From NCBI GenBank assembly GCA_018713435.1, contig DVOS01000057.1, positions 2,450 to 66,449 of the forward strand: a stretch of 64,000 nucleotides of DNA. Reading direction: 5' to 3'. How positions within the stretch are numbered: the stretch's first letter is position 1; the number at the start of each line of letters is the position of its first letter. Of this stretch, positions 1-64,000 are shown one piece after another. Under the pieces are notes generated by a model. The model did not search any database and had not been told where the DNA came from. It saw only the letters and a list, made by a program, of their open reading frames with translations. This DNA comes from Candidatus Merdiplasma excrementigallinarum (GTDB lineage Bacteria; Bacillota; Clostridia; Lachnospirales; Lachnospiraceae). The position numbers were made by a program, and so were the translations under genes.

Positions 1-231
1 ATCCACAATGGCAAAATCATCGTTCAGCAGCATATTTCCCGCTCCGCCGTCTGTATTTACCAGCACAGTATCCCCGATCCCCGCATCCGCGCAGTCGAAA
101 GCAATCATACGGGGGCCCTGGGGGACGCCGCTTTCCGGGTCAAAATATTCTACCAGCATCAGCTTGTAGCCATAATATCCCCTCTCTTTTACTGTGGAAA
201 CCACATTGCCTACTACTCTCGCCAGCCGCAT
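1..231 (-). CDS. BMC vertex (pentamer) shell protein, EutN/CcmL/PduN family; partial, C-terminus runs off the window edge
   Basis: Not in the ORF track. My own translation from the ATG at 231 gives MRLARVVGNVVSTVKERGYYGYKLMLVEYFDPESGVPQGPRMIAFDCADAGIGDTVLVNTDGGAGNMLLNDDFAIVD, 77 codons open to position 1. The MxxARVVGxVVST start is typical of EutN/CcmL. AGGAGG lies about 9 nt upstream. Confidence 0.8.
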   Translation of the reverse strand, partial: MRLARVVGNVVSTVKERGYYGYKLMLVEYFDPESGVPQGPRMIAFDCADAGIGDTVLVNTDGGAGNMLLNDDFAIVD

Positions 232-254
232 CCTCCGTCACCTCCTGTCTGCTG

Positions 255-521
255 TTACAGTTCTTCGTGGTAAGTATCAATAAATCCCACAATCGCCACA
301 TCCACCGGAATCCGTTTTACCCTGAAAATGCGGGCGGCCTCCTTGGAACCGATCATGTAGACAAAATCCCCCATTCCTGCCTGGCGGGTCTGGTCTGCCG
401 CAACGATAAGTCCGGCTTCCTTTCCATTCTCCATTTTGCGCACCACCAGCAGAGGAATTCCCTCCAGAGCCGAATCCTTTACCGTAGCCACCACAGATCC
501 GGCTACCACACCGGTGTACAT
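255..521 (-). CDS. BMC vertex (pentamer) shell protein, EutN/CcmL family (second paralog)
   Basis: 88 aa. MYTGVVAGSVVATVKD start, EutN-like length and pattern. Only 3 nt from the upstream BMC-H gene. Confidence 0.88.
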   Translation of the reverse strand: MYTGVVAGSVVATVKDSALEGIPLLVVRKMENGKEAGLIVAADQTRQAGMGDFVYMIGSKEAARIFRVKRIPVDVAIVGFIDTYHEEL

Positions 522-524
522 GGT

Positions 525-815
525 TTACTCCTCTTCTTTGCGGTCCAGGGTGGGCAAAATATACTCTACATCCGCATGGGGACGGGGAATCACATGAACT
601 CCGTAGAGTTCCCCTACCCGTTTTGCAGCTGCAGCGCCTGCGTCCACTGCGGACTTTACAGCGCCCACATCGCCCCGCACCATCACAGTCACCAGTCCGG
701 AACCAATCTGCACTTTGCCGATCAGGCTTACATTAGCCGCCTTTACCATGGCATCCGCTGCCTCAATAGAACCGATCAGTCCACGTGTTTCAATCATTCC
801 CAATGCTTCTTTCAT
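525..815 (-). CDS. BMC-H hexameric shell protein (PduA/EutM/PduJ-like, single Pfam00936-type domain)
   Basis: 96 aa. Canonical [31 protein letters not shown]...[13 protein letters not shown]...HVIPRPH. Confidence 0.93.
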
Positions 816-869
816 GTTTTGAATCCTCCATTATTTTTCTTTTTCATATATTAAAACTTGCATAACTGC

Positions 870-1415
870 CTATCCGATAGCCCGCAGCATATCCGGGTGA
901 GGGGAGGGAATCACAGCGCTTTTGGCCATCAGTCCCTTTGTCTCCTCCAGCGCTTCCGCCGCCTGGATGGAGGACTGTACAGCCGCTACTTCTCCAGTCA
1001 GCAGGATAAAGGATTTTCCTCCCAGTCCCCGGCCAAGCCGCACCTCCAAAAGCGTTACCTCCGCCGCCTTCGCCGCCGCGTCCGCTCCATGGACAGCGGC
1101 GCACAGAGAATAGGTTTCCATAATGCCCAGGGCATTCAGGTGTTCCACCATGGTACAGGCGGAAATGGCAGGCGCTACCTGCGGATCCACATTGGGGATC
1201 ACCAGACTGTCGATCAGCAGGCTTCCCGCCGCTTCTCTGCCCGCCTCCACAGACGCCTGGACAGCCGCCACTTCCCCGGATACCACAATGTAGTATTTCC
1301 CGGCGCAGATGCAGCCGGCACTGATAAGTTCTACCTCCGCCGCCTTCAGCATGGCGTCGCAGGCCAGCATTCCCGTGGGAATGCTCATAATTTCATTCAT
1401 TCCAATGGCTCCCAT
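870..1415 (-). CDS. BMC-T tandem-domain shell protein, PduT-like (candidate Fe-S pore)
   Basis: 181 aa with two BMC-like repeats (GMNEIMSIPTGMLACDAMLKAA... and GIMETYSLCAAVHGADAAAKAA...). The CICAGKYY segment aligns, from memory, with PduT TICPGKF, which carries the cluster-ligating Cys. Confidence 0.82.
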   Translation of the reverse strand: MGAIGMNEIMSIPTGMLACDAMLKAAEVELISAGCICAGKYYIVVSGEVAAVQASVEAGREAAGSLLIDSLVIPNVDPQVAPAISACTMVEHLNALGIMETYSLCAAVHGADAAAKAAEVTLLEVRLGRGLGGKSFILLTGEVAAVQSSIQAAEALEETKGLMAKSAVIPSPHPDMLRAIG

Positions 1416-1419
1416 GGCT

Positions 1420-2718
1420 TCACCTCCTTATCTCTATGTAGTCTTCGGTCACCGCCGTCACGGTACCGTCTATGGAAGCATGAATGTTGGCTCCCAATCC
1501 ATCCGGCCGGGCAATCAATTCTTCTCTGCGCACCCGGTCTCCCGGTGATACCAGAGGAATGTCCGGCGCGCCGATGTGCATTTTCAGCGGGATGCGCACC
1601 TCATCGCTGTCCACATATCCGCCCAGAGGCGCCTCCCTGTCAAAACGTTTCAGATCCAGCCGCCACAGCAGGCGCTCTGTGGGAATCCGTTTATTGGCCA
1701 TGCCGCCATCCGGCGGATATTTTACCTCTTTCACCGGTTTTATGCCTGCGGCAGCCAGACTGTTTTTCATCTGCTGCATGGCCATCGAGGGCTTCAGGCC
1801 AAAGCTGCAGGCAAAGTAAGTACAAATCCCGCAGTCACAGCAGGAAAAAATTCCATTTACGTCCCCCAGCAGTTCCCGGCTGCCGGAGGCAAAAGCTCTC
1901 ATAGCCCTGTGAGGCTGTACATTCAGGCCCATGGCATTCCTGGGGCACATCTGGGTACACAGCGAGCACTGGGAGCACACCGCTCTGGCGATCATGGCAT
2001 CCCTGGAAGAAGCTTTCTTTTTGGCCAGCAGCATATGGTCCTTCGGGATTGCCAGCAGCCCTCCTGTTGTCTTTGTCACCGGCTGCTTAAGATCCTCCGT
2101 TACTTTTCCCATAAGGGGGCCGCCCACAATATATACGCAGTCCCCCACAGAACCGCCGGCAGCATCCAGCAGTCTGGCAAGGGGCGTTCCCACCGGACAG
2201 GTCACCGTCACCGGCGCGGTCACGCTGCCGGATACTGTCACCATCTTATCCGTCACCGGATGGCCCTCCACAGCCCGGGCTATGTTCAGCACCGTACTGA
2301 CATTGCAGACCACGCAGCCCACGTCCAGAGGAATCCCTCCCGTGGGAACAGTCCGTCCGGTTACGCTAAACACCAGGTTCTGCTCGTCTCCGGCCGGATA
2401 AAAAGACTCCGAGAGGTAAAGCTCTACTTTTGTTCCTTTTACCGCCTTCTCCAGAGCCGATACAGCCGCTTCATAATGTTTCTTCAGGGCAATCACAGCC
2501 CGGGACGCTCCCAGCGCGTCCCGGATGCTGCGGACGGTCCGTACAATTTCATCCCCGTACTGTTCCATCACATGCCGGTCTGTGCGAAGCAGCGGTTCAC
2601 ACTCAATACCGTTAATGATTAAAATTTCTGCTTTGCAGTTTAATTTTCGGTCGGTTGGAAATCCGGCGCCGCCTGCACCCACAACGCCGGCATCCCGAAT
2701 CTGTTCGATCAGTCTCAT
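1420..2718 (-). CDS. PduS-like / RnfC-NuoF-like Fe-S flavoprotein oxidoreductase of BMC loci
   Basis: 432 aa. GVVGAGGAGFPT nucleotide-binding motif. Two ferredoxin-type Cys clusters (CSQCSLCTQMCP and CCDCGICTYFAC). C-terminal barrel-sandwich-like segment. Sits between the aldehyde dehydrogenase and PduT-like genes. Confidence 0.8.
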   Translation of the reverse strand: MRLIEQIRDAGVVGAGGAGFPTDRKLNCKAEILIINGIECEPLLRTDRHVMEQYGDEIVRTVRSIRDALGASRAVIALKKHYEAAVSALEKAVKGTKVELYLSESFYPAGDEQNLVFSVTGRTVPTGGIPLDVGCVVCNVSTVLNIARAVEGHPVTDKMVTVSGSVTAPVTVTCPVGTPLARLLDAAGGSVGDCVYIVGGPLMGKVTEDLKQPVTKTTGGLLAIPKDHMLLAKKKASSRDAMIARAVCSQCSLCTQMCPRNAMGLNVQPHRAMRAFASGSRELLGDVNGIFSCCDCGICTYFACSFGLKPSMAMQQMKNSLAAAGIKPVKEVKYPPDGGMANKRIPTERLLWRLDLKRFDREAPLGGYVDSDEVRIPLKMHIGAPDIPLVSPGDRVRREELIARPDGLGANIHASIDGTVTAVTEDYIEIRR

Positions 2719-2723
2719 AGGCT

Positions 2724-4130
2724 TTAAATAATCCGGAAGCCGTCAGCCAGGACGCATCGGCGGGCTCTGGTAAAACTCCGGGCCGAGGTAAGTCCCTCGC
2801 CTGTGGGTGTGGCGATGGTCAGCGTAGCGTATCCTTCTCCCTGGAATCCCACCCCGGCGGTAGAGGGGGCGTTTTTCACAAAGATAGTGGTGTTCAAAGC
2901 TCTGGCCGCTTTTGTCATGCTCAGATAATTGGTGGAATGCATCAGAGCGGAATGCCAGCATCCATGCTCTGCCTCCACTGCCCATTCTATGGCCTGATCC
3001 ACATGTTCGCACCGCACGCACCCCAGCACCGGCATCAGCATCTCTACCGTTACAAAGGGATGATTTTTGCATACCTCCGCTATCACCAGCCTGGGTTTTC
3101 CCGAATAGGACACCCCTGCCGCATCCATGATATAAGTGGCGTCATGGCCCACAAATTTCCGGTTAATCACATATTTTCCGTCTTTTTGCAGCAGAACGGT
3201 GCGGACTATCTTCTTGGCGTCCTCCTCATTGACCAGCCACGCGCCGTTTTTCTGCATCTCGGCAAGGAGCCTGTCAAAGACCGTGTTTACGCAGAAACAT
3301 TCCTTTTCTGCCACGCAGAGCACGTTGTTGTCAAAGGAGGCCCCGTCCACAATATCTTTTCCGGCCTTCGGAATATCCGCTGTCTCATCCACAATCACCG
3401 GCGGATTCCCCGGCCCCGCGGCGATACATTTCTTTCCTGTCTTCATCGCCACACTTACCACGGCTTCTCCGCCTGTCACACTCAGCAGCTTTACCTTCGG
3501 ATGGTTCATAATAACCGCGCTGGTATCCAGGCTGGGGTTTGCCGGACAGCAGATCAGCCCCATGGGGCCTCCTGCCGCCGCAATCGCCTCATTTAAAATC
3601 CGCATGGCTTCCTGGGAACATTTTACCGCTGCCGGATGGGGATTAAATACCACCGCGTTTCCGGCGGCGATCATGCTGATCGAATTGTTGATCACCGTTC
3701 CCGGCGGGTTGGTAGAGGGCGTGATGGAACCGATTACCCCAAAAGGCGCCTGTTCCACCAGCGTCATTCCCTTATCGCCTGTAAATACCCGGGGTACAAT
3801 ATCTTCCGTACCCGGTGTCTTATTTGCCACCAGCAGAATTTTCGCGATTTTATCCGGCACATTTCCGTATCCGGTCTCCTCATGGGCCATCTGGGCCAGT
3901 TTCTTCGCATTGTCCCTGGCTGCCTGACGCATGGCAGCGATCAGGCTTTCCCTCTGCTCCATGGTCATGGCCACCAGCTTTTTCTGCGCTTTTTGGGCTG
4001 CCTCAATACAGTCCTCCGCCCGCTCAAACATCCAGCCGTTTCCCCCGGCCTGATTCTCCGCCGGGCAGTTTTTGTTCAGCTGTGCCAGCGTCATCTGGAC
4101 AATCTGTTCAATCTGCTCTTTTGAAAGCAT
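2724..4130 (-). CDS. CoA-acylating aldehyde dehydrogenase (PduP/EutE family) with N-terminal encapsulation-type helix
   Basis: 468 aa. Catalytic-Cys context FDNNVLCVAEKE. N-terminal amphipathic SKEQIEQIVQMTLAQL followed by a linker, as in PduP/EutE targeting peptides. Confidence 0.9.
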   Translation of the reverse strand: MLSKEQIEQIVQMTLAQLNKNCPAENQAGGNGWMFERAEDCIEAAQKAQKKLVAMTMEQRESLIAAMRQAARDNAKKLAQMAHEETGYGNVPDKIAKILLVANKTPGTEDIVPRVFTGDKGMTLVEQAPFGVIGSITPSTNPPGTVINNSISMIAAGNAVVFNPHPAAVKCSQEAMRILNEAIAAAGGPMGLICCPANPSLDTSAVIMNHPKVKLLSVTGGEAVVSVAMKTGKKCIAAGPGNPPVIVDETADIPKAGKDIVDGASFDNNVLCVAEKECFCVNTVFDRLLAEMQKNGAWLVNEEDAKKIVRTVLLQKDGKYVINRKFVGHDATYIMDAAGVSYSGKPRLVIAEVCKNHPFVTVEMLMPVLGCVRCEHVDQAIEWAVEAEHGCWHSALMHSTNYLSMTKAARALNTTIFVKNAPSTAGVGFQGEGYATLTIATPTGEGLTSARSFTRARRCVLADGFRII

Positions 4131-4447
4131 CAGTCTATCACCTTCTTACTGTCTTTTTCTTTGCTGAATATCCGTCTGTTATGCAGGTCAATATAATCAA
4201 TAATGGCAATAATGGCTGTATCCGACGGTTTATTTTCTGTTACCTCTGTCTGTCTCGAGGAAGAACCGGAGACAATCATCACCACCTCGCCCTCACCTGC
4301 TCCTACCGCGTCAAAAGCTACCAGTATATTGCCTTTTTCCTCGAATGTCTCCAGATCAATCGGCTTTACCAGCATCATTTTCAGCCCGGTCAGTTTCTCA
4401 GATTTGGTGGTACTGACCACCGTTCCCACTACCCGCGCGATCTGCAT
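4130..4447 (-). CDS. BMC vertex (pentamer) shell protein, EutN/CcmL family (third paralog, with a short basic C-terminal tail)
   Basis: 105 aa. MQIARVVGTVVSTTKSEKL start. Overlaps the pduL 3' end by 19 nt and abuts the aldehyde dehydrogenase start. Confidence 0.9.
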   Translation of the reverse strand: MQIARVVGTVVSTTKSEKLTGLKMMLVKPIDLETFEEKGNILVAFDAVGAGEGEVVMIVSGSSSRQTEVTENKPSDTAIIAIIDYIDLHNRRIFSKEKDSKKVID

Positions 4448-5532
4448 GTCTCTCCTCCTTCTGTCCGGACGATCCGAATGCCGCTGGCCGCCGCCCGCTC
4501 TCTGGCCGCTTCCGTGACCAGAGCCCGGCTGCTTCCAAACACCGTTTCCCGGTTGTCCCGGTACGCGTCATTAATATCCCGCTCTGTAATCAGATCCAGC
4601 ACGGTTTCTCCCGGGTTCGGCAGGGCCTCCGGCCGTTTCTTTTTTCCCGGGGTCCGCTCAATCCGAATGCCCAGCTCACCGGCCCGGTCCCTGGCCAGAG
4701 GCGTAATCAGCGCCTCTTTTTCACAAAACAGTTTCTTTCTGCGGCCCAGGAACGCCTCGTTCACTTCCCTCTCCGTTACCAGCTCCCATACCGGCTCTTC
4801 TTCCCGCTCCTCTGCCGTACAGGAACCTTCATTCCCTGTTTCTTCGGCCTGCTTCGGCTTTTCTGCCCGGGACGGGGCAGCGCCGGACACGCCCGGCCCG
4901 TCAGGCAGCACTTCCAGCAGCTGCTCGTTGGACAGGCAGCATCCGTTGGCCTCATCTGTGTCTATATGAAATTCCAGTTCATGTTTTTCCCCGGTCCTGC
5001 ATACCACATCATTTAAAATACAGGGCCTTGGTCCGTCTACTTTCAGACTGATAATCTGTCCGTCATGGATTCCGTAGGCCATAGCCTGCTCCCTGCTCAG
5101 GTGCAGATGGCGCCGGGCCACTATTACGCCGTGATCCAGGTCGATCTGCCCCCGGGGGCCAATCACCCTGATTCCCGGCGTCCCGGCCGTATCTCCCGAC
5201 ATTCGTACCGGGCAGTTTCGGATACCCAGCGCGAAGGAATCGGTCAGGGAAATTTCCACCTGGGTTTCAGCTCTTACCGGTCCGATAATTCTGACCTTCT
5301 CAATTCTTCCTCTCGGGCCTTCCAGAATCAGCTGTTCTTTTGTAGCGAACTGTCCCGGCTGCACCAGCTTTTTCAAAGGCGTCAGTTCATAGCCGGGTCC
5401 GAACAGAATCTCCAGATCTCTGGCACACAGATGCAGATGCCGGGCCGAGATAGCCGCCGGCACATACCGGATACCGGAGCGGGCCAGTTGGGTCAGCACA
5501 ATACGCCGCACTTTTTTTTCATCAGCTGCCAA
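4429..5532 (-). CDS. pduL: Phosphate acyltransferase PduL with an approx 160-aa C-terminal extension carrying two tandem modules
   Basis: 367 aa. The two PduL half-domains each have an RHLHL motif (ISARHLHL, VARRHLHL). N-terminal amphipathic KKVRRIVLTQLARS. The extension is described in findings. Confidence 0.9.
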   Translation of the reverse strand: MAADEKKVRRIVLTQLARSGIRYVPAAISARHLHLCARDLEILFGPGYELTPLKKLVQPGQFATKEQLILEGPRGRIEKVRIIGPVRAETQVEISLTDSFALGIRNCPVRMSGDTAGTPGIRVIGPRGQIDLDHGVIVARRHLHLSREQAMAYGIHDGQIISLKVDGPRPCILNDVVCRTGEKHELEFHIDTDEANGCCLSNEQLLEVLPDGPGVSGAAPSRAEKPKQAEETGNEGSCTAEEREEEPVWELVTEREVNEAFLGRRKKLFCEKEALITPLARDRAGELGIRIERTPGKKKRPEALPNPGETVLDLITERDINDAYRDNRETVFGSSRALVTEAARERAAASGIRIVRTEGGETCRSRG

Positions 5533-5563
5533 ACACCTTCCACCCTCTTCCTATGCATTTTTC

Positions 5564-6439
5564 TTATATTCCCCGTGAGGCAAGCACCCGGCGGACAATC
5601 TCTGTGATCATCTGCACTTCCTCTTCCTCACTCATACTGCTATCTGCCTGACTGCCGGAAGATGCGCAGGAATTCCTGCATTTTGCTTCCCCGTTTGCGT
5701 TTTTCCCACAGGACGCGCAGGCCTCCGTTCCTTCCTGTCCGCAGTCTCTGCACTGGGGCCGTCCTCCGGTGGTAATGCCGTCCCTGGTTCTCCGCTCGAT
5801 CAGTCTGTCCACCTGATCGCAGGTCAGCTCCTGCACCTGCCCGATCAGTCCGTGGGTATACATACTCACCAGTGCATAATATTCAATAGATTCCATGCGC
5901 ATCCAGGCTGTCATGGCATCCCCTGCCCATGCAAGGGCGCCATGGTTGGCCAGCAGGCAGCCATTATGGGTTTTCACAAAAGGCGCAACGGAATCCGGTA
6001 CCTCTTCTGTTCCCGGCATGGCATAAGGCGCCAGCGGAATTTCCCCGATGCCCATTACGGATTCTGTGAGAATCGCCCGGTTCAGCGGCAGCCCGGCAAT
6101 GGCGTAGGATGTGGCTGCAGGCGGATGGGCATGAACCACTGCCTTTATGGCCGGGTTTTCTTTATATACACGCAGGTGCATTTTCATCTCGCTGGATGGC
6201 TTGCAGGTGCCCCGGATCACATTTCCGTTCGTGTCCATAAGCACCAGCATCTCGTCTGTCATAAAGCCTTTGGACACTCCGGTAGGCGTGCACCACAGCG
6301 TATGGTCGCTGACCTTGCAGCTGATATTTCCGTCGTTGGATGCCACAAAATTTTTCGCGTACATCCGTCGTCCGATTTCAAGGATCAGCTGCTTTGCCTC
6401 AAAATCAGACGGATAATCCTGGTTTAATCTATAATCCAT
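5564..6439 (-). CDS. Class II (metal-dependent) aldolase/adducin-family enzyme (FucA/RhaD/Ald2/DrdA-like) with Cys-rich linker and C-terminal encapsulation-type helix
   Basis: 291 aa. Metal ligands conserved in the expected places (SSEMKMH, VVHAHP, LANHG). C-terminal EEEEVQMITEIVRRVLASRGI amphipathic helix. First gene of the BMC operon. Confidence 0.88.
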   Translation of the reverse strand: MDYRLNQDYPSDFEAKQLILEIGRRMYAKNFVASNDGNISCKVSDHTLWCTPTGVSKGFMTDEMLVLMDTNGNVIRGTCKPSSEMKMHLRVYKENPAIKAVVHAHPPAATSYAIAGLPLNRAILTESVMGIGEIPLAPYAMPGTEEVPDSVAPFVKTHNGCLLANHGALAWAGDAMTAWMRMESIEYYALVSMYTHGLIGQVQELTCDQVDRLIERRTRDGITTGGRPQCRDCGQEGTEACASCGKNANGEAKCRNSCASSGSQADSSMSEEEEVQMITEIVRRVLASRGI

Positions 6440-6585
6440 TCTTTTACACCTTTCCCGCGGCGCTTTCTTTTGGCATTTTTATACAACTGGAGCCGCATTT
6501 ATTCACAAGGTATCATTTATTTTTCTTCCCAGATGTGTTATACTGTGCACAGAAGGCTGAATATTATGAAAGGAGAGCTATTCGT

Positions 6586-7338
6586 ATGCTAGCCATTGCA
6601 AGAAAACAGGCGATTCGGGAACAGCTGCAGGAATATAAGAGCGTGCGGATCACAGAACTTGCCGCCGCGCTCAACGTCACAAAGGAAACGATCCGACGGG
6701 ACCTGCGGGATATGGAACAGGCGGGAGAGCTTATCCGAACACATGGAGGCGCCTACATTCTGGACGGCGTTCAGAATGACATTGATATTACCACCCGGCA
6801 GGTTCTGAAAATGCCTGAAAAAGAAATTATCGCTCAAAAATGCGACAGTCTGATTCAATCCGGTGATTACATCTTTCTGGATTGGTCCACTACCGCCTGG
6901 ACAATCGCCCGGACAATCGCTCACCGCAGGCTCACAGTGCTGACTCCCTCACTGAAAATTGCCAACATTCTCTCAACTTCTGATACCGTCCGCCTCTTTG
7001 TGGTAGGAGGCGAATATTCCGCTTCCTCTCAGAGCTTCACCGGCAACAGTGCCGCCCGGAATATGGAACAGTATTTTGTAGACAAGGCCATTATCTCCTG
7101 CCGCAGCGTCAACATGGAATTCGGCATTACAGATACCAATGACAATGACGCCACTCTTCATCGCCTGGCGCTGGAACACGCTCAGGAGAAATATCTGGCC
7201 ATCGATTATTCAAAGCTGGACAAAACTTCTTTTTCCCGGGTTGCTCCTGTCTCTGACCTGAACGGCATTATCATGGATCGAAGCTTCTCTCTCCCCTGGA
7301 TCAAATTTCTGGGAAGTAATCAGGTACATATTTATTAA
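6586..7338 (+). CDS. DeoR-family transcriptional regulator (HTH plus sugar-phosphate-binding C-terminal domain)
   Basis: The start is trimmed from the track ORF 6340..7338 to the ATG at 6586, preceded by AGGAGAG. MLAIARKQAIREQLQEYKSVRITELAAALNVTKETIRRDL is a typical DeoR HTH. Divergent from the aldolase gene. Confidence 0.9.
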   Translation: MLAIARKQAIREQLQEYKSVRITELAAALNVTKETIRRDLRDMEQAGELIRTHGGAYILDGVQNDIDITTRQVLKMPEKEIIAQKCDSLIQSGDYIFLDWSTTAWTIARTIAHRRLTVLTPSLKIANILSTSDTVRLFVVGGEYSASSQSFTGNSAARNMEQYFVDKAIISCRSVNMEFGITDTNDNDATLHRLALEHAQEKYLAIDYSKLDKTSFSRVAPVSDLNGIIMDRSFSLPWIKFLGSNQVHIY

Positions 7339-7341
7339 TGG

Positions 7342-7381
7342 GATGAGGCTTCCGTCCTTTTACGGCAGCCTCATCTTTTTT
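7342..7381 (+). terminator. Rho-independent terminator after the DeoR gene, possibly bidirectional with the mtnA-like gene
   Basis: gatgaggcttccg / cggcagcctcatc form a 13-bp stem with one mismatch, followed by TTTTTT. Confidence 0.6.
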
Positions 7382-7410
7382 ATTTCCGGAAGGGTCAGAT
7401 ACCCGCTTGC

Positions 7411-8538
7411 TTACAGCGGCGTATTTGACTTTTTATCTACGTATTTCTCTACCGGCTTAATCCCCATCTTTTCAAAGGATTCTTTAAAGGGAGCGGTGGC
7501 GATGCCTTTCTCGGTGATAATTCCGGTCACCAGACTGTGATCCGTCACATCAAAGGCCGGATTTACCACCCCCACCCCTTCGGGAGCCATACGTTTTTCA
7601 TACCACATCTCCGTAACTTCTTCCGGTTTGCGCTGTTCAATATGAATTTCCTCTCCGGACTCCATCGTCATATCAATAGTGGAGGACGGCGCGCATACAT
7701 AGAACGGAATTCCATAATGCTTTGCAATAATCGCCACGCCGCTGGTTCCGATCTTGTTGGCAAAGTCCCCGTTGGCGGCCACCCGGTCGCATCCCACAAA
7801 AATAATCCCGATTTTTCCTGATTTCATGGTATAGGAAGCCATGTTGTCGCACTGCACGTAAGTATCTACGCCCGCCGCCTGCATCTCATAGGCGCTCAGC
7901 CGGGCGCCCTGCAGAAGAGGCCTGGTCTCATCGCAGTACACATGCAGATCCTTCTTGGGATCCCACCCCTGCTCCAGAGCGATATACACCGGCGCGAGGG
8001 CCGTTCCGTATTTCGCAGTGGCCAGGGTGCCTGCATTGCAGTGGGTCATAATGCCCACGCCCTTCCCCAGTTTTTCCAGCAGTTCAAAGCCATAGGCTCC
8101 TATATTCCGGCTGATCTGAATATCCTCCTCCCGGATCGCGTCCGCTTCCTGCATCAGCCGTTCCTTCATCCAGGCGACACCCTTTCCCTCCTTTTCGGAG
8201 AGCAGCACGCTGTGCATCCGGTTCAGGGCCCAGCTCAGATTCACCGCCGTGGGCCGGGAAGAATTAATATATTCCATATTTTTCGTGCACTGTGACACAA
8301 ATTCATCCATATTTTCCGTATCAGCCTGATCTGCCAGAATATAGTAGGCGTACCCGCCTGTCACGCCGATAGCGGGAGCTCCCCTTACTCTCAGCTTGTA
8401 GATTGCTTCCCAGATATCTTCCGCTTTATCCAGCGACAGATACTTTGTTTCATTGGGAAGCAGCGTCTGATCAAGAATAATAATGGACTTTTTGTCTTCT
8501 GACAGTACTACCGTGTCCAGATTCAGAGCATTTTCCAT
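7411..8538 (-). CDS. mtnA: Aldose-1-phosphate to ketose-1-phosphate isomerase of the MtnA/eIF-2B family (methylthioribose-1-P or 5-deoxyribose-1-P isomerase type)
   Basis: 375 aa. RVRGAPAIGVTGGYA and GCDRVAANGDFANKIGTSGVAIIAKHYGIPFYVCAP motifs. The symbol denotes the family; substrate not established. Confidence 0.86.
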   Translation of the reverse strand: MENALNLDTVVLSEDKKSIIILDQTLLPNETKYLSLDKAEDIWEAIYKLRVRGAPAIGVTGGYAYYILADQADTENMDEFVSQCTKNMEYINSSRPTAVNLSWALNRMHSVLLSEKEGKGVAWMKERLMQEADAIREEDIQISRNIGAYGFELLEKLGKGVGIMTHCNAGTLATAKYGTALAPVYIALEQGWDPKKDLHVYCDETRPLLQGARLSAYEMQAAGVDTYVQCDNMASYTMKSGKIGIIFVGCDRVAANGDFANKIGTSGVAIIAKHYGIPFYVCAPSSTIDMTMESGEEIHIEQRKPEEVTEMWYEKRMAPEGVGVVNPAFDVTDHSLVTGIITEKGIATAPFKESFEKMGIKPVEKYVDKKSNTPL

Positions 8539-8563
8539 AGTGTTTTCCTCTCTTTGTTCACTG

Positions 8564-9781
8564 TTATTTTCCGTCTACGGTTCTGATGGCATCCTGCAGT
8601 GTATTCAGGAAGCATTTGCCGCATTTCTTCTCATCCCGGTTCATAATAAAGTCAATAGCCGCGGTAATGCAGATCTTCTCCGCTCTTGCCCTGGCCGTTT
8701 CATCCGCAATCGTGGTGATGTCCTTTACGTTTGCCATCCCCACAATCCGGCGGATCAGTTCCAGGCCGGCAACCGCTGAAGTATCCGCAAGAATCGTGCT
8801 CATATAGTATTCTTTGTAACCAGGTGTTTTGCACATGGTATCTGTCACATGCTCGTCATAATATTTTTCCATCTTGTCCATGGTCAGATTTACCACATCC
8901 ACAATTACGCTCTGGGTCCAGCTGCAGAACTCTTCCGCTCCTGCCACATCCCCGTTGCACCACGCGAAAATAATGTTGGCTACCACGTTTCCGATGTCAT
9001 ATCCCATAGGACCATAGAAGCAGAATTCCGGGTCAAACACCATGGTGGATTCCTCATTGATAAAAATAGATCCGGTATGAAGGTCACCGTGGATGAGGGA
9101 CTGGGCTCTGGTCATGAAATCCATTTTCAGTTTGGCCACTTCCAGATGAAGAGCCTGGTCATCATACAGCTTCTCCTTTACAAACTGGGCAATCGGCGGA
9201 AATACGTGGTTTCTTCCCAGCTCATCATTGTAAGGTTCCGTATAAACCAGGGCCTCTGTAATATCACACAGTCCCGGGGAAATAAACTTCCTCTGCAGTT
9301 CCTTCTTCTTCTGATGATCCATCACCACGTCTGTGGTTCCCATCAGCACCTGTGCCATAAATGTGGAAATCTGCTCCGCGAATTTGGGATAAATTTTATG
9401 CTCCAGCATGGCAGTTCTCATCAGTTCATGGTCTGACAGATCCTGCATACAGCAGGCGCACATCACGGTATCATAGTCATAAATTTCCGGCACATAGCCA
9501 GGCGCCAGTTTTCCCTGCAGAATCAGAATTTCCGACTCGATCCGGTTCCGGTCTGTGTCCAGATGCATATCTTTGGAAATCCGAAGCTCAGAGCCTGCCT
9601 GTTTGATAATGACGCTGTTTCCTTTTTCATCCTTCACCTTAAACACATAATTCAGGTTCCCGTCTCCGATTTCCCTGCAGGTCATTGTCGCCGCATCCCA
9701 GTTTTTCTGGGGAACCTTTACCTTGGCGTACTCGATGGCGTCCGCTTCTTTCATAAGAAAATAAGTGTCAAAATTTGCCAT
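8564..9781 (-). CDS. mtnK: Sugar 1-kinase of the MtnK family (methylthioribose / 5-deoxyribose kinase type)
   Basis: The start is moved to MANFDTYF (ATG at 9781, AGGAGG 6 nt upstream). EIGDGNLNYVFKV and HGDLHTGSIF motifs of the APH-like MtnK kinases. Substrate not established. Confidence 0.86.
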   Translation of the reverse strand: MANFDTYFLMKEADAIEYAKVKVPQKNWDAATMTCREIGDGNLNYVFKVKDEKGNSVIIKQAGSELRISKDMHLDTDRNRIESEILILQGKLAPGYVPEIYDYDTVMCACCMQDLSDHELMRTAMLEHKIYPKFAEQISTFMAQVLMGTTDVVMDHQKKKELQRKFISPGLCDITEALVYTEPYNDELGRNHVFPPIAQFVKEKLYDDQALHLEVAKLKMDFMTRAQSLIHGDLHTGSIFINEESTMVFDPEFCFYGPMGYDIGNVVANIIFAWCNGDVAGAEEFCSWTQSVIVDVVNLTMDKMEKYYDEHVTDTMCKTPGYKEYYMSTILADTSAVAGLELIRRIVGMANVKDITTIADETARARAEKICITAAIDFIMNRDEKKCGKCFLNTLQDAIRTVDGK

Positions 9782-9837
9782 AATAATCCCTCCTAATATC
9801 ATTCTGGTTTTTGCAATATGTTACAATTCTCACTGTC

Positions 9838-9866
9838 ATTCTAACCGGATTTCCCGTCAATGTCAA
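9838..9866 (-). promoter_or_regulatory. Candidate sigma-70-type promoter of the mtnK-mtnA-like operon
   Basis: On the minus strand: TTGACA, a 17-nt spacer, then TAGAAT. Located about 55 nt upstream of the start codon. Confidence 0.5.
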
Positions 9867-9905
9867 TAAAAAAACTAACAAAATACCACAAAATCAAAAA
9901 TAATC

Positions 9906-9950
9906 AAAAAAACGCAAGAGAGGCACTGCCAAACGCGCAGCACCCCTCTT
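9906..9950 (-). terminator. Rho-independent terminator after the ABC permease gene
   Basis: Minus-strand RNA AAGAGGGGUGCUGC / GCAGUGCCUCUCUU forms a 14-bp stem (three G-U pairs), followed by GCGUUUUUUU. Confidence 0.55.
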
Positions 9951-9984
9951 TAAGTTCCGTCTCGTCTTCACGGAACCGGTTGTT

Positions 9985-11016
9985 TTAATCCTCTTTGCTG
10001 GTAATGTATGCAGCAATCAAAGCCAGGCAGAGTACCGCGCCCTTAACCGCAGGCAGAATATAGTATACAACGCCGCACATGGTCATGCCGTTTTCCAGCA
10101 CGGCAATCAGCAAAGCACCGATAGCCGTTCCAAGAGCATTGTATTTTTCTCGTCCGCCCACGCTTCGGCCGATAAATACGGCTGCCAGAGAACTCATCAG
10201 ATAACTGTCAGACCCGTTGATCTGAGCAGCCGAGTTTCTGGAACACACCACGATACCGCCCACAGCGATAAACAGAGCCGCAAACATACCTGCCATAAAG
10301 CGCATTTTCTTCACGTCGATTCCGGAAAGTCTTGCCGCCATCTTGTTGCCGCCCATAGCATACAGATAGCGCCCGTATTTGGTCCGTTCCAGAAGGATAA
10401 AGCAGAGCACTACGCACAGCAGCATGATGATAATAATATAAGGCGATTTTCCGATGTTCTGAGATGCCTCTGTCCAGCCGGAGCGCAGAGGAGAACTGTC
10501 CCCGCCCTTCAGCGCGGTTGCCCAGCCGGGCGTGCTCATGCCTGCGGATACGGCGCTGCCGCCTGTAAACGCAAGTCCCAGTCCCTGATGCACAAACTGC
10601 AGCGCGCAGGTGGCCAGCATATCCGGCACCTTGCATACCAGAATCAGGAACATGTTCAGCAGATACATCACCATAGCGAATACAATGGTAATCACGATAG
10701 AAAGCCACAGAGGCATGGCAAACCAGAGGAAGCAGGACGCAAACACATAGGCACAGAATGATCCCAGCGTACCGGCCGCCATATCAAAACCGTCCGGCGC
10801 CATGGACACGGTTGCCGCCAGGGCAAAAATCGTCATGGTAGACATGGCCCGGAAAATATTAATCAGGTTCGCCACGGAAAAGAAGGCGCTGCCGCGCAGA
10901 ATGGTAAAGATGATGACCGAAACGATCAGAACGATGACCGCAGCCCAGTCCACAAACAGCTTTCCCGCCTTCCTTAAAGAAGTAGAATTTTGCATTTGTT
11001 TATTCCTCCCTGTCAT
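9985..11016 (-). CDS. Sugar ABC transporter permease (RbsC/AraH-type)
   Basis: 343 aa, multi-pass hydrophobic protein. Follows a two-cassette ATPase and a binding protein. Confidence 0.85.
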   Translation of the reverse strand: MTGRNKQMQNSTSLRKAGKLFVDWAAVIVLIVSVIIFTILRGSAFFSVANLINIFRAMSTMTIFALAATVSMAPDGFDMAAGTLGSFCAYVFASCFLWFAMPLWLSIVITIVFAMVMYLLNMFLILVCKVPDMLATCALQFVHQGLGLAFTGGSAVSAGMSTPGWATALKGGDSSPLRSGWTEASQNIGKSPYIIIIMLLCVVLCFILLERTKYGRYLYAMGGNKMAARLSGIDVKKMRFMAGMFAALFIAVGGIVVCSRNSAAQINGSDSYLMSSLAAVFIGRSVGGREKYNALGTAIGALLIAVLENGMTMCGVVYYILPAVKGAVLCLALIAAYITSKED

Positions 11017-11038
11017 ATGGATTTTTCAAATTTGGAAA

Positions 11039-12574
11039 TCATGCCTGGCTGCCCACCTGGCTGGCGCCGGTGGCATAGTGCATAATTTCCGTCTCGTTCG
11101 TCTTGGCTGTTTCCAGCTCGGCCATCACTTTGCCGTCAAACATGACATACATCCGGTCTGTGATAGACAGCAGCTCCGAATTTTCGCAGGTGGCATAGAT
11201 TACACAGTTTCCGGCCTTGGCAATCTCATTGATCAAATGGAAAATTTCCTGTTTCGCGCCCACATCCACACCCTTGGTCGGTTCGTCAAATATGTATACG
11301 TCGCAGTCCGCTGCCAGCCATTTTCCCACCGCAACCTTCTGCTGATTTCCTCCGGAAAGATAGGCCACCTTCTGCCGGATGGAAGGAGTCTTGATGCTCA
11401 GGCTCTCCACAAACTTCTGGGCGTTTTTGTCTGCCGATCTTGTATTTACAAAAATCAGATTGCAGAAACGGCTCAGGGAAGCGGCTGCCAGATTAAAGGA
11501 AACGGTCTCGCCCACCAGCACGCCTTCTTTACGCCGTTCTTCCGGAACCAGCGCAATCCGGTTTTTCACCGCATCGGCAGGTTTTTTAATTACGAGTTCT
11601 TTCCCGTTTAGCGTAATCTTTCCCGAAGACTTTTTATAAGCCCCGAATATGGTCTTGCACAGTTCCGTCTTGCCGCCTCCTACCAGGCCCGCAAGCCCTA
11701 CAATCTCTCCCCGGCGCACATAAAGGCTTACATCCTTCACCCTGCCTTCCCGTTCGGTAAGGTGCTCCACCACAAAACTTTTCTCCCCGATCTCACACAC
11801 TTCCTTGGGGAAGTTCTCCTCAAAGGAGCGGCCCAGCATCTTATCCACAATCTCTTTGGATGTAGTCTGAGGCGTAATGGGAGTGGTATCTACAATCTGC
11901 CCGCCCCGCATAACCGTATAGCTGTCGCAGATACGCAGCACTTCATGAATGCGGTGCGTAATGAATATAATAGCCATGTTCTGGGTATCCCGCAGATGAT
12001 TCACCACACGGAACAGCTCTTCCGTTTCTGTATCGGAAAGGGGCGCCGTAGGTTCGTCTAAAATCAGAAAATTACAGGTATTCTGAATCGCTCTGGCGAT
12101 CAGCACCATCTGCTTCTGGGCCAGAGACAGGGAACTGCAGATCCGTTTCACATCAATATCCACATTCAGCTGTTTCAGCACCTCTTTCGCCTCATTTCGC
12201 AGCTTTCCGTAGTTCATGAACAGCTTTCCCTTCATATTCATAACCGTATCATTAAACATTACATTCTCAGCCACGGTAAGATTGGGGATCAGCGCGGTAT
12301 CCACCTCCTGATACACGATCTGGATACCCAGCTTTTTAGCTGCCACAGGCGTCCGTATCTCCACAGGCTGTCCATTATACAGTACATCGCCGGTATATCC
12401 GGGATTTGCTCCCGAAAGGACTTTCATCAGGGTGGATTTTCCTGCGCCGTTAGCTCCCATCACCGCGTGAATCATTCCGGTCTGAATCTCAAAGTCCACA
12501 TTTGAAAGCGCTTTGACTCCGGGAAATTCAATGGAAACATTTTTTGTCCCCAGCGTAATCTTTTCTTTCTCCAT
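11039..12574 (-). CDS. Sugar ABC transporter ATP-binding protein, duplicated cassette (RbsA/MglA-type)
   Basis: Walker A GANGAGKST and a second GLVGGGKTE. Start chosen at MEKEKITL (ATG 12574); the track alternative is 12616. Confidence 0.88.
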   Translation of the reverse strand: MEKEKITLGTKNVSIEFPGVKALSNVDFEIQTGMIHAVMGANGAGKSTLMKVLSGANPGYTGDVLYNGQPVEIRTPVAAKKLGIQIVYQEVDTALIPNLTVAENVMFNDTVMNMKGKLFMNYGKLRNEAKEVLKQLNVDIDVKRICSSLSLAQKQMVLIARAIQNTCNFLILDEPTAPLSDTETEELFRVVNHLRDTQNMAIIFITHRIHEVLRICDSYTVMRGGQIVDTTPITPQTTSKEIVDKMLGRSFEENFPKEVCEIGEKSFVVEHLTEREGRVKDVSLYVRRGEIVGLAGLVGGGKTELCKTIFGAYKKSSGKITLNGKELVIKKPADAVKNRIALVPEERRKEGVLVGETVSFNLAAASLSRFCNLIFVNTRSADKNAQKFVESLSIKTPSIRQKVAYLSGGNQQKVAVGKWLAADCDVYIFDEPTKGVDVGAKQEIFHLINEIAKAGNCVIYATCENSELLSITDRMYVMFDGKVMAELETAKTNETEIMHYATGASQVGSQA

Positions 12575-12724
12575 AGTTTCCTCTTTTCTTCCTTCCTCCT
12601 CCGAAGCCTCCGGCAATTTACCTGAAAGGGCCTCATACCTGAAAGGAAGGGCGTTAAAGCCTCAACTCCAACGCCCTCTCTTTATTATTTCGTTTTACGA
12701 AATCAGATTTCTGATGTCAGTGGA

Positions 12725-13894
12725 TTAGTGTCCCAGCAGTTCAACCATCCAGTCGCAGGTGGGCATCCAGGAAACGTCGGAGTAGCTCTCATCAGCAACC
12801 TCTTCCAGGTTCTCGATGGTGATGCCTTCCTGTGAAGTTACCTGCTCCTGTGTTACGATAGTGGAAGGAATCTCCAGCCAGTCGCCGATTTCCTCATAGT
12901 AACAGGAAGCTGCTGCAATATCTTCATACTGATCGGCCAGTTCAAGAGCAAGGATACGGCATGCGAATTCGCCGTTGGAAGTCCAGTTTGTGGTAGCGCA
13001 GGCTTTCCACTGAGAACCTTCCTCCTGCATGAACTGAATATCTTCATTACAGATATCAACAGATACCATGGGGATGTCGCGTCCGCCTTCGCTCAGCGCC
13101 TGGTATACGCCCTGGGCATAAGCATCGTAGCAGCACCAGATACCGTCGATCTCATCGTCAGAATACTTCGCCAGTGTAGCGGTTGTCACATCACGCATGG
13201 ATGAAGTAGCGTTCTGGTCATCCGTAGGAGCGATACGCTCAACTGTCACAATGGAACCATCCTCTTCATAAGGAGCATATCCGGTCTGACGGCGGTCAAA
13301 GGGGCTGTTATATCCGGTACCCTGCTGCACCTGAAGGATGTTCAGAGGCTCGCCGGCTTCAACTTTTTCCGCGTTCTCCGGCAGGGACATCAGATACTCT
13401 ACCAGATCTGCCGCAAATCCCGCATCCTGCTGGAAGAACTGGGTCACGCCCTCAATCTTGGCTGTTTCACCGTTCTGATCCTTAAACGGGGTATCAAATG
13501 TAACAATCTTCAGATCCGGGTACTGCGCCAGAATGTCGCTCAGGAAGCTCCAGGCGTATTCCTGTCCGCCGTGGGAAACCATCAGTCCGTCATATCCCGC
13601 GGCCGCGCATGTGGCGATCCGGTTCTGCCACTCCTCCGCATTGTCATTGCAGAAGAAAGTGTCTGCGGTCATGCCCAGTTTTTCAGCTGTCGCTGTAAAG
13701 GAGTCGGACCACATATTAAAGATGGTGGCCGGGCTCATGAACATGATGTAGGCAACCTTTTTGCCTGCTACCGGGGATTCTACTGTAGCCTCAGCAGCCG
13801 CTTCCGTCGTCTCTTCTGCCGTGACAGCCATAGATCCCAGGCTCAGTGTCATCACAGCCGCCAGTGTCATTGCCAGTATCTTTCTCAGTTTCAT
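12725..13894 (-). CDS. Extracellular sugar-binding protein of the ABC importer (type I periplasmic-binding fold), secreted
   Basis: 389 aa. Signal-peptide-like MKLRKILAMTLAAVMTLSLGSMAVTA. First gene of the importer unit. Confidence 0.8.
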   Translation of the reverse strand: MKLRKILAMTLAAVMTLSLGSMAVTAEETTEAAAEATVESPVAGKKVAYIMFMSPATIFNMWSDSFTATAEKLGMTADTFFCNDNAEEWQNRIATCAAAGYDGLMVSHGGQEYAWSFLSDILAQYPDLKIVTFDTPFKDQNGETAKIEGVTQFFQQDAGFAADLVEYLMSLPENAEKVEAGEPLNILQVQQGTGYNSPFDRRQTGYAPYEEDGSIVTVERIAPTDDQNATSSMRDVTTATLAKYSDDEIDGIWCCYDAYAQGVYQALSEGGRDIPMVSVDICNEDIQFMQEEGSQWKACATTNWTSNGEFACRILALELADQYEDIAAASCYYEEIGDWLEIPSTIVTQEQVTSQEGITIENLEEVADESYSDVSWMPTCDWMVELLGH

Positions 13895-13946
13895 ACCAAA
13901 ACCTCCTTATATATTTTTGCTAAATTTCATTAGCTTTTATGGAAAT

Positions 13947-13975
13947 AATCTAACATATTTTCCATATTTTGTAAA
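13947..13975 (-). promoter_or_regulatory. Candidate promoter of the sugar importer unit, with overlapping short direct repeats
   Basis: On the minus strand: TTTACA, a 17-nt spacer, then TAGATT. CATATTT (plus strand) occurs three times at about 13954, 13963 and 13976. Confidence 0.4.
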
Positions 13976-14086
13976 CATATTTTTTTGTTTTTTTGACTTT
14001 ATTTCTTTTTACGAGAATTTTACGCAATTATTTTTTTGCATTTTCAACATTTCAGCAAATGTCCTCTGCATTTTTTGCATTTTTGA

Positions 14087-14743
14087 CTATTTTCCACATA
14101 TATAGTCCGCCATGCCCTGTATCTTGTAACAGCCGGCCACTGCGCCCTGATCTGCCACTCCTTTGCACTTCTGGGCGTGAACTGCCGCTTTTCCAAATAC
14201 AGGCACCATATCTTTTGTCGCTTCCACCCCTGCCTGTGCAGCCTTCAGGGCGGCGCTGATCACCTGTTCAAGAGATGCCTGCCCGTCTGCCGCTTCTTTT
14301 GCGGCCCGGGCCGCCGGCAATATGGAATCATAAATGGTTCTCTGTCCTTCCTGGCATTTTCCTCTTTTCTGAATACCGGCCGCGAAACCGTTCAGATAGT
14401 CCGCCAGGGCATTGCCATCCATCTGCTGTTTTCCCTTCAGCGCTTTTCCGCCCTCCATCACTCCTGTGGACATAAGGAAACCCATGGTAGACGGAACCAG
14501 AGAGGACATTTTCATGCCGGCCTTCATCATCATTTTTCCGATATCGCCGTCCGCCGCCGGCGCCTCCTGCCGCATCAGGTCCGGCAGAGCCGCGTATCCT
14601 TTGCTCATGGTCAGCCCCAGGTCTCCGTCTCCCAGCATGGCGTCCATCTCACACAATTCTTCTTTTTTCTGGACAAACAGACGCCCCACGGCATCAAACA
14701 GATCCGGTATCTGTTCAAATAAAATCACTTCCATATCATTCAT
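14087..14743 (-). CDS. dhaL: Dihydroxyacetone-kinase family, nucleotide-binding subunit (DhaL/Dak2 domain)
   Basis: 218 aa. DAMLGDGDLGLTMSKG motif. Confidence 0.85.
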   Translation of the reverse strand: MNDMEVILFEQIPDLFDAVGRLFVQKKEELCEMDAMLGDGDLGLTMSKGYAALPDLMRQEAPAADGDIGKMMMKAGMKMSSLVPSTMGFLMSTGVMEGGKALKGKQQMDGNALADYLNGFAAGIQKRGKCQEGQRTIYDSILPAARAAKEAADGQASLEQVISAALKAAQAGVEATKDMVPVFGKAAVHAQKCKGVADQGAVAGCYKIQGMADYICGK

Positions 14744-14752
14744 CCCCCATTT

Positions 14753-15745
14753 TTATTTCTGGCAGATAAAAGGAGTGCATACCGGATAATCCAGATACCC
14801 CTTCATCTCATCGTTCATTTTGCAGACAGATATGGAAGCTCCCGCCATCTCCATGGAGGTAGCGTACTCTCCCACAATCATCTTATAAATGGAAATGCCT
14901 TTTCCCTTCAGTATTTCCGTCACATCGTTGGATAGAATGTAAAGCTCTTCCTGGGACGTGGCTCCCAGCCCGTTAATCAGCAAAGCCACCTCTTCTCCCG
15001 GCGCCACAGGCATATCTTTCAGAATCGTATCCAGGGATTCTTCCGCAATCTCCCGGGACGTTTTCAGCGGACCGTTCCATACGCCCGGCTCGCCGTGAAT
15101 GCCCATTCCCATAGCCATCTCATCCTCCTTCAGTTCAAAGTTGGGATGTCCCACTTCAGGAATTACACAGGGAGTCAGAGCGAAGCCCACTGTACGGGTA
15201 TTGTCTTTAGCCAGCTGCGCCGCTGCCAGAACTTCATCCAGGCTGCCGCCCTGATCCGCTCTGGCGCCTGCCGCCTTGTACATAAAATAGATACCGGCAA
15301 CGCCCCGGCGGGTGGCGGGATCCGGGTGAGAGTTTACATCATCCGCCCCCACAATGCTTTTGCACTCGATATCGTCCATCTCGCACAGGTCTGTGGCCAT
15401 ATCAAAGGTCATAATATCTCCTGTATAATTTCCGTAAAGATACAGGATTCCGGCCCCTGCTTCCACCTCTTTGGAGATCTCATAAATCTGCTCCGGCGAC
15501 GGGGACTGAAATACGCCTCCCACACCGCAGCCGTCGATAAGGCCGTCTCCTACATAGCCCAGAAACAGAGGCAGATGCCCTGTGCCGCCGCCTGTGATAA
15601 TCGCTACTTTACCCGGCTTCTTTTCTTTTCTGCAGTAGCAGCGCAGATCTCCCGCCGCGTATTTCACCTGATCGCCGTGGGCGGCATAGATGCCCTTAAG
15701 CATCTCATCCACATAGTTTTCCGGTGCATTCATAATTTTCTTCAT
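14753..15745 (-). CDS. dhaK: Dihydroxyacetone-kinase family, substrate-binding subunit (DhaK/Dak1 domain)
   Basis: 330 aa. ITGGGTGHLPLFLGYVG (a GHLP variant of the GHEP motif I recall) and a GMGIHGEPG segment. Confidence 0.85.
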   Translation of the reverse strand: MKKIMNAPENYVDEMLKGIYAAHGDQVKYAAGDLRCYCRKEKKPGKVAIITGGGTGHLPLFLGYVGDGLIDGCGVGGVFQSPSPEQIYEISKEVEAGAGILYLYGNYTGDIMTFDMATDLCEMDDIECKSIVGADDVNSHPDPATRRGVAGIYFMYKAAGARADQGGSLDEVLAAAQLAKDNTRTVGFALTPCVIPEVGHPNFELKEDEMAMGMGIHGEPGVWNGPLKTSREIAEESLDTILKDMPVAPGEEVALLINGLGATSQEELYILSNDVTEILKGKGISIYKMIVGEYATSMEMAGASISVCKMNDEMKGYLDYPVCTPFICQK

Positions 15746-15803
15746 GGTACATTCCTCCTAAATATATATTTTTATTTAATCCCATTTCAGAGCAGACCGA
15801 AAA

Positions 15804-16331
15804 TCATCCTTTCCCGTCTGCCATCCCGGCCGCCCGCTTCCCGGGCAGATAGACCGACAGCAGCAGCGCAGCCACCCAGAGCAGCATAACGGCGTCATTG
15901 GGCGTACTTCCCAGGTACAGGGTGGCATCAATATAGAAAAAGCAGACTGCCGTTTCCAGCTCCAGGAGAAGTGTCAGAAGCTTTAAAAGCGTCCCTTCTG
16001 ATTTCTTCATCCCGTTTCTCACTTTTACCGGCAGCCTCCACATCTCCAGGGGAAGGAACCGGCAGGCCAGCCTGAAACCCAGCGTCAGGATCCAGCAGAT
16101 CAGCGGGAAAACCAGAAAAAGAAGGCTGGCATCCCCCCACAGGCCTTCCTGCCCCGCCTGTCCATACCGGTTCTTAACCGCCCATATTCCAAAAGCTGTC
16201 ATAGCGGTCTGCAGCAGAAGGGATACGGCGGATACTATTCTGTTTGTCTTAGTAGCCGGTATCCGATGCAGCTCCCCTTTCTTTTGGGGCGCATGAAACA
16301 GCTTTTTCTTCCTTCGCGTCTTATTTGACAT
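15804..16331 (-). CDS. Hypothetical integral membrane protein (about four hydrophobic segments)
   Basis: 175 aa. Basic N-terminus, then hydrophobic helices. No family recognised. Heads the dhaK-dhaL unit. Confidence 0.5.
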   Translation of the reverse strand: MSNKTRRKKKLFHAPQKKGELHRIPATKTNRIVSAVSLLLQTAMTAFGIWAVKNRYGQAGQEGLWGDASLLFLVFPLICWILTLGFRLACRFLPLEMWRLPVKVRNGMKKSEGTLLKLLTLLLELETAVCFFYIDATLYLGSTPNDAVMLLWVAALLLSVYLPGKRAAGMADGKG

Positions 16332-16511
16332 ATCATTGCCTCTTTTTTGGTATTTTTACTTCTTTTTTGTGTATTTATCACAACTTACGCCACTAGTCTA
16401 CCATGATACCGAAAAAAATACAACAAAAAATAACATTGTAATCTCTTGATTTTTCTTTTTTTGTGTAGTACAGTCAAAACAGGAATTATATGAAAGGAGA
16501 GGATACGAAAG

Positions 16512-16970
16512 ATGTTAAAAGGGATTCCTCCCGTACTCTCGCCAGAACTTTTGAAAGTACTGGCCGAGATGGGACACGGTGATACGATTGTGATCGGAGA
16601 TGCCAATTTTGCGGCGGCTTCTATGGCCAAGGACAGCATTCTGATACGCTGCGACGGCGTGCGGGCCACAGAAATCATGGACGCGATTCTTACCCTGATG
16701 CCCCTTGATGACTTTGTGGACGACCCGGTTCTGCTGATGGACAAAGATGCCCGGCACGCAGACCTGGAATGCCCTGTATGGGACGAGTTTAAAGCCATTG
16801 TAGCCCGGCACGACGAGAGAGGCGCTGCCGCCTGTGCCATGATTCCCCGGGGTAAATTCTATACCATGGCCAAGGCCGCCTATGCGGTGGTGGCGACTAC
16901 GGAAACTGCGTTCTACGCCTGCGCCATTCTGCAGAAAGGGGCTGTCGCGCCGGCAGATCCGATACGTTAA
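16512..16970 (+). CDS. fucU: RbsD/FucU-family sugar mutarotase (L-fucose mutarotase-like)
   Basis: 152 aa. MLKGIPPVLSPELLKVLAEMGHGDTIVIGDANF closely matches the E. coli FucU N-terminus as I recall it. Confidence 0.85.
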   Translation: MLKGIPPVLSPELLKVLAEMGHGDTIVIGDANFAAASMAKDSILIRCDGVRATEIMDAILTLMPLDDFVDDPVLLMDKDARHADLECPVWDEFKAIVARHDERGAAACAMIPRGKFYTMAKAAYAVVATTETAFYACAILQKGAVAPADPIR

Positions 16971-16980
16971 TTTATGGCAA

Positions 16981-17031
16981 AACGAGGGTGCTGCTTCATC
17001 ATGAATTTCATGATTGCAGCGCCCTCGTTTT
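16981..17031. repeat. Palindromic intergenic repeat, copy 1; doubles as the fucU terminator
   Basis: aacgagggtgctgc..atcatgaa t ttcatgat..gcagcgccctcgtt, then TTTTT. The first 25 nt are identical to copy 3 at 43911. Confidence 0.75.
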
Positions 17032-17096
17032 TATGAAATATAAGAGACAGTCCCAAATAAATGTGCTATACTGGCAGAAACAGGGAGGGAAATTTT

Positions 17097-18701
17097 ATGG
17101 AAAACAAAATACGGAAAAAAATATGGATTGTCCTGATCGCTTTTTTGCTGCTGGCACAGCCTTCAGCGGCATCGCTTCCTTTTATGAGAGGAGCAGCCAT
17201 CACAGCAGAAGCAGCCTCCAGGAAGGTTTCTCTGAGCAAAAAGAAGCTTTCCATGGCCATAGCGGGGAAAACCACGGTCCAGCTGCGCAATATTAACAGC
17301 AAAAAGAAGATTACCTGGAGCAGCAGCAACAAGAAAATCGTTTCTGTAAAAAAACAGGCCGGCGGCAAAGCGGTTGTGACGGCAAACAAAGCCGGCAAGG
17401 CAGTGATCACCGCAAAATACGCCGGGAAAAAATATCAGATCCAGGTGACGGTTAAAAGCCCGGCCTTAAGCAAAAAATCCTTAACCGTAAAAGCGGGCAA
17501 AAAGATATCGATTGAACTGAAAAATACGGCTGCCTCTAAAAAGGTAACCTGGAAGTCCTCCAAATCATCCGTTGCCTCCGTAAAAGCCGGAAGCAAAGGG
17601 AAGGCTACCATTACCGCCCGGAAAAAGGGCACCGTGAAAATCACAGCCCTTTACAGGGGGAAGAAATATATATGCACCGTAAAGGTCAGCGCGCCCGCTC
17701 CAAAGTTAAGCGCATCATCCAAAACGCTGTACAAGGGAAAGAGCTTTACGCTGGAATTAAAAAATGCCCCCTCTTCTGTCAAGTGGGCCACCAGCAATAA
17801 GAAAATCGCCGCGATAAAAAAGATTTCAAAAAACAAGTATAAAGTAACGGCAAAAAAAGCGGGAACGGCAAAAATCACGGTAAAGGCAGGCGGAAAAACC
17901 TATACCTGCAAAATAACCGTAAAGAACAAAGCGGGCAGCCAGAATACAGCGGCAAATTCCGGAACAGCCAATAACCAGTCGGGCAGCCGGAAATATACCT
18001 ATGATCTGGTGGTACTGAACCGGTATAAGCTTTACACCGGCGTTCCCATCGTTGTATATGTAAAGACCAATGATCCGACTTTCAGCGCCGCTGACATTCA
18101 GCTGGAAAAAGGGAAGAAAACGAATGTTATGGCATCTTATGCCGATGTTCGCTATGTGGGAAACTATGAGCCCAATGTGCTTTACTCGGAGTACAAGGTT
18201 TCCGGCGGCTATCTGGTAACCTTTGAGACAGAACAGGCGGGCGATAATACCATGCTCATCTACGGCGGAGACTCCTGGATCCCGCAGGTGGTGGCAAAGG
18301 AAAAAATTACCGTCTATAACTTTAAACAGGCTGAACAGACATGGCTGAAAAAAGTTCTGGCCCAGGAAACCAACAGTTCCATGACGGCGGATGAGAAAAT
18401 GACCGCCCTGGCAGCTTATGTCCGGAAGAACTTTAAATACACGCCCAGCTACAACGGGTCTGTGGTGGATCTTGTGTCGAAAAAGGGCGCTTACTTTGAA
18501 AACTACATTGCGGACTGTATAACAGCCACCAACATTATGTGCAATTTTGCAGACCTGCTGGGGCTTAAAAATGAAGCCACCTACGCAGGGTATCTGAATC
18601 ATTATTACACCACTGCCTGGATCAGCGGAAAAGCGTATACCTACGACGCCTCCCCTCTTTCAGGGACCGGAGCGCTCTCCAGGATTGATTACGTCATATA
18701 G
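17097..18701 (+). CDS. Secreted Lys-rich protein with three Big_2-like Ig repeats and a C-terminal transglutaminase/cysteine-protease-like domain
   Basis: Start at MENKIRKKIWIVLIAFLLLA (signal peptide, GGGAGGG upstream). Three repeats of about 75 aa (…KKITWSSSNKKIVSVK…, …KVTWKSSKSSVASVK…, …VKWATSNKKIAAIK…). C-terminal DCITATNIMCNFADLLGL segment. Confidence 0.75.
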   Translation: MENKIRKKIWIVLIAFLLLAQPSAASLPFMRGAAITAEAASRKVSLSKKKLSMAIAGKTTVQLRNINSKKKITWSSSNKKIVSVKKQAGGKAVVTANKAGKAVITAKYAGKKYQIQVTVKSPALSKKSLTVKAGKKISIELKNTAASKKVTWKSSKSSVASVKAGSKGKATITARKKGTVKITALYRGKKYICTVKVSAPAPKLSASSKTLYKGKSFTLELKNAPSSVKWATSNKKIAAIKKISKNKYKVTAKKAGTAKITVKAGGKTYTCKITVKNKAGSQNTAANSGTANNQSGSRKYTYDLVVLNRYKLYTGVPIVVYVKTNDPTFSAADIQLEKGKKTNVMASYADVRYVGNYEPNVLYSEYKVSGGYLVTFETEQAGDNTMLIYGGDSWIPQVVAKEKITVYNFKQAEQTWLKKVLAQETNSSMTADEKMTALAAYVRKNFKYTPSYNGSVVDLVSKKGAYFENYIADCITATNIMCNFADLLGLKNEATYAGYLNHYYTTAWISGKAYTYDASPLSGTGALSRIDYVI

Positions 18702-18717
18702 AGAAACACAGAGGCTC

Positions 18718-20115
18718 TTAGTGTCTCATCCTCCATCCGGGATGATATTTATTCTTCAGCTTCCCTTTCACCAGCTTTCCCCAGCCCAGGGGGTATCCCC
18801 CTGCGCAGACCAGAAGCCAGCCGGAAGAAAGGGAAGCTTCTTTTTCGCCCACTTCGATGGTCTCTCCCCGCAGATACCGGAAAATCCTCTCATCCTCCGC
18901 GGGCAGATCGCACCGGGCAGCGCAGGCATCGGCCTGAAGCGCCATAGCCAGAGACTGGCCGGGCTCAAACCGTCCTTTTTTCAGTTCTCCCAGATACAGG
19001 CCTCTGCGCAGAAACGGAATGCCGGGAACCGCAGGCATCTGCTCCGGCTCCCAGTATACCTGTCCGGCATGTACGTCCAGCCGGCCGGCCTGTGTTTTTT
19101 CTTTCCCTGCCTCTGTCAGCAGCGCGTCAAAGAAATCGTCCAGAAGCGCCTTCTCTTCCCGGTTCGGCGCTTTTCCTCCGGTTTGCGCCGGAAAGCCTTT
19201 CTCCTGCAGACCGGCATTCTGCCCCTGCTTTTCCAGCAGAGCCAGAAAATGCCCCTCTCCCTCCAGCCTGTGGGGCCAGAGCCGCACGCAGTCCTCCATT
19301 CCCTCAAGCCCGGGGCCAAAGTTTTCCCGGCCCGGCCCTCTGGGAATTTTTAGAAGCGCCATTTCCGGACGCTGCTCTAAAAGGAATCGGATCACTTCCT
19401 CGTTTTCTTCCGGCGCAAAAGTGCAGGTGGAATAAAGCATCCTTCCGCCGGGGCGAAGCATATCCGCCGCCCGCAGGATCAGTTCCCGCTGCAGGGCGGC
19501 GCACTCCGCCGGCTTATCGGGGTACCAGGCCCGGATGGTATCGGCATCCTTTCGGAACATCCCCTCCCCGGAACAGGGAGCGTCCAGCAGGATCCGGTCA
19601 AAGTATTCCGGGAACCGTTCCTGGAGCCTGGCCGGGATGCCGTTGGCAACCAGGGCGTTTGGCACGCCGAACACCTCCAGGTTTTTCAGAAGGGCCTTAC
19701 ACCGGGACGCGCTGATGTCATTTGCCACCAGGATCCCCTGTCCCTGAAGCTTCGCTCCCAGGGCTGTAGCCTTTCCTCCCGGCGCGGCGCAAAGATCCAG
19801 CACCCGATCTCCCGGCTTTACATCCAGCACGCTGGCAGGGGTCATGGCGCTGGGCTCCTGCAGGTAGTAAAGCCCGGCATAGTAAAAGGGATGTCTGGCC
19901 GGAGCATCCTGCTCCTCATAAAAATAGCCCCCGGGAATCCAGGGTATTTCTGTCAGATGAAAGGGCGCGATCCTTTCAAATTCCCGGGGTGAAATTTTCA
20001 GCGTGTTGACCCGCAGCCCGTATTTGCGAGGCTGCTCATAGCTTTTCTCAAAAGCAGCGTATTCCGTTCCCAGAATACGCTGCATTCTCTCTGTAAATAT
20101 AACAGGCAGTTTCAT
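18718..20115 (-). CDS. rRNA (cytosine-C5) methyltransferase, RsmB/RsmF (NOL1/NOP2/Sun) family
   Basis: DLCAAPGGK SAM motif and DAPCSGEGMFRK catalytic motif. ATG at 20115 chosen; alternative GTG at 20127. Confidence 0.85.
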   Translation of the reverse strand: MKLPVIFTERMQRILGTEYAAFEKSYEQPRKYGLRVNTLKISPREFERIAPFHLTEIPWIPGGYFYEEQDAPARHPFYYAGLYYLQEPSAMTPASVLDVKPGDRVLDLCAAPGGKATALGAKLQGQGILVANDISASRCKALLKNLEVFGVPNALVANGIPARLQERFPEYFDRILLDAPCSGEGMFRKDADTIRAWYPDKPAECAALQRELILRAADMLRPGGRMLYSTCTFAPEENEEVIRFLLEQRPEMALLKIPRGPGRENFGPGLEGMEDCVRLWPHRLEGEGHFLALLEKQGQNAGLQEKGFPAQTGGKAPNREEKALLDDFFDALLTEAGKEKTQAGRLDVHAGQVYWEPEQMPAVPGIPFLRRGLYLGELKKGRFEPGQSLAMALQADACAARCDLPAEDERIFRYLRGETIEVGEKEASLSSGWLLVCAGGYPLGWGKLVKGKLKNKYHPGWRMRH

Positions 20116-20144
20116 ATAGTCTCTCACTTTTCCAAATCAGGCTT

Positions 20145-20645
20145 TTAGTCCCAGGAAAGCCGGTGCAGGTCTCCCTCCCGCCTCATACCCGGGAAATCAT
20201 TCTGCCGCAGCGCCTCATACAGCATGATGGCCACAGAATTACTCAGATTCAGGGACCGAGTCTCTCCCACCATGGGAATGCGCACAGCCGTTTCCTGATA
20301 CTGTACCAGAATCTCCTCCGGTATCCCGGCGCTCTCCTTGCCGAACATCAGGTAGCAGTCCGGCTCATAGCAAACCTGGGTATAGGTTTTACGGGCCTTG
20401 GTGGTGGCCATATAAATCCTGGCTCCCGGATTCCGGTTCAAAAAATCCTGAAAATCCGCATATCGAGTCACATCCAGATCGCCCCAGTAGTCCATGCCGG
20501 ACCGGCGGATCGCTTTCTCCGTCAGATGAAAGCCCAGCGGTTCGATCAGGTGAAGCCTGGTCCCTGTGGCCACGCAGGTTCTTCCGATATTTCCCGTATT
20601 GGCGGGTATCTCCGGCTCCAGCAGCACCACGTTTAATCCTGCCAT
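20145..20645 (-). CDS. trmL: tRNA 2'-O-methyltransferase TrmL (SpoU/TrmH family)
   Basis: 166 aa. LLEPEIPANTGNIGRTC and SLNLSNSVAI motifs. Confidence 0.85.
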   Translation of the reverse strand: MAGLNVVLLEPEIPANTGNIGRTCVATGTRLHLIEPLGFHLTEKAIRRSGMDYWGDLDVTRYADFQDFLNRNPGARIYMATTKARKTYTQVCYEPDCYLMFGKESAGIPEEILVQYQETAVRIPMVGETRSLNLSNSVAIMLYEALRQNDFPGMRREGDLHRLSWD

Positions 20646-20648
20646 CGC

Positions 20649-21815
20649 TTATCTCCTCAGTCTTCCCACAAAATCCCCCAGCCGGTCCAGGGCGCGCTTA
20701 AGCGCTTCCAGAGAATAGGCGTAGGAAATCCGGACATAGCCCTCCCCGCAGGCTCCGAAGGCATCTCCAGGCACAACGGCCACCCGCTCTTCCTCCAGCA
20801 GACGGGAAGCGAACTCCTCGCTGGTCATGCCGAACTCCTTGATGCAGGGGAACACGTAGAAAGCGCCGAAAGGCTCAAAGCAGGGCAGGCCCATCTCCTT
20901 AAAGGCGTGCATCAGATACCGTCTGCGCTGGTTGTAGGCTTCCCGCATCTTTGCCACTTCCCCGTCGCAGTCCCGCAGAGCGGTCACCGCCGCATACTGG
21001 CTGTTGGTGGGCGCGCACATGATGGCAAACTGATGGATTTTGGTCATCTCATGGATAATCTCGGCAGGTCCGCAGCAATAGCCCAATCTCCAGCCGGTCA
21101 TAGCATGGGATTTGGAAAAACCGCTGATGAGAATGGTTCTCTCCTTCATGCCGGGAAGGCTGGCAATGCTCACATGATTTTCCCCTGTAAAGGTCAGTTC
21201 CGCATAAATCTCATCGCTGACTACAAAAATATCTTTTTCCCGCACCACCTGGGCGATCTCCTCCAGGTCTTTTCGCTCCATCACAGCGCCTGTGGGATTG
21301 TTGGGGAAGGGAAGCACCAGAATCTTGGTCTTGTCCGTAATGGCATCCAGCAGCTCCTGCTTTGTCAGCCGGAACTGATTTTCTTCCTTCAGGTTGATAA
21401 TCACGGGAACACCGTCCGCCAGCTCAGCGCAGGGTACATAGGACACGTAGCAGGGCTCCGGAATCAGCACCTCGTCTCCCGGGTTCAGCATAGCCCTGAA
21501 GGCCAGGTCGATGGCCTCGCTGCCTCCCACCGTCACCAGCGTTTCATGGATCGGGTCATACTCCAGTTCAAACCGGCGTTTCAGATATTTGCAGATCTCT
21601 TCCCGCAGCTCCTTTAATCCCGCGTTGGAGGTATAGAAGGTCTTTCCCCTCTCCAGCGTGTAAATTCCCTCGTCCCGGACAGCCCAGGGCGTATCAAAAT
21701 CCGGTTCTCCCACGCCCAGGGAAACCACGTCGTCCATCTCACTTACTATATCAAAAAATTTTCTTATGCCTGAGGGCCGGATGACCCTGGCTTTTTCTGC
21801 AATCGGATTTCTCAA
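20649..21815 (-). CDS. PLP-dependent aminotransferase, class I/II (aspartate/aromatic-type)
   Basis: 388 aa. GVGEPDFDTP and SGFSKSHAMTGWRLGY (PLP lysine) motifs. The TTG start overlaps the stop of the upstream regulator (TTGA). Confidence 0.85.
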   Translation of the reverse strand: MRNPIAEKARVIRPSGIRKFFDIVSEMDDVVSLGVGEPDFDTPWAVRDEGIYTLERGKTFYTSNAGLKELREEICKYLKRRFELEYDPIHETLVTVGGSEAIDLAFRAMLNPGDEVLIPEPCYVSYVPCAELADGVPVIINLKEENQFRLTKQELLDAITDKTKILVLPFPNNPTGAVMERKDLEEIAQVVREKDIFVVSDEIYAELTFTGENHVSIASLPGMKERTILISGFSKSHAMTGWRLGYCCGPAEIIHEMTKIHQFAIMCAPTNSQYAAVTALRDCDGEVAKMREAYNQRRRYLMHAFKEMGLPCFEPFGAFYVFPCIKEFGMTSEEFASRLLEEERVAVVPGDAFGACGEGYVRISYAYSLEALKRALDRLGDFVGRLRR

Positions 21816-22300
21816 AGCGTCACCAGCATCCTTTCATCTTCCGTTTTTTTGGTAAAAATAATTCCGTCGTCCTTGTATTTCTTCAGGATAAAATGGGTAG
21901 CGGTACTGATCACCGTATCCAGGGTGGAAAGCTTGTCAGATACAAAGCTGGCCACTTCCTTCAGGGTTTTCCCTTCCAGGATCACTAACAGGTCGTAAGC
22001 CCCTGAAATCAGATAGACGGACTGTACTTCCGGATAGTTGTAGATCCGCTCCGCAATGTTGTCAAATCCCTGTCCTCTCTGAGGCGTCACCCGCACTTCA
22101 ATCAGGGCTGTGGTTTTGTCTACAGAGGTCTTGTCCCAGTCGATGAGGGTGTGGTAGCCGCAGATAATGTGCTCTTCTTCCATCTTCTGCACCTCATTGG
22201 CAATCACCTCTTCGCTGGACCCCAGCAGGATCGCCAGCTCCTTTAAATCTATCTTACTGTTCTTTTCCAGAAACGTTAAAATCTGTTCTCTCATATTCAT
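21812..22300 (-). CDS. Lrp/AsnC-family transcriptional regulator
   Basis: Start trimmed to the ATG at 22300 (AGGAGG 6 nt upstream). HTH followed by a RAM-like domain (ALIEVRVTPQRG…VYLISGAYDLLV). Confidence 0.82.
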   Translation of the reverse strand: MNMREQILTFLEKNSKIDLKELAILLGSSEEVIANEVQKMEEEHIICGYHTLIDWDKTSVDKTTALIEVRVTPQRGQGFDNIAERIYNYPEVQSVYLISGAYDLLVILEGKTLKEVASFVSDKLSTLDTVISTATHFILKKYKDDGIIFTKKTEDERMLVTL

Positions 22301-22320
22301 AATATCCTCCTTTTTTGCTT

Positions 22321-23352
22321 TTATAGCTGCCTGCGTGCTTCTCTTTCCCCTGCCAGCCGCCACAGTTCATCCTGGGCCGGCCGGTCCAGATAGCGGATCT
22401 CCTCTCCGTTTCGGATGATTCTCCGGCGCTCTTTCGTAAACCGCCCGATCACGGCCGCTTCCACGGAAAGGCTCTCCAGCTTCTCTGCCAGTTCCGCTCC
22501 TCTTTCCGTACCCAGAAGAAGCGCTCCCTGGCCGAACAGCTGATAGGGGTTCAGGTCAAAATATTCACAGATCTCTATGGTCTCCTGGCGGATGGGAATT
22601 TTTTTCAGATCCACTTCAAGGCCTGCGCCCGCACGCTCCGCCATCTCCCAGAGAGCGGCGAATACGCCGCCTTGAGAAACATCGTGCATGACTGACACCC
22701 CGAAGTGGTTTCGCGCTCGGGCAGCCTCCAGAATCCTGTCAGGATTTCCCATCTCCACGGCAGCCTCCAGGAGCGCTTCTGGGTACCGTTCCAGCAGCTC
22801 ATCCCGCATATCGGAGGCCAGAACCGCGGTTCCCGCCGCCCCGGTCCAGCCGGCCATCACCAGCTCCATGCCCCGGGAAAGGCTTTCCCGTTTTGGGACA
22901 GCCCCCTTCTCTCCCGGCTCCGGCACACCCAGTCCGGTCAGCGTTATCACGGTTCTGGAGACGGCCCGGCTCACTTCCGTATGGCCACCCTCCGCTTTTA
23001 TTTCGTACCGGCGGCACAGCTTTGCAGCCTGCTCCATCTGTTTTTTCAGTTTCTCTTCTTCCTGGCCTTCCGGCAGCAGGAAATCCAGAAACAGGTGTCT
23101 GCACCGGGCTCCCGCCGTGTACAGGTTCAGCAGTACCTGGGAGAAAAGCATCTCCATCGTCCGGTCAAAAGGGCCTCCCACTGTTCCCGTTACAGTAGAA
23201 CAGGCCATTTTCGCCGGAAAACTTTCAGACCCCGGCGCAAAAACAGCGCAGTCTTCCCCGAAGACCGCGCTATCTCCCGCTGCGCCCGCCTGCCGCAGGG
23301 GGCGCAGTATAGATCTGTTTAATACTGTATCTGAAATTTTGCCGATTTTCAT
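22321..23352 (-). CDS. AIR-synthase-related (PurM/ThiL/HypE-fold) protein, function unknown
   Basis: Start at MKIGKISDTVL. The overall pattern resembles the AIR synthase-related family. Assignment from memory only. Confidence 0.55.
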   Translation of the reverse strand: MKIGKISDTVLNRSILRPLRQAGAAGDSAVFGEDCAVFAPGSESFPAKMACSTVTGTVGGPFDRTMEMLFSQVLLNLYTAGARCRHLFLDFLLPEGQEEEKLKKQMEQAAKLCRRYEIKAEGGHTEVSRAVSRTVITLTGLGVPEPGEKGAVPKRESLSRGMELVMAGWTGAAGTAVLASDMRDELLERYPEALLEAAVEMGNPDRILEAARARNHFGVSVMHDVSQGGVFAALWEMAERAGAGLEVDLKKIPIRQETIEICEYFDLNPYQLFGQGALLLGTERGAELAEKLESLSVEAAVIGRFTKERRRIIRNGEEIRYLDRPAQDELWRLAGEREARRQL

Positions 23353-23380
23353 GCTGCTACCTCTTGGCATTTTCCGCCGC

Positions 23381-24988
23381 CTACTGGACTATCACCAATT
23401 CCTGCCCCGTTGTGTCCGCCGCGCCTGTACCGTCCCCTCCGGCAGCTGTCCCATCGCCCGCAGGCGCCTCGGTAACCGGCGCGTCGGTGGCCGGCGTGTC
23501 CGTGGCCGGCGTATCGGTAGCAGGCGTCTCCGTGGCAGGATTCGTGTAGGCGGAAGCGGAAGCGATCACAGCCTGCACCTGGCTCAGATCATTGGTGGCA
23601 ATAGCCGAATACATGGCCTGAGTCAGCGCGCTGCTGCTGGAAGCCACACCCACGTCATAGATGGTTCCCACCGCCTGATACGTACTGCTGTTTACCTGGG
23701 TTGTCTCCACCAGGACGCCGTCCTCATAAACATTCTTCCAGAGCTCCGCCGTGTAGCCGGTATGGGGCGACTGGGTCTGGTTCAGATATCCCACGCTCTG
23801 CTCCGGGTTGGCGTACATCTGTATGCCTGTGGGCTCAATGGTGCTGGTGGTCTCGCTGACAAATTCAATGGAACGGTTGGCCGGTCTGGTTTCATGTCCG
23901 TATATGGTAAAGGACAGAGTTCCCCCGTAGGCGTATCCCACAATATAGATGGGGGCATCCGTGGTATTCACAAAAGCCAGATCCATCACGCCCTCCGCGA
24001 TCGCCGCGTCCTTGGACAGATCCACATAATTAACCACCATGGTATGGTTGGACCGGGCCGTCACCTCCAGCTCCGCTTTCAGCACCGCGTTGTACAGAGT
24101 TGTAGATACCTGGCAGATACCGCCGCCGTAGGAATCCACCACCCGGTTTTCCTCATAGGAGGGAGCCGGCTCATAACCGTTTTCCGCCGTAAAAGGAGCT
24201 ACCGCCGCCGTCACGGAGAAGGATTCTCCCGGGAAAATCAGGGAACCGCTGATCTTGGAGCAGCCGTTTTCCACATTGACGGCTCTGGCATAGGAGGAGG
24301 CGGAATAATCCGTTGTGGCGGTGCCCAGCACATCCTTCACCAGGCTTAACTCCTCCGCCGTCACGTCAGGAGCCACCCGATCCACCACCAGATCAATGGA
24401 AAGCTCTCCGCCGTTCCAGTTTTCCACCGCTTCCCGCACGGCGTCCACAGAAGCGTCCACCTGAAGGGTAATGCCGTCTGTTCCCCCTTCTACCCCCGGC
24501 GTTCCGTCATCCTGGGTATAAATTGTGCCGTTCACCGGCTCCGTATTGTAAATGCTGCAGCCTTCCACAAAGCTGCGGCAGACTTTATCATCTGTGGTAA
24601 AGGTAATCCGGTATTCTTTATTCTGGTGTTCCAGGTCCTTCTGATCCTTGTACCGCTGCACAATGTTTCCCGTTGTCCCCAGATTTTCCACTTCATCCAG
24701 AATCTGCCGGTTTTCCCATTCCAGCCCCAGCTGATTGAGCGTGGCTGTAACCCGGTTGTCCCCGATGGTCAGGGTCACCATTGTCTCGCCCATCTGGGCG
24801 GCTTTTTCTTCCACAGCCGCTGAGGCCTGCTCAATGGTCATACCGCTTACATCGATTCCTTCAATCAGCACTCCGTTGCTGATCACGGCGTCTTTCTGGG
24901 CCGCGCCGGCCCATCCGCTCATTCCCAGCAGGAATATCCCTGCCAGAAAACCGGCGGCGCCGTATTTGATTCTACTGTATTTTTTCAT
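23381..24988 (-). CDS. VanW-family cell-envelope protein with an N-terminal membrane anchor and a Pro/Thr-rich C-terminal tail
   Basis: Start at MKKYSRIKYGAAGFLAGIFLL. YGGGICQVSTTLYNAVLKAELEV is a VanW-type core. The PATDT x3 tandem repeat is encoded at about 23477..23536. Confidence 0.8.
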   Translation of the reverse strand: MKKYSRIKYGAAGFLAGIFLLGMSGWAGAAQKDAVISNGVLIEGIDVSGMTIEQASAAVEEKAAQMGETMVTLTIGDNRVTATLNQLGLEWENRQILDEVENLGTTGNIVQRYKDQKDLEHQNKEYRITFTTDDKVCRSFVEGCSIYNTEPVNGTIYTQDDGTPGVEGGTDGITLQVDASVDAVREAVENWNGGELSIDLVVDRVAPDVTAEELSLVKDVLGTATTDYSASSYARAVNVENGCSKISGSLIFPGESFSVTAAVAPFTAENGYEPAPSYEENRVVDSYGGGICQVSTTLYNAVLKAELEVTARSNHTMVVNYVDLSKDAAIAEGVMDLAFVNTTDAPIYIVGYAYGGTLSFTIYGHETRPANRSIEFVSETTSTIEPTGIQMYANPEQSVGYLNQTQSPHTGYTAELWKNVYEDGVLVETTQVNSSTYQAVGTIYDVGVASSSSALTQAMYSAIATNDLSQVQAVIASASAYTNPATETPATDTPATDTPATDAPVTEAPAGDGTAAGGDGTGAADTTGQELVIVQ

Positions 24989-25045
24989 CTGTCTCTCCGT
25001 CCGCAGCCGCCTTTGCGGCAGCTGTCCGTCTTTCACTTCCCGTTT

Positions 25046-25153
25046 TTAAAAAAGCGCTCCCAGTATGGTCGTCACGACCATGGCCAGCACCATCAGAATC
25101 ACAATCGCCGCGGCGATTATCCGGTTTCTCTTTGAATTGTGAAAGTTCATCAT
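25046..25153 (-). CDS. Candidate small membrane protein (35 aa)
   Basis: Below the track size cut-off. GAGGTGAAGAAAG precedes the ATG. Translation is MMNFHNSKRNRIIAAAIVILMVLAMVVTTILGALF: a basic N-terminus followed by one hydrophobic helix. Confidence 0.35.
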   Translation of the reverse strand: MMNFHNSKRNRIIAAAIVILMVLAMVVTTILGALF

Positions 25154-25303
25154 CTTTCTTCACCTCTTTTGATCTAAACACTTCCCTGTAACCCGGGCAT
25201 CTTTTTATCTTCAGATCCCGCATCTTCCTATTTTAAAGTATTTTGAGAAATCCTACAAGCCTATTTTCCAATATTTCACGAATTTAACATATTCCGTCTC
25301 CGG

Positions 25304-27031
25304 TCAGGCCGGATTTTCTTCTATTCTGCTCATTCGGGCATTTCCCGTAATGGGATCTCTGTGCCGGTAATCAAACAAAAACCAGGCTTGGGGCGCTCCG
25401 TCCCCGTCCAGGAAGGGTTCCAGATGGGTCATGTGCATGACCTGCTTCCAGTCATACTGGCCGTAATCCGGAAGATAACGGTTCCGCCTGTCCTGGCTGC
25501 GGTAAAATCCGGCTATCACGGATTTCCAGGCCGTCAGATCCGGCGCCCATTCCGGCCTGGTTTTCGCGTTTTCCCGCAGGTACCAGTCCTGCAGCAGCAG
25601 CTGGTCTCCCACCGCGGCCGGCAGTTTCTCTTCCTTTCGGATAAAATCCCGCAGCATGTTCAGCCGCTGCATTCTGGAGAGGGACACATCAAACGCCCCC
25701 TTCTCCCTGCAGGCTTCCGCCAGCCCGTCATACAGATCAAAGGGATTGGCAAACTGCTTTTCCAGCGCGGCCACCGTGACGGAAAACTGTCCGCTGTTGT
25801 AATAGACCTCCAGCATCTCCTCCACTCCCTTCAGGCGAAGAAGGTCAGCGAAGGACATCCATCCGGTGTACAGCACCTCATAGGGAGGCCTGTGCCGGCG
25901 GACCATTTCCAGGCTGTCCGCTTCCCGCTCGATTCCCGATCCTTTCAGCACCTTCAGAAAGCCCAGCTGCAGCTCGTGAGGCCCCAGGGCGTAAACCTGC
26001 CGGAACGACTCTCTGAAACTGTCGAAATCCTCCCAGGGCAGGCCTGCGATCAGGTCCAGATGCAGGTGCTGCCTGCCCGCTGCTTTCAGCTTCCGGCAGG
26101 CCCGGGCGATTTTTTCAAAATCCGCTTTCCGGTTCACCGCTGCCAGCGTCCGGGGATTGACGGACTGCACGCCGATCTCCAGCTGTACCAGTCCCGGCCG
26201 CATCTGTCCCAGAAGTTCCAGTTCATCCTCCCGCAGCAGATCTCCCTCAATCTCAAAATGGAAGTTGGTCACCCCGTTGTCATGCTCCCGGATGTAGCTC
26301 CAGACCGCCATGGCATGGCTGTGGCTGCAGTTAAAGGTTCTGTCCACAAATTTCACCTGGGGAACCTTATGATCCAGGAAAAACTGCAGCTCCTTCAGCA
26401 CCAGCGGAATGCTCCGCAGGCGCACGCTCCGATCAAGGGAGGAGAGACAGTAGCTGCAGGCAAAAGGGCACCCTCTGCTGCTCTCGTAATAGATAATCCG
26501 GTGGGCAAAATCTTCCGTATCCTGATAGGGAAAGGGAATTTCATCCAGGGGCAGCAGGGCCGGCCATTCCGGCCTGCCCTGCCCTATGCTTCCGTCCTTT
26601 TTCCGAAACAGGATTCCTCCGATCTCTTCCGGTTCTCCCTTATTTTCCAGATAGTATTCCAGCAGGGAGAGGAAGCTCTTCTCTCCCTCCCCCCGCATGA
26701 TGCCGGTAATCTCCGGATATGTTTTCAGCAGTTCTTCTCCGTTATAGGAAACCTCCGGCCCTCCCAGCCAGATTTTCGTCTCCGGCAGCACCAGCGCGAT
26801 ATCCCGCGCCAGGGACAGCACCGTCTCCACATTCCAGATATAACAGGAAAAAGCCAGAATATCCGGCTTTTTCTCGTAAATCCTCTGCAATATATAATCC
26901 TGCTGCTGATTGATGGTAAATTCCGCCGTCTCAATCCGGTCCCGATAGGGAGCCGCGTAGGCCCGCAGGCTGTAAACGGCCAGGTTAGAATGAATATATT
27001 TTGCGTTAATGGCTGTCAGCAGGACTCTCAT
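25304..27031 (-). CDS. B12-binding-domain radical SAM protein (DUF4080-type C-terminus)
   Basis: 575 aa. N-terminal B12-binding-like fold (MRVLLTAINAKYIHSNLAVYSL) and a radical SAM CPFACSYC motif. Overlaps the glucokinase stop by 4 nt. Confidence 0.8.
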   Translation of the reverse strand: MRVLLTAINAKYIHSNLAVYSLRAYAAPYRDRIETAEFTINQQQDYILQRIYEKKPDILAFSCYIWNVETVLSLARDIALVLPETKIWLGGPEVSYNGEELLKTYPEITGIMRGEGEKSFLSLLEYYLENKGEPEEIGGILFRKKDGSIGQGRPEWPALLPLDEIPFPYQDTEDFAHRIIYYESSRGCPFACSYCLSSLDRSVRLRSIPLVLKELQFFLDHKVPQVKFVDRTFNCSHSHAMAVWSYIREHDNGVTNFHFEIEGDLLREDELELLGQMRPGLVQLEIGVQSVNPRTLAAVNRKADFEKIARACRKLKAAGRQHLHLDLIAGLPWEDFDSFRESFRQVYALGPHELQLGFLKVLKGSGIEREADSLEMVRRHRPPYEVLYTGWMSFADLLRLKGVEEMLEVYYNSGQFSVTVAALEKQFANPFDLYDGLAEACREKGAFDVSLSRMQRLNMLRDFIRKEEKLPAAVGDQLLLQDWYLRENAKTRPEWAPDLTAWKSVIAGFYRSQDRRNRYLPDYGQYDWKQVMHMTHLEPFLDGDGAPQAWFLFDYRHRDPITGNARMSRIEENPA

Positions 27032-27960
27032 AATACCATTTTCGCCGCTCCGTATATCCCCGCGTCATTGCCCAGGGTAGCCAGGGCAAAGGCCGCCTGC
27101 CGGCAGGTGGGGAAAGCGTACTCCTGATAATATTTTTCGATAAAGGTAAGCAGGATGGGGCCGGCCTTTGACACGCCGCCGCCGATTACGAACACTTCCG
27201 GGTCCGTAACGCAGGCGTACACAGCCAGCGCTTTTCCCAGGTATCTGCCGAACCGTTCCGCTATGCGGATGGAAAGCTCGTCCCCCTCTTTCACGGAATC
27301 AAACACTGCCTTGGCAGACAGGGGTCTGTTTTTCAGAAGCGTATCCCTCTTCCAGGCAGCCAGTTCTTCCTTTGCCAGCCGCACAATCCCCGTGGCGGAA
27401 GCCACCTGCTCCAGGCAGCCGCAGTTGCCGCAGTTGCAGGGATCCTTTATGGAATCGTCCACATGGGCATGTCCGATCTCTCCCGCCGCTCCGTGGGAGC
27501 CGGCTATGATTTTATCATTTACAATGATGCCTCCCCCCACGCCGGTGCCCAGGGTCACCAGAATCATGTTGTGGTAGCCTACGCCGCCGCCCTTCCACAG
27601 TTCTCCCAGGGCCGCCACGTTGGCGTCATTCCCGGCTTTTACCTTCAGCCCTGTCATGGCTTCCATCTCTTTTACAATATGAACCCGGCCCCAGTGAAGG
27701 TTCACCGCCACCGGCACTTCCCCTTCCTCGCTCACAGGTCCGGGCACTCCGATGCCCACGCCCTCGATCTGGGAGGGATCCAGATGTTTTTCTTTTACCT
27801 TTTCATTGATGGAGGCCGCCACATCCGGCAGAATGTTCTTTCCGTTCTCCTCTGTCCGGGTGGGAATCTCCCACTTTTCCACTGCCTCTCCCTCTGTGGT
27901 AAATAAACCGCATTTTACAGTGGTTCCCCCTACGTCAATGCCAAAACAGTATTTCCCCAT
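27028..27960 (-). CDS. ROK-family glucokinase
   Basis: GIDVGGTTVK ATP-binding motif and the ROK zinc motif CNCGNCGCLE. Confidence 0.88.
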   Translation of the reverse strand: MGKYCFGIDVGGTTVKCGLFTTEGEAVEKWEIPTRTEENGKNILPDVAASINEKVKEKHLDPSQIEGVGIGVPGPVSEEGEVPVAVNLHWGRVHIVKEMEAMTGLKVKAGNDANVAALGELWKGGGVGYHNMILVTLGTGVGGGIIVNDKIIAGSHGAAGEIGHAHVDDSIKDPCNCGNCGCLEQVASATGIVRLAKEELAAWKRDTLLKNRPLSAKAVFDSVKEGDELSIRIAERFGRYLGKALAVYACVTDPEVFVIGGGVSKAGPILLTFIEKYYQEYAFPTCRQAAFALATLGNDAGIYGAAKMVL

Positions 27961-27964
27961 TCTG

Positions 27965-28912
27965 TCAGTCCTCCTCTTTTTTGTTCATGTTCTTCATCAG
28001 ACTGTTCTGCACCCGGTTGTACAGCTCTCTGGCCGCGTTATAGCCCATCTTCTTCTGTCTGTGGTTTACGGCCGCGGATTCCACAATCACTGCCAGGTTC
28101 CGGCCCGGACGGATGGGAAGGGAGTGGCAGACCACCTTGTTCCCGAGGAATTCCGTATACTCCTCCTCCAGTCCCAGACGATCGTACTCTTTATCCCGGT
28201 CCCACTCCTCCAGCTTGATGACCAGGTCAATATTTCCCGTTTCCTTTACGCTCTGCACGCCGAACAGGTTCTTTACATCAATGATGCCGATGCCCCGCAG
28301 TTCGATAAAATGGCGGGTAATATCGGGGGCGGTTCCCACCAGCGTGTCATCGCTGACCTTGCGGATCTCCACCACGTCATCCGTGATCAGCCGGTGTCCT
28401 CTCTTAATCAGTTCCAGGGCCGCCTCGCTCTTTCCGATGCCGCTCTCTCCCATAATCAGGATACCCTCGCCGTACACATCCACCAGAACGCCGTGGATGG
28501 AGATACAGGGCGCCAGCTCCACGTTCAGCCAGCGGATCACCTCCGCCATAAAGGCTGATGTGGCTTTCTTGGTGATAAAGATCGGCACATCATACTTTCG
28601 TGCCAGTTCCACCATGTCCGGATCCGGTTTGGTCATGGTGGTATAGATCAGGCAGGGAATCTGGTAGGACAGCATCTTTTCATATACCGGAATCTTCTCT
28701 TCCCGGGAAAGATGCTCCAGATAGGTATACTCCACATACCCGATTACCTGTACGCGCTCCGCGTCAAAATGATCAAAATATCCGGTAAGCTGCAGAGCCG
28801 GACGGTTTACCTCGTTGGTAATGATCTTCTTTTTGGAAATGTCCATATCCGGCAGCAGATTCTCCAGCTGCATTTTGTCCGCCAGCTTTGATAACGCTAC
28901 GCTATTGCTCAT
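27965..28912 (-). CDS. hprK: HPr kinase/phosphorylase
   Basis: 315 aa. GESGIGKSEAALELIKRGHRLITDD P-loop region. Confidence 0.92.
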   Translation of the reverse strand: MSNSVALSKLADKMQLENLLPDMDISKKKIITNEVNRPALQLTGYFDHFDAERVQVIGYVEYTYLEHLSREEKIPVYEKMLSYQIPCLIYTTMTKPDPDMVELARKYDVPIFITKKATSAFMAEVIRWLNVELAPCISIHGVLVDVYGEGILIMGESGIGKSEAALELIKRGHRLITDDVVEIRKVSDDTLVGTAPDITRHFIELRGIGIIDVKNLFGVQSVKETGNIDLVIKLEEWDRDKEYDRLGLEEEYTEFLGNKVVCHSLPIRPGRNLAVIVESAAVNHRQKKMGYNAARELYNRVQNSLMKNMNKKEED

Positions 28913-28965
28913 ACCCCTTCTCCTTTTTAACTGTTTAAAATACTACGTTTATAGTACCATCCTTT

Positions 28966-30864
28966 TTATGGTTTGTCCACCGAGGATGCGCTCCCGTGGA
29001 AAAATTCCCAGACTGCTCTGGCGCTGGCCGCGTTCATGGACGGAGCCCTGGACAGTTCCTCCTCTGAGGCGTCCCGGACTGCCTCCAGGGACTGGAACGT
29101 CCTCATCAGAGACTTTCTTCTGGCCGGTCCAATTCCTTCTATATCATCCAGAATAGAGTGAACCTGCTCTTTTCCCCGCAGGCTTCTGTGATATTCAATG
29201 GCAAACCGGTGGGCCTCATCCTGTATCCGGGTAATCAGCTTAAAGCCCTCCGACCTGGTATCAATGGGCACTTCCACATTCTGATAATACAGTCCTCTGG
29301 TCCGGTGAAAATCGTCCTTTACCATACCGCAGACAGGAATCTGAAGCCCCAGCTTTTCCATCACTCCCAGGGCCACGTTAACCTGCCCTCTGCCGCCGTC
29401 CATCATGATCAGATCCGGGAAAGCGGAGAAACTCCCCAGCTCCTGATCCATCTGCTTCTCTTTCAGTTCCTGCTGTTCCCGGATGCCGTGGGAAAACCGG
29501 CGGGTCAGCACCTCCTCCAGGCTGGCGTAATCGTCCGGTCCCTGTACGGATTTAATTCTGAATTTCCGGTAATCGCTGCGCTTTGGCTTCCCCCGCTCAA
29601 ACACCACCATGGAGCCTACCGACTCGAAGCCGCTGGTGTTGGAAATATCGTAGGCCTCCACCCGGCTGATGCGGGGAAGATCCAGCCATCCGGCAATCTC
29701 CTTCATGGCGCCGATGGTACGGCCCTCCTCTCTCTTGAGCCGCTCCCGGTCCTGCCCCAGCACAATGGCTGCGTTCTGCCTGGCCAGTTCCACCAGCTTT
29801 TCCTTTGTTCCTTTTTTCGGCACGCGGATATAGACCCGCTGCCCCCGTTTTCCCGAAAGCCACTGCTCCAGCAGTTCATGCTCCTCCACTTCCACTTCCA
29901 GCATCAGCTCTCTGGGGATAAAAGGCGTACCCGAATAAAACTGTTTGATAAAACTGTTCAGAATGGTGGCTTTTTTGTCGTACAGGCCGATCTTCAGGCA
30001 GAAATGGTCCCGGCCGATGAGACGGCCGCCCCGGATAAAGAACACCTGTACCACCGCGTCGGTTCCGTCCGCCGCCACAGCCAGCACATCCTTATCCTCT
30101 CCGTCTCCGCTGGTGATCTTCTGTTTCTGGGCCACCTGCTTCACGCTGTTCCACAGGTCCCTCCAGGCTGCCGCGTCCTCAAATTCCATGCGCTCCGAGG
30201 CTTCTTCCATTCTTTTTTTCAGCATATCCAGCACCGGCCCGTAGCTGCCGTTCAAAAAGTCCAGCGCCTGATTGACGCTCTCCCGGTATTCTTCTTTGCT
30301 GATATATCCCTGACAGGGAGCATCGCACTGTTTAATATGATAGTTCAGGCAGGGCCTGTCAGTTCCGATCTCCTTAGGCAGACTCCGGCTGCAGCTTCGG
30401 ATCCTGTAAAGCTTCCGGATCAGATCAATGGTATCTTTTACAGCGCCGGCGCTGGAATAGGGGCCGAAATACCTGGATTTATCCTTTTTCATGGTCCTGG
30501 AAAACAGGACCCGGGGATATTCCTCCCCCACCGTCACTTTAATAAACGGATAGGTCTTGTCATCCTTCAGCATGGTATTGTACTTGGGCCGGTGTTCCTT
30601 GATCAGATTGCACTCCAGCACAAGAGCTTCCAGTTCCGAATCCGTTACGATATACTCAAACCGGCGGATCCTGGTCACCATCTGCTCAATCTTGGGGCCC
30701 TTGTTCCGGCTGCTCTGAAAGTACTGGCGCACCCGGTTGCGCAGGCTCACCGCTTTTCCCACATAGATAATGGCGTCGCTGGCATCGTGCATCAAATACA
30801 CGCCGGGTCTGGCCGGCAGCTTTTTCAGTTCTTCCTCAATCTGAAAATTTGAATCTGTACTCAT
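28966..30864 (-). CDS. uvrC: Excinuclease ABC subunit C
   Basis: GIY-YIG N-terminus ([19 protein letters not shown]), a UvrBC-interaction region and a C-terminal HhH. ATG at 30864 preferred over the TTG at 30879. Confidence 0.93.
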
Positions 30865-30904
30865 AGTTTCCCCCGACAAAACAAAGGTTTTTCTGTGAAA
30901 AAAG

Positions 30905-30957
30905 AAGGGAATGCTGCTCCATCATGAATTTCATGATTTTGCGACACCCCCTCCCGG
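30905..30957. repeat. Palindromic intergenic repeat, copy 2 (more degenerate)
   Basis: gggaATGCTGCTCCATCATGAATTTCATGATTTTGCGACACCCCCTCCC shares the atcatgaa t ttcatgat core and the tgctgc arm with copies 1 and 3. Lies between the uvrC start and the end of the upstream membrane-protein gene. Confidence 0.6.
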
Positions 30958-30991
30958 TTTGTCTTTCTTATCGGAATTCTCCGCTTACAGC

Positions 30992-31672
30992 TCAGTAAAT
31001 CCTGCGCAGATATCCCTTCTCGTACCGCTCCTCTTCGCCCTGGAACAGGTGCTGGCAAAAAACCTGCACGGCCACGCTCATCAGAACGCCCAGCGATACA
31101 TCCACCACGGAATGCTGTTTCAGGAACATGGTGGACAGGATAATCAGCAGAGTCAGGATTCCGGCTCCTGCCGGCACCGCCTTCTTCTTTCTCAGTTCAC
31201 TGTTCCCGCAGATGGCATAAAACATGGCCAGCGAGTTGAACACATGAATGCTGGGAAGAATATTGGTGGGCGTATCCGTCTGGTACAGGATCTGCACCAT
31301 GCGGGTGAAAACATTGTCCCGGGCAAATACCGTGGGCCGCAGAGTCTGCATATTGGGATAAATGCAGCTCACAACCAGGAAAATCGTCATGCCGATGGCC
31401 AGCACGGACACCAGCTGATAATACTCCCTCCGGTTCCTGCACTTGATGATAAACCAGCACAGTCCCACCGCTATGTAGAAAAACCAGAGCAGGTAGGGAA
31501 TGATAAAATATTCGCAGAACGGAATCTTATCATCCAGCCAGCTGTGTATCACATGGTAATGTCTGTGCTCCGCATGCTCCAGAATATAAAATCCCAGCAG
31601 ATAAAACAGCATATAGGATATAATCCAGAGACTGTGTTTGTATTTCAGCGCAAATTCTTTTATTGTTTTCAT
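30992..31672 (-). CDS. PAP2-superfamily-like integral membrane phosphatase/transferase
   Basis: Start at MKTIKEFALKY (GGGGAGG upstream). PSIHVFNS and HSVVDVSLG resemble PAP2 motifs 2 and 3. Family call from memory. Confidence 0.6.
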   Translation of the reverse strand: MKTIKEFALKYKHSLWIISYMLFYLLGFYILEHAEHRHYHVIHSWLDDKIPFCEYFIIPYLLWFFYIAVGLCWFIIKCRNRREYYQLVSVLAIGMTIFLVVSCIYPNMQTLRPTVFARDNVFTRMVQILYQTDTPTNILPSIHVFNSLAMFYAICGNSELRKKKAVPAGAGILTLLIILSTMFLKQHSVVDVSLGVLMSVAVQVFCQHLFQGEEERYEKGYLRRIY

Positions 31673-31808
31673 GAATCCTCCCCTGCTCATCTCAACAATA
31701 TCAAACTGCTTCTTTCTACGTTTTTTTCTTCCAGACGTTAATTTTATCACGTTTCCCCTTAATTTCAATCAGCATTCTTCCGAAATTTCCGTCGGCTGCG
31801 GCATTTTT

Positions 31809-33845
31809 TTAATCTGATTGCATAGAGGGATCGCCCTGCGGCTCCTGTGCCCGGTCCGGCTCCTCGTCTGCTGCCGCTTCCGCTTCCGGTTCCGCTCCGG
31901 CTTCTGTCTTTTCCTTCACTCTTCCCTCATTTTCATTTTCTTCTTCCCGGGTTCCCTCTACCCGATGGAAGATATCCATAAATTCCTTTCCTGTGATGGT
32001 TTCCCGCTCGATCAGGAACTTGGCGATCTGGTCAAGGGTATTTCTGTGCTCGGACAGCAGCCGCTTGGCCTCCTCATAGGACTCCTTCAGCACCCGCATC
32101 ACTTCCTGATCCACCTCAGCCGCCGTCACGTCACTGCAGTTGAGTACGGTTCTGCCGTTGTCCAGATACTGGTTGGCCGGGCTCTCCAGTCCCATAAGGC
32201 CGAATTTCTCCGACATGCCGTACTGGGTGATCATAGCCCTGGCAATCCGGGTCGCCTTTTCAATATCATTGGCCGCTCCCGTGGTGACGGTGTCAAACAC
32301 CAGCTCCTCCGCGGCCCGGCCGGCCACAAATTCCACCAGCATGGCCCGGATCTCTTTTTCGGTGTTCAGAAACTTCTCTTCCTCCGGTACGTTCATCACA
32401 TAGCCCAAGGCTCCCATGGTCCGGGGCACAATGGTAATCTTCTGCACCGGCTCCGAATCCTTCTGCAGAGCGCTCACCAGAGCGTGGCCCACCTCATGGT
32501 AGGACACGATGCGGCGTTCCTCGGCGCTGAGCACCCGGTCCTTTTTCTCCTTACCCACCAGCACAATCTCCACAGACTCAAACAGGTCTGCCTGGGAAAC
32601 CACGCTTCTTCCCTTTTTCACAGCCAGAATGGCCGCTTCGTTGATCATGTTGGCCAGGTCGGATCCCACTGCTCCGGAGGTGGCCAGGGCGATGGCTTCC
32701 AGATCCACGGTCTCGTCCATGCGCACATTTTTCGCATGAACCTTCAGCACGTCGATCCTTCCCTTCAGATCCGGCTTATCCACAATCACCCGCCGGTCGA
32801 AACGGCCGGGACGAAGCAGCGCCTGGTCCAGCACTTCCGGCCGGTTGGTGGCGGCCAGAATCAGCAGTCCCTTGGAGGTGTCAAAGCCGTCCATCTCCGC
32901 CAGCAGCTGGTTCAGGGTCTGTTCCCGCTCATCGTTTCCTCCGCCGTAACGGCTGTCACGGCTTTTTCCGATGGCGTCGATCTCATCAATAAAAATAATG
33001 CAGGGAGCGTTTTTCTTGGCTTCCTCAAAAAGGTCCCGCACCCGGGAAGCGCCTACGCCCACAAACATCTCCACAAAATCTGAGCCTGACAGGGAAAAGA
33101 AGGGGCATTTGGCCTCCCCCGCCACCGCCTTTGCCAGAAGGGTTTTTCCCGTTCCGGGAGGTCCTACCAGCAGGGCTCCTTTGGGCAGCTTGGCGCCGAT
33201 CTTTGTGTACTTGGCCGGGTTCTCCAGGAAATCCACTACTTCCTGCAGGGACTCCTTCGCCTCGTCCTGTCCCGCCACATCCGCGAAGGTGACGCCGGTC
33301 TCCTTCTGCACGTATACCTTGGCTTTGCTCTTGCCCACGCCCATCACGCCTCCGCCGGAGGACATTCTGCGCATCACCACGCCCAGCAGGATCCAGATCA
33401 GGATCAGGGGAGCAAAGGACAGCACCACATTCAGAATCAGGTTCGTGGTGGTATCGGGTATCTCCTGGTAAAACTCCACGCCTGCCTCTTCCAGACGGCT
33501 CACCAGCTCCGGGTCATCAAAATGTCCGGAGTATCCGGTATAATAGGAAATCTCCACGCCGCTGTCGGAGAAGGGCTGAATCTTGGGGATGATGGTCAGG
33601 GTGTTTTCCCCGAAAACAACCTGATCCACCAGGCCTTCATCCACCATCTCCAGGAAATCATTGTAGGTAATCTCCTTGGAGGTGGTATCCTGCATCATAT
33701 TGTTAAACAGGCTCATGATCACCAGCGTGACCAGGGTAACAACCAGAAAAATCATAATCGTGGAATGATTCTTCTGGCCATTCGGGCCGCCGCTGCCGTT
33801 ATTGCCGTTTCTGCCGGGCCCGCTGTTATTTTGATTATTCTCCAT
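31809..33845 (-). CDS. ftsH: ATP-dependent zinc metalloprotease FtsH
   Basis: 678 aa. Walker [14 protein letters not shown] and zinc motif HEVGHAL. Acidic C-terminal tail. Confidence 0.95.
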
Positions 33846-33951
33846 TTTTTCCTCCTCATGTCTGCGCGGATTCCCCGCGCTAAAATGCCCCTCTTGCGCT
33901 TTCCCGCCGGCAGACCGCCGCCCGGTTCGTCACTGCGGGCATCTTCTTTTC

Positions 33952-33980
33952 ATTATAAATATACGTTTTCCATAAATCAA
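33952..33980 (-). promoter_or_regulatory. Candidate ftsH promoter
   Basis: On the minus strand: TTGATT, a 17-nt spacer, then TATAAT. Located about 105 nt upstream of the ftsH ATG. Confidence 0.5.
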
Positions 33981-34057
33981 TACTTCAAAAAAAAATAAAT
34001 TCTAAATGTTTTCTTAAATTCCGAAAAAAAAGGATGGATTTTTCCTCCCCCCAGGGG

Positions 34058-34299
34058 TATAATGTTTTTTTTAGTTCAGCGCATCGGCGAAATAGGAAAA
34101 CAGCCCTGTGCACTCGTGCACAGAGGGCTGTTGAACTATTTTGGAGGGGGCGGAACGCCCCCGGAGCCGCAAACAGGAGCTGCGCCAGCAGCGGACGCCT
34201 TCGTCAGAAGGCGGTTTGCGGCCCGATGCGCGTCAGAAGCGCAGAAAGGGCTGCGCCAGCAGCCCGATGCGCAAAAAGTTTGAAAAGGAGGAGTGTTCT
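34058..34299 (+). promoter_or_regulatory. pyrG promoter (-10 TATAAT at 34058) and a structured, repeat-containing 5' leader of about 235 nt
   Basis: TATAAT at 34058..34063. Hairpin cagccctgtgcac / gtgcacagagggctg at 34101..34130. GGGGGCG gaa CGCCCCC at about 34146..34162. Duplicated gctgcgccagcagc, cccgatgcgc and cgtcagaag segments. Confidence 0.45.
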
Positions 34300-35922
34300 A
34301 TGGCAGTAAAGTACGTTTTTGTAACCGGAGGCGTGGTATCCGGTCTTGGCAAAGGCATCACAGCCGCCTCTTTAGGCCGGCTTCTGAAGGCCAGAGGCTA
34401 CCGGGTTACCATGCAGAAATTTGACCCCTACATCAATATTGATCCAGGTACTATGAATCCCATTCAGCACGGCGAAGTATTTGTCACGGATGACGGAGCG
34501 GAGACAGATCTGGATCTGGGACATTATGAACGTTTTATTGATGAGAGTCTGACCAAAAACTCCAATGTAACCACCGGAAAAATCTACTGGTCTGTGCTTC
34601 ACAAGGAGCGCCGGGGCGATTACGGCGGCGGCACGGTACAGGTGATCCCTCATATCACCAATGAGATCAAGGGCCGCTTTCACCGGGACTACTCCTCTGA
34701 CGATACCAGCATCGCCATTATTGAGGTAGGCGGCACAGTGGGCGATATAGAAAGCCAGCCCTTCCTGGAGGCCATTCGCCAGTTTCAGCACGAAGTGGGG
34801 CATGAAAATGCCATTCTGATTCATGTTACGCTGATCCCCTATCTGAAGGCTTCCGGCGAAATGAAAACCAAACCCACCCAGGCCAGCGTAAAAGAGCTGC
34901 AGGGCATGGGCATTTGGCCGGATATCATTGTCTGCCGGTCTGAATATCCCCTGGGACAGCAGCTGAAGGATAAAATTGCCCTTTTCTGCAATGTGCCAAG
35001 CAGCCATGTTCTCCAGAATCTGGATGTGGAGTACCTGTACGAGGCGCCTCTGGCTATGGAGCAGGAGCGTCTGGCCCAGGTAGCCTGCGAATGCCTCCAT
35101 CTGGACTGCCCCCAGCCGGATCTGTCAGACTGGACCGCCATGGTGGACGCCCTGCGCCATCCCACCCGGGATGTAACCGTGGCTCTGGTGGGAAAATACA
35201 CCCAGCTCCACGATGCCTATATCAGCGTAGTGGAGGCCTTAAAGCACGGCGGCATTGCGCAAAGATCCACGGTGTCCATCCGCTGGATTGATTCAGAGAC
35301 GGTCACGGAAGAAAATGTGCATGAAATGCTGGCAGGCGCAGACGGCATTCTGGTTCCCGGAGGCTTCGGAGACCGGGGCATCGAAGGGATGATTTCGGCC
35401 ATCCGCTATGCCAGAGAGCATCAAATTCCTTTCCTGGGCCTGTGCCTGGGCATGCAGCTGTCCATCGTGGAATATGCCCGCCATGTGCTGGGATACGCGG
35501 ACGCCCACAGCATTGAGCTGGATCCCGGAACCACCCATCCGGTCATTTCCCTCATGCCGGATCAGAACGGCGTGGAAGACATCGGCGGCACCCTGCGCCT
35601 TGGCTCTTATCCCTGCGTGCTCCAGGAAGGTTCCAGAGCCTGGCAGCTCTACGGCAGGGACCGGATTGAAGAACGGCACCGGCACCGCTACGAGGTGAAC
35701 AACGATTTCCGGAAGGCCCTCACCGATCACGGCATGGTTCTCTCCGGCCTGTCTCCCGACGGCCGGATTGTGGAAATGATCGAGCTTCCAAACCATCCCT
35801 TCTTCATCGGCACCCAGGCCCACCCGGAGCTGAAGTCCCGGCCCAACCGTCCCCATCCTCTGTTCAGGGGATTTGTGGAGGCGGCTCTGGAACAGCAGGA
35901 CAAAAATTCCAGTTTAAACTGA
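34300..35922 (+). CDS. pyrG: CTP synthase
   Basis: Start trimmed to [19 protein letters not shown] (GGAGGAG upstream). Glutamine amidotransferase motif GLCLGMQ. Confidence 0.95.
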
Positions 35923-35935
35923 AATACCCTATAAC

Positions 35936-35983
35936 AGCGGATGCAGCAAAATCATCAAATCTGATCATTTTGCTGCATCCGCT
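35936..35983. terminator. Long hairpin between the convergent pyrG and hipA-like genes (probable terminator)
   Basis: agcggatgcagcaaaatcatc / gatcattttgctgcatccgct form a stem of about 20 bp with one mismatch. The T-tract is weak. Confidence 0.5.
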
Positions 35984-36076
35984 TCATTTCTGCATACTCT
36001 ATTCCTGACAATTACAACCCCAGTCTGTCAACCTGCCATGCCCCACCAGATCGGATACTAAAATGCAAGCTATCTT

Positions 36077-36982
36077 TCAACAACTTTCTGTTTGACCTGC
36101 AGCCTGTTCATAAGCGGGCAGAAGAAGTTTTTCCCATCTTGCTTGGATATAATTCTGATAAAATGTGCGCTGCAGATTGGAGAGATAGGGAACATCTTCC
36201 AAAAAATCCCGGATCATATCCATTCGGATTCCTGGCACAATTCGCAATAATGCCTTACTGCAGTCCTCATACTGTCCTTCCATAAGGAAATCATAGTAAT
36301 GGATTTTTCTTCCCTGCTCCTTGACGGCGGATGTAGGAAATTGGAAAATCCGTGCATTCATCTCATTCTCATCTCGCAGGACTCGTTCCATAACAGCCTC
36401 ATCTGCCTGGGGCAGCAGACAGCTCCCACAGTCAAAGACCGGCGCAATCTCTGCGTTTTGGGAAAACGGATCATATAAAAATCCCCAGTTTCCATTATGC
36501 CTGTCAAAATTGCCTAAAAAAGCATCCACCACAAATACATTCCAAAAATGATCTTTCAGCATGACAGGATTGACAAACTGCTGTTTTTCTATGCTCTCCA
36601 TAATATCAGACAATTCTGTGCCTGTGCCTCCATGATCTGAATCCAAAATTGTGTTTTTAATGGAGCAAAAATCATACAGAATTTTCCCGTCTGCTGTAAA
36701 ATCTTTACAGGCACAGACTACCTTGGTTTTTCCTGTCACCTGAAACGTACCGAGCAGTGTTTCCTGTGCCCGGATACCGAGCATACGGAAAATACTGCTT
36801 GCGATATGCTCGCTGAAACAACTGTTTGTATAAGACAAATCTGTTGGCTTATTTTCCGCAGAGGGTGGAAATTTAAGCATATAAACTGCGCCTGCATATT
36901 CTACAGCAATCTTTTTTCCATTGGCTCCATTATAGGCTTTACCTAAAATGCGCCTGCATTTTGTAAAGTCAATGCGCTCCAT
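36077..36982 (-). CDS. HipA-family Ser/Thr kinase, short form (candidate toxin)
   Basis: Catalytic GNFDRHNGNWGF and Mg-binding IAPVFDCGS motifs. Start chosen at MERIDFTKC (ATG 36982, GGAGGTGG upstream). The track start at 37081 would overlap the XRE gene by 113 nt. Confidence 0.75.
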   Translation of the reverse strand: MERIDFTKCRRILGKAYNGANGKKIAVEYAGAVYMLKFPPSAENKPTDLSYTNSCFSEHIASSIFRMLGIRAQETLLGTFQVTGKTKVVCACKDFTADGKILYDFCSIKNTILDSDHGGTGTELSDIMESIEKQQFVNPVMLKDHFWNVFVVDAFLGNFDRHNGNWGFLYDPFSQNAEIAPVFDCGSCLLPQADEAVMERVLRDENEMNARIFQFPTSAVKEQGRKIHYYDFLMEGQYEDCSKALLRIVPGIRMDMIRDFLEDVPYLSNLQRTFYQNYIQARWEKLLLPAYEQAAGQTESC

Positions 36983-37427
36983 CTGTATTTCCACCTCCCC
37001 ATAAATATTTTTGTCTGAGATAATCAGCGTGTTCCGGCGTGATTGCGCCATCACTGATTTCCGCCATGTTGATACTGCCATACAGTTCTCCCCACAGACA
37101 ATCTATCAGAGAAGAACCGTTTTTCAATCCTTCCTTAAAAGCGTCCAGATCACTCTGGAGGTATTCCGGCAGTCCATACTCATAAGATTTCTCCCGAAGT
37201 TCCTCTCCGGAAGACTTCGACTTAAATGCGTCCTCCACCAATGTTTCCATGGATACGCCAAGCGCTTTGGCCAGTTTGTAAATGGTTTCCACAGAACATT
37301 TTCCAATGCTGGTTTTCCCATTGCATAATTCACTGAGCGTAGCGTGTGGAACGCCGCTCAAGACGGAAAGCCGATATTTCGTCAGTCCCTTTTCCTGTAG
37401 TAACTTATTGATTTCCATTATCATCAC
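36969..37427 (-). CDS. XRE-family HTH protein with an approx 85-aa C-terminal extension (candidate HipB-like antitoxin)
   Basis: LTKYRLSVLSGVPHATLSELCNGKTSIGKCSVETIYKLAKALGVSMETL is an XRE/Cro-type HTH. The true start may be the MEINKL ATG at 37418. Confidence 0.8.
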   Translation of the reverse strand: MMIMEINKLLQEKGLTKYRLSVLSGVPHATLSELCNGKTSIGKCSVETIYKLAKALGVSMETLVEDAFKSKSSGEELREKSYEYGLPEYLQSDLDAFKEGLKNGSSLIDCLWGELYGSINMAEISDGAITPEHADYLRQKYLWGGGNTDGAH

Positions 37428-37545
37428 CCACCCTCATTATATCGGTATGGCGAAATGAAATCAAGGTCTGCCTCCGACTTCCTTCAGACCCCACCTCACG
37501 ATGACGCCCTTGTCATTGGCTGCACCCTTCCCACTGCCGTGCGCA

Positions 37546-39345
37546 TCAGGAAGCCTTTTCAAACTGACTGTTGTACAGATCCGCATAGAATCCGCCTTCT
37601 GCCAGAAGCTGTTCATGAGTTCCCTGCTCAATAATATCCCCGTCCTTCAGCACCAGAATCAGATCCGCGTTTTTAATGGTAGACAGCCTGTGGGCGATCA
37701 CAAAGCTGGTGCGGTGCTGTGTCAGCTGGTCCATGGCTTTCTGGGTGATCAGCTCTGTCCGGGTATCCACCGAGGAAGTGGCTTCATCCAGGATCAGCAT
37801 GGGGTTGTTCTGCACCATGGCCCTGGCAATGGTAAGCAGCTGCTTCTGGCCGGCGGAAACCGCCACGCTGCTGTCAAGAACCGTGTCAAAGCCCTGGGGC
37901 AGCGTCTCAATGAAGTGGTAGATGCCGCAGGCCCGGCAGGCCTTCTCCAGCTCTTCATCTGTGACGCCCGTCCGGTTGTAGACCAGGTTTTCCCGGACCG
38001 TCCCTTCAAACAGCCAGGTATCCTGCAGTACCATGCTGAAAAGATTGTGCACGCTCTCCCGGGTCATGTCCGATGTGGGGATGCCGTCAATCCGGATACA
38101 GCCCCTGTTGATCTCAAAAAACCGCATCAGCAGGTTGACCATCGTAGTTTTGCCCGCTCCCGTGGGGCCCACAATCGCCACCTTCTGCCCCGGCTGAATA
38201 TGGGCGGAAAAATCCCGGATAATGATTTTATCCGGGGTATCCGGATAGCTGAAGCGGACGTGCTCAAATTCCACCTCTCCCCTGATGTTCTCCGGGGCGC
38301 TGTTCTTTCCGGTTTCATCCGGCATTTCCTCCTCATGGAGGAAATCAAAGATATGGTCCCCGGCAGCCGCCGCCGTCTGCATCTGGGTCATACCCTGGGC
38401 CAGGGTGCTCAAAGGCGAAGTAAACAGCCGTACATACATAATAAAGGCTACAATCACGCCAAAGGAAATAGCTCCGTTCATAGCCAGGGCGGAGCCCAGA
38501 ACGCACACCGCCACATACCCCAGGTTTCCCACGATATTCATAAGAGGCTGCATAATGCCGGACAGGAACTGGCTGCGCCACTCCGTCTGATACAGGGCGG
38601 CATTCATCTCCCGGAACGATTTTTTAATCTTCCGGTCAGCCCTGGAGAGCCGGACCACGTCATGGCCCGAATACATCTCTTCAATATAGCCGTTCAGCGT
38701 ACTTAAGTTCTGCTGCCGGGCAATAAAGTATTTCTGGGAATGAAGCATGACTCCTCCCATGATCAGAAAGCCCAGAACGGTCACCGCCACTGCCGCCAGC
38801 GCCATGCGCCATTCTGTCACAAACATCATCACCAGACAGCCCGCGAACTGCACCGACGCGCTGATCATGGAGGGCATACTGTTGGCCAGCGCCTGCTGCA
38901 GCGTACTCACGTCATTGGTTACACGGCTGAGGATATCGCCGTAGGAGACCCGGCTGAAATAGCTCATAGGCACCCGGTTTATCTTCCGGGAGAGATCCTG
39001 CCTCATAGCAAAAGACAGCTTCAGCGTCACCGTGGCCATGATAAAATGCTCCACATAGGTAAACACCGCACTGAAGCCGTATACCGCCAGCAGCAGGGCG
39101 CCCACCCGGCCGATGGCTCCCATATCAATCCGGCCTGTCAGTCCGTCTGAAATCAAATCCGTAATCCTGCTTAAAAGATCCGGGCCGATAATGGTCAGCA
39201 CGGCGCCGCAGGCGGCAAAAAGCAGGGCTGCCGCTGTGGGAAGCTTCATACTGTCGGAATAGGAAAATATTTCTCTCAGGACCCCCAGGATCCCTCTTTT
39301 GCTCTTTTCCGGTACCCGGGGACCTCTCTGTATCAATCTGCTCAT
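37546..39345 (-). CDS. ABC exporter, fused permease/ATPase (MsbA/multidrug type), subunit 2 of a heterodimer
   Basis: 599 aa. Six-TM N-terminal half, Walker A GPTGAGKTT, signature VSAGQKQLL. Confidence 0.88.
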   Translation of the reverse strand: MSRLIQRGPRVPEKSKRGILGVLREIFSYSDSMKLPTAAALLFAACGAVLTIIGPDLLSRITDLISDGLTGRIDMGAIGRVGALLLAVYGFSAVFTYVEHFIMATVTLKLSFAMRQDLSRKINRVPMSYFSRVSYGDILSRVTNDVSTLQQALANSMPSMISASVQFAGCLVMMFVTEWRMALAAVAVTVLGFLIMGGVMLHSQKYFIARQQNLSTLNGYIEEMYSGHDVVRLSRADRKIKKSFREMNAALYQTEWRSQFLSGIMQPLMNIVGNLGYVAVCVLGSALAMNGAISFGVIVAFIMYVRLFTSPLSTLAQGMTQMQTAAAAGDHIFDFLHEEEMPDETGKNSAPENIRGEVEFEHVRFSYPDTPDKIIIRDFSAHIQPGQKVAIVGPTGAGKTTMVNLLMRFFEINRGCIRIDGIPTSDMTRESVHNLFSMVLQDTWLFEGTVRENLVYNRTGVTDEELEKACRACGIYHFIETLPQGFDTVLDSSVAVSAGQKQLLTIARAMVQNNPMLILDEATSSVDTRTELITQKAMDQLTQHRTSFVIAHRLSTIKNADLILVLKDGDIIEQGTHEQLLAEGGFYADLYNSQFEKAS

Positions 39346-39361
39346 CTTCTGCCGCCCTCCT

Positions 39362-41128
39362 TTACGCGCCCAGTTCCTCAGCGGAAAGCTGGGATCTGGC
39401 TATCTCCTGATAAACCGGACAGGTTTTCATCAGCTCCTGGTGGGTTCCCATTCCCACCATGCGCCCCTCGTCCAGCACAATAATCTTATCCGCGTCCCGG
39501 ATCGTACCGATCCGCTGCGCTACAATCAGTCTCGTGGTATCTTTCAGCTCCCTGGAAAGTCCTGCCCGCAGTCTGGCGTCTGTCCGGTAATCCAGGGCGG
39601 AAAACGAATCGTCAAAAATCAGTATTTCCGCTTTTCTGGCCAGCGCTCTGGCAATGGAGACCCTCTGTTTCTGACCGCCGGACAGGTTGGTGCCGCCCTC
39701 TGCCACCGGCGCGTGAATCCCTTTGGGCAGCTTGTTCACAAACTCACCGGCCTGGGCCAGCTCCAGGGCCTGCCGCACCTCTCCATCGGTGTCTCCTCCC
39801 CTGCTTTCGCCAAACAGCACGTTTTCCCGGATATCTCCGGAGAACAGAACCGCTCTCTGCGTCACATAGCCGATGCGGTTATACAGTCCGTCAAAGCTGT
39901 ATTGCTTTACATTGACTCCGTCCACCAGCACTTCGCCCCGGGTTGCGTCATAGAACCGGGCTGCCAGCCCTGCCAGCGTACTTTTTCCGCTTCCGGTAGC
40001 CCCGATAAAAGCCACCGTCTCCCCCTGCTTCACCTGAAAGCTGATATCCTCCAGCACATCTTTGCCGGAGGAAGGATAGTGAAAGGAAACGTGGCGAAAC
40101 TCCAGCGTTCCCCGCTCCGGGGCGTCCGTCCGGCAGCCTTCTTTCAGCTCTGCTTCGGTTTCCAGCACTTCATTAATACGCTGGGCGGACACCTGGGCTG
40201 CCGGCATCAGCATAATAATCATCACCAGCATCATAATCGTCATCACCACATAGGTGGCATAGGTTCCAAATACAACAATGTTGCTGAAAGAAGCCAGGCG
40301 GCCTGCCATGTCCGCGGCAGGCACATTTTTTACAATCGCGGCGCCTACCCAGTAAATCACCAGGGACAGGGCGTTCATGGCAAATGTAACGCCGGGCATC
40401 AGGAACGCGAAAGCCCGCTGGTTAAAGAGCTGGGTACGCATCAGTTCCAGGCTCCCCTTCTGGAATTTTTCATTCTGGTACTCTTCCGCGTTATAGGCGT
40501 GCACCACATTGATTCCGTTCAGGTTTTCCCGGGCCACCAGGTTGATATGGTCCGTCAGCTTCTGCACCCGTCTGAACCGGGGCACCACAACGCCGATAAT
40601 CACCAGCATCATGGCCAGCAGAGCTGCCACAAAGCCTGCCGTGATGGCGGAAAGAGTCCAGCTTTTATTTACGATCTTGATAATCGCCCACACCGCCATA
40701 ACCGGCGCTTTTATCATAATCTGCAGTCCCATGGACACCAGCATCTGCACCTGCGTAATGTCATTGGTGGTCCGGTTAATCAGGCTGGGAACCGAAAACG
40801 CCATCATTTCCTGCTGTCCGAAATCCGCGATCCGGTTAAACACTCTTTCCCGGATGGTATAACTGAAGCCGGAGGCAACCCTGGCCGTCAGATAGCCGCA
40901 CAGGACGCTTAAAACGGCGCTTGCCAGGGTACAGCCCAGCATCTGCCCGCCGGTAAAAAGGATATCCCCCATAGTGCTTCCCGGGGTTTTAATCAGTACC
41001 GTCAGGCTGCTCATATAATCAGGCAGAGACAGATCAAAATAAATCTGTCCCAAAATAAAAATGGTACAGACAGCGGCCATTGTCCATTCCCGCCGCCCCA
41101 TATTGCGCAGTAATTTCAGCATATTCAA
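39362..41128 (-). CDS. ABC exporter, fused permease/ATPase, subunit 1 of a heterodimer
   Basis: 588 aa. Walker A GATGSGKST, signature LSGGQKQRV. Confidence 0.88.
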   Translation of the reverse strand: MNMLKLLRNMGRREWTMAAVCTIFILGQIYFDLSLPDYMSSLTVLIKTPGSTMGDILFTGGQMLGCTLASAVLSVLCGYLTARVASGFSYTIRERVFNRIADFGQQEMMAFSVPSLINRTTNDITQVQMLVSMGLQIMIKAPVMAVWAIIKIVNKSWTLSAITAGFVAALLAMMLVIIGVVVPRFRRVQKLTDHINLVARENLNGINVVHAYNAEEYQNEKFQKGSLELMRTQLFNQRAFAFLMPGVTFAMNALSLVIYWVGAAIVKNVPAADMAGRLASFSNIVVFGTYATYVVMTIMMLVMIIMLMPAAQVSAQRINEVLETEAELKEGCRTDAPERGTLEFRHVSFHYPSSGKDVLEDISFQVKQGETVAFIGATGSGKSTLAGLAARFYDATRGEVLVDGVNVKQYSFDGLYNRIGYVTQRAVLFSGDIRENVLFGESRGGDTDGEVRQALELAQAGEFVNKLPKGIHAPVAEGGTNLSGGQKQRVSIARALARKAEILIFDDSFSALDYRTDARLRAGLSRELKDTTRLIVAQRIGTIRDADKIIVLDEGRMVGMGTHQELMKTCPVYQEIARSQLSAEELGA

Positions 41129-41151
41129 GTCTCCTTACATCTGTTTTTCTG

Positions 41152-41772
41152 TTATTGCTGCCGGAATACTCCGAAAAAGACCATGTCCAGCAGTTCTCCC
41201 GCATTCTCCAGCATGGCGTGAAGATCATGGTCTGTTTCTTTTTCCAGATAGGTCTGCATGGCATTCTGAAAAAATCCCCCTATGCTTTCCAGATAGCAGG
41301 CTGCCTTCTCCGGTTTCAGGCCGGGGCGCAGAGGAATGCCGGAAAGCAGCTTTTCCATAAACTGCCGGTTCAGTTCCCTGAGAGGCGCGTGCAGCTGCCG
41401 TATCTGCTCGGTCAGGTGCCGGGGAGGACGGAGCATGGCGTTTTCAAATACCCGCTTCTGTCTGGGGTGAAGCTGGAAATAATCCTCCCGGATCATAAAA
41501 TACTTTCGCAGCGCCTCCAGCGTATTTCCTTCCTCCTGACCAGACGCCGTCTCCTCAATGTACGCCTGCAGATCCCTGAATGTTCTGTCCACACAGAGCA
41601 GAAACAGGTCGTCCTTCCGGGAAAAATAATGGTACATCATTCCCTTGGAAATGCCGTGTCTGCCGCAGATCCCTTCCATATTCACACCGTCGTATCCGTA
41701 GGTGCCAAATTCCTGCAGCGCCGCCTGGTAAATCATTTCCCTGCTGCGCTCCTGTCTTTCTTTCTGGGTCAT
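41152..41772 (-). CDS. TetR/AcrR-family transcriptional regulator of the exporter operon
   Basis: 206 aa. N-terminal HTH (ICGRHGISKGMMYHYFSRKDDL). Confidence 0.88.
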   Translation of the reverse strand: MTQKERQERSREMIYQAALQEFGTYGYDGVNMEGICGRHGISKGMMYHYFSRKDDLFLLCVDRTFRDLQAYIEETASGQEEGNTLEALRKYFMIREDYFQLHPRQKRVFENAMLRPPRHLTEQIRQLHAPLRELNRQFMEKLLSGIPLRPGLKPEKAACYLESIGGFFQNAMQTYLEKETDHDLHAMLENAGELLDMVFFGVFRQQ

Positions 41773-41805
41773 GCGCCTCTTCTCCTTTTATCCGCCCTCA
41801 TTTAT

Positions 41806-41857
41806 AGACGATTCCGTCTGCATTTCAGGAGTGTACCACTTTCAGACGAAATCGTCT
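41806..41857. promoter_or_regulatory. Two palindromic operator-like sites upstream of the TetR-exporter operon
   Basis: AGACGATTCCGTCT at 41806..41819 and AGACGAAATCGTCT at 41844..41857. Each is an AGACG-n4-CGTCT palindrome. Centres are 38 bp apart. Confidence 0.5.
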
Positions 41858-41950
41858 ATATTTATTTTGTGAAAAATTTATGAAATCGAATACGCGCTTC
41901 TGTGCCGTATCCCCGTGCCCGCAAAAAAGGTTCCGGAAAATCTCCCGGTA

Positions 41951-42394
41951 TCAGCCGGACCATTCTCCAGAACCTTTTCTTGCTTCTAAGTCAAATACCC
42001 CTTGGTATGTATCTTGTATTTCGCCTGTATGACTTTGCTTCCCACATTGAACAATATGATTCATGAGCAGATAGGAAAGTCCGGCATGATAAAGCAGGCC
42101 GATTTCTTCTCTCATACTCAAAAAATGGAAAAACATCTCTGAAATTACATGAGGGTAGCGATCTGGGCAAACAATAAATTGGTTCCACCATTCAGAAGTT
42201 CTCTGTTCAAGAAATTGACTGATGATTTCCTCGATACTTTGATAATTTCGATAAAATGAATTGCGGCTGACGCCAGCTTCCCGTACTATATCAGTCACTG
42301 TGATTTCATGGTATGGTTTTCTTTTCATCAACCGAAAAAGAGATTGTGTGATACACTCACAAACAAATATATTGACCGGGTGAGTTCGTTCCAT
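41951..42394 (-). CDS. Short TetR-family protein (HTH intact, ligand domain apparently truncated)
   Basis: 147 aa, against about 190-210 typical. ITVTDIVREAGVSRNSFYRNYQSIEEI HTH. AT-richer than the flanking genes. Confidence 0.65.
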   Translation of the reverse strand: MERTHPVNIFVCECITQSLFRLMKRKPYHEITVTDIVREAGVSRNSFYRNYQSIEEIISQFLEQRTSEWWNQFIVCPDRYPHVISEMFFHFLSMREEIGLLYHAGLSYLLMNHIVQCGKQSHTGEIQDTYQGVFDLEARKGSGEWSG

Positions 42395-42560
42395 CTATTC
42401 ACCTCCAAATTACTCACTGTAACAAGTGTACCAGATATGCTGTCAGAGTACAATATCTGCAAGCCGCACTGGTACAAAACACGGTAAATTGCTCCACAGT
42501 TGCAGAAGCAGAATATCCAGACGCCCAATACGCCTACCCGTCCAACATTCAAGGCAAAGA

Positions 42561-42611
42561 AAACCGCCTGTCCTACAGATCGACTGGCTCGGCCGTAGGG
42601 ACAGGCGGTTT
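42561..42611 (-). terminator. Rho-independent terminator downstream of the PK-like gene
   Basis: The aaaccgcctgtcc...ggacaggcggttt stem is followed, on the minus strand, by TTTTCTTTG. Confidence 0.6.
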
Positions 42612-42766
42612 GAATTTCCTGATTGCTTACGCACTGCTGATTTTGTGTCATTCTTTATTCAAGGTTGTCATTATAGTTCCTTCAGACTTATCCACAAGTT
42701 CCGCAATAAAATACGGCTTCCGATTTATCCTCCACAATCACTGTCTTCCTATCCATCCCTGCTCTA

Positions 42767-43798
42767 TCAGTCATAATAACTATTAAATCTACTTTCAAAA
42801 TAATCTTTGGCACGATTAATCATTTCTACACACTCAAATGGGTACTTACTATTCCCGGTTTCTTGAGAGAGCATAATGTAATCCGCCTGCTCTTTAATAA
42901 TCAAATATAAATCAGCGATTTCTGCCTTTGAACAAAATTTGGAGTTGGCAAATTGAGTAAATATACCTGTAGCGACACATGAAACTAAGCCTTCAGCATT
43001 ACATTTTTTTACAATAATATTTTGCAAATCAGGAAGTTCATAAGGCGTAATACTTGACATTAGGTCTCCCCGAGCAACCATAATACCTTCCACCCACTTC
43101 ATTATATCGTCTAAATTTTTTATACCATTTTTACTCTCGATTTTAGCCATTAACTTTATATTATTATTTCCCCATACCTCACTACATATATTTCTAACTT
43201 CTTCCATCTGATAGTCCTGTTCAACAAACGACACTGCAATCCATTCAGGAATTAAACCTAATTTGCACATTTTTTTCAAATAAAATATGTCCTCGTCCTC
43301 CAAGCTATCATAAACAATTCTACTATCTGGAAATAGCGATGAGCTCATTTTCTTTATTGTTGTCTCAGCTTGTATACATTCACATAGTATATAACCTGAG
43401 TTTATATTCTTAATTTCAAAAACAACTTGCCCATCCCTAAACGTTATCCTCTCACCTTTATTTAAGCTTGGAATAAATTGCGATAGATGAGGCAGCGGGA
43501 TGCATTTATTATCATATGAACTTATTCTATCTTCAATTCTCACTTTATCACCGATTTGATATTTTATCTCCTTCATATCACCCACTCTCATCCTCGATGA
43601 AGGCAAATCCAAAATAACTTCTAGTTTTTTTCCAATTTTTTCCTACGCCAGCCTAACATTCATAAAGTAAGAACAAAAATCCCTTTGTCTCAAGCCCATA
43701 TGTACTCTGTACATATCAACATTTTCACTTGCTAATTTTACAATATGTTTAACTTCACAAAGAGTAGGGCCTAATGTTGCCATTATTTTAGTGCTCAT
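42767..43798 (-). pseudogene. Divergent pyruvate-kinase-like gene (A plus B domains only) interrupted by one in-frame TAG
   Basis: The ATG at 43798 (GGAGAA upstream) opens MSTKIMATLGPTL...VDMYRVHMG...RLA. A TAG stop lies at 43643..43645. The same frame continues as EKIGKKLEVILDLPSSRMR into the track ORF 42767..43612. PK-like motifs: IKLMAKIESKNGIKNLDDI, GIMVARGDL, MLSQETGNSKYP. Confidence 0.7.
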
Positions 43799-43910
43799 CA
43801 GTTTTCTCCTTTTTTATTATACCATCTCTTCCTAACTATTACATAAATCTGTCCTCTAATCCTCTAATTTATATATTTTGGTCTCCAATCTTTTTTTGCC
43901 TTTCCTATAG

Positions 43911-43960
43911 AACGAGGGTGCTGCTTCATCATGAAATTTATGATGAAGCAACACCCCCTT
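43911..43960. repeat. Palindromic intergenic repeat, copy 3; probable terminator of the DUF3298/YARHG gene
   Basis: aacgagggtgctgcttcatcat gaaattt atgatgaagcaacaccc. The first 25 nt are identical to copy 1. Confidence 0.7.
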
Positions 43961-44133
43961 TCTACCATAGATGTGAGAGAATGTTACAAAAAAGAGTCCA
44001 TATGCTTCCGGGGCATCCAGGTGTACACATGTCCGAGACAGATGTTCCGCGGCAGGCGGAATATTCCGTTTGCTGCGGACAGATGTCGATAGGACAAAGT
44101 GAACACCGGATGCCCCGGAAGCAATGAAATCTT

Positions 44134-45318
44134 TCAGTAGTAGCACCCGTTCTCCTGCTGCCACTGGCAGATGATATCCACATTCTCCAGTTCCAGCTCC
44201 GTAATATAGGTGTAGAGCATCTCCGTGGAGGATGTGCTGGGGCAGTAGGGCTTGGCAGCCTCATACCAGTCTTTTCCCTCAAATTTCTGATAGGCCTCCA
44301 GCGCCGAACCGCCTAAAGATGGGTCGAATACATAGCCGTATCTGGCCAGAATTTCATTGATAGCCAGCTGGGACTTATAATGCCGTTCCTCCACTGTATC
44401 GGCCTGCAGCACAGTCAGATCGCTATCTGTGATCAGCCTCTGGCTGCTGAAGGGGAAGATAAAGTCGGAGGCCGGGGCGCTGATGCCCCCGATCACCGTA
44501 ACCGTCTCTTGGCCGGCCGCCGTACTTTCCTGGGAGCCGTCTCCCCCCACCGTATCCAGCGAACCGTCTCCCAGGCTCTCCCAGCCCGGGGAGGTTCCCT
44601 GCTGCACAGACTGCAGGATCTCCGGCGTCACCACCGCTTCCTGCTGGCCTGCCGCGTAGGAGGCAATGACATAGGGAGGAATATTGACGTGCATTCCGTC
44701 TGATTCCATCCAGAAGTCCATGGTCTCTGTACCGAAATTGCTGCGAATGCTCTCCTCGCTGATATTTTCCACCTGCCCGATGATCTCCTGCCGGTAGGCT
44801 TCCACCACCGCTTCTTCAGCCGTACTCTCATCACAGCCCAGCAGCTGCCCCATGGTCATCTGCTGTCCGGTAGTCAGATCAAAGGAAGTACCGAAGGGCA
44901 TACTGTAGCCGTGAGCGCCGCCGGTATAGGTATAGGAAAACTGCTTCACGGAATATACCGTTCCCACCAGGTACACATTGTCCACCGTGGTTTCATAGGT
45001 AACGCTGTCCACCAGATCCGGCTGGTAATCCATGAGGGCTTCCCGGTCCTGGCTGGCGTAGGCAGCCTGCTCATCCCCGTCCGCAATGGCTTCGGTGTAA
45101 AAATAGGTGTTCACTGTCTGCAAAATCTCATCCGACACTCCGGAGACGGTCTCCAGCACCGGATATTCCACTGTCACCTGCGTATAGGGGTTATAAGAAT
45201 CCACCCGCACTCCTGCCGGCAGCGTCACAGGGGGCTCTGTCTGAGCCGCCCCTGCCTCCATGCCGGCCAGAAGCATCAGCAGCAGGCCTGCGCTTATTCC
45301 CCGGATTTTCTTCTTCAT
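44134..45318 (-). CDS. Secreted/lipoprotein-like protein with a DUF3298/DUF4163-type domain and a C-terminal YARHG domain
   Basis: Signal peptide MKKKIRGISAGLLLMLLAG. YTYTGGAHGY motif. C-terminal NEILARYGYVF (YARHG-type). Confidence 0.75.
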   Translation of the reverse strand: MKKKIRGISAGLLLMLLAGMEAGAAQTEPPVTLPAGVRVDSYNPYTQVTVEYPVLETVSGVSDEILQTVNTYFYTEAIADGDEQAAYASQDREALMDYQPDLVDSVTYETTVDNVYLVGTVYSVKQFSYTYTGGAHGYSMPFGTSFDLTTGQQMTMGQLLGCDESTAEEAVVEAYRQEIIGQVENISEESIRSNFGTETMDFWMESDGMHVNIPPYVIASYAAGQQEAVVTPEILQSVQQGTSPGWESLGDGSLDTVGGDGSQESTAAGQETVTVIGGISAPASDFIFPFSSQRLITDSDLTVLQADTVEERHYKSQLAINEILARYGYVFDPSLGGSALEAYQKFEGKDWYEAAKPYCPSTSSTEMLYTYITELELENVDIICQWQQENGCYY

Positions 45319-45355
45319 AGGCCTTCTCCTTTTTTCGAAGCGATACCGTTTCTCC

Positions 45356-46471
45356 TCAGATCTCGATCAGCTCGTACTGGTCGCTGCCAAGACCGATCTT
45401 CACCGCGTGCTCCACTGCGGATTTCCAGTTGGTATCCGGTCCCACCGTGGTAAAGTGGTCATGATGGTCATGGTTGGCCGCGATCTGATCCCCCAGCTGG
45501 CTGTTGACAACCGGCGTCTGGGCGTTTACGGCATCCACGCAGGCCAGATCCAGGGCTACCGGATCAAAGGAGGCAAACATACCCACATTGGGAATGATAG
45601 CCGCGTCATTCTCCGCATGGCAGTCACACTGGGGGGAGACGTCCACCACCAGATTAATATGGAAGTTGGGCCTTCCGTCACAGACTGCCTTGGCGTACTC
45701 CGCAATCTTGCAGTTTAAAATATCATTGGACTCATCGGAAGCCGACAGAACCGCGTCTTTCGGACAGACGCCGATACATCTGCCGCAGCCTACGCACTTG
45801 TCATGGTCGATGGAAGCCTTATGGTCTGTGATGGAAGGAGCGCCATGGGCGCAGATCTTGATACATCTGCCGCAGCCGATGCACAGTTCCTGATCCACAT
45901 GGGGTTTGCCCGCGCTGTGCATCTCCATCTTGCCGGCCCTGGAGCCTCCGCCCATTCCCAGATTTTTCAGGGCGCCGCCAAAGCCTGCGCACTCATGTCC
46001 CTTAAAGTGATTCAGGGAGATAACGATATCCGCATCCATCAGAGCCTGGCCGATTTTAGCCTCCTTTACGTATTCGCCCCCTTCCACGGGAACCAGCGCT
46101 TCATCCGTACCCTTAAGTCCGTCGGCAATGATCACATGGCAGCCGGTGGAGAAAGGTGAAAATCCGTTCTCATAGGCAGACTCCATATGATCCAGGGCAT
46201 TCTTTCTGCCGCCCACATACAGGGTGTTGCAGTCCGTCAGGAAGGGCTTTCCTCCCAGCTCCTTCACCACATCCGCCACCACTTTGGCATAGTTGGGGCG
46301 AAGATAGGCCAGATTGCCGGGTTCTCCAAAGTGGATCTTGATGGCCACAAAGTGATTCTCAAAGTTAATCTGGTCAATGCCTGCCGTCTTAATCAGCCTT
46401 CTCAGCTTGTGAGGCAGGGTCTCCCCGTTTCTGGTGCGCATGTCAGTAAAGTAAACCTTTGATTTTTCCAT
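45356..46471 (-). CDS. DUF362-family protein with a 2x[4Fe-4S] ferredoxin insert
   Basis: Start at MEKSKVYFTD (AAGGAGG upstream). CIGCGRCIKIC and CVGCGRCIGVCP clusters. Confidence 0.8.
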   Translation of the reverse strand: MEKSKVYFTDMRTRNGETLPHKLRRLIKTAGIDQINFENHFVAIKIHFGEPGNLAYLRPNYAKVVADVVKELGGKPFLTDCNTLYVGGRKNALDHMESAYENGFSPFSTGCHVIIADGLKGTDEALVPVEGGEYVKEAKIGQALMDADIVISLNHFKGHECAGFGGALKNLGMGGGSRAGKMEMHSAGKPHVDQELCIGCGRCIKICAHGAPSITDHKASIDHDKCVGCGRCIGVCPKDAVLSASDESNDILNCKIAEYAKAVCDGRPNFHINLVVDVSPQCDCHAENDAAIIPNVGMFASFDPVALDLACVDAVNAQTPVVNSQLGDQIAANHDHHDHFTTVGPDTNWKSAVEHAVKIGLGSDQYELIEI

Positions 46472-46543
46472 GTCTCTTTCCTCCTTAATATACAAAGCAG
46501 GTATCCCGTCCTTAACCGGGGTACCCGCCTCAGGTCCGTTTAT

Positions 46544-47158
46544 TTATTTCTCATGTTTGATCCGGATATACTGCTGGATCAGCTTTACGGCTCCGTCAAT
46601 TCCCAGGTCGCTGGTGTCCACCGCCAGATTGTAGCTGTCTACGGCTCCCCACTTTTTCTCCGTCTGGAAATTGTAGAAACTGGCCCGCTTTTTATCCGCC
46701 TTTATCACCATATCCCTGGCCTTGGCCTCCGTGATATGCTCAAACTCGGCCACCCGCTTGACTCTGAAATCCAGGGGCGCATGGACGAACACCGACGTCA
46801 GATCTTTGCAGTCCCGCAGGATATAATCGGCCCCCCGGCCTACAATCACGCAGGATTCCCTCTCGCCCAGCCGGCGGATGGCATCGTACTGAGCCTGATA
46901 GATCTGCTGATTCAGCGTGGTCCCCACATAGTTCATGGAAGGATACACATCCATCACAATGGAGTACAGCAGGCTGCTGGTAGGCTTTTCATCATAGTTT
47001 TCCAGCACTTTCTCGCAGATGCCGCTCTCCTCTGCCACCAGCTTTAACAGTTCCTTGTCATAAATCTTAAGTCCCAGTTCTTTCGCCAGCTTCCGGCCCA
47101 CCTGGTGGCCGCCGCTTCCGAACTGTCTGCCAATGGTAATGATCATATTTTCTGCCAT
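46544..47158 (-). CDS. Cytidylate-kinase-like family P-loop protein
   Basis: 204 aa. IITIGRQFGSGGHQVGRKLAKELG N-terminus, typical of this family. Confidence 0.75.
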   Translation of the reverse strand: MAENMIITIGRQFGSGGHQVGRKLAKELGLKIYDKELLKLVAEESGICEKVLENYDEKPTSSLLYSIVMDVYPSMNYVGTTLNQQIYQAQYDAIRRLGERESCVIVGRGADYILRDCKDLTSVFVHAPLDFRVKRVAEFEHITEAKARDMVIKADKKRASFYNFQTEKKWGAVDSYNLAVDTSDLGIDGAVKLIQQYIRIKHEK

Positions 47159-47213
47159 CCCGATCCCCCCTTTTGCCGTCTTTCTGACAGCAGTTTTTTA
47201 CGGTCTTATTATA

Positions 47214-47765
47214 TCATTCCTGCCAGGGTTTTTCCATATTTTTTTGCAAAGTCCCCGGGGCCGTCCGGCACTTCTGATAGGCGATCCTCTCTCCCCCCTC
47301 CCGCAGGTCGATCAGGCCGCAGCGGACAAATCCGTTCTTTTCCAGCAGCCTCTGCATCACATAATTGTCCCTGTGGGTATCGATCCGAAGGTTCCGGCAC
47401 TGTTCCCAGGACCAGTCCATGCAGGCCTGCCCCACGCCGGAGCAGGTGCCTGCAGACGCCACCCGGTGAAGAACCGCGTAAGGCCCTTCTTCCAGCCATG
47501 CTCCTTCCCGGATGCGGTCATAATTGGGCTCCGGCCGCCTGGCAAACATAAACACGCCGGCCAGCTCCTCCCCCGCCGGGGTCTGCCGGCACACCGCGTA
47601 CAGTTCCCCCGCTTTCAGGTCTTTCTGCACAATCTCGGGCTGAGGATAACCGCCCTCCCACTGGCTGGGATTCCCGTGCTCTTTCTGGAACTGCCGGGCC
47701 TTCTCATAGATGGATAAAATGTTTTCCAGATCCTTCCCGGCTGCTTTTCTGATAGTAAAATTCAT
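47214..47765 (-). CDS. GNAT-family N-acetyltransferase
   Basis: 183 aa. GNAT-like core (RVASAGTCSGVGQACMDW…RIDTHRDNYVMQRLLEKNGF). Confidence 0.75.
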   Translation of the reverse strand: MNFTIRKAAGKDLENILSIYEKARQFQKEHGNPSQWEGGYPQPEIVQKDLKAGELYAVCRQTPAGEELAGVFMFARRPEPNYDRIREGAWLEEGPYAVLHRVASAGTCSGVGQACMDWSWEQCRNLRIDTHRDNYVMQRLLEKNGFVRCGLIDLREGGERIAYQKCRTAPGTLQKNMEKPWQE

Positions 47766-47813
47766 ACTCTGCCCTTCTCCCTGCCCGTACAGGTTCTCTC
47801 CTGTCCCGGGCTT

Positions 47814-48872
47814 TTATTTCAGATGCTGGTAAGCCTCCACCTTTCCGGAGGCGAAGCTGGGCAGGCCGTAATACACATTCAGCGCCTGGTCCAGCAGGGG
47901 CAGCATGGCGGCGGCTCCGGTCGCCTCTCCCAGGTGCATCCCCGCATACAGCAGCGGCTCCAGCCCCAGATCATCCAGGGCCATCTTTCCTCCCGGCTCT
48001 GCGCTGCAGTGGGTCGCCACCATATACTCTTTTGCCAGCGGCTCCAGCCGGGCCGCGAAGCAGGCGGAAATTCCGGAGATGAATCCGTCTATCCACACCG
48101 GCATCCGGCAGGCGGCGGCTCCCAGAAAGCATCCCGTCATGCCGGCAATATCCAGCCCGCCTACTTTAGCCATTATATCAATGGGATCTTCCGGATCCGG
48201 CTGGTTTACCTCTATGGCCTGCCGGATGACCTGTATCTTTTTCCCCAGTCCCTGGCTGGAGAGCCCCGCCCCCCGGCCTGTCACCTCTTCCGGCTGTCTG
48301 TGAAACAGCACGGCGGCGCAGGCGGAACTGGTGGTTGTATTTCCTATTCCCATCTCCCCGGTAATAATCAGGTCGTATCCCTGCTCTCTCAGCTCCTCTG
48401 TGATCCGTATGCCCTCTTCAATGGCCCGGATACATTCCTCTCTGCTCATGGCAGGCTCGATGGCAATATCGCCCGTTCCGTGGCGGACAGCCCGGTTGCG
48501 GATCTTTTCATGGACGCCGTCCACATTCATTCCGATATTAACCGGAACCACATCCGCGTTCAGGATCCGGGACATGACGCACACGCTGCTGATCCCCTGT
48601 CCCATATTTTCCAGGACCTGGGCCGTCACTTCGCTTCCCGTCTGGCTGACGCCTTCTCTCACCACGCCGTTATCCGCGCCCATAATGACAATCGCCCGTT
48701 TCCGGCAGCAGGGATTCTCCGTTCCCTGAATCGCCGCCAGCTGGACCACCATCTCTTCCAGTTTTCCAAATCCCCGCAGAGGCTTGCACAGGGAATCCCA
48801 GTGCTCCCAGGCTCTCCTGCCGCTGCTTGGATCAACGGATCGGATCTTTTTTACTGTTTCCTCCAGTTTCAT
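47814..48872 (-). CDS. cobT: Nicotinate-nucleotide--dimethylbenzimidazole phosphoribosyltransferase
   Basis: 352 aa. GEMGIGNTTTSSA motif. Confidence 0.9.
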   Translation of the reverse strand: MKLEETVKKIRSVDPSSGRRAWEHWDSLCKPLRGFGKLEEMVVQLAAIQGTENPCCRKRAIVIMGADNGVVREGVSQTGSEVTAQVLENMGQGISSVCVMSRILNADVVPVNIGMNVDGVHEKIRNRAVRHGTGDIAIEPAMSREECIRAIEEGIRITEELREQGYDLIITGEMGIGNTTTSSACAAVLFHRQPEEVTGRGAGLSSQGLGKKIQVIRQAIEVNQPDPEDPIDIMAKVGGLDIAGMTGCFLGAAACRMPVWIDGFISGISACFAARLEPLAKEYMVATHCSAEPGGKMALDDLGLEPLLYAGMHLGEATGAAAMLPLLDQALNVYYGLPSFASGKVEAYQHLK

Positions 48873-48923
48873 ATCACACTTTCCCCCATCTTCCCGGGAT
48901 GGCCTCCCGGATTTTTACCTTAA

Positions 48924-49619
48924 TCAGCACACGCAGCAGCGCACGCCGGGACAGCAGCAGCTGCACAGGGCGTTTGCCAGACAGAGGTTCATACACATAT
49001 CGCTTCCTCCTCCCAGAGGGCTCCCGTACATGTCCCCCATGCCTCTGTACCACTGGCCCCCGTTTTCCAGTCTGGATACCAGCTGCTGATACTGCACATT
49101 CCCCGGTTCCATCCGGGCCGCCGTGGCCGCATGCTCTTTGGCTGTCACATTATTTCCCTGGCCTGCATTGGCCAGAGCGCTGTAATAATACCATCTGGCC
49201 GACCGCTGCTTTATCTCGGAGAGCACATGAAGAGCCTCCGCGTAATGCTGGCTGTTAATATAATTGGCAGCCGCCTGCATCCGAATATCTTCTTCCGAAG
49301 TATAGCCCTGGCTGCCCTGACCGCTCTGGCCGAAACCGCCGAAGCCCCCGAAACCGCCAAACCCTCCGAAGCCGCCAAAGCCTCCGAAGTCCTCATAAGC
49401 GCCGCCCGGGCCGCTCTGGGTATACCCCTGCTCCTTCTCCTTCATAATCTGCTGATAGGCCTGCTGAATCTCCTTAAATTTTTCTTCAGCCTGGGCTTTG
49501 TTGGGGTTATTTACATTGGCGTCCGGGTGATATTTCCGGCTCAGTTTTCGATAGGCTTTTTTGATCTCCTCGTCGGAAGCATTCTCCGGCACGCCCAAAA
49601 CCTCATATGGATTTCTCAT
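48924..49619 (-). CDS. J-domain protein with a GGF repeat, TPR-like middle and a C-terminal cysteine-string tail
   Basis: 231 aa. NPYEVLGV...YHPD J-domain. (GGF)x6. Last 24 aa are [25 protein letters not shown], with 9 Cys. Confidence 0.85.
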
Positions 49620-49653
49620 AATTTTTCCTCAATCTATCTTCCGGCAGCCTGCC

Positions 49654-50508
49654 TCATTTTTCCGCAGAAGGCTGCTTCTTTTTTCTGCGCTGCTCCAGAA
49701 TCACCGAATACCTGCACCACACGCCGGAGTACAGAATATTCCGCAGAATTTCAGCCCCCTGCAGAATGGGGAGCCGCTCAAATACTCTGGAGCACTGACT
49801 CATCATATCCACCAGAATGGATTCCACCATCTTTTCAAACGCTTCCGGGTGCTCCTGTCTCATACCAAGGAAGATATTGTAGTTTCCGTGTTTCCGGTCT
49901 TTTTCCATATCTTCAAAGGCATCCATCAGATAAACAAATTTCCCCAGGTAAAAACCCAGGGAACGCAGATCCGCCTGCCATTCATCTTCCCGGCAGACGA
50001 ACATCTCCCCCAGAAACTTTCCGGTCAGCCCCGCCACATAGTCAAGGTCCCGGCTGTTCTGTCTCTCAGCCCGGGCCAGCAGATCGACGCACTCGTCCAG
50101 GGTTCTGGCCTGTCTGGGATATTTGATTTTCAGCTTCTGATAATCGGACCGCAGAGAAGCCGCCAGCGCCCGCCTGGGCCTGCTCCGCTCATCTCTCCAG
50201 TCATCCACCGCTTTCTGATAGGAAAGCAGCACCGTCATATCCGCCGCATACTCGGTAAATCCATTGTGAATCAGCTCATGGCGCTGAAAAGGATGGGTTA
50301 CGCAGCGGCGGCGGTTCTTTACCTGTCCGGGCTCGTACAGCCCTGTCAGCAGTACCGCCAGGAAAGTCATATCATAGTTTAGCAGCATCTGGCCGATCCG
50401 TCCATACCGCCTGTGCAGATCATGACATAAACCGCAGTAATAACTGCGGTATGTCTCATAATCCTTTACTTTTAATTCCTGCCTGTTAATACATACATAT
50501 CCAAACAT
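49654..50508 (-). CDS. Uncharacterised conserved protein (resembles what I recall as DUF5685)
   Basis: Start trimmed to MFGYVCINRQ (ATG 50508, 9 nt after the upstream stop). YYCGLCHDL motif. No function known to me. Confidence 0.65.
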   Translation of the reverse strand: MFGYVCINRQELKVKDYETYRSYYCGLCHDLHRRYGRIGQMLLNYDMTFLAVLLTGLYEPGQVKNRRRCVTHPFQRHELIHNGFTEYAADMTVLLSYQKAVDDWRDERSRPRRALAASLRSDYQKLKIKYPRQARTLDECVDLLARAERQNSRDLDYVAGLTGKFLGEMFVCREDEWQADLRSLGFYLGKFVYLMDAFEDMEKDRKHGNYNIFLGMRQEHPEAFEKMVESILVDMMSQCSRVFERLPILQGAEILRNILYSGVWCRYSVILEQRRKKKQPSAEK

Positions 50509-50516
50509 ACGCAATC

Positions 50517-50912
50517 TCAGCTCTTTTTTATAAATTCCGTGCCGCATTTGGGGCAGGTGATGCAGATCTTTCCCTTGCCCCTGGGAATACGGATCTTCTG
50601 TTTGCAGTTGGGACATTTATAAATGTGATGGGTTTTCAGATCCCGGGCCCTGTTTTTTTCTTTCCGGAAAAACCCGAAAAGACGTCCCTTCAGCTGGAGA
50701 TATTTCGCGTTCTCCGCGTACCGCTTCTGAATGTTTTTGGAAAACATGCGGAAGTACACATAAACCAGCAGCAGTATCACTGCTCCGTTGATGATTCCGA
50801 TCCGGAGAAACAGGTTCAGCACCATCAGCGCCACCGCCGTCCCCAGAAGAAATTTGGAATACTCGTCTGTCCCATACCTGCCGGCCATAAATCGGATCAA
50901 TTTGTCTCTCAT
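50517..50912 (-). CDS. Small membrane protein with a C-terminal zinc ribbon
   Basis: 131 aa. Two hydrophobic helices, then CPNCKQKIRIPRGKGKICITCPKCG (CxxC…CxxC). Confidence 0.7.
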   Translation of the reverse strand: MRDKLIRFMAGRYGTDEYSKFLLGTAVALMVLNLFLRIGIINGAVILLLVYVYFRMFSKNIQKRYAENAKYLQLKGRLFGFFRKEKNRARDLKTHHIYKCPNCKQKIRIPRGKGKICITCPKCGTEFIKKS

Positions 50913-51010
50913 AAAATCAGGAAGCCACCTTTCATGTATTCTACATGAAAATCATGGTAAACCCAAAACTTTTCTGTGTCAATAATGGTAGCACAGAGTT
51001 CACACAAATT

Positions 51011-53332
51011 TTAGATATAGGGAAACCACAGCGCCGCCTGAAAGCTGTCATCCTCCAGGCTGATCTGAAACCTTCCCCCCATCAGTTCCGTCAGGCTTTT
51101 CGCGATGGACAGCCCCAGTCCGGTTCCCTCCGTGCTCCGGCTCAGATCGCCCCTCACAAACCGTTCCTGCAGTTCATCCGCGCTCATCTGCAGCTTCTGC
51201 CGGCAGACATTCCGAAAAAGGATCTCCACCCCTTCCTGTCCCCGCTTCATCTCCAGCCTGGCTTTGGTCCCCGGCATGGCATACTTGGCCATGTTGCCAA
51301 AAAGGTTCTCAAACACCCGCCACAGCTGCCGGCCGTCCGCCCGGATCACCACCGGCTCCTTCTCCATGGATATCTCCATCTCAAGCCGGCTCTCCTCCAG
51401 ACGCTCCGAGCACTCCCCGTAGGCCTGCCGCAGCATCTGCCCCAGGTTCAGCTCCGTCATATGAAGCTCTATATTTCCAGAACTGATCTTGCTGGCCTCG
51501 ATCAGATCTTCCGTCAGCTGCTTCAGCCGCTGGGACTTCTGGTCCAGCACCCGGATATACTCTCTGGCCCGCTCATTCTGCAGCTCCTCCCGCTTCAGCA
51601 AATCCACATAATTGATAATAGAGGTGAGGGGAGTTTTGATATCATGGGACACGTTGGTGATCAGTTCCGCTTTCAGCCGTTCGTTCTTCACCATGGAATC
51701 CACCGCTTTCTGCAGTCCCTCTCCCATCTCGTTCACCGCCAGGGACATCTCCAGGCTCTCCCCGGTCATGGCCTTTGTATCAATCCTGTAATCCAGCTTT
51801 CCCTGGGAAATCTGATACAGGCCTTCCCGCACGTTCTGCTTTCCCACCTCGTCCCGCATCAGATACAGCAGCACGGCCATATCCAGAACCAGGGCCATCA
51901 CTGCGCCGGGCAGCCCGAAAAAGCCCACAAAGAAAATGTTCAGCGCGAAAAAAGCCACATAGCCGATCACCAGACGCTGGGAATTTTTTCTGGCGCTGTA
52001 TGCCTGCCTGCAGCCCAGCAGCACCGCGTAGCACACGCTGTTGCTCCACAGGGTCCCTGCCTTATGCCGGCGCACAAAGCTGAGAAATCCGAACAGGATC
52101 ACGCCGTATTCCGTCACTGCCGTGAGAAGAAGCTGTCCCCGGAAGGAAAGCAGACGGAACAGATACCCGGCCGCCACCTCCGTAACCAGCAGATACCAGC
52201 TCACCCCCACAATCAGGCAGAGGCCGGCGGCAATCTCCGTAGGGATCCGATCGAATCCGGACAGCAGGGCGGCGCCTCCTTTCTCCTGCCGTCCCGCCGC
52301 GGCCGTCAGGAGTGCCAGCAGCAGCACCAGCAGGATCCCGCTGCCGGCCGCGCCGACTATGCTGACCAGCAGCACCGGCTCCCGCTGCTCATAGGCCAGA
52401 TAGGCCTCCTGTATCTCATCCCCGATGGGGTAGCTTACATTTACCGCCAGCAGCACCCGCTCGCCGGAGCCGAGAAAGTTTGTGTCAATAAACCACCGGG
52501 AAGCTTCCTCGTTCATCACATACTCGCTGTTGGCCGCCATGATGTTGAATTTCCGCTCTCCCACATAGAGGAATTCCAGTTCCTCGTCATTCTGCACCAT
52601 CCGCTGGGCGGCGGAGTAGCTTTTCACCCCCATATTGGTATAGCGCTGCCGGGTGCTGGTGTTTTCCACATAGTACTGCACATTGCTGGGCGCTTCATTA
52701 TTATACAGGCCCTGGGGATCCTCCTGAGCCGTAAGGTACGCCTGGTAGCGGGAGGCAACATCCCGGCTTGTCTCGCAAAGGTACTGATAATATTCCAGAA
52801 GGGCGGTTCCCGGGTTCGCGCTCAGTTCCGAATAATCCGCCAGCCGGCTGCCGGATATGGGAAGCACTGTCTCCAGCGTCTGAGCCTCGCTTTTAAGTTC
52901 TTCTCCCGCCGCCTGCTCCGTCATGCCGGAGTTCAAAAGGTCTTCGATCCGGTTTCGCAGGGCGTTCTCCCCGTTTTCATGGAAAGTCAGCAGGTCCCGG
53001 ATATAGTAGGCCGTATTCAGGTTCAGATTGGTCTCATCCTGGGTGCCGCTGGCATACTGACGGATGTCCACTTCCTTCAGCTCCTCATACTGCCCGTCCC
53101 GCTCAAACAGTTCTTTGTTTTCCTGGTAAGCAATCTTGGACCGCACGGTTCTCTCCGTCAGACTCAGAAAAAGCTTCGTCTCCTCAAAGCTCTTTCCCAT
53201 TTCGCTGATGCTGAAGCTTCCCTCCGTCCAGTAAAACACGTTGGTCAGGCAGACCACCAGCACGCAGACCAGAAGTCCCTGCAGGATCACATTGGCGCTT
53301 TTAACGCCCATTCTGTACCAAAACCGTTTCAT
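51011..53332 (-). CDS. Sensor histidine kinase with a large extracytoplasmic domain and multiple TM helices
   Basis: 773 aa. H-box ITNVSHDIKTPLTSI and G2 box GTGLGLSIAKSL. Confidence 0.9.
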   Translation of the reverse strand: MKRFWYRMGVKSANVILQGLLVCVLVVCLTNVFYWTEGSFSISEMGKSFEETKLFLSLTERTVRSKIAYQENKELFERDGQYEELKEVDIRQYASGTQDETNLNLNTAYYIRDLLTFHENGENALRNRIEDLLNSGMTEQAAGEELKSEAQTLETVLPISGSRLADYSELSANPGTALLEYYQYLCETSRDVASRYQAYLTAQEDPQGLYNNEAPSNVQYYVENTSTRQRYTNMGVKSYSAAQRMVQNDEELEFLYVGERKFNIMAANSEYVMNEEASRWFIDTNFLGSGERVLLAVNVSYPIGDEIQEAYLAYEQREPVLLVSIVGAAGSGILLVLLLALLTAAAGRQEKGGAALLSGFDRIPTEIAAGLCLIVGVSWYLLVTEVAAGYLFRLLSFRGQLLLTAVTEYGVILFGFLSFVRRHKAGTLWSNSVCYAVLLGCRQAYSARKNSQRLVIGYVAFFALNIFFVGFFGLPGAVMALVLDMAVLLYLMRDEVGKQNVREGLYQISQGKLDYRIDTKAMTGESLEMSLAVNEMGEGLQKAVDSMVKNERLKAELITNVSHDIKTPLTSIINYVDLLKREELQNERAREYIRVLDQKSQRLKQLTEDLIEASKISSGNIELHMTELNLGQMLRQAYGECSERLEESRLEMEISMEKEPVVIRADGRQLWRVFENLFGNMAKYAMPGTKARLEMKRGQEGVEILFRNVCRQKLQMSADELQERFVRGDLSRSTEGTGLGLSIAKSLTELMGGRFQISLEDDSFQAALWFPYI

Positions 53333-53345
53333 ACAGCCTCCCGGT

Positions 53346-54047
53346 TTAATCTATACTCTCAATCTTGTAGCCGATTCCCCACATCACCTTCAGATACCTG
53401 GGATTCTTGGGATCAATCTCAATCTTCTCCCGGATATGGCGGATATGTACGGTAACGGTATTATCCGCGCAGAAGGCTTCTTCTTTCCAGATCCTCTCGT
53501 AAATCTCGTCAATGGAAAATACCTTTCCCTTGTTCATAATCAGCAGCAGCAGAATATTGTACTCGATTCGGGTCAGCTTCACCGGCTCCCCATCCACCGT
53601 CACTTCCTTGCGCTCGTCGTTCACCACCAGGCCGCCGGTGTGGTAGACATGCTCTTCCTCTTTCGCCTCCTGCATGGTGCCCAGGGTGGTGTAGCGCCGA
53701 AGCTGGGATTTCACCCTGGCTACCAGTTCCAGGGGATTGAAGGGCTTCGTCACATAATCGTCCGCCCCGATATTCAGCCCCAGAATCTTATCGCTGTCCT
53801 GGGATTTGGCGGAAAGAATAATGATGGGAATGCTGCTCTCCTCCCGGATCTTCAGAGTAGCATGGATGCCGTCCATGCCGGGCATCATCAGATCCAGTAT
53901 CAGCAGATGGATGGTTTCCTCCTTCATGATCTGCAGCGCCTGTTTCCCGTCATAGGCCTTAAACACATGATACCCTTCCTGCATCAGATAAATTTCCACC
54001 GCGTCCACAATTTCTTTTTCATCGTCGCAAACCAGTATATTATACAT
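53346..54047 (-). CDS. OmpR/PhoB-family response regulator
   Basis: 233 aa. Receiver domain (ILVCDDE…LILDLMMPGMDG) and a winged-helix C-terminus. Confidence 0.92.
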   Translation of the reverse strand: MYNILVCDDEKEIVDAVEIYLMQEGYHVFKAYDGKQALQIMKEETIHLLILDLMMPGMDGIHATLKIREESSIPIIILSAKSQDSDKILGLNIGADDYVTKPFNPLELVARVKSQLRRYTTLGTMQEAKEEEHVYHTGGLVVNDERKEVTVDGEPVKLTRIEYNILLLLIMNKGKVFSIDEIYERIWKEEAFCADNTVTVHIRHIREKIEIDPKNPRYLKVMWGIGYKIESID

Positions 54048-54173
54048 ATTCCCCTCCTGTTACGCTTTCCCTCATTTTGCAAATTGCTCCTGCCGGACCG
54101 CAGGAATTCCTTCTTCCAGTCTAGCAGGAGCAAATGAAAAAAGCCTCCATGAAACCATTAAATTTTCCTTAAA

Positions 54174-55607
54174 TTATTTGGTCTCAATCACATGCATCAT
54201 ATTGGTCATATTTCCCTTACCCTTTACCATATTGGTGGTGGGATCGCCGGCGGTAAATACTACCATATCCCCGGGCTTTACCAGTTTTTCCCGTTTTACC
54301 ACATACATGGCATGGGAAATGATATTCTCTGTGGAATCCTCCTGGTACCCCTGCAGCGGCACTACGCCCCAGTCAATCTGCAGCTTTCTCTGAGCCCTCT
54401 CATTGGGAGTCACCGCGTAGATGGGCACGCTGGGCCGGAAATTGGACACCAGGCGGGCCGTCTGTCCCGACATGGTGGGCGTCACAATACATTTTGCCTT
54501 CAGGTTGAAGGCAGTCTGCACGGCGGCAACGCCAACGGCGCTGGATACATTCGCCTCTCCCTCCAGGGACTTGAAATCCGGCACCTCATACGTCTGTTTG
54601 CTCTCCGTATACTCCGCGATTTTCACCATGGTCTGCAGCGCCTCGATGGGATGTCTGCCGGCAGCCGTCTCTCCGGACAGCATGATGGCTCCTGTTCCCT
54701 CATTGATGGCGTTGGCCACATCCGTTACCTCCGCTCTTGTAGGCCTGGGGTTGCGGATCATGGAATCCAGCATCTGAGTGGCCACAATCACCGGCTTATA
54801 CTGGGCGTTGCACTTTTTGATAATCATCTTCTGATAGTAGGGAACCTCGTGGGCCGGAATCTCCACGCCCATATCGCCCCTGGCAATCATGATGCCGTCT
54901 GATACCCGGATAATTTCATCAATATTCTTGATGCCCTCCGCATTCTCAATTTTGGAAATCACATCAATATGTTCCGCGTTATGCTCCCGCAGAATCTCCT
55001 CGATCTCCAGCACGGCGCTGGCATCCCGCACAAAGGAAGCGGCAATAAAATCAATGCCCTGCTCAATGCCGAAGATAATGTCATCCCGGTCTTTTTCCGT
55101 GATAGCCGGCAGCTTCACATCCACATTGGGGAGGTTGATGCCTTTGCGCTCGCCCAGTTCCCCGCCGTTGTCCACCTGACAGACCACATCCGTATCCGTC
55201 AGGCTCTTTACCGTCATCTCAATCAGGCCGTCATCAATGAGAACCCGGTCTCCCGGCTTCAGATCCCTGGGAAGATCCTGATAGGTTTGGTAGCAGATAT
55301 GGCTGTTTCCCTCCATCTGTCTGGTGGTGAGCACAAACTCCTGTCCCTCCTCCAGCATAACCTTTTTTCCGCCCTCCAGTCTGCCGGTCCGGATCTCCGG
55401 TCCTTTCGTATCCAGCAGAATCGCGATGGGTTTCTTCAGCTCAGACCGAACCTGCTTGAGCAGATCCATTCTCTTTTTCTGTTCTTCATGATCCCCATGT
55501 GAAAAATTGAAACGGGCCACATCCATCCCATTCTCCACCAGTTTTCTCATAATCTGCGGATTATCAGAATTGGGACCCATCGTGCAGATAATTTTTGTTC
55601 TCTTCAT
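54174..55607 (-). CDS. pyk: Pyruvate kinase (full length, with C domain)
   Basis: 477 aa. KTKIICTMGP, ISKIENAEGIKNIDEI, MIARGDMGVEIP, MLSGETAAGRHP. Confidence 0.95.
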   Translation of the reverse strand: MKRTKIICTMGPNSDNPQIMRKLVENGMDVARFNFSHGDHEEQKKRMDLLKQVRSELKKPIAILLDTKGPEIRTGRLEGGKKVMLEEGQEFVLTTRQMEGNSHICYQTYQDLPRDLKPGDRVLIDDGLIEMTVKSLTDTDVVCQVDNGGELGERKGINLPNVDVKLPAITEKDRDDIIFGIEQGIDFIAASFVRDASAVLEIEEILREHNAEHIDVISKIENAEGIKNIDEIIRVSDGIMIARGDMGVEIPAHEVPYYQKMIIKKCNAQYKPVIVATQMLDSMIRNPRPTRAEVTDVANAINEGTGAIMLSGETAAGRHPIEALQTMVKIAEYTESKQTYEVPDFKSLEGEANVSSAVGVAAVQTAFNLKAKCIVTPTMSGQTARLVSNFRPSVPIYAVTPNERAQRKLQIDWGVVPLQGYQEDSTENIISHAMYVVKREKLVKPGDMVVFTAGDPTTNMVKGKGNMTNMMHVIETK

Positions 55608-55632
55608 ATTTATGTTCTCCTTCCATCCCGTA

Positions 55633-57306
55633 TCAGCCCTGAATTACCCGGGTCGCCCACACCGCGTCTGAACCGATGCCGGTAATGACAATACCGGTTT
55701 TGGTAGACTGGGCGTGGATTACCTGTCCGTCTCCGATATACATGGAAACGTGGTACACATAGCCGTTTTTCGCATAAAAGATCAGGTCTCCCGGTTCCGC
55801 CGAGGATACAGGGATCTGCATCCCGTATCCCGCCTGGGCTTCCGCCACCCGGGGAATATAATATCCGAAATTCGCGTAAATACTCTGGGTAAATCCGGAA
55901 CAGTCGCAGCCGTTTGTCAGGCTGGTTCCGCCCCACACATAGGGATTTCCCAGGAACTGGAAAGCAAAATTTACAATCTCGCTTCTCACCATGGCCGTCT
56001 GGTCCGCCTGGCGCACAGAAGTCAGGGTATAATAGCAGGCCGCATTGTCCTCCGGCTCCACCAGCACTTCTGCCAGGGTCATGTTGTTCTCCCCGGCGCT
56101 CTCCACTGCCCCGGACGCTCCCGCTCCCGTCAGCAGGCTGGAGGCCCGGACATAGCCTCTGGCGTTTCCGGACTCCACATACACCCATTCCTTGCCCTCA
56201 TCAGCCAGGATATAGCACAGTCCTCCCTCCGGAAGAGATCCCACCGCTCTGGCGGAATCCTGTCTGGACTCCCGGATGCTCAGATCCTCTTTTGCCACCG
56301 CATATACTTTGGCTGCCATCACCTCATACACGGTGGTATGGGTGTGGGTATAGGCGCTGTTCTCCGTTCTGGCCAGGGTCAGCCTAGCTGTGGGCAGGTT
56401 TGCCTCTCCCTTTACCTTCACCAGCCGTTCTGCCGTATCGCCTGTGGCCAGTTCCTCCTGGGGGATATAGCCCCTTACATTGGCGGATTCCACATACACC
56501 CAGCCATTGCCCTCATCCTCCAGAATGTAGCAGAGGCCGTAGTAATCCATGACTCCCACCTGCCGGGAATCCCGGGATGTTTCCTCGTACACGGAAGCGC
56601 CTTCCGGGTTTTTCACTACGCCGTATACTTTTTCCACCTGCACAAAGCGAAACTCCAGCGCAATATCCGGAGGCGTCACAATATTCTGACGGGCAATCAG
56701 CTCTTCATTGGAAATCCCCCGGTCCGTCTCGCTCTCTTCCTCTTCCGTTTCTTCCTCAATCAGTTCCTCTGTCTCGGTTTCGGTTTCTGTTTCTGTCTCC
56801 GTTTCCGTCTCGGTCTCCGCTTCCGTCAGGCCGCTTTCGCTCTCTGTAACAGTCTCTGACCCGCTCTCCCCCTCTGTAACCGTCTCGGAAGGAACCGTCT
56901 CGGACTCTCCCCCGGGCGTCTCAGAGGGAACGGTCTCAGATCCCCCTTCTGTCTCCGTGGAGGGAACCGTCTCGGAGGGCGTCGTCTCAGAAGGCGGTGT
57001 TGTCTCAGAGGGCGGCGTTGTCTCAGAAGGCGGTGTCGTCTCCGGCGCAGGAGTCGTCGGCTCCGTAGGCGGATTCGTCACAGGTTCCGTGGGGGGATTT
57101 GTGGGCGGCTCCGTGGGGGCCTCTGTAGGCGGATTTGTGGGCGGTTCCGTAGGCGGCTCTGCAGGCTTCGTTTCCGCTGTAGTACTAGCCTGCGTCTCTG
57201 TCTTCGGCTGCTCCTTTTTTCCCTCCTCTGCCTGTACAGCTGCTCCAAAACCGCTGCTCAGCATCATCACACATAATCCCATCGCTACCAGCTGTTTCTT
57301 TTTCAT
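55633..57306 (-). CDS. Secreted NlpC/P60 (C40) cell-wall hydrolase with SH3-like repeats and a long low-complexity linker
   Basis: Signal peptide. PT-rich and ET-repeat region. Two SH3b-like repeats (…GWVYVESANVRGYI…, …EWVYVESGNARGYV…). Catalytic GCDCSGF and HVSMYIGDG. Confidence 0.9.
   Translation of the reverse strand: MKKKQLVAMGLCVMMLSSGFGAAVQAEEGKKEQPKTETQASTTAETKPAEPPTEPPTNPPTEAPTEPPTNPPTEPVTNPPTEPTTPAPETTPPSETTPPSETTPPSETTPSETVPSTETEGGSETVPSETPGGESETVPSETVTEGESGSETVTESESGLTEAETETETETETETETETEELIEEETEEEESETDRGISNEELIARQNIVTPPDIALEFRFVQVEKVYGVVKNPEGASVYEETSRDSRQVGVMDYYGLCYILEDEGNGWVYVESANVRGYIPQEELATGDTAERLVKVKGEANLPTARLTLARTENSAYTHTHTTVYEVMAAKVYAVAKEDLSIRESRQDSARAVGSLPEGGLCYILADEGKEWVYVESGNARGYVRASSLLTGAGASGAVESAGENNMTLAEVLVEPEDNAACYYTLTSVRQADQTAMVRSEIVNFAFQFLGNPYVWGGTSLTNGCDCSGFTQSIYANFGYYIPRVAEAQAGYGMQIPVSSAEPGDLIFYAKNGYVYHVSMYIGDGQVIHAQSTKTGIVITGIGSDAVWATRVIQG
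56722..57219 (-). repeat. In-frame coding low-complexity and tandem repeats inside the P60 gene
   Basis: Encodes PPTEPPTNPPTEAPTEPPTNPPTEP…, TTPPSE x3 and (ET)x9. Short tandem DNA repeats of 6, 18 and 24 nt periodicity are visible. Confidence 0.8.
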
Positions 57307-57474
57307 GTATCTGTCCTCTCGCTGCTAAACTGTATAATTCTGCGTTTTATACGCTATTTTTCCAGAATATCCAATTCATTATACAACAATTTGCCCTCCG
57401 CATCAATCACCTTACCGGAATTTTGCGCAATTTTCATATATCCTTTATTTTTTTCGCTTTTTAACAAGAAAAAA

Positions 57475-57503
57475 TTGCACTTCCCCGTGCCATTCGCTAT
57501 AAT
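57475..57503 (+). promoter_or_regulatory. Candidate malQ promoter
   Basis: TTGCAC, a 17-nt spacer, then TATAAT. Confidence 0.55.
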
Positions 57504-57545
57504 AGGTGAGGGTATCGTAAAGTACCCTTTTTCCATTAAATATAA

Positions 57546-57582
57546 GGGAATGCTGCAAAAAGAGTACATTTGCAGCATTCCC
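57546..57582 (+). promoter_or_regulatory. 14-bp perfect hairpin in the malQ leader; the stem is related to the palindromic repeat family
   Basis: gggaatgctgcaaa / tttgcagcattccc. Shares aagggaatgctgc with repeat copy 2. Confidence 0.45.
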
Positions 57583-57616
57583 CCCCCCATATTTGAGAAA
57601 GGACATCTGTATACCA

Positions 57617-59137
57617 ATGAATATTCCTGAAACACCCCAAAAGGAGCCCCAGCAGCGCCTTTCCGGCATCCTGGCGCATCCCACCTCCTTCCCCTCTCCT
57701 TACGGTATCGGAGATCTGGGACAGGGGGCCTATGATTTTATTGATTTTCTGGAAGCCACAGGGCAGCATCTATGGCAGGTTCTTCCCCTGGGACCCACCG
57801 GTTTCGGTGATTCCCCCTATCAGGGTTTTTCCGCCTTTGCCGGACAGCCTCTGATCATCAGTCCGGAAAAGCTGCTGGAAATGAAGCTGCTTACAGAAAA
57901 GGATCTGGAGGATATGCCTGAGTGGGATCCCCGGAAAGTAGACTACGGTCCCGTGATTGAATTTAAAACCGGCCTGCTCCGCCTGGCTTTCCACGCTTTC
58001 CACCATACCCCCGACAAGACTCTGCTGGAGGAGTTTGAGCATTTCTGCGATGAGGAGAGCGGCTGGCTGGACGATTACAGTCTGTTTATGGCGGGAAAGG
58101 ACGCCCATGAGGGCAAAAGCTGGCTGGAATGGGAGGACGATCTTATGTTCCCCACTTCCTCTGTAAGAAAAGAATGGAAAGAACAGCTGGGAGAAGAGAT
58201 TCTCTATTACCAGTTTGTACAGTTTATTTTCCAGAAACAGTGGCAGGAGCTGCGGGAGTACGCCCATGAGCATGAAGTGGAAATCATCGGAGACATTCCT
58301 ATCTTCGTCTCCCTGGACAGCTGCGATGTGTGGGCCAACAAAAAGCTGTTTCAGCTGGACACCAAGGGCTATCCTACCTGTGTGGCCGGGGTTCCCCCCG
58401 ATTATTTTTCCGCCACCGGACAGCTGTGGGGCAATCCCCTCTATGACTGGGATTACCACAAATCCACCGGATACCGCTGGTGGATTGAGCGGATCCGCCG
58501 TCAGCTGACCATGGTGGATTATCTGCGGATCGACCATTTCCGGGGCTTCGAGGCTTACTGGGCCGTGCCGGCCGGCGAAGAGACAGCTGTCAACGGCACC
58601 TGGATCAAAGGGCCCTGCGAAGATCTGTTTCTGGCCATCCAGAAGGCGCTGGGAAAAGATATCCCCATTTTCGCAGAGGATCTGGGAGTGATTACGCCTG
58701 AGGTGGAGCAGCTGCGGGATATGTTTGAATTTCCCGGCATGAAGGTGCTTCAGTTCGGGTTCGGAGATATGGACGACCGGAACTATGTGCCCCACTTCTA
58801 CACCACCACCAACTGCATCTGCTATACCGGTACCCATGACAACGATACCACCATGGGCTGGTATGAAGAGCAGCCGGAAATGATTAAGGACCGGATCCGC
58901 CGTTACGGAAATACCGACGGAAACCGGGTAAGCCTGGACTTTATCCGGTTCTGCATGGGGTCCATCGCCCGCTACGCCATCTTCCCCATCCAGGATCTGC
59001 TGGTGCTGGGCAGCGAGGCCAGGATGAATACCCCCGGCGTTGCCGCCGGCAACTGGAGTTTCCGCTTTGAAAAGGAAGATCTGACGGAAGAGCGGAAAAA
59101 ATGGCTGGCCGCTACCACCCAGCTGTATAACCGGTAA
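57617..59137 (+). CDS. malQ: 4-alpha-glucanotransferase (amylomaltase)
   Basis: Start at MNIPETPQ (ATG 57617). GILAHPTSFPSPYGIGDLG and LRIDHFRGF motifs. Confidence 0.92.
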   Translation: MNIPETPQKEPQQRLSGILAHPTSFPSPYGIGDLGQGAYDFIDFLEATGQHLWQVLPLGPTGFGDSPYQGFSAFAGQPLIISPEKLLEMKLLTEKDLEDMPEWDPRKVDYGPVIEFKTGLLRLAFHAFHHTPDKTLLEEFEHFCDEESGWLDDYSLFMAGKDAHEGKSWLEWEDDLMFPTSSVRKEWKEQLGEEILYYQFVQFIFQKQWQELREYAHEHEVEIIGDIPIFVSLDSCDVWANKKLFQLDTKGYPTCVAGVPPDYFSATGQLWGNPLYDWDYHKSTGYRWWIERIRRQLTMVDYLRIDHFRGFEAYWAVPAGEETAVNGTWIKGPCEDLFLAIQKALGKDIPIFAEDLGVITPEVEQLRDMFEFPGMKVLQFGFGDMDDRNYVPHFYTTTNCICYTGTHDNDTTMGWYEEQPEMIKDRIRRYGNTDGNRVSLDFIRFCMGSIARYAIFPIQDLLVLGSEARMNTPGVAAGNWSFRFEKEDLTEERKKWLAATTQLYNR

Positions 59138-59151
59138 GAGGAGGTTCTGTC

Positions 59152-59892
59152 ATGATTCGACTGATTTTGGCTCTGCTGTCCGTAACCATTTTTCTGATCC
59201 TGGGCATCCCTGTGCTGGGCATTCTGTGGCTGGTGAAAAAATGGAAGCCTATGGCCGCGGATCTGTGCGCCCTGCGGATGGTACAGTGGATTTTGAAAGT
59301 GATGCTGTTTTTCTGCGGTGTAAAGGAAACGGTGATCGGTGAGGACCGGATCCCACGGGACCAGGCTGTCCTCTATATCCTCAATCACCGGAGCTACTTT
59401 GATATTATTACAACCTATGCCCGGGTTCCCCGCCGCACCGGCTACATTGCCAAGAAAGAACTGCGCAAAATCCCTCTGGTGCCCCTGTGGATGAAACGGC
59501 TTTACTGCCTGTTTCTGGATCGGGACGACATCAAGCAGGGACTGCAGACGGTACTGACGGCTATCCAGCAGATCAACTCCGGCATTTCCATGGCTGTGTT
59601 CCCGGAAGGCACCAGAGGAAAAGGCGAGACGGAAGCGGATATGCTCCCCTTCCATCAGGGTACTTTCAAAATCGCCCAGAAAACCGGCTGTCCCATTGTC
59701 CCGGTGTGCATCAGCAATTCCTCTGCTATATTCGAGGATCATTTCCCCCGGGTAAAGGCCGTCCATGTGGTGATCGAGTACTGCGAGCCTGTTTATGTGA
59801 ACCTGCTCTCCCCGGATGAGAAAAAGCATCTGGCGGAATACGTGCAGGAGATTATGCGCGAGAAGCTGGTGAAAAACAGAGAACTGGTATAA
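59152..59892 (+). CDS. plsC: 1-acyl-sn-glycerol-3-phosphate acyltransferase
   Basis: 246 aa. NHRSYFD (HX4D) and FPEGTRG motifs. Confidence 0.88.
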   Translation: MIRLILALLSVTIFLILGIPVLGILWLVKKWKPMAADLCALRMVQWILKVMLFFCGVKETVIGEDRIPRDQAVLYILNHRSYFDIITTYARVPRRTGYIAKKELRKIPLVPLWMKRLYCLFLDRDDIKQGLQTVLTAIQQINSGISMAVFPEGTRGKGETEADMLPFHQGTFKIAQKTGCPIVPVCISNSSAIFEDHFPRVKAVHVVIEYCEPVYVNLLSPDEKKHLAEYVQEIMREKLVKNRELV

Positions 59893-59968
59893 AAAAACTT
59901 CCGGGCATCCGGTGCGCAGGGGGCAATACCCCTTAGCCCTGTACCGGTTCTGGCGGGAATGACACATA

Positions 59969-60006
59969 GGGAGAGGATCGGCTCCAGGCCCTCCTCTCCC
60001 GTTTTA
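59969..60006 (+). terminator. Terminator hairpin after plsC
   Basis: gggagagga / tcctctccc form a 9-bp stem, followed by GTTTTAT. Confidence 0.5.
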
Positions 60007-60021
60007 TGTGTCCGCAAAGCT

Positions 60022-60465
60022 TTATTTCACCGTTACCGTCCCGTCTTCTGCCACAGTGACCGTCATATCATCCTTTACATAAGAGAGAAATTCTTCCCCC
60101 AGCGAATCAATCACGGGCATACTCACATCCTCCAGCCATACATCCGCCAGTATGGCGCCCGCCGCCGCCAGGGAATCAATAGGCTCGGAAAAGAGCATAC
60201 AGGCAGGCTGACGGTGCATGGAGCAGGCACAGTAGAGCACCAGGCCGCCGGTGGTGGAGCCGATGGTACAGGGAAGGCAGAGGGCCTTGCCCGCCATCTG
60301 TTTGCCGTAGAGATCCGGATTATTCTGATCTCCGCAGGTAGCCTTTTTATCTCCGAACTGGAGCGCTTTCTGGAAAGAGGCCAGCGTATTCAGGCCCCCG
60401 TGGCTTACCAGTGCCGGGGCGGTAACCGTTCCAGGAGAAACGACTCTTCCTTTAAATGTTTTCAT
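60022..60465 (-). CDS. Aconitase X swivel-domain small subunit (DUF126)
   Basis: 147 aa. MKTFKGRVVSPGTVTAPALV…GKALCLPCTIGSTTG pattern as I recall for DUF126. ATGA overlap with the large subunit. Confidence 0.75.
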   Translation of the reverse strand: MKTFKGRVVSPGTVTAPALVSHGGLNTLASFQKALQFGDKKATCGDQNNPDLYGKQMAGKALCLPCTIGSTTGGLVLYCACSMHRQPACMLFSEPIDSLAAAGAILADVWLEDVSMPVIDSLGEEFLSYVKDDMTVTVAEDGTVTVK

Positions 60466-61736
60466 TTTCTTACACCTCCCGTAATCAGCGCAAGAATCTG
60501 CGCGTCTGTATAATATCTGGCGCTGGTATAGGTGCGCAGCTTGTTGCTGGAGGTAATCACCGGCATACTGCCGCAGAGAGGATTGTTCATATACATCAGC
60601 GGACAGATATAAGAAAGAATGATCCCCGTGTCCTTCATCCGGGCTCCGTACTCGGTCTTTTCAAACTCTTTGATCACAGCGGGAGCCGCGGTAAATACAG
60701 TGGGAATGACCACCTTGTTCTGCCCTGTTTTTTCCAGTCCTTTCTCCACCCGTTTTGTCCAGGTGATCAGCTGGTTGAGGCTCATATGGGGGCATCCCAT
60801 AAAGCACAGCTTCGGTTTTGCGTTTTTCTTTTTCCAGATCACGGGATAGCTTTTATAAATCCGCTCCAGTTCCCCGTCGTCAATCACATAGGTCTTTGCG
60901 CCTTCTTTAATCAGATCCCGGCCCTGCTGCACTGCCTCAGGCGTAATCCCCTCCACATGGTACAGGCCCACCGCACCGTTGGAGGCTGTGGCAGCGCCGA
61001 AATCCTTCAGGTAGGTTTTCGCGTCCTCATCCAGGGTTTTCAGCCACTGGTCCAGTCCCACAATGTAGGGCACATCCTCCATGACCTTCATGCCGATGGC
61101 AGAGCCCAGCAGCTGGGCTTCCGGCTTTTTGGAGGTTTTAATCTCCACAATCCAGTCTGCCCTCCGGCCTTCATCTGTCAGCAGGCCGAACCGGGGCACA
61201 TAGCCCAGCACAGATCCCATCAGGTCAATAATGCCCGAATTGCGGTTGCAGCGGGCTCCCAGCACCGAGTTGGCGTAAACCACCGCGGAAGATTCGGACC
61301 AGGAAAGAACCTCTCCCTGTTTTGGCACATTGCCCACCTCATCCATGTAGCAGGTGCAGGTAAAGGCATCCGGATCCATCAGTCCCAGTTTCCTAAGCTG
61401 TTCTTCATACTGCTCCTGGCTGGTGTACATGAAATGGCGGAACACAATGTTCTGCAGAAACGAACTGGGCACATTGGGATCCAGGGGCCTGGGGTCAGCG
61501 GAAAATTTCTGTTTTGAAAACGCGGATTCCCGAATCAGCTGGTCAAGCAGATCATACACCGGCGTCAGCGCCTTCAGTCCGAAGGAGGTTACCAGATGAT
61601 TATAACGGCTGGTAACCGGCACCATGGCGTCCGCTCCGAACAGTTCCCCGTAGCGCATCATCGTGTAAAGTACTTTTTTCTGGGTCTCCCCCTTTTTGCC
61701 GTCCAGGACGGCCTGTAATTCCTCATTTAACTGCAT
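60462..61736 (-). CDS. Aconitase X catalytic large subunit (DUF521)
   Basis: Start at MQLNEELQ (ATG 61736, GGGAGGA 6 nt upstream). Paired with the DUF126 gene. Family call from memory. Confidence 0.75.
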   Translation of the reverse strand: MQLNEELQAVLDGKKGETQKKVLYTMMRYGELFGADAMVPVTSRYNHLVTSFGLKALTPVYDLLDQLIRESAFSKQKFSADPRPLDPNVPSSFLQNIVFRHFMYTSQEQYEEQLRKLGLMDPDAFTCTCYMDEVGNVPKQGEVLSWSESSAVVYANSVLGARCNRNSGIIDLMGSVLGYVPRFGLLTDEGRRADWIVEIKTSKKPEAQLLGSAIGMKVMEDVPYIVGLDQWLKTLDEDAKTYLKDFGAATASNGAVGLYHVEGITPEAVQQGRDLIKEGAKTYVIDDGELERIYKSYPVIWKKKNAKPKLCFMGCPHMSLNQLITWTKRVEKGLEKTGQNKVVIPTVFTAAPAVIKEFEKTEYGARMKDTGIILSYICPLMYMNNPLCGSMPVITSSNKLRTYTSARYYTDAQILALITGGVRK

Positions 61737-61762
61737 GTTCATTCCTCCCATCAAAATCCGAA

Positions 61763-63817
61763 CTAAATCGCCATAGCGGTTTCATAGGCCCGCCAGATTA
61801 CGGAACGAAGATTTCCCACCTGCCGGCAGTCCCCCACCAGATGGATATGCCTTCCCGGTTTTGTCAGGGGCGCCGGTATATAGCCGGCGGAGCTGATGAC
61901 AGAGTCGCAGGGGATTTCCGTTTCCTTCCCCGTCTTATCCCTGCAGACAATGCTTCCTTCCTTTACTTCCTTCAGTGTGGTTTCCAGATAAACCGGAACT
62001 TCATGGAGAGCAAACCATTCCCGCAGATAGGAGCTGTTGGCCAGGCATACGCCCTTCTGGCTGATCAGGTCATCCTTCATCTCCACAATCACAGGCTGCT
62101 TTCCCTGCAGAGCCAGTTCGTAGGCGATCTCACATCCGGTCAGTCCGCCTCCCACCACAGCGACTTTCTCACCCACCGGAGTGCCGGTCAGGTACTGGCA
62201 GGCCTCGATCATCCTTTCATAACCGGGCACCTGTTTTAAAAACCGGGGAGCGGCTCCCGTGGCAACCACAATCTCCTGCCCCTGGAAACGGCTCAGGTCC
62301 CGGATCTCCGTGTTCAGATGGACTTCTATGCCCAGCTGCTCCATCTGCCGGCGGTACCAGGCCAGCAGATCCCGCAGTTTTCCTTTATAGGATTCGGCGC
62401 TGGCGGCAATGAAGGTGCCTCCCAGCTCCCCGCTCTTTTCGTAAATCACCGGTTCATGGCCCCGCAGTTTCAAAACCCTGGCCGTTTCCATGCCGCCGAT
62501 ACCCCCTCCGATGACAGCCACCTTCCTGGGAGAGCCGGTCTTTTTGATATAGTGCTTTCCGGTCTGCATGGTCTCCGCATTGACAGCGCAGCGGGCCAGA
62601 TGCAGGCTGTCCAGAAGATCCTGATCGTTAGGTACCCCCTTATAATGGCACATGTTAAAGCACCCGTTATGGCACAGGATACAGGGTCTGATGTCTTCAG
62701 GCCGATCCTCCATAAGCTTGGTGACCCAGGCCCGGTCCGCCAGGAAGGGCCTGGCAAATCCGGCTCCGTCCAGCCGCCCGGCCGCGATGGAGGCAGCCGC
62801 CGTCTCCGGGTTCAGCCGGCCGGCGCAGACAACGGGAATATCCACAAACTGTTTAATATGCTCCACATCCTCCAGGTTGCAGTTTTCCGGCATATAGATA
62901 GGGGGATGGGCCCAGTACCAGGCATCATAGGTTCCGTTGTCGCAGTTGAGCATATCGTATCCCGCATCCTGCAGGTATCTGGCCGCCTTCTCAGACTCTG
63001 CCATATCCCGGCCTGCCTCGGTATACGCCTCACCCGGCAGCGCCCCCTGCCGGAAGCCTTTTGTCTTGGAAATCACGCTGTAGCGCAGGGACACCGGGAA
63101 ATCTTTCCCGCAGACCTTTTTAATCGCCTTTACAATCTGGACCGCAAACCGGTACCGGTTTTCCATGGAGCCGCCGTACTCGTCGGTACGCCGGTTTACA
63201 TATTTCAGGGTAAACTGGTCCAGCAGATAGCCTTCGTGCACCGCATGGATCTCCACTCCGTCCACGCCCGCTTCTTTCAGCTTTTTTGCGGTTTTGGCAA
63301 AAGCAATGACAAATTCGTGAATCTCCTCTTTGGTCATCTCCCGTGAAGGCACCTTGTCCGACCAGCGGTTGGGAGAGGGGCTGGCAGAGGCCGTGATCTT
63401 GTCCAGATCCATCACCGGCTTTGACAGCACCCGCAGCGCTTTGTTGGTATACAGCATCTCCATCATTTTGCTGATGGTAAAGGATCTGCCGAACCCTGCC
63501 GTCAGCTGCACGAACAGTTTGGCTCCGGTTTTATGAAAGGCCGGCATCCATCGGGCCAGGTCCCGGTACATTTTATCGTTTTTGTACAGCCACTGGCCGA
63601 ACATGGGATTGTAAACCGGCTGACAGCCAGGCAGTATCAGGCCCACATTATTCTGGGCTGCCTCCATAATGAAGTTGGCCCCTTCTTTGTCAAAATGATT
63701 TTTCTCCATCCATCCGAACAGATCCGTTCCTCCCATGGACGTCATCACAATCCTGTTTTTAATCTCACAGTTTCCGATTTTCCATGGCGTAAATAAAGGT
63801 TCCAGTTTTTTATCCAT
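61763..63817 (-). CDS. Two-domain NADH:flavin oxidoreductase of the 2-enoate reductase / 2,4-dienoyl-CoA reductase family (OYE-like FMN barrel, Fe-S, FAD/NAD(P) domain)
   Basis: 684 aa. N-terminal PWKIGNCEIKNRIVMTSMG, Cys cluster CILCHNGCFNMC, Rossmann motifs VAVIGGGIGG and VAVVGGGLTG. Confidence 0.85.
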   Translation of the reverse strand: MDKKLEPLFTPWKIGNCEIKNRIVMTSMGGTDLFGWMEKNHFDKEGANFIMEAAQNNVGLILPGCQPVYNPMFGQWLYKNDKMYRDLARWMPAFHKTGAKLFVQLTAGFGRSFTISKMMEMLYTNKALRVLSKPVMDLDKITASASPSPNRWSDKVPSREMTKEEIHEFVIAFAKTAKKLKEAGVDGVEIHAVHEGYLLDQFTLKYVNRRTDEYGGSMENRYRFAVQIVKAIKKVCGKDFPVSLRYSVISKTKGFRQGALPGEAYTEAGRDMAESEKAARYLQDAGYDMLNCDNGTYDAWYWAHPPIYMPENCNLEDVEHIKQFVDIPVVCAGRLNPETAAASIAAGRLDGAGFARPFLADRAWVTKLMEDRPEDIRPCILCHNGCFNMCHYKGVPNDQDLLDSLHLARCAVNAETMQTGKHYIKKTGSPRKVAVIGGGIGGMETARVLKLRGHEPVIYEKSGELGGTFIAASAESYKGKLRDLLAWYRRQMEQLGIEVHLNTEIRDLSRFQGQEIVVATGAAPRFLKQVPGYERMIEACQYLTGTPVGEKVAVVGGGLTGCEIAYELALQGKQPVIVEMKDDLISQKGVCLANSSYLREWFALHEVPVYLETTLKEVKEGSIVCRDKTGKETEIPCDSVISSAGYIPAPLTKPGRHIHLVGDCRQVGNLRSVIWRAYETAMAI

Positions 63818-64000
63818 AATATCCCTCCCTTGAGTTTTGATTTTTCAATGTAATCAGAAATCCAAACAAAATCCCGGCCACAAAATATTTGATTTTCGGC
63901 TGGTCTTTTTTCTCTGCTTCCTCATATTTTTCCATACACGCCGCAGAGCAGAATTTCATCCGGCTGCCTATTTTTTTACCGCAGTACAGGCATCTTTTTT
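63810..64000 (-). CDS. Small zinc-ribbon plus one-TM protein; partial, N-terminus outside the window
   Basis: My own translation is …KRCLYCGKKIGSRMKFCSAACMEKYEEAEKKDQPKIKYFVAGILFGFLITLKNQNSREGYYG, then stop. The stop overlaps the reductase start codon region. Confidence 0.4.
   Translation of the reverse strand, partial: KRCLYCGKKIGSRMKFCSAACMEKYEEAEKKDQPKIKYFVAGILFGFLITLKNQNSREGYYG

Follow-up and report, generated by a model that had tools for sequence, protein, structure and literature searches.

A kinase-isomerase-aldolase trio converts 5-deoxyribose to DHAP and acetaldehyde, and in some gene clusters the trio is accompanied by genes for sugar transport and for a homologue of FucU (PMC6079011). 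In E. coli the shunt supports growth and has a DeoR-type repressor, and 5-deoxyribose is not fermented (PMC10986504, PMC12632272). The DHAP shunt of R. rubrum and R. palustris serves sulfur salvage, as cited in PMC10986504. For the PVM-like and MIC aldolase microcompartments, catalogues assume fucose/rhamnose-like substrates (PMC8156839, PMC8217296). The sequence-only reading of the DNA described here knew of no characterized microcompartment wired to MtnK/MtnA-type enzymes, and the literature that we searched likewise yielded no paper tying microcompartments to the DHAP shunt.

The stretch of DNA analyzed (the window, 64 kb) comes from a gut Lachnospiraceae bacterium. It encodes an aldolase microcompartment beside an MtnK/MtnA module, and loci of this kind fit the uncharacterized MIC4 and PVM-like classes. 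The coupling of the aldolase to 5-deoxyribose/methylthioribose-type enzymes suggests a possible job for these two catalogued, function-untested organelle types.

Organization of the locus

The genes listed by the sequence-only reading were re-found in place, nearly gene for gene (Table 1). The minus-strand operon that it had described, with a helix-bearing aldolase, PduL, a CoA-acylating aldehyde dehydrogenase (AldDH), PduS and five shell genes, is present, and the DeoR gene is divergent from it as proposed. The content and order of the remaining genes also stood, except that FucU is on the plus strand, and that a membrane protein gene left unannotated in that reading lies between DhaK and FucU.

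Table 1. Features of the locus, with positions in the window
Feature	Position	Strand	Evidence
Third BMC-P (EutN/CcmL)	1-231	-	Cut at window edge, 77 of 96 aa; read from sequence
BMC-P, 88 aa	255-521	-	PF03319, 62 bits
BMC-H, 96 aa	525-815	-	PF00936, 100 bits
BMC-T tandem, PduT type	870-1415	-	Two PF00936 domains
PduS / metabolosome NADH dehydrogenase (MNdh) homologue	1420-2718	-	PF01512, PF13534, PF13375, PF10531
CoA-acylating aldehyde dehydrogenase (AldDH)	2724-4130	-	PRK15398, 644 bits
BMC-P, 105 aa	4130-4447	-	PF03319, 101 bits
PduL phosphotransacylase	4429-5532	-	PF06130, 235 bits
Class II aldolase, signature enzyme	5564-6439	-	PF00596, 163 bits
Divergent promoter region, aldolase operon / deoR	6440-6585	.	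Read from sequence
DeoR-family regulator, 250 aa	6586-7338	+	PF08220, PF00455
MtnA-type aldose-1-phosphate isomerase	7411-8538	-	TIGR00512, 414 bits (cutoff 279)
MtnK-type sugar 1-kinase	8564-9802	-	TIGR01767, 392 bits (cutoff 275)
Predicted sigma-70-type promoter of mtnK-mtnA, TTGACA-17-TAGAAT	9866-9838	-	Best-scoring promoter match, 1-17200
Predicted terminator after permease gene	9950-9916	-	Best-scoring terminator match, 1-17200
ABC importer, ribose type	9985-13894	-	PF13407, PF00005 x2, PF02653
ABC permease	9985-11016	-	Part of importer
ABC ATPase	11039-12616	-	Part of importer
ABC binding protein	12725-13894	-	Part of importer
DhaL	14087-14743	-	PF02734
DhaK	14753-15745	-	PF02733
Conserved membrane protein, 175 aa	15804-16331	-	Upstream of dhaK
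RbsD/FucU-family mutarotase	16512-16970	+	PF05025, 137 bits

The left end of the operon was followed on contigs of the same species, in which the third BMC-P is a complete 96-aa PF03319 gene (L084-L089) and is followed by a 172-aa protein that ends the operon. This leftward extension, which the sequence-only reading had called for, revealed no glycyl-radical enzyme, alcohol dehydrogenase or additional shell gene beyond the third BMC-P, and no FucI/FucK, RhaA/RhaB, MtnB/W/X/D, lactaldehyde reductase or diol dehydratase within 10 kb left of the window. Among the Pfam-scanned ORFs (a subset of the ORFs) across the 64 kb, we found no FucI/FucK, RhaA/RhaB or MtnB/W/X/D, and no glycyl-radical enzyme or diol dehydratase. 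Thus, the locus differs from the GRM5 and PVM fucose/rhamnose loci, as had been claimed.

The aldolase has a Cys-rich linker followed by a C-terminal encapsulation-type helix, EEEVQMITEIVRRVLASRGI (about nt 5567-5632), with the pattern I-x-E-I-V-R-x-V-L conserved in homologues. The helix tracks the shell, being present in shell-linked homologues and missing from shell-free ones of 225-255 aa. Residues E84, H103, H105 and H166 (metal and catalytic) are invariant in the homologue alignment. The sequence-only reading had likened the trio to the DrdA and Ald2 routes; the window aldolase is orthologous to neither, with about 32% identity to E. coli Ald2 and the same to E. coli FucA. It is no closer to B. 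thuringiensis DrdA (79 bits) than to S. pneumoniae FucA (85 bits) or to 6voq (91 bits), which we take to be a 3-oxo-tetronate-phosphate decarboxylase; this counts against a DHAP-shunt role. Since the validated Ald2 is itself closely related to FucA (273 bits, full length), the aldolase phylogeny that the sequence-only reading had proposed as a refuting test cannot discriminate.

Targeting-type helices were also seen on AldDH (at the N-terminus, as read) and at the N-terminus of PduL. Neither the N-terminus of MtnK nor the C-terminus of MtnA showed such a helix, so the steps of these two enzymes are probably cytosolic. Both enzymes exceed the curated equivalog cutoffs, and they match B. subtilis MtnK (2olc, 249 bits) and MtnA (2yrf, 314 bits). 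MtnK contains the stretches GDGNLN, HGDLH and DPEF, and it probably starts at 9781, given the 405-aa length at which its relatives are called. The identities to the E. coli enzymes (34% for MtnK and 40% for MtnA) count against the DHAP-shunt reading. A promoter of their own had been claimed for the two genes, and indeed the top predicted promoter and terminator of positions 1-17200 lie just upstream of mtnK. More than 20 loci have a DeoR gene at this divergent position. One copy of an A-rich motif, AAATGCCAAAA, is found in the aldolase/deoR promoter region, and the motif is present upstream of the binding-protein gene too, which is weak evidence.

The PduS-like protein has Nuo51 FMN, 4Fe-4S and RnfC_N domains. 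Its gene adjoins the BMC-T gene, an arrangement found in 97% of MNdh loci (PMC11626177), and the pore cysteines of this BMC-T lie in a G-C-I-C-A-G-K motif similar to the BMC-T(SE) motif CP(G/S)K (PMC11626177). A pore-cysteine BMC-T beside PduS, together with the lack of an alcohol dehydrogenase gene, matches the published MNdh scheme (PMC11626177).

For the binding protein, 5ulb and 4ry8 are the two best solved relatives both by sequence (E-values 1e-24 and 3e-21, followed by other furanose binders at 1e-16) and by fold, using a predicted model (pLDDT 87). Of the solved relatives to which a ligand is assigned, the closest is the 5-methylthioribose-binding protein 4ry8; the identity to it is only 17%, which counts against the DHAP-shunt reading. 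DhaK, DhaL and FucU all fall below the NCBIfam equivalog cutoffs (97 vs 141 for L-fucose mutarotase in the case of FucU, which scores 149 bits against the PDB FucU 3mvk) and are best regarded as family members of uncertain substrate. Together, DhaK and DhaL make up a putative two-subunit DAK-family kinase.

Conservation of the aldolase neighborhood

Using the aldolase, we identified 80 genome loci; a neighbor-joining tree of the enzyme separates into two clades, and the window falls in clade II, with 65 loci. Within 10 kb of the aldolase, 57 of the 65 have MtnA, 31 have MtnK and 30 have shell genes, and all three occur together in 22. The sister clade I aldolases (about 44% identity) occur with a B12 diol dehydratase or a glycyl-radical enzyme, and no member of clade I has MtnA. 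The gene order binding protein-ATPase-permease-MtnK-MtnA-(DeoR)-aldolase-shell recurs in Lachnospiraceae, Hungatella, Lacrimispora, Clostridium and Acetivibrio as well as Bacillus, Cytobacillus, Paenibacillus, Gracilibacillus and Treponema. At six loci (L017, L022, L032, L033, L039 and L043) MtnK, MtnA and PduL are contiguous on one strand, with more metabolosome genes after PduL wherever the contig continues. The neighborhood comparison proposed in the sequence-only reading thus showed the aldolase microcompartment and the MtnK/MtnA/ABC genes to be co-conserved and sometimes co-operonic. Since this synteny is kept in dozens of genomes, the coupling is beyond chance, and the wiring of the microcompartment aldolase with the MtnK/MtnA module is real.

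The shell cassette is optional: it is missing in 19 of 29 informative close relatives, which counts against the pathway proposed below. In most close relatives bearing the microcompartment, a RuBisCO-like protein nearest to the MtnW-type enolases of methionine salvage heads the shell operon; the window has none. FucU recurs in L003, L033, L039, L094, L095 and many metagenome loci. DhaK/DhaL had been treated as a bystander. Instead, it is the best conserved of the genes compared, with 85-90% identity of DhaK among relatives whether or not they have the microcompartment, and a split transketolase lies beside DhaK/DhaL in L094, L115 and L122. This hints at a glyceraldehyde, dihydroxyacetone or free ketose intermediate.

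Proposed pathway and alternatives

We put at about even the chance that the locus encodes a metabolosome enclosing the aldolase and aldehyde-handling steps of a DHAP-shunt-type pathway, with 5-deoxy/5-thio pentoses as the favored, unproven substrate. Our direct observations are the gene content, the family assignments, the targeting-type helices, the operon signals and the conserved synteny; we infer the substrate, enzyme activities, encapsulation, electron route and regulation. The binding protein would capture an exogenous furanose sugar for import by the ABC transporter. The likeliest candidates are 5-deoxy-D-ribose and/or 5-methylthio-D-ribose, which form the sugar moieties of 5'-deoxyadenosine and methylthioadenosine, two by-products of S-adenosylmethionine. 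The FucU-family mutarotase would equilibrate the anomers, the MtnK-type kinase would phosphorylate C1, and the MtnA-type isomerase would form the ketose-1-phosphate, which would pass the shell and be split by the helix-tagged aldolase to DHAP and an aldehyde. DHAP would exit to glycolysis, and acetaldehyde or 2-methylthioacetaldehyde, trapped in the shell, would be converted by the tagged AldDH to acyl-CoA and NADH. PduL would regenerate CoA, and the acyl-phosphate that it releases would be used to make ATP outside the shell. Because no alcohol dehydrogenase is encoded, PduS/MNdh is the likely re-oxidizer of NADH, with electrons leaving via the Fe-S BMC-T. DeoR would repress the operons until a phosphorylated intermediate builds up. 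It counts against this pathway that no nucleosidase or phosphorylase is found in the locus and that DhaK/DhaL has no role in a simple scheme yielding DHAP and acetaldehyde.

The place of DhaK/DhaL is one reason to entertain, tentatively, that the same wiring serves another sugar, with MtnK/MtnA paralogues acting on some other ribo- or arabino-configured furanose. Candidates are a 6-deoxyhexose, a hexofuranose or ribose, which would yield lactaldehyde, glyceraldehyde or glycolaldehyde, respectively, as the aldehyde trapped by the shell. DhaK/DhaL, with transketolase where present, would handle the triose or ketose by-product. Mammalian-type triokinases of the DhaK/DhaL family phosphorylate glyceraldehyde, and the retention of DhaK/DhaL without a shell, the split transketolase, the FucU-family mutarotase and the sister position of the aldolase to the fucose/rhamnose microcompartment aldolases would all fit. 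The best solved relative of AldDH is 4c3s (440 bits), presumably the C. phytofermentans fucose/rhamnose microcompartment AldDH, and the PVM-like sister loci often carry CoA-transferases and an Fe-ADH that resembles lactaldehyde reductase but scores below the cutoff (446 bits). Two further observations favor another sugar and count against 5-deoxy/5-thio pentoses. In one lineage (L105, L127, L130, L135 and L151), a cluster of a glycyl-radical enzyme, an activase and a clade I aldolase is found about 5 kb away from the MtnK/MtnA/DhaKL locus. In L025 a TIM-barrel isomerase and an FGGY kinase replace MtnK/MtnA, so that the aldolase shell, which takes this other feeding module, is a general module for ketose-1-phosphates. 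However, MtnK and MtnA score well over their equivalog cutoffs, the closest ligand-assigned relative of the binding protein binds methylthioribose, the RuBisCO-like protein of relatives is most similar to enolases of methionine salvage, and neither lactaldehyde reductase nor diol dehydratase is found among the scanned ORFs of the window. We know of no hexose or 6-deoxyhexose that is handled by a route of the MtnK/MtnA type.

That binding protein and the RuBisCO-like protein of most close relatives would also suit sulfur salvage as the main role, in which imported methylthioribose becomes methylthioribulose-1-phosphate, 2-methylthioacetaldehyde or a product of the RuBisCO-like protein is kept within the shell, and the methylthio group goes to methionine. 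Despite the R. rubrum and R. palustris precedent, we consider this improbable: the window lacks the RuBisCO-like protein, the locus encodes no enzyme that releases methanethiol or forms methionine, the carbon skeleton would leave AldDH as an acyl-CoA and not as methylthioethanol, and an importer, ATP conservation by PduL and an organelle are costly for trace sulfur. It is even less probable, indeed very unlikely, that an ordinary PVM or GRM5-type fucose/rhamnose microcompartment lies by chance beside unrelated methionine-salvage genes. The catalogue assumption and the FucU and DeoR genes typical of fucose loci speak for such an arrangement. On the other hand, none of its expected genes is among the scanned ORFs or in the 10 kb to the left, no other methionine-salvage gene is present, the MtnK/MtnA adjacency is kept across phyla and is contiguous on one strand at six loci, and the true fucose/rhamnose-type aldolases form the separate clade without MtnA.

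Additional features of the locus

The C-terminal extension of PduL consists of two repeats of about 50 aa, which have no match in Pfam or PDB and are conserved in L001-L003. The membrane protein encoded upstream of dhaK has no Pfam match and shares 50% identity with a 185-aa gene product at the same position in L094. In the assembly collection, 805 blocks list a protein identical to the BMC-H.

Gene content of the locus and its leftward extension

The ORF listing combined with Pfam and NCBIfam scans upheld the gene map that had been drawn from the sequence alone, and the features are collected in the table below. The shell genes are clustered; three are of the BMC-P type, and BMC-H and BMC-T are each represented by a single gene (PF00936, PF03319). 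When the first 17 kb were scanned for regulatory signals, the best terminator-like and promoter-like sites lay in the gap between the permease gene and mtnK. A minus-strand ORF at 16385-16840, which had no family match, was rejected as an artefact that runs antisense to the true FucU gene on the plus strand.

Features of the aldolase shell operon and the adjoining genes (window coordinates)
Feature	Coordinates	Strand	Basis or remark
Third BMC-P, truncated at window edge	1-231	-	sequence; full gene in same-species contigs
BMC-P	255-521	-	Pfam scan
BMC-H	525-815	-	Pfam scan
BMC-T, pore cysteines	870-1415	-	Pfam scan and sequence
PduS-like flavo-iron-sulfur protein	1420-2718	-	Pfam scan
CoA-acylating aldehyde dehydrogenase (AldDH)	2724-4130	-	PRK15398, 644 bits
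BMC-P	4130-4447	-	PF03319
PduL	4429-5532	-	PF06130, 235 bits
Class II aldolase	5564-6439	-	first in the operon's transcription order; Pfam/NCBIfam scan
DeoR	6586-7338	+	divergent from the aldolase
MtnA	7411-8538	-	TIGR00512, 414 bits, cutoff 279
MtnK	8564-9802	-	TIGR01767, 392 bits, cutoff 275
ABC importer	9985-13894	-	upstream of mtnK-mtnA
DhaL/DhaK	14087-15745	-	upstream of the ABC importer
175-aa membrane protein	15804-16331	-	upstream of DhaK
FucU	16512-16970	+	beyond the membrane-protein gene

The remaining window ORFs that were scanned are housekeeping genes or foreign to this pathway. Within a low-GC island at 42001-44000 (0.365 versus about 0.54), the ORF at 42767-43612 matched only part of a pyruvate kinase barrel; a complete pyruvate kinase is encoded at 54174-55607.

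The window sequence is identical to metagenome contig L096, and four of the six gut metagenome contigs with the same architecture (L084, L086, L087 and L089) are 98.9-99.7% identical to the window over 10.8 kb. In these same-species contigs, the shell operon continues beyond the window edge with an intact third BMC-P gene and ends in the gene for a conserved protein of 172 aa, which belongs to no Pfam or NCBIfam family and also occurs in the comparison loci L001 and L094. Beyond it lie a terminator-like hairpin and then genes for flavodoxin and pyruvate:ferredoxin oxidoreductase (L084:10908-12114), and it is conceivable that the flavodoxin is an outside electron acceptor for PduS/BMC-T. The sequence-only reading, which proposed an aldolase microcompartment wired to MtnK/MtnA in a DHAP-shunt-like route, had pointed to the region left of position 1 as a place to look. 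Since no glycyl-radical enzyme, alcohol dehydrogenase or additional shell gene was found in the 10 kb left of the window in the same-species contigs, the leftward extension favours that reading.

Co-conservation of the aldolase shell with MtnK and MtnA

We aligned 30 aldolase homologues, used the alignment to retrieve 80 genome loci with 10-kb flanks, and searched these loci with every window protein. A neighbour-joining tree divided the aldolases into two clades, both distant from E. coli FucA and Ald2. Clade II contains the window enzyme and 65 loci; within 10 kb, MtnA was present in 57 of the 65, 31 had MtnK and 30 had shell genes, and shell genes, MtnK and MtnA occurred together at 22 loci. 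Clade I, whose members are about 44% identical to the window aldolase, lies near shell genes, Zn-ADH and either a glycyl-radical enzyme or a B12 diol dehydratase, and no member has MtnA within the 10-kb flanks. Clade I loci are fucose/rhamnose-type loci. FucI/FucK and RhaA/RhaB had been noted as missing from the window; indeed, none of these, nor a diol dehydratase or lactaldehyde reductase, was found among the window ORFs scanned or in the 10 kb to the left, and such features sit with clade I.

The order binding protein-ATPase-permease-MtnK-MtnA-(DeoR)-aldolase-shell is repeated across Clostridia, Bacilli and Treponema. At six loci, MtnK, MtnA and PduL are contiguous on the same strand with gaps of no more than about 110 bp, and more metabolosome genes come next wherever the contig extends. 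The mtnK/mtnA-like genes are thus co-conserved with the microcompartment operon, as shown by the clade-II counts and the six contiguous loci, and we consider it highly probable that a functional link joins an aldolase inside the shell to MtnK/MtnA-type enzymes and to a dedicated importer.

Two shell loci with a clade-II aldolase are without MtnK/MtnA. One of them (L025:5855-8278) has a xylose-isomerase-like TIM barrel and an FGGY kinase upstream, and in the other (L006:8880-9764) an inosine-uridine-type nucleoside hydrolase precedes the aldolase and the ABC system is a different one. Because of these swaps in the feeding enzymes, the aldolase shell looks like an exchangeable cassette for ketose-1-phosphates: whatever the sugar, there would be one aldolase shell and interchangeable feeding modules. 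No phosphorylase was found adjoining the shell-free MtnA-aldolase pairs.

Shell-free relatives, DhaK/DhaL and a RuBisCO-like protein

The contexts of close MtnK relatives were sampled, with counts taken from 29 metagenome loci that have at least 6 kb downstream of MtnK. Shell genes were absent from 19 of these loci and present in 9. The constant core is (FucU)-ABC-MtnK-MtnA-DeoR-DhaK-DhaL, and across the loci DhaK is 85-90% identical, the aldolase 71% and the binding protein 75-80%. Blautia schinkii-type loci provide a natural shell-free control. In one human-gut lineage (L130:16309-20765; also L105, L127, L135 and L151), the ABC-MtnK-MtnA-DeoR-DhaKL locus has no shell genes, and about 5 kb away there is a cluster that encodes a glycyl-radical enzyme, an activase and a class II aldolase. 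The aldolase of that cluster is of clade-I type (41% identity), and the cluster resembles the start of a GRM5-type locus.

DhaK is occasionally preceded by a split transketolase and a small membrane protein. At L094:698-5006, L115:1178-3080 and L122:2653-5101, the split transketolase and the small membrane protein share an operon with DhaK and DhaL, which is oriented divergently to FucU and the ABC genes; of this operon the window retains the membrane protein, DhaK and DhaL only. If the pathway ends in DHAP and acetaldehyde, a DAK-family kinase has no place in it. DhaK/DhaL may act as a triokinase on glyceraldehyde, may phosphorylate C1 of a free 5-deoxy-ketose, or may serve in salvage.

The shell operon of most close relatives begins with a gene for a RuBisCO-like protein, directly before the aldolase (L003:8832-9974; L094:13294-14448; also L099, L100, L102, L111, L115, L119 and L122), and no trace of it was found in the window. 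It matches PF00016 and has a KDDH motif; among NCBIfam models it scored highest against the MtnW-type enolase, with 207 bits where the cutoff is 409. No publication pairing a RuBisCO-like protein with metabolosomes was found in the literature searched.

Substrate of the pathway

MtnK and MtnA are 34% and 40% identical to the E. coli shunt enzymes, the aldolase is 32% identical to E. coli Ald2, and the aldolase matched DrdA of the Bacillus thuringiensis 5-deoxyribose trio (6btd) with 79 bits. Of the three enzymes set against the DrdK/DrdI/DrdA and MtnK/MtnA/Ald2 trios, MtnK and MtnA score above the equivalog cutoffs; the aldolase was at these values rejected as an orthologue of validated DrdA or Ald2. 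The grouping of the aldolase had also been expected to discriminate between the readings, and here the expectation failed. The validated E. coli Ald2 matches E. coli FucA over the full length with 273 bits, and the window enzyme is about equally far from 6voq (a solved relative), FucA and DrdA. Validated shunt aldolases are thus polyphyletic, and aldolase phylogeny, rejected as the deciding test, cannot decide function. Against the MtnB model, the window aldolase scored 86 bits, below the cutoff of 137. As the sequence-only reading had stated, the remaining methionine-salvage genes (MtnB, MtnW/MtnX or MtnC, MtnD) are missing; none was recognised in the scanned ORFs of the 64-kb window.

The published 5-deoxyribose pathway uses the same enzyme trio, and some of its clusters include transporters and one a FucU homologue (PMC6079011); the main text of that paper gives no specificity residues for DrdA. 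In E. coli, the shunt is under a DeoR-type repressor and supports growth on the sugars (PMC12632272, PMC10986504), and 5-deoxyribose is not fermented for reasons of redox and ATP (PMC10986504, PMC12632272). It is plausible that a shell with AldDH, PduL and PduS is the solution of a strict anaerobe to this redox and ATP problem. With one mismatch allowed, the motif AAATGCAAAAA occurs 8 times versus 1.9 expected, in regions that are A-rich. Copies of the A-rich motif AAATGC[AC]AAAA lie at 6468-6478 upstream of the aldolase operon and at 14033-14043 and 14072-14082 upstream of the binding-protein gene, and the matching regions of the related locus L003 have similar A-rich repeats. No convincing operator emerged from these A-rich regions, and the motif is at most a weak candidate for a DeoR operator.

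As the physiological sugars, 5-deoxyribose and/or methylthioribose are the best single hypothesis, to which we give an even chance. The best solved relatives of the ABC binding protein by sequence are 5ulb and 4ry8, and its structure model (pLDDT 87) has the same best folds (5ulb, 1e-24; 4ry8, 3e-21), followed by furanose binders at 1e-16. As 4ry8 is annotated as a 5-methylthioribose transporter binding protein, the predicted fold would indirectly back activity on 5-deoxyribose or methylthioribose. The main rival, in which the substrate is another furanose or a deoxyhexose, appears rather unlikely to us. The 5-deoxypentose reading is weakened by the lack of orthology between the aldolase and any validated shunt enzyme, by a DhaK that is better conserved than the aldolase or the binding protein yet has no role for DHAP and acetaldehyde, by the predominance of shell-free loci among the close relatives (19 of 29), by the one lineage that has its core locus near a glycyl-radical enzyme, activase and clade-I aldolase cluster, and by the TIM-barrel isomerase and FGGY kinase that stand in place of MtnK/MtnA in L025.

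Targeting-type helices and the proposed encapsulated route

The homologue alignment showed that the amphipathic C-terminal helix of the aldolase (I-x-E-I-V-R-x-V-L) is conserved and that the Cys-rich linker is not. Aldolases with shell linkage are 260-334 aa long and have the terminal helix, and those of the shell-free MtnA-aldolase pairs are 225-255 aa long and are without it. Read from the sequence, the N-termini of AldDH and PduL have helices similar to that of the aldolase, and these amphipathic stretches are putative targeting helices of the encapsulation type. The window AldDH is closest to 4c3s, which we take to be the GRM5 enzyme. The candidates for NAD+ regeneration at the locus are PduS and the adjoining pore-cysteine BMC-T; there is no alcohol dehydrogenase at the locus. 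This arrangement matches a published scheme, in which PduS and its BMC-T partner are proposed as NAD+ regenerators where an alcohol dehydrogenase is missing (PMC11626177).

Given the terminal helix of the aldolase and a shell operon that also encodes AldDH, PduL and PduS, production of the aldehyde would take place inside the organelle. In the route with 5-deoxyribose and methylthioribose, the sugars excreted by neighbours would be imported by gut and soil Bacillota and Spirochaetes, the deoxypentose-derived substrate would be cleaved within the shell, the aldehyde so released would be oxidised and conserved as an acyl-phosphate, and the electrons would be exported via PduS and BMC-T.

Two sequence features of the putatively encapsulated enzymes are recorded here. 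The aldolase linker (window 5633-5750, minus strand) is of the form GGRPxCRxCxxxGxxxC...C, and its first cysteine is conserved at 90% or more in shell-linked homologues; the linker could be a metal or redox site. The C-terminal part of PduL (window 4447-4803, minus strand) is an extension that spans about 160 aa and contains two repeats of about 50 aa (consensus approximately L-I-T-E-R-[DE]-[IV]-N-x-A ... A-R-[DE]-R-A-x-x-x-G-I-R-I). The repeats had no match in Pfam or PDB, and they are kept in relatives, with two copies each in L001 and L002 and a single copy in L003.

Comparison with known systems

In both the DHAP shunt (MtnK-MtnA-Ald2 of ExPEC E. coli and Rhodospirillum rubrum) and the Drd pathway, an aldolase is coupled to a kinase and an isomerase, and the window has enzymes of the MtnK and MtnA families. 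Unlike those systems, the window aldolase has a targeting-type helix, is encoded among shell genes together with AldDH, PduL and PduS, and belongs to a subclade apart from DrdA and Ald2, and a conserved DhaK/DhaL module is attached to the locus.

The microcompartments of Planctomycetes and Verrucomicrobia (PVM) and of the Clostridium phytofermentans type (GRM5) both serve fucose and rhamnose. The window locus resembles them in its signature enzyme, a class II aldolase that ends in a targeting-type helix and would split a ketose-1-phosphate to give DHAP, and in the common AldDH and PduL core and the DeoR regulator; the BMC-P triplet of PVM is also present. However, the window is fed by MtnK/MtnA instead of FucI/FucK or RhaA/RhaB, among the ORFs scanned lacks a lactaldehyde reductase and a diol dehydratase of either kind (glycyl-radical or B12), and its aldolase belongs to a sister clade with about 44% identity. 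The SPU microcompartment is similar in that a deoxy-sugar phosphate is cleaved in a shell to triose phosphate and acetaldehyde, which AldDH then takes (PMC11585597, PMC8217296). While SPU has as its signature enzyme a class I deoxyribose-5-phosphate aldolase (DERA) that acts on 2-deoxyribose-5-phosphate to give GAP, the window would use a class II aldolase on a ketose-1-phosphate to give DHAP, and the feeding enzymes are different.

Among catalogued classes, judged from the published descriptions, the window locus fits MIC4 (Sutter et al. 2021). Shared features are AldDh, PTAC, a pfam00596 aldolase, a BMC-P triplet, PduS with a pore-cysteine BMC-T of PduT type and, sometimes, a single BMC-H, whereas the acetate kinase in the MIC4 description is absent from the window locus. 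The PVM-like class (Sutter et al. 2021), with an aldolase, GRM5-like AldDh, PTAC and BMC-P in Clostridia and Bacilli and without PduS, matches by description the Hungatella/Bacillales sister loci; PVM-like loci have neither PduS nor an ADH recycling system (PMC11626177). Since the window has PduS/BMC-T and three BMC-P, it was rejected as PVM-like. There are two shell types. The window type combines PduS and a pore-cysteine BMC-T with three BMC-P and a single BMC-H, and the Hungatella/Bacillales type has several BMC-H, one BMC-P and no PduS. The catalogue texts suggest fucose/rhamnose-like substrates for these classes (Sutter et al. 2021), and PF01008 (MtnA) and PF01636 (MtnK) are not mentioned in the PVM-like and MIC4 texts or supplements of Sutter 2021 and Axen 2014.

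That no microcompartment of this wiring had been characterised agrees with the literature searched (to which North et al. 2020 did not belong), where no publication links microcompartments or metabolosomes to 5-deoxyribose, methylthioribose or DHAP-shunt genes. The locus would join a metabolosome architecture and a pathway, each of them already known, in a combination not found in that literature. We tentatively propose, at slightly short of an even chance, a functional organelle class of its own, a shell for 5-deoxypentoses as sugar remnants of S-adenosylmethionine. The PVM-like and MIC4-like classes occur in human-gut and soil bacteria and are filed provisionally as fucose/rhamnose-like; the coupling to MtnK/MtnA and an importer offers a specific hypothesis for carriers that include Hungatella, Paenibacillus, Gracilibacillus and Calidifontibacillus. 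If true, the proposal would assign a function to both classes, show how strict anaerobes ferment a substrate beyond the reach of E. coli, and add a further link to the RuBisCO-like protein and the DAK-family kinase. It would also turn the sugars that radical-SAM and polyamine metabolism leave as waste into a cross-fed source of carbon and energy in anaerobic communities, and widen the range of sugar phosphates that could feed engineerable aldolase shells.

The PVM-like sister loci (L004-L016, L024, L026, L037, L038 and L062) add a CoA-disulfide reductase (PRK09564, 584 bits, above the cutoff), and they also have a two-subunit CoA-transferase, a signal-less SBP_bac_1 protein within the shell operon and sometimes a lactaldehyde-reductase-like Fe-ADH.

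Follow-up and report, generated by a model that had tools for sequence, protein, structure and literature searches.

A central question for metabolosomes is what connects the cargo to the shell, and the answers obtained so far look system-specific: EutQ, PduM, the N-terminus of PduB, CcmN, and CsoS2. The locus described here lies in a window of 64,000 nucleotides from the gut Lachnospiraceae bacterium Candidatus Merdiplasma excrementigallinarum (the whole stretch of DNA that was analyzed, to which all coordinates refer), and it includes a pduL gene whose product continues well beyond its catalytic core. We propose that PduL is here probably its own shell anchor, since it carries extra copies of the domain with which EutQ holds on to the shell.

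The gene for PduL, a phosphate acyltransferase, together with its C-terminal extension (4429..5532, minus strand) is an unbroken ORF of 367 aa with a TTG start, and the N-terminus so defined lines up with the MAxDEK... N-termini of homologues. The catalytic core at residues 27-200 (4933..5454, minus strand) matches the Pfam PTAC profile at positions 3-175 of 176 (PF06130, 235 bits with a cut-off of 25, E 5e-70), and NF011652 matches residues 24-208 with 243.8 bits (cut-off 209), both being full-length profile matches above curated cut-offs that place the protein in the PduL family. Histidines 32, 34, 142, 144, 184, and 189 are invariant in a 16-sequence alignment. A preliminary description had put the end of the core near residue 205, and the limits of these two matches, at 200 and 208, agree with it, leaving approximately 163 residues (205-367, nt 4432..4920) beyond the core. 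The acidic, low-complexity linker expected at this point is present at residues 205-247 (4792..4920, minus strand) and is predicted to be disordered (pLDDT < 50 at residues 212-244); among homologues its length and sequence are highly variable, and in many it is Cys-rich (family alignment). Module 1 (residues 248-295, 4648..4791), a Pro/Lys-rich spacer (residues 296-309, 4606..4647, pLDDT low in both models), module 2 (residues 310-357, 4462..4605), and a C-terminal tail (residues 358-367, 4432..4461, pLDDT < 50) follow, all on the minus strand. The tail overlaps the start of the next gene, which encodes the EutN/BMC-P pentamer protein (4130..4447, minus strand; PF03319 E 6.7e-29) and has its ATG 19 nt within the PduL reading frame. 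The sole BMC-H hexamer gene of the locus is found at 525..815 (minus strand; PF00936 E 8e-29), and its product is 94-100% identical across four related MAGs. A BMC-T gene lies at 870..1415, and the locus has EutN paralogues. At the other end of PduL, where a targeting helix had been suspected, KKVRRIVLTQLARS is predicted to be helical at residues 5-18 (5479..5520, minus strand; AF2, pLDDT 78-95), with V12, L13, T14, and A17 invariant in the 16-sequence family alignment. These residues fit the description of an encapsulation peptide as a terminal amphipathic helix of 15-20 aa, with a putative targeting role, and amphipathic end helices are found on all three cargo enzymes, namely aldolase, aldehyde dehydrogenase, and PduL.

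The two modules, which had been noticed as a tandem repeat, align with each other without a gap at 24 of 51 identical residues (47%, BLASTP E 7e-12). In the AF2 model, module 1 consists of a strand (248-252), a helix (254-262), strands (267-276), a helix (278-287), and a final strand (290-294) with pLDDT of approximately 80-90; the module is thus predicted to be a small beta-alpha-beta-beta-alpha-beta unit, which is more than two helices. Its signature, L-x-T-E-x-D-V ... I-I-T-P-x-A-x-D-x-A-x-x-x-G-I-x-I over approximately 45 aa, located terminally in proteins of BMC loci, comes with a conservation profile from 153 module instances. The shared, putative docking module is defined by an alignment made in this analysis, and both PduL copies belong to it, the module HMM scoring module 1 at 81 and module 2 at 87 bits. 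Searches turned up neither a Pfam model nor a solved structure for the module. A Pfam scan of the extension returned chance-level matches alone (E3_binding E 0.06, MKRN1_C, and others), the module profile had no match with E under 0.5 to PDB sequences, and Foldseek found nothing at E <= 1e-3 in the PDB. In a wide VIA-align search the top match was FdhD (Z 5.3 over 49 residues, rmsd 2.8), and next came subdomains of IF2/eIF5B and N-terminal domains of Cas1 at Z 4-5; since these values fall within the tool's stated noise range, no fold is assigned. In the ESM Atlas all scores for the module were < 0.8, including 0.77 for a cluster of PF15953 (PduM-family), which we do not count as evidence.

The resemblance to the N-terminus of EutQ, which had been noted in the preliminary description, is detectable in profile searches, both with NCBIfam and with a search profile built from the PduL modules alone. 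The NCBIfam model NF012001 (acetate kinase EutQ) matches the extension at positions 4-50 only (17-18 bits with a cut-off of 193, E 1e-3). The PduL-module profile retrieved 10 EutQ proteins, matching at residues 3-46 with E-values valid library-wide, and residues 2-45 of E. coli K-12 EutQ align with PduL-module HMM positions 3-45 (17.2 bits; E 1.9e-7, valued for that single test). By profile match, therefore, the extension contains the EutQ N-terminal H1/H2 segment. It yielded no match to the EutQ cupin/acetate kinase domain (PF06249) at E <= 10, and the EutQ H3/H4 segment (residues 62-99) is absent: the alignment to the EutQ model stops at approximately position 50, and each PduL module is followed by a short disordered spacer or by the protein end. 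That the EutQ N-terminus takes part in shell interaction has the backing of published work in Salmonella, where the shell-binding H1/H2 region, residues 9-41, is required for shell association (PMC12487888) and EutQ binds EutM and EutL in pull-down and MST experiments (PMC12487888; PMC4827028). When residues 9-41 are deleted, cargo forms polar aggregates apart from empty shells. Salmonella H1/H2 is here equated with the module by residue position, the aligned EutQ being that of E. coli. The H3/H4 segment of EutQ, at residues 62-99, binds encapsulation peptides (PMC12487888).

Among 1.84 billion proteins, 270 matched the PduL-module profile at E <= 1e-3, and the best 147 of these comprised 63 TIGR02536-like proteins, 10 EutQ, 9 PduL, 4 PduM-like, and 3 RpiB. 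Reference matches were obtained for Listeria TIGR02536 (residues 148-187), a Rahnella 'flavoprotein' (191-229), and Listeria EutT (3-46), as well as a weak match over half a module for the plasmid-encoded C. freundii PduM that served as reference (132-156, E 1.5e-3); PduL cores and EutN reference proteins were unmatched. On these alignments the module is not specific to EutQ, occurring also on TIGR02536-like proteins (the commonest carriers), PduM, RpiB, EutT, and the GRM 'flavoprotein'. All carriers that can be named by family or locus are microcompartment-associated, and free-standing two-module proteins were represented in a word-indexed search by one 90-aa fragment only. The order PduL, TIGR02536, EutN was seen in 12 of the 12 loci examined and also in Listeria, the order PduL, PduM, EutN in C. 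freundii, and the order pduL, 'flavoprotein', EutN in Rahnella; in the present locus, PduL with its modules is followed directly by EutN. In PDU/GRM and EUT2 loci, what stands between pduL and the pentamer gene is a gene ending in this module (in PduM, in part); the Lachnospiraceae sugar-aldolase microcompartment studied here is missing that separate gene, and its module is fused to PduL via the disordered linker. No PduM (TIGR04493) was found in 301 sampled genomes of the order or 401 of the phylum, and C-terminal partial PduM matches occurred in two genomes of the phylum sample.

A complex of module 2 with three copies of BMC-H (an incomplete hexamer) was predicted with a score of 0.67, the best of three controls scoring 0.00. 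At least 97% of contacts were shared between runs, with a partner pLDDT of at least 90. When the tool was calibrated, 58 of the 80 solved complexes reached this mark, as did 2 of the 110 mismatched pairs; these counts apply only roughly here, given our own alignments and the three-copy input. The PDB search gave no solved homologue of the module that the predictor could have memorized. The predicted module contacts (L5, T7, E8, T31, position 32, A34, and position 36) make up 7 of the 12 most conserved module positions, a correspondence that is partly circular since the hits were picked by profile similarity. Position 32 is Pro and position 36 Asp in most modules, and both are Glu in the folded module 2. 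On BMC-H, the predicted contacts fall at residues 54-65, the helix-2 'AxxDAGAAAA' surface, and the A63R mutation on the same surface of PduA abolishes binding of the PduL encapsulation peptide (PMC11157265). The equivalent residue of the BMC-H here is A62. As a prediction, this result speaks for helix 2 of the locus BMC-H as a docking site of the module.

From these observations we infer, with rather better than even confidence, that the extension consists of two tandem docking modules tethering PduL and the cargo core to the shell. The N-terminal amphipathic helix would put PduL in a cargo core with aldolase and aldehyde dehydrogenase, the helices of which resemble its own, and the two modules would attach to helix 2 on the lumen-facing side of the BMC-H tiles. 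PduL would tether cargo to shell in this way, and acyl-phosphate production and CoA recycling would thereby be placed beside the shell. Published work on module carriers points the same way: besides the shell association of EutQ, PduM has been described as linking shell and cargo (PMC9132943), and a 2026 atlas predicts that EutL and TIGR02536 of Listeria form a complex (PMC13181095). This role is assigned to PduL because it is the sole module-bearing protein found in this genome, in which no EutQ-type, TIGR02536, or PduM protein was found; at 73% completeness, the genome assembly may be missing a further linker protein. For EutQ itself, the site proposed in published work is the EutM/EutL tile interface and not one protomer, which is a point against the tether as drawn here.

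The modules could conceivably act instead as a cargo-side scaffold, binding encapsulation peptides, other cargo enzymes, or each other without shell contact, an alternative that we regard as unlikely. With two modules per chain on PduL (if it is oligomeric, as published), they would crosslink the core like the CcmM/CsoS2 repeats. It counts for this alternative that carboxysome scaffolds typically have repeats strung in tandem along flexible linkers, and the amphipathic end helices of all three cargo enzymes would be possible ligands. Moreover, in Salmonella without PduB residues 1-37, PduM remains with the cargo rather than the shell (PMC9132943), so that the partner of the module, or of its carrier, may be something besides BMC-H. 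However, the part of EutQ that binds peptides is H3/H4, which the PduL extension lacks, and it is without the module-equivalent part that EutQ comes off the shell; the BMC-H complex prediction, for its part, passed its controls.

That the modules dock on another shell protein, either the BMC-P pentamer of the next gene or a BMC-T trimer, seems to us improbable. The pentamer is suggested by the module-ending gene directly upstream of the pentamer gene in PDU/GRM loci, EUT2 loci, and here, although conserved gene order alone is weak evidence of binding, and by reports that PduM is scarcer than PduN and that its loss leads to misshapen shells (PMC9132943). For a trimer, a 2026 atlas predicted a complex of Listeria EutL with TIGR02536 (PMC13181095), and EutL is needed for shell-cargo association (PMC12487888); conversely, BMC-T types vary among module-bearing loci, all of which have BMC-H and BMC-P. 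The complex prediction, run for BMC-H, supported BMC-H.

We give very little credence to a purely ligand-binding or regulatory reading, in which the modules would have no structural role and would, as small domains, adjust PduL activity in response to, for example, CoA, phosphate, or a nucleotide. A small alpha/beta unit could hold a ligand, and the module is present on several different enzymes (PduL, RpiB, EutT, and EutQ). Yet it is also found on TIGR02536 proteins and on PduM, which has been treated as a structural protein (PMC9132943); it is always terminal, in this PduL behind a disordered linker; its nameable carriers are all microcompartment-associated; and the PDB sequence, Foldseek, and VIA-align searches found nothing resembling an established ligand-binding fold.

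In this PduL the extension is authentic and inherited. One or two modules are present in 16 PduL protein clusters (90% identity), four independent Lachnospiraceae MAG contigs carry the same fused PduL in a fully syntenic locus, and a one-module PduL, seen in a DeoC-aldolase locus, occurs in two further genomes. Hence, the survey of homologues called for in the preliminary description did recover the same extension. Module-bearing PduL is as unusual as had been supposed, having been seen in 3 of 401 sampled genomes, compared with 124 of 401 genomes sampled from the order for PduL as such, where most listed PduL open frames are approximately 180-260 aa long. The reading that a frameshift in sequencing or assembly merged a separate downstream gene with pduL, to which the separate module-bearing gene at this position in related locus types lends some color, is rejected as virtually impossible because the fusion is conserved in independent assemblies: it is uninterrupted in all 16 protein clusters and in six or more independent assemblies, none of these has a stop codon in the linker, and there is no space for a ribosome-binding site or start codon of a second gene.

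This PduL suggests that several linkers share one small mobile domain, which evolution can move onto an enzyme. We would put at slightly less than an even chance the broader proposition that the module is a general folded metabolosome docking domain, one family behind several shell-cargo linkers, that binds BMC-H helix 2 luminally. The linkers concerned would be EutQ H1/H2 in EUT1, TIGR02536 and EutT in EUT2, PduM and the GRM 'flavoprotein' in PDU/GRM, and RpiB in SPU, joined by PduL in the present aldolase microcompartment. The PduL fusion would then be a minimal natural linker, composed of an encapsulation helix, an enzyme, and two docking domains, and it would have originated by fusing pduL with a downstream PduM/TIGR02536-type gene. 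If the module binds BMC-H as predicted, the function of TIGR02536 proteins and of the PduM C-terminus would be explained. Furthermore, Gram-positive EutQ can be without the N-terminal helices (PMC12487888); under the same premise it would be able to lose them because other proteins of the locus carry the module. For microcompartment engineering, BMC-H binding would provide a folded targeting tag, distinct from current amphipathic peptides.

Compared with known systems, the PduL module is most readily set beside EutQ H1/H2 of Salmonella and E. coli EUT1 (residues approximately 2-45), with which it shares a length of approximately 45 aa, the signature LxT(E)xD(V/I)...IITPxARxxAxxxG(I/F)xI, a terminal position, and an adjacent flexible stretch. 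EutQ differs in having one N-terminal copy, followed by H3/H4 and the cupin acetate-kinase domain, whereas PduL has two C-terminal copies and neither H3/H4 nor a cupin. In TIGR02536 'eut_hyp' proteins of Firmicutes EUT2, and in the TIGR02536-like proteins that account for 63 of the 147 best matches, the module stands at the extreme C-terminus, and the gene lies between pduL/eutD and eutN, a position matching that of the PduL extension. Unlike the extension, these are separate proteins of approximately 190-260 aa with one module and an N-terminal domain of their own of approximately 150 aa; canonical members match the PduL profile weakly, and the extension aligns with the TIGR02536 model at positions 162-203 of 207 only, with 12-15 bits (whole-protein cut-off 152.6). 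PduM of PDU and GRM loci is likewise encoded between pduL and the pentamer gene, and in its last 25-45 residues it is similar to the latter half of the module, the C. freundii protein containing a half-module only. A role in joining shell and cargo has been published for it (PMC9132943). It is, however, a free-standing protein of approximately 160 aa, and the extension falls below the family cut-offs (50 and 179 bits for TIGR04493 and NF011957, respectively), matching the last 27-30 positions with E 0.09-0.2. Encapsulation peptides (those of PduP, PduD, PduL, and EutC) resemble the module as terminal targeting elements on a flexible linker, and the surface of BMC-H that the module is predicted to contact coincides in part with the helix-2 half of their proposed groove. 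In contrast to their single helix of 15-20 aa, the module is predicted to be folded, with strands and two helices over approximately 45 aa, and this PduL has both an encapsulation-type helix and the folded modules.

The PduL reading frame (4429..5532, minus strand) is uninterrupted in the ORF list and translation and encodes 367 residues. Residues 27-200 are covered by Pfam PTAC/PF06130 (E 5e-70) and residues 24-208 by the NCBIfam phosphate propanoyltransferase model, with a score exceeding its cut-off; residues 205-367 (nt 4432..4920) are thus extra to the core. Within this extension, residues 248-295 and 310-357 form an ungapped alignment (24/51 identical, BLASTP E 7e-12). In an AlphaFold2 model of the whole protein (16-row alignment, mean pLDDT 76), residues 5-18 are helical and are followed by the PduL core, disorder at 212-244, and two separate small units, each strand-helix-hairpin-helix-strand (pLDDT ~80-90). 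An extension-only model agrees with it, and contains no confident mutual packing of the two modules (pTM 0.37). Both elements of the preliminary description, an N-terminal targeting-type helix and a C-terminal extension with two mutually alignable modules, are borne out as written.

In the extension, a widespread microcompartment module occurs as two tandem copies; we found no Pfam model for it and, in sequence searches, no solved relative, and structure searches yielded no convincing fold match. Among the copies of this module, the one studied best is the shell-binding end of EutQ. NCBIfam matches of the extension are weak but consistent, to three microcompartment families: EutQ (model positions 4-50, E 1e-3), TIGR02536 (positions 162-203 of 207) and PduM (last 27-30 positions). 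A profile of nine modules, all from PduL genes only, had 270 matches at E <= 1e-3 and 14 at E <= 1e-10 among 1.84 billion representative proteins. The best 147 of these 270 include 63 that match TIGR02536 in part, with the module C-terminal, 10 EutQ (module at residues 3-46), 9 PduL, 4 PduM-like proteins and 3 RpiB, with the module N-terminal. Among annotated reference proteins, matches were found in E. coli K-12 EutQ (residues 2-45), Listeria TIGR02536 (residues 148-187), the N-terminus of Listeria EutT (L029:1652-2407, residues 3-46), the C-terminus of the Rahnella GRM "flavoprotein" (L027:4573-5268, residues 191-229) and, for the second half of the module only, C. freundii PduM (residues 132-156), while PduL cores and EutN had none. 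The likeness to the EutQ N-terminus noted earlier is confirmed by the EutQ sequences that the profile retrieves and by the E. coli protein, and the occurrence on Firmicutes EutT, RpiB and the GRM "flavoprotein" suggests a general microcompartment tag. One RpiB match, P0074, carries the module at its N-terminus and belongs to an enzyme family typical of SPU loci. A 4632-aa protein of the representative library (P0024), with 16 short stretches matching profile positions 13-33 only, probably contains an unrelated repeat and was excluded from all analyses.

On balance, we favor a role for the extension in tethering PduL to the shell, together with the cargo core. Prediction of a complex between module 2 and three copies of the only BMC-H of the locus (525..815, minus strand) supports binding, with a score of 0.67 against 0.00 for the best of three controls; in calibration, 58/80 solved complexes and 2/110 mismatched pairs reached the score mark, counts that are only rough here because the runs relied on alignments of our own and on three copies. 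Runs agreed in at least 97% of contacts, with a partner pLDDT of at least 90. The predicted contacts fall on one BMC-H copy only (residues 51, 54-55, 57-58, 61-62, 65, 70 and 72-75) and include the helix-2 motif corresponding to PduA "AATDAGAAAA"; in PduA, the A63R substitution prevents the PduL encapsulation peptide from binding, on the face which that study takes as luminal (PMC11157265). Accessibility of the predicted site in the closed hexamer rests on the published exposure of helix 2. On the module, the predicted contacts (positions 4-5, 7-9, 29, 31-34 and 36) make up the LxTE and ITPxAxD signatures and include 7 of the 12 most conserved positions across 153 module instances (Mann-Whitney p 0.002), a test biased by the selection of those instances with the profile.

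The modules could instead act as cargo-side scaffolding, which we regard as a distinctly weaker possibility. At its C-terminus the class II aldolase has an amphipathic helix, preceded by a Cys-rich linker, and an amphipathic helix also opens the aldehyde dehydrogenase, so that, with PduL, all three cargo enzymes have peptide-type signals; PduL alone among them carries modules. As to PduL as the probable linker here, the whole assembly (2.07 Mb, 73% complete), scanned in six frames, has the module only in PduL, and neither TIGR02536 nor PduM was found. Between core and module 1, many PduL homologues carry a Cys-rich linker (C-x-G-T-C ... G-C-T-C-G-K), as in two related MAG loci (L007:9402-9602 and L008:9857-10030), one that is missing from the PduL of the window. 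The aldolase linker (5660..5764) shows a similar run of Cys residues ahead of the C-terminal amphipathic helix. In such cargo linkers, the Cys residues could bind metal or form disulfides.

Docking on BMC-P or BMC-T rather than BMC-H is less probable again, set against the BMC-H prediction. As to gene position in general, the PduL frame, itself ending in a module, shares 19 nt with the start of EutN; PduL, TIGR02536 and EutN follow one another in 12/12 TIGR02536 loci examined, an annotated Listeria record reads EutT, EutD, TIGR02536, EutN, and the corresponding orders are PduL, PduM, EutN in C. freundii and pduL, "flavoprotein", EutN in Rahnella. TIGR02536, PduM and the "flavoprotein" each end in the module directly upstream of the pentamer gene. 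That the modules are instead regulatory ligand domains is very improbable. The locus has three EutN/BMC-P genes (1..231, 255..521 and 4130..4447; the window edge truncates the leftmost, which is whole at L001:2390-2680 on the source contig), together with only one BMC-H and one PduT-like BMC-T. The last EutN gene is followed, just left of the window, by a gene for a 172-aa protein (L001:1839-2357, = G000:C27:1839-2357, minus strand) with no Pfam match and no module, kept in all four related MAG loci at 57-63% identity. In the simplest reading, pduL would have fused with the downstream linker gene, whose N-terminal domain would have been lost, and the module would have been duplicated in one lineage. 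Across genomes, module-1 copies are more alike mutually than to module-2 copies (16-sequence alignment), and one-module relatives have a degenerate stretch at the module-1 position, which suggests an old duplication and later decay in some lines.

The fusion is rare: PduL was found in 124/401 genomes sampled from the order, where most of the PduL open frames listed are ~180-260 aa, and a PduL with a module turned up in 3 of an equal number (401). Residues 205-367 are matched by 16 protein clusters, all with PF06130, of 293-463 aa and with 1-2 modules. Four Lachnospiraceae MAG contigs, two with two modules and two with one, contain the same locus with all of its genes: binding protein, ABC ATPase, permease, MtnK-like kinase, MtnA-like isomerase, divergent DeoR, class II aldolase, PduL with extension, EutN, aldehyde dehydrogenase, PduS-like protein, BMC-T, BMC-H, two further EutN genes and the 172-aa protein. 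Most neighboring proteins share 78-100% identity with their counterparts in the window, except for the aldolase and DeoR (down to 64-68% in the two one-module MAGs), versus 58-77% for the PduL core and ~55% for the extension. Of all proteins of the locus, PduL (4429..5532) evolves fastest in comparison with L007-L010, the four MAG loci; BMC-H, EutN, aldehyde dehydrogenase, ABC components and isomerase are 82-100% identical. Two genomes of another family within the same taxonomic order encode a 296-aa one-module PduL followed by EutN, EutN and aldehyde dehydrogenase. An artefact, such as the frameshift or assembly fusion considered in the preliminary description, is contradicted by the recurrence of the extension across these clusters, MAG loci and the other family. 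In one of these two genomes of the other family, the sister locus (L024, G052:C19:9000-28900) has DeoC aldolase, PfkB kinase and DUF4432 as its sugar branch, where the window has class II aldolase, MtnK-like kinase and MtnA-like isomerase; DeoR, PduL with module, EutN, EutN, aldehyde dehydrogenase, PduS and BMC-T are common to both. The fusion therefore tracks the shell and core backbone that sugar-aldolase microcompartments share, and is not tied to one aldolase type.

These findings support and extend the earlier interpretation, and should be of real interest to microcompartment specialists because a common docking domain may underlie linkers that look unrelated. PduM aids shell-cargo joining in the Pdu organelle (PMC9132943), and a Listeria EutL-TIGR02536 complex was predicted in a 2026 atlas (PMC13181095). 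Gram-positive EutQ lacks the first helices (PMC12487888); in Gram-positive eut loci the module is carried by TIGR02536 and EutT. In Salmonella, EutQ binds EutM and EutL, and its residues 1-99 suffice to direct GFP to the organelle (PMC12487888). The encapsulation peptides of EutC and EutE are bound by EutQ residues 62-99 (H3/H4), and EutQ without residues 9-41 (H1/H2) stays with cargo, detached from the shell (PMC12487888). In an earlier pull-down, EutQ bound EutM only when the first 100 residues of EutQ were there (PMC4827028). Based on the E. coli EutQ match, with Salmonella EutQ compared by residue number and not aligned, the PduL modules correspond by position to the H1/H2 part of EutQ only.
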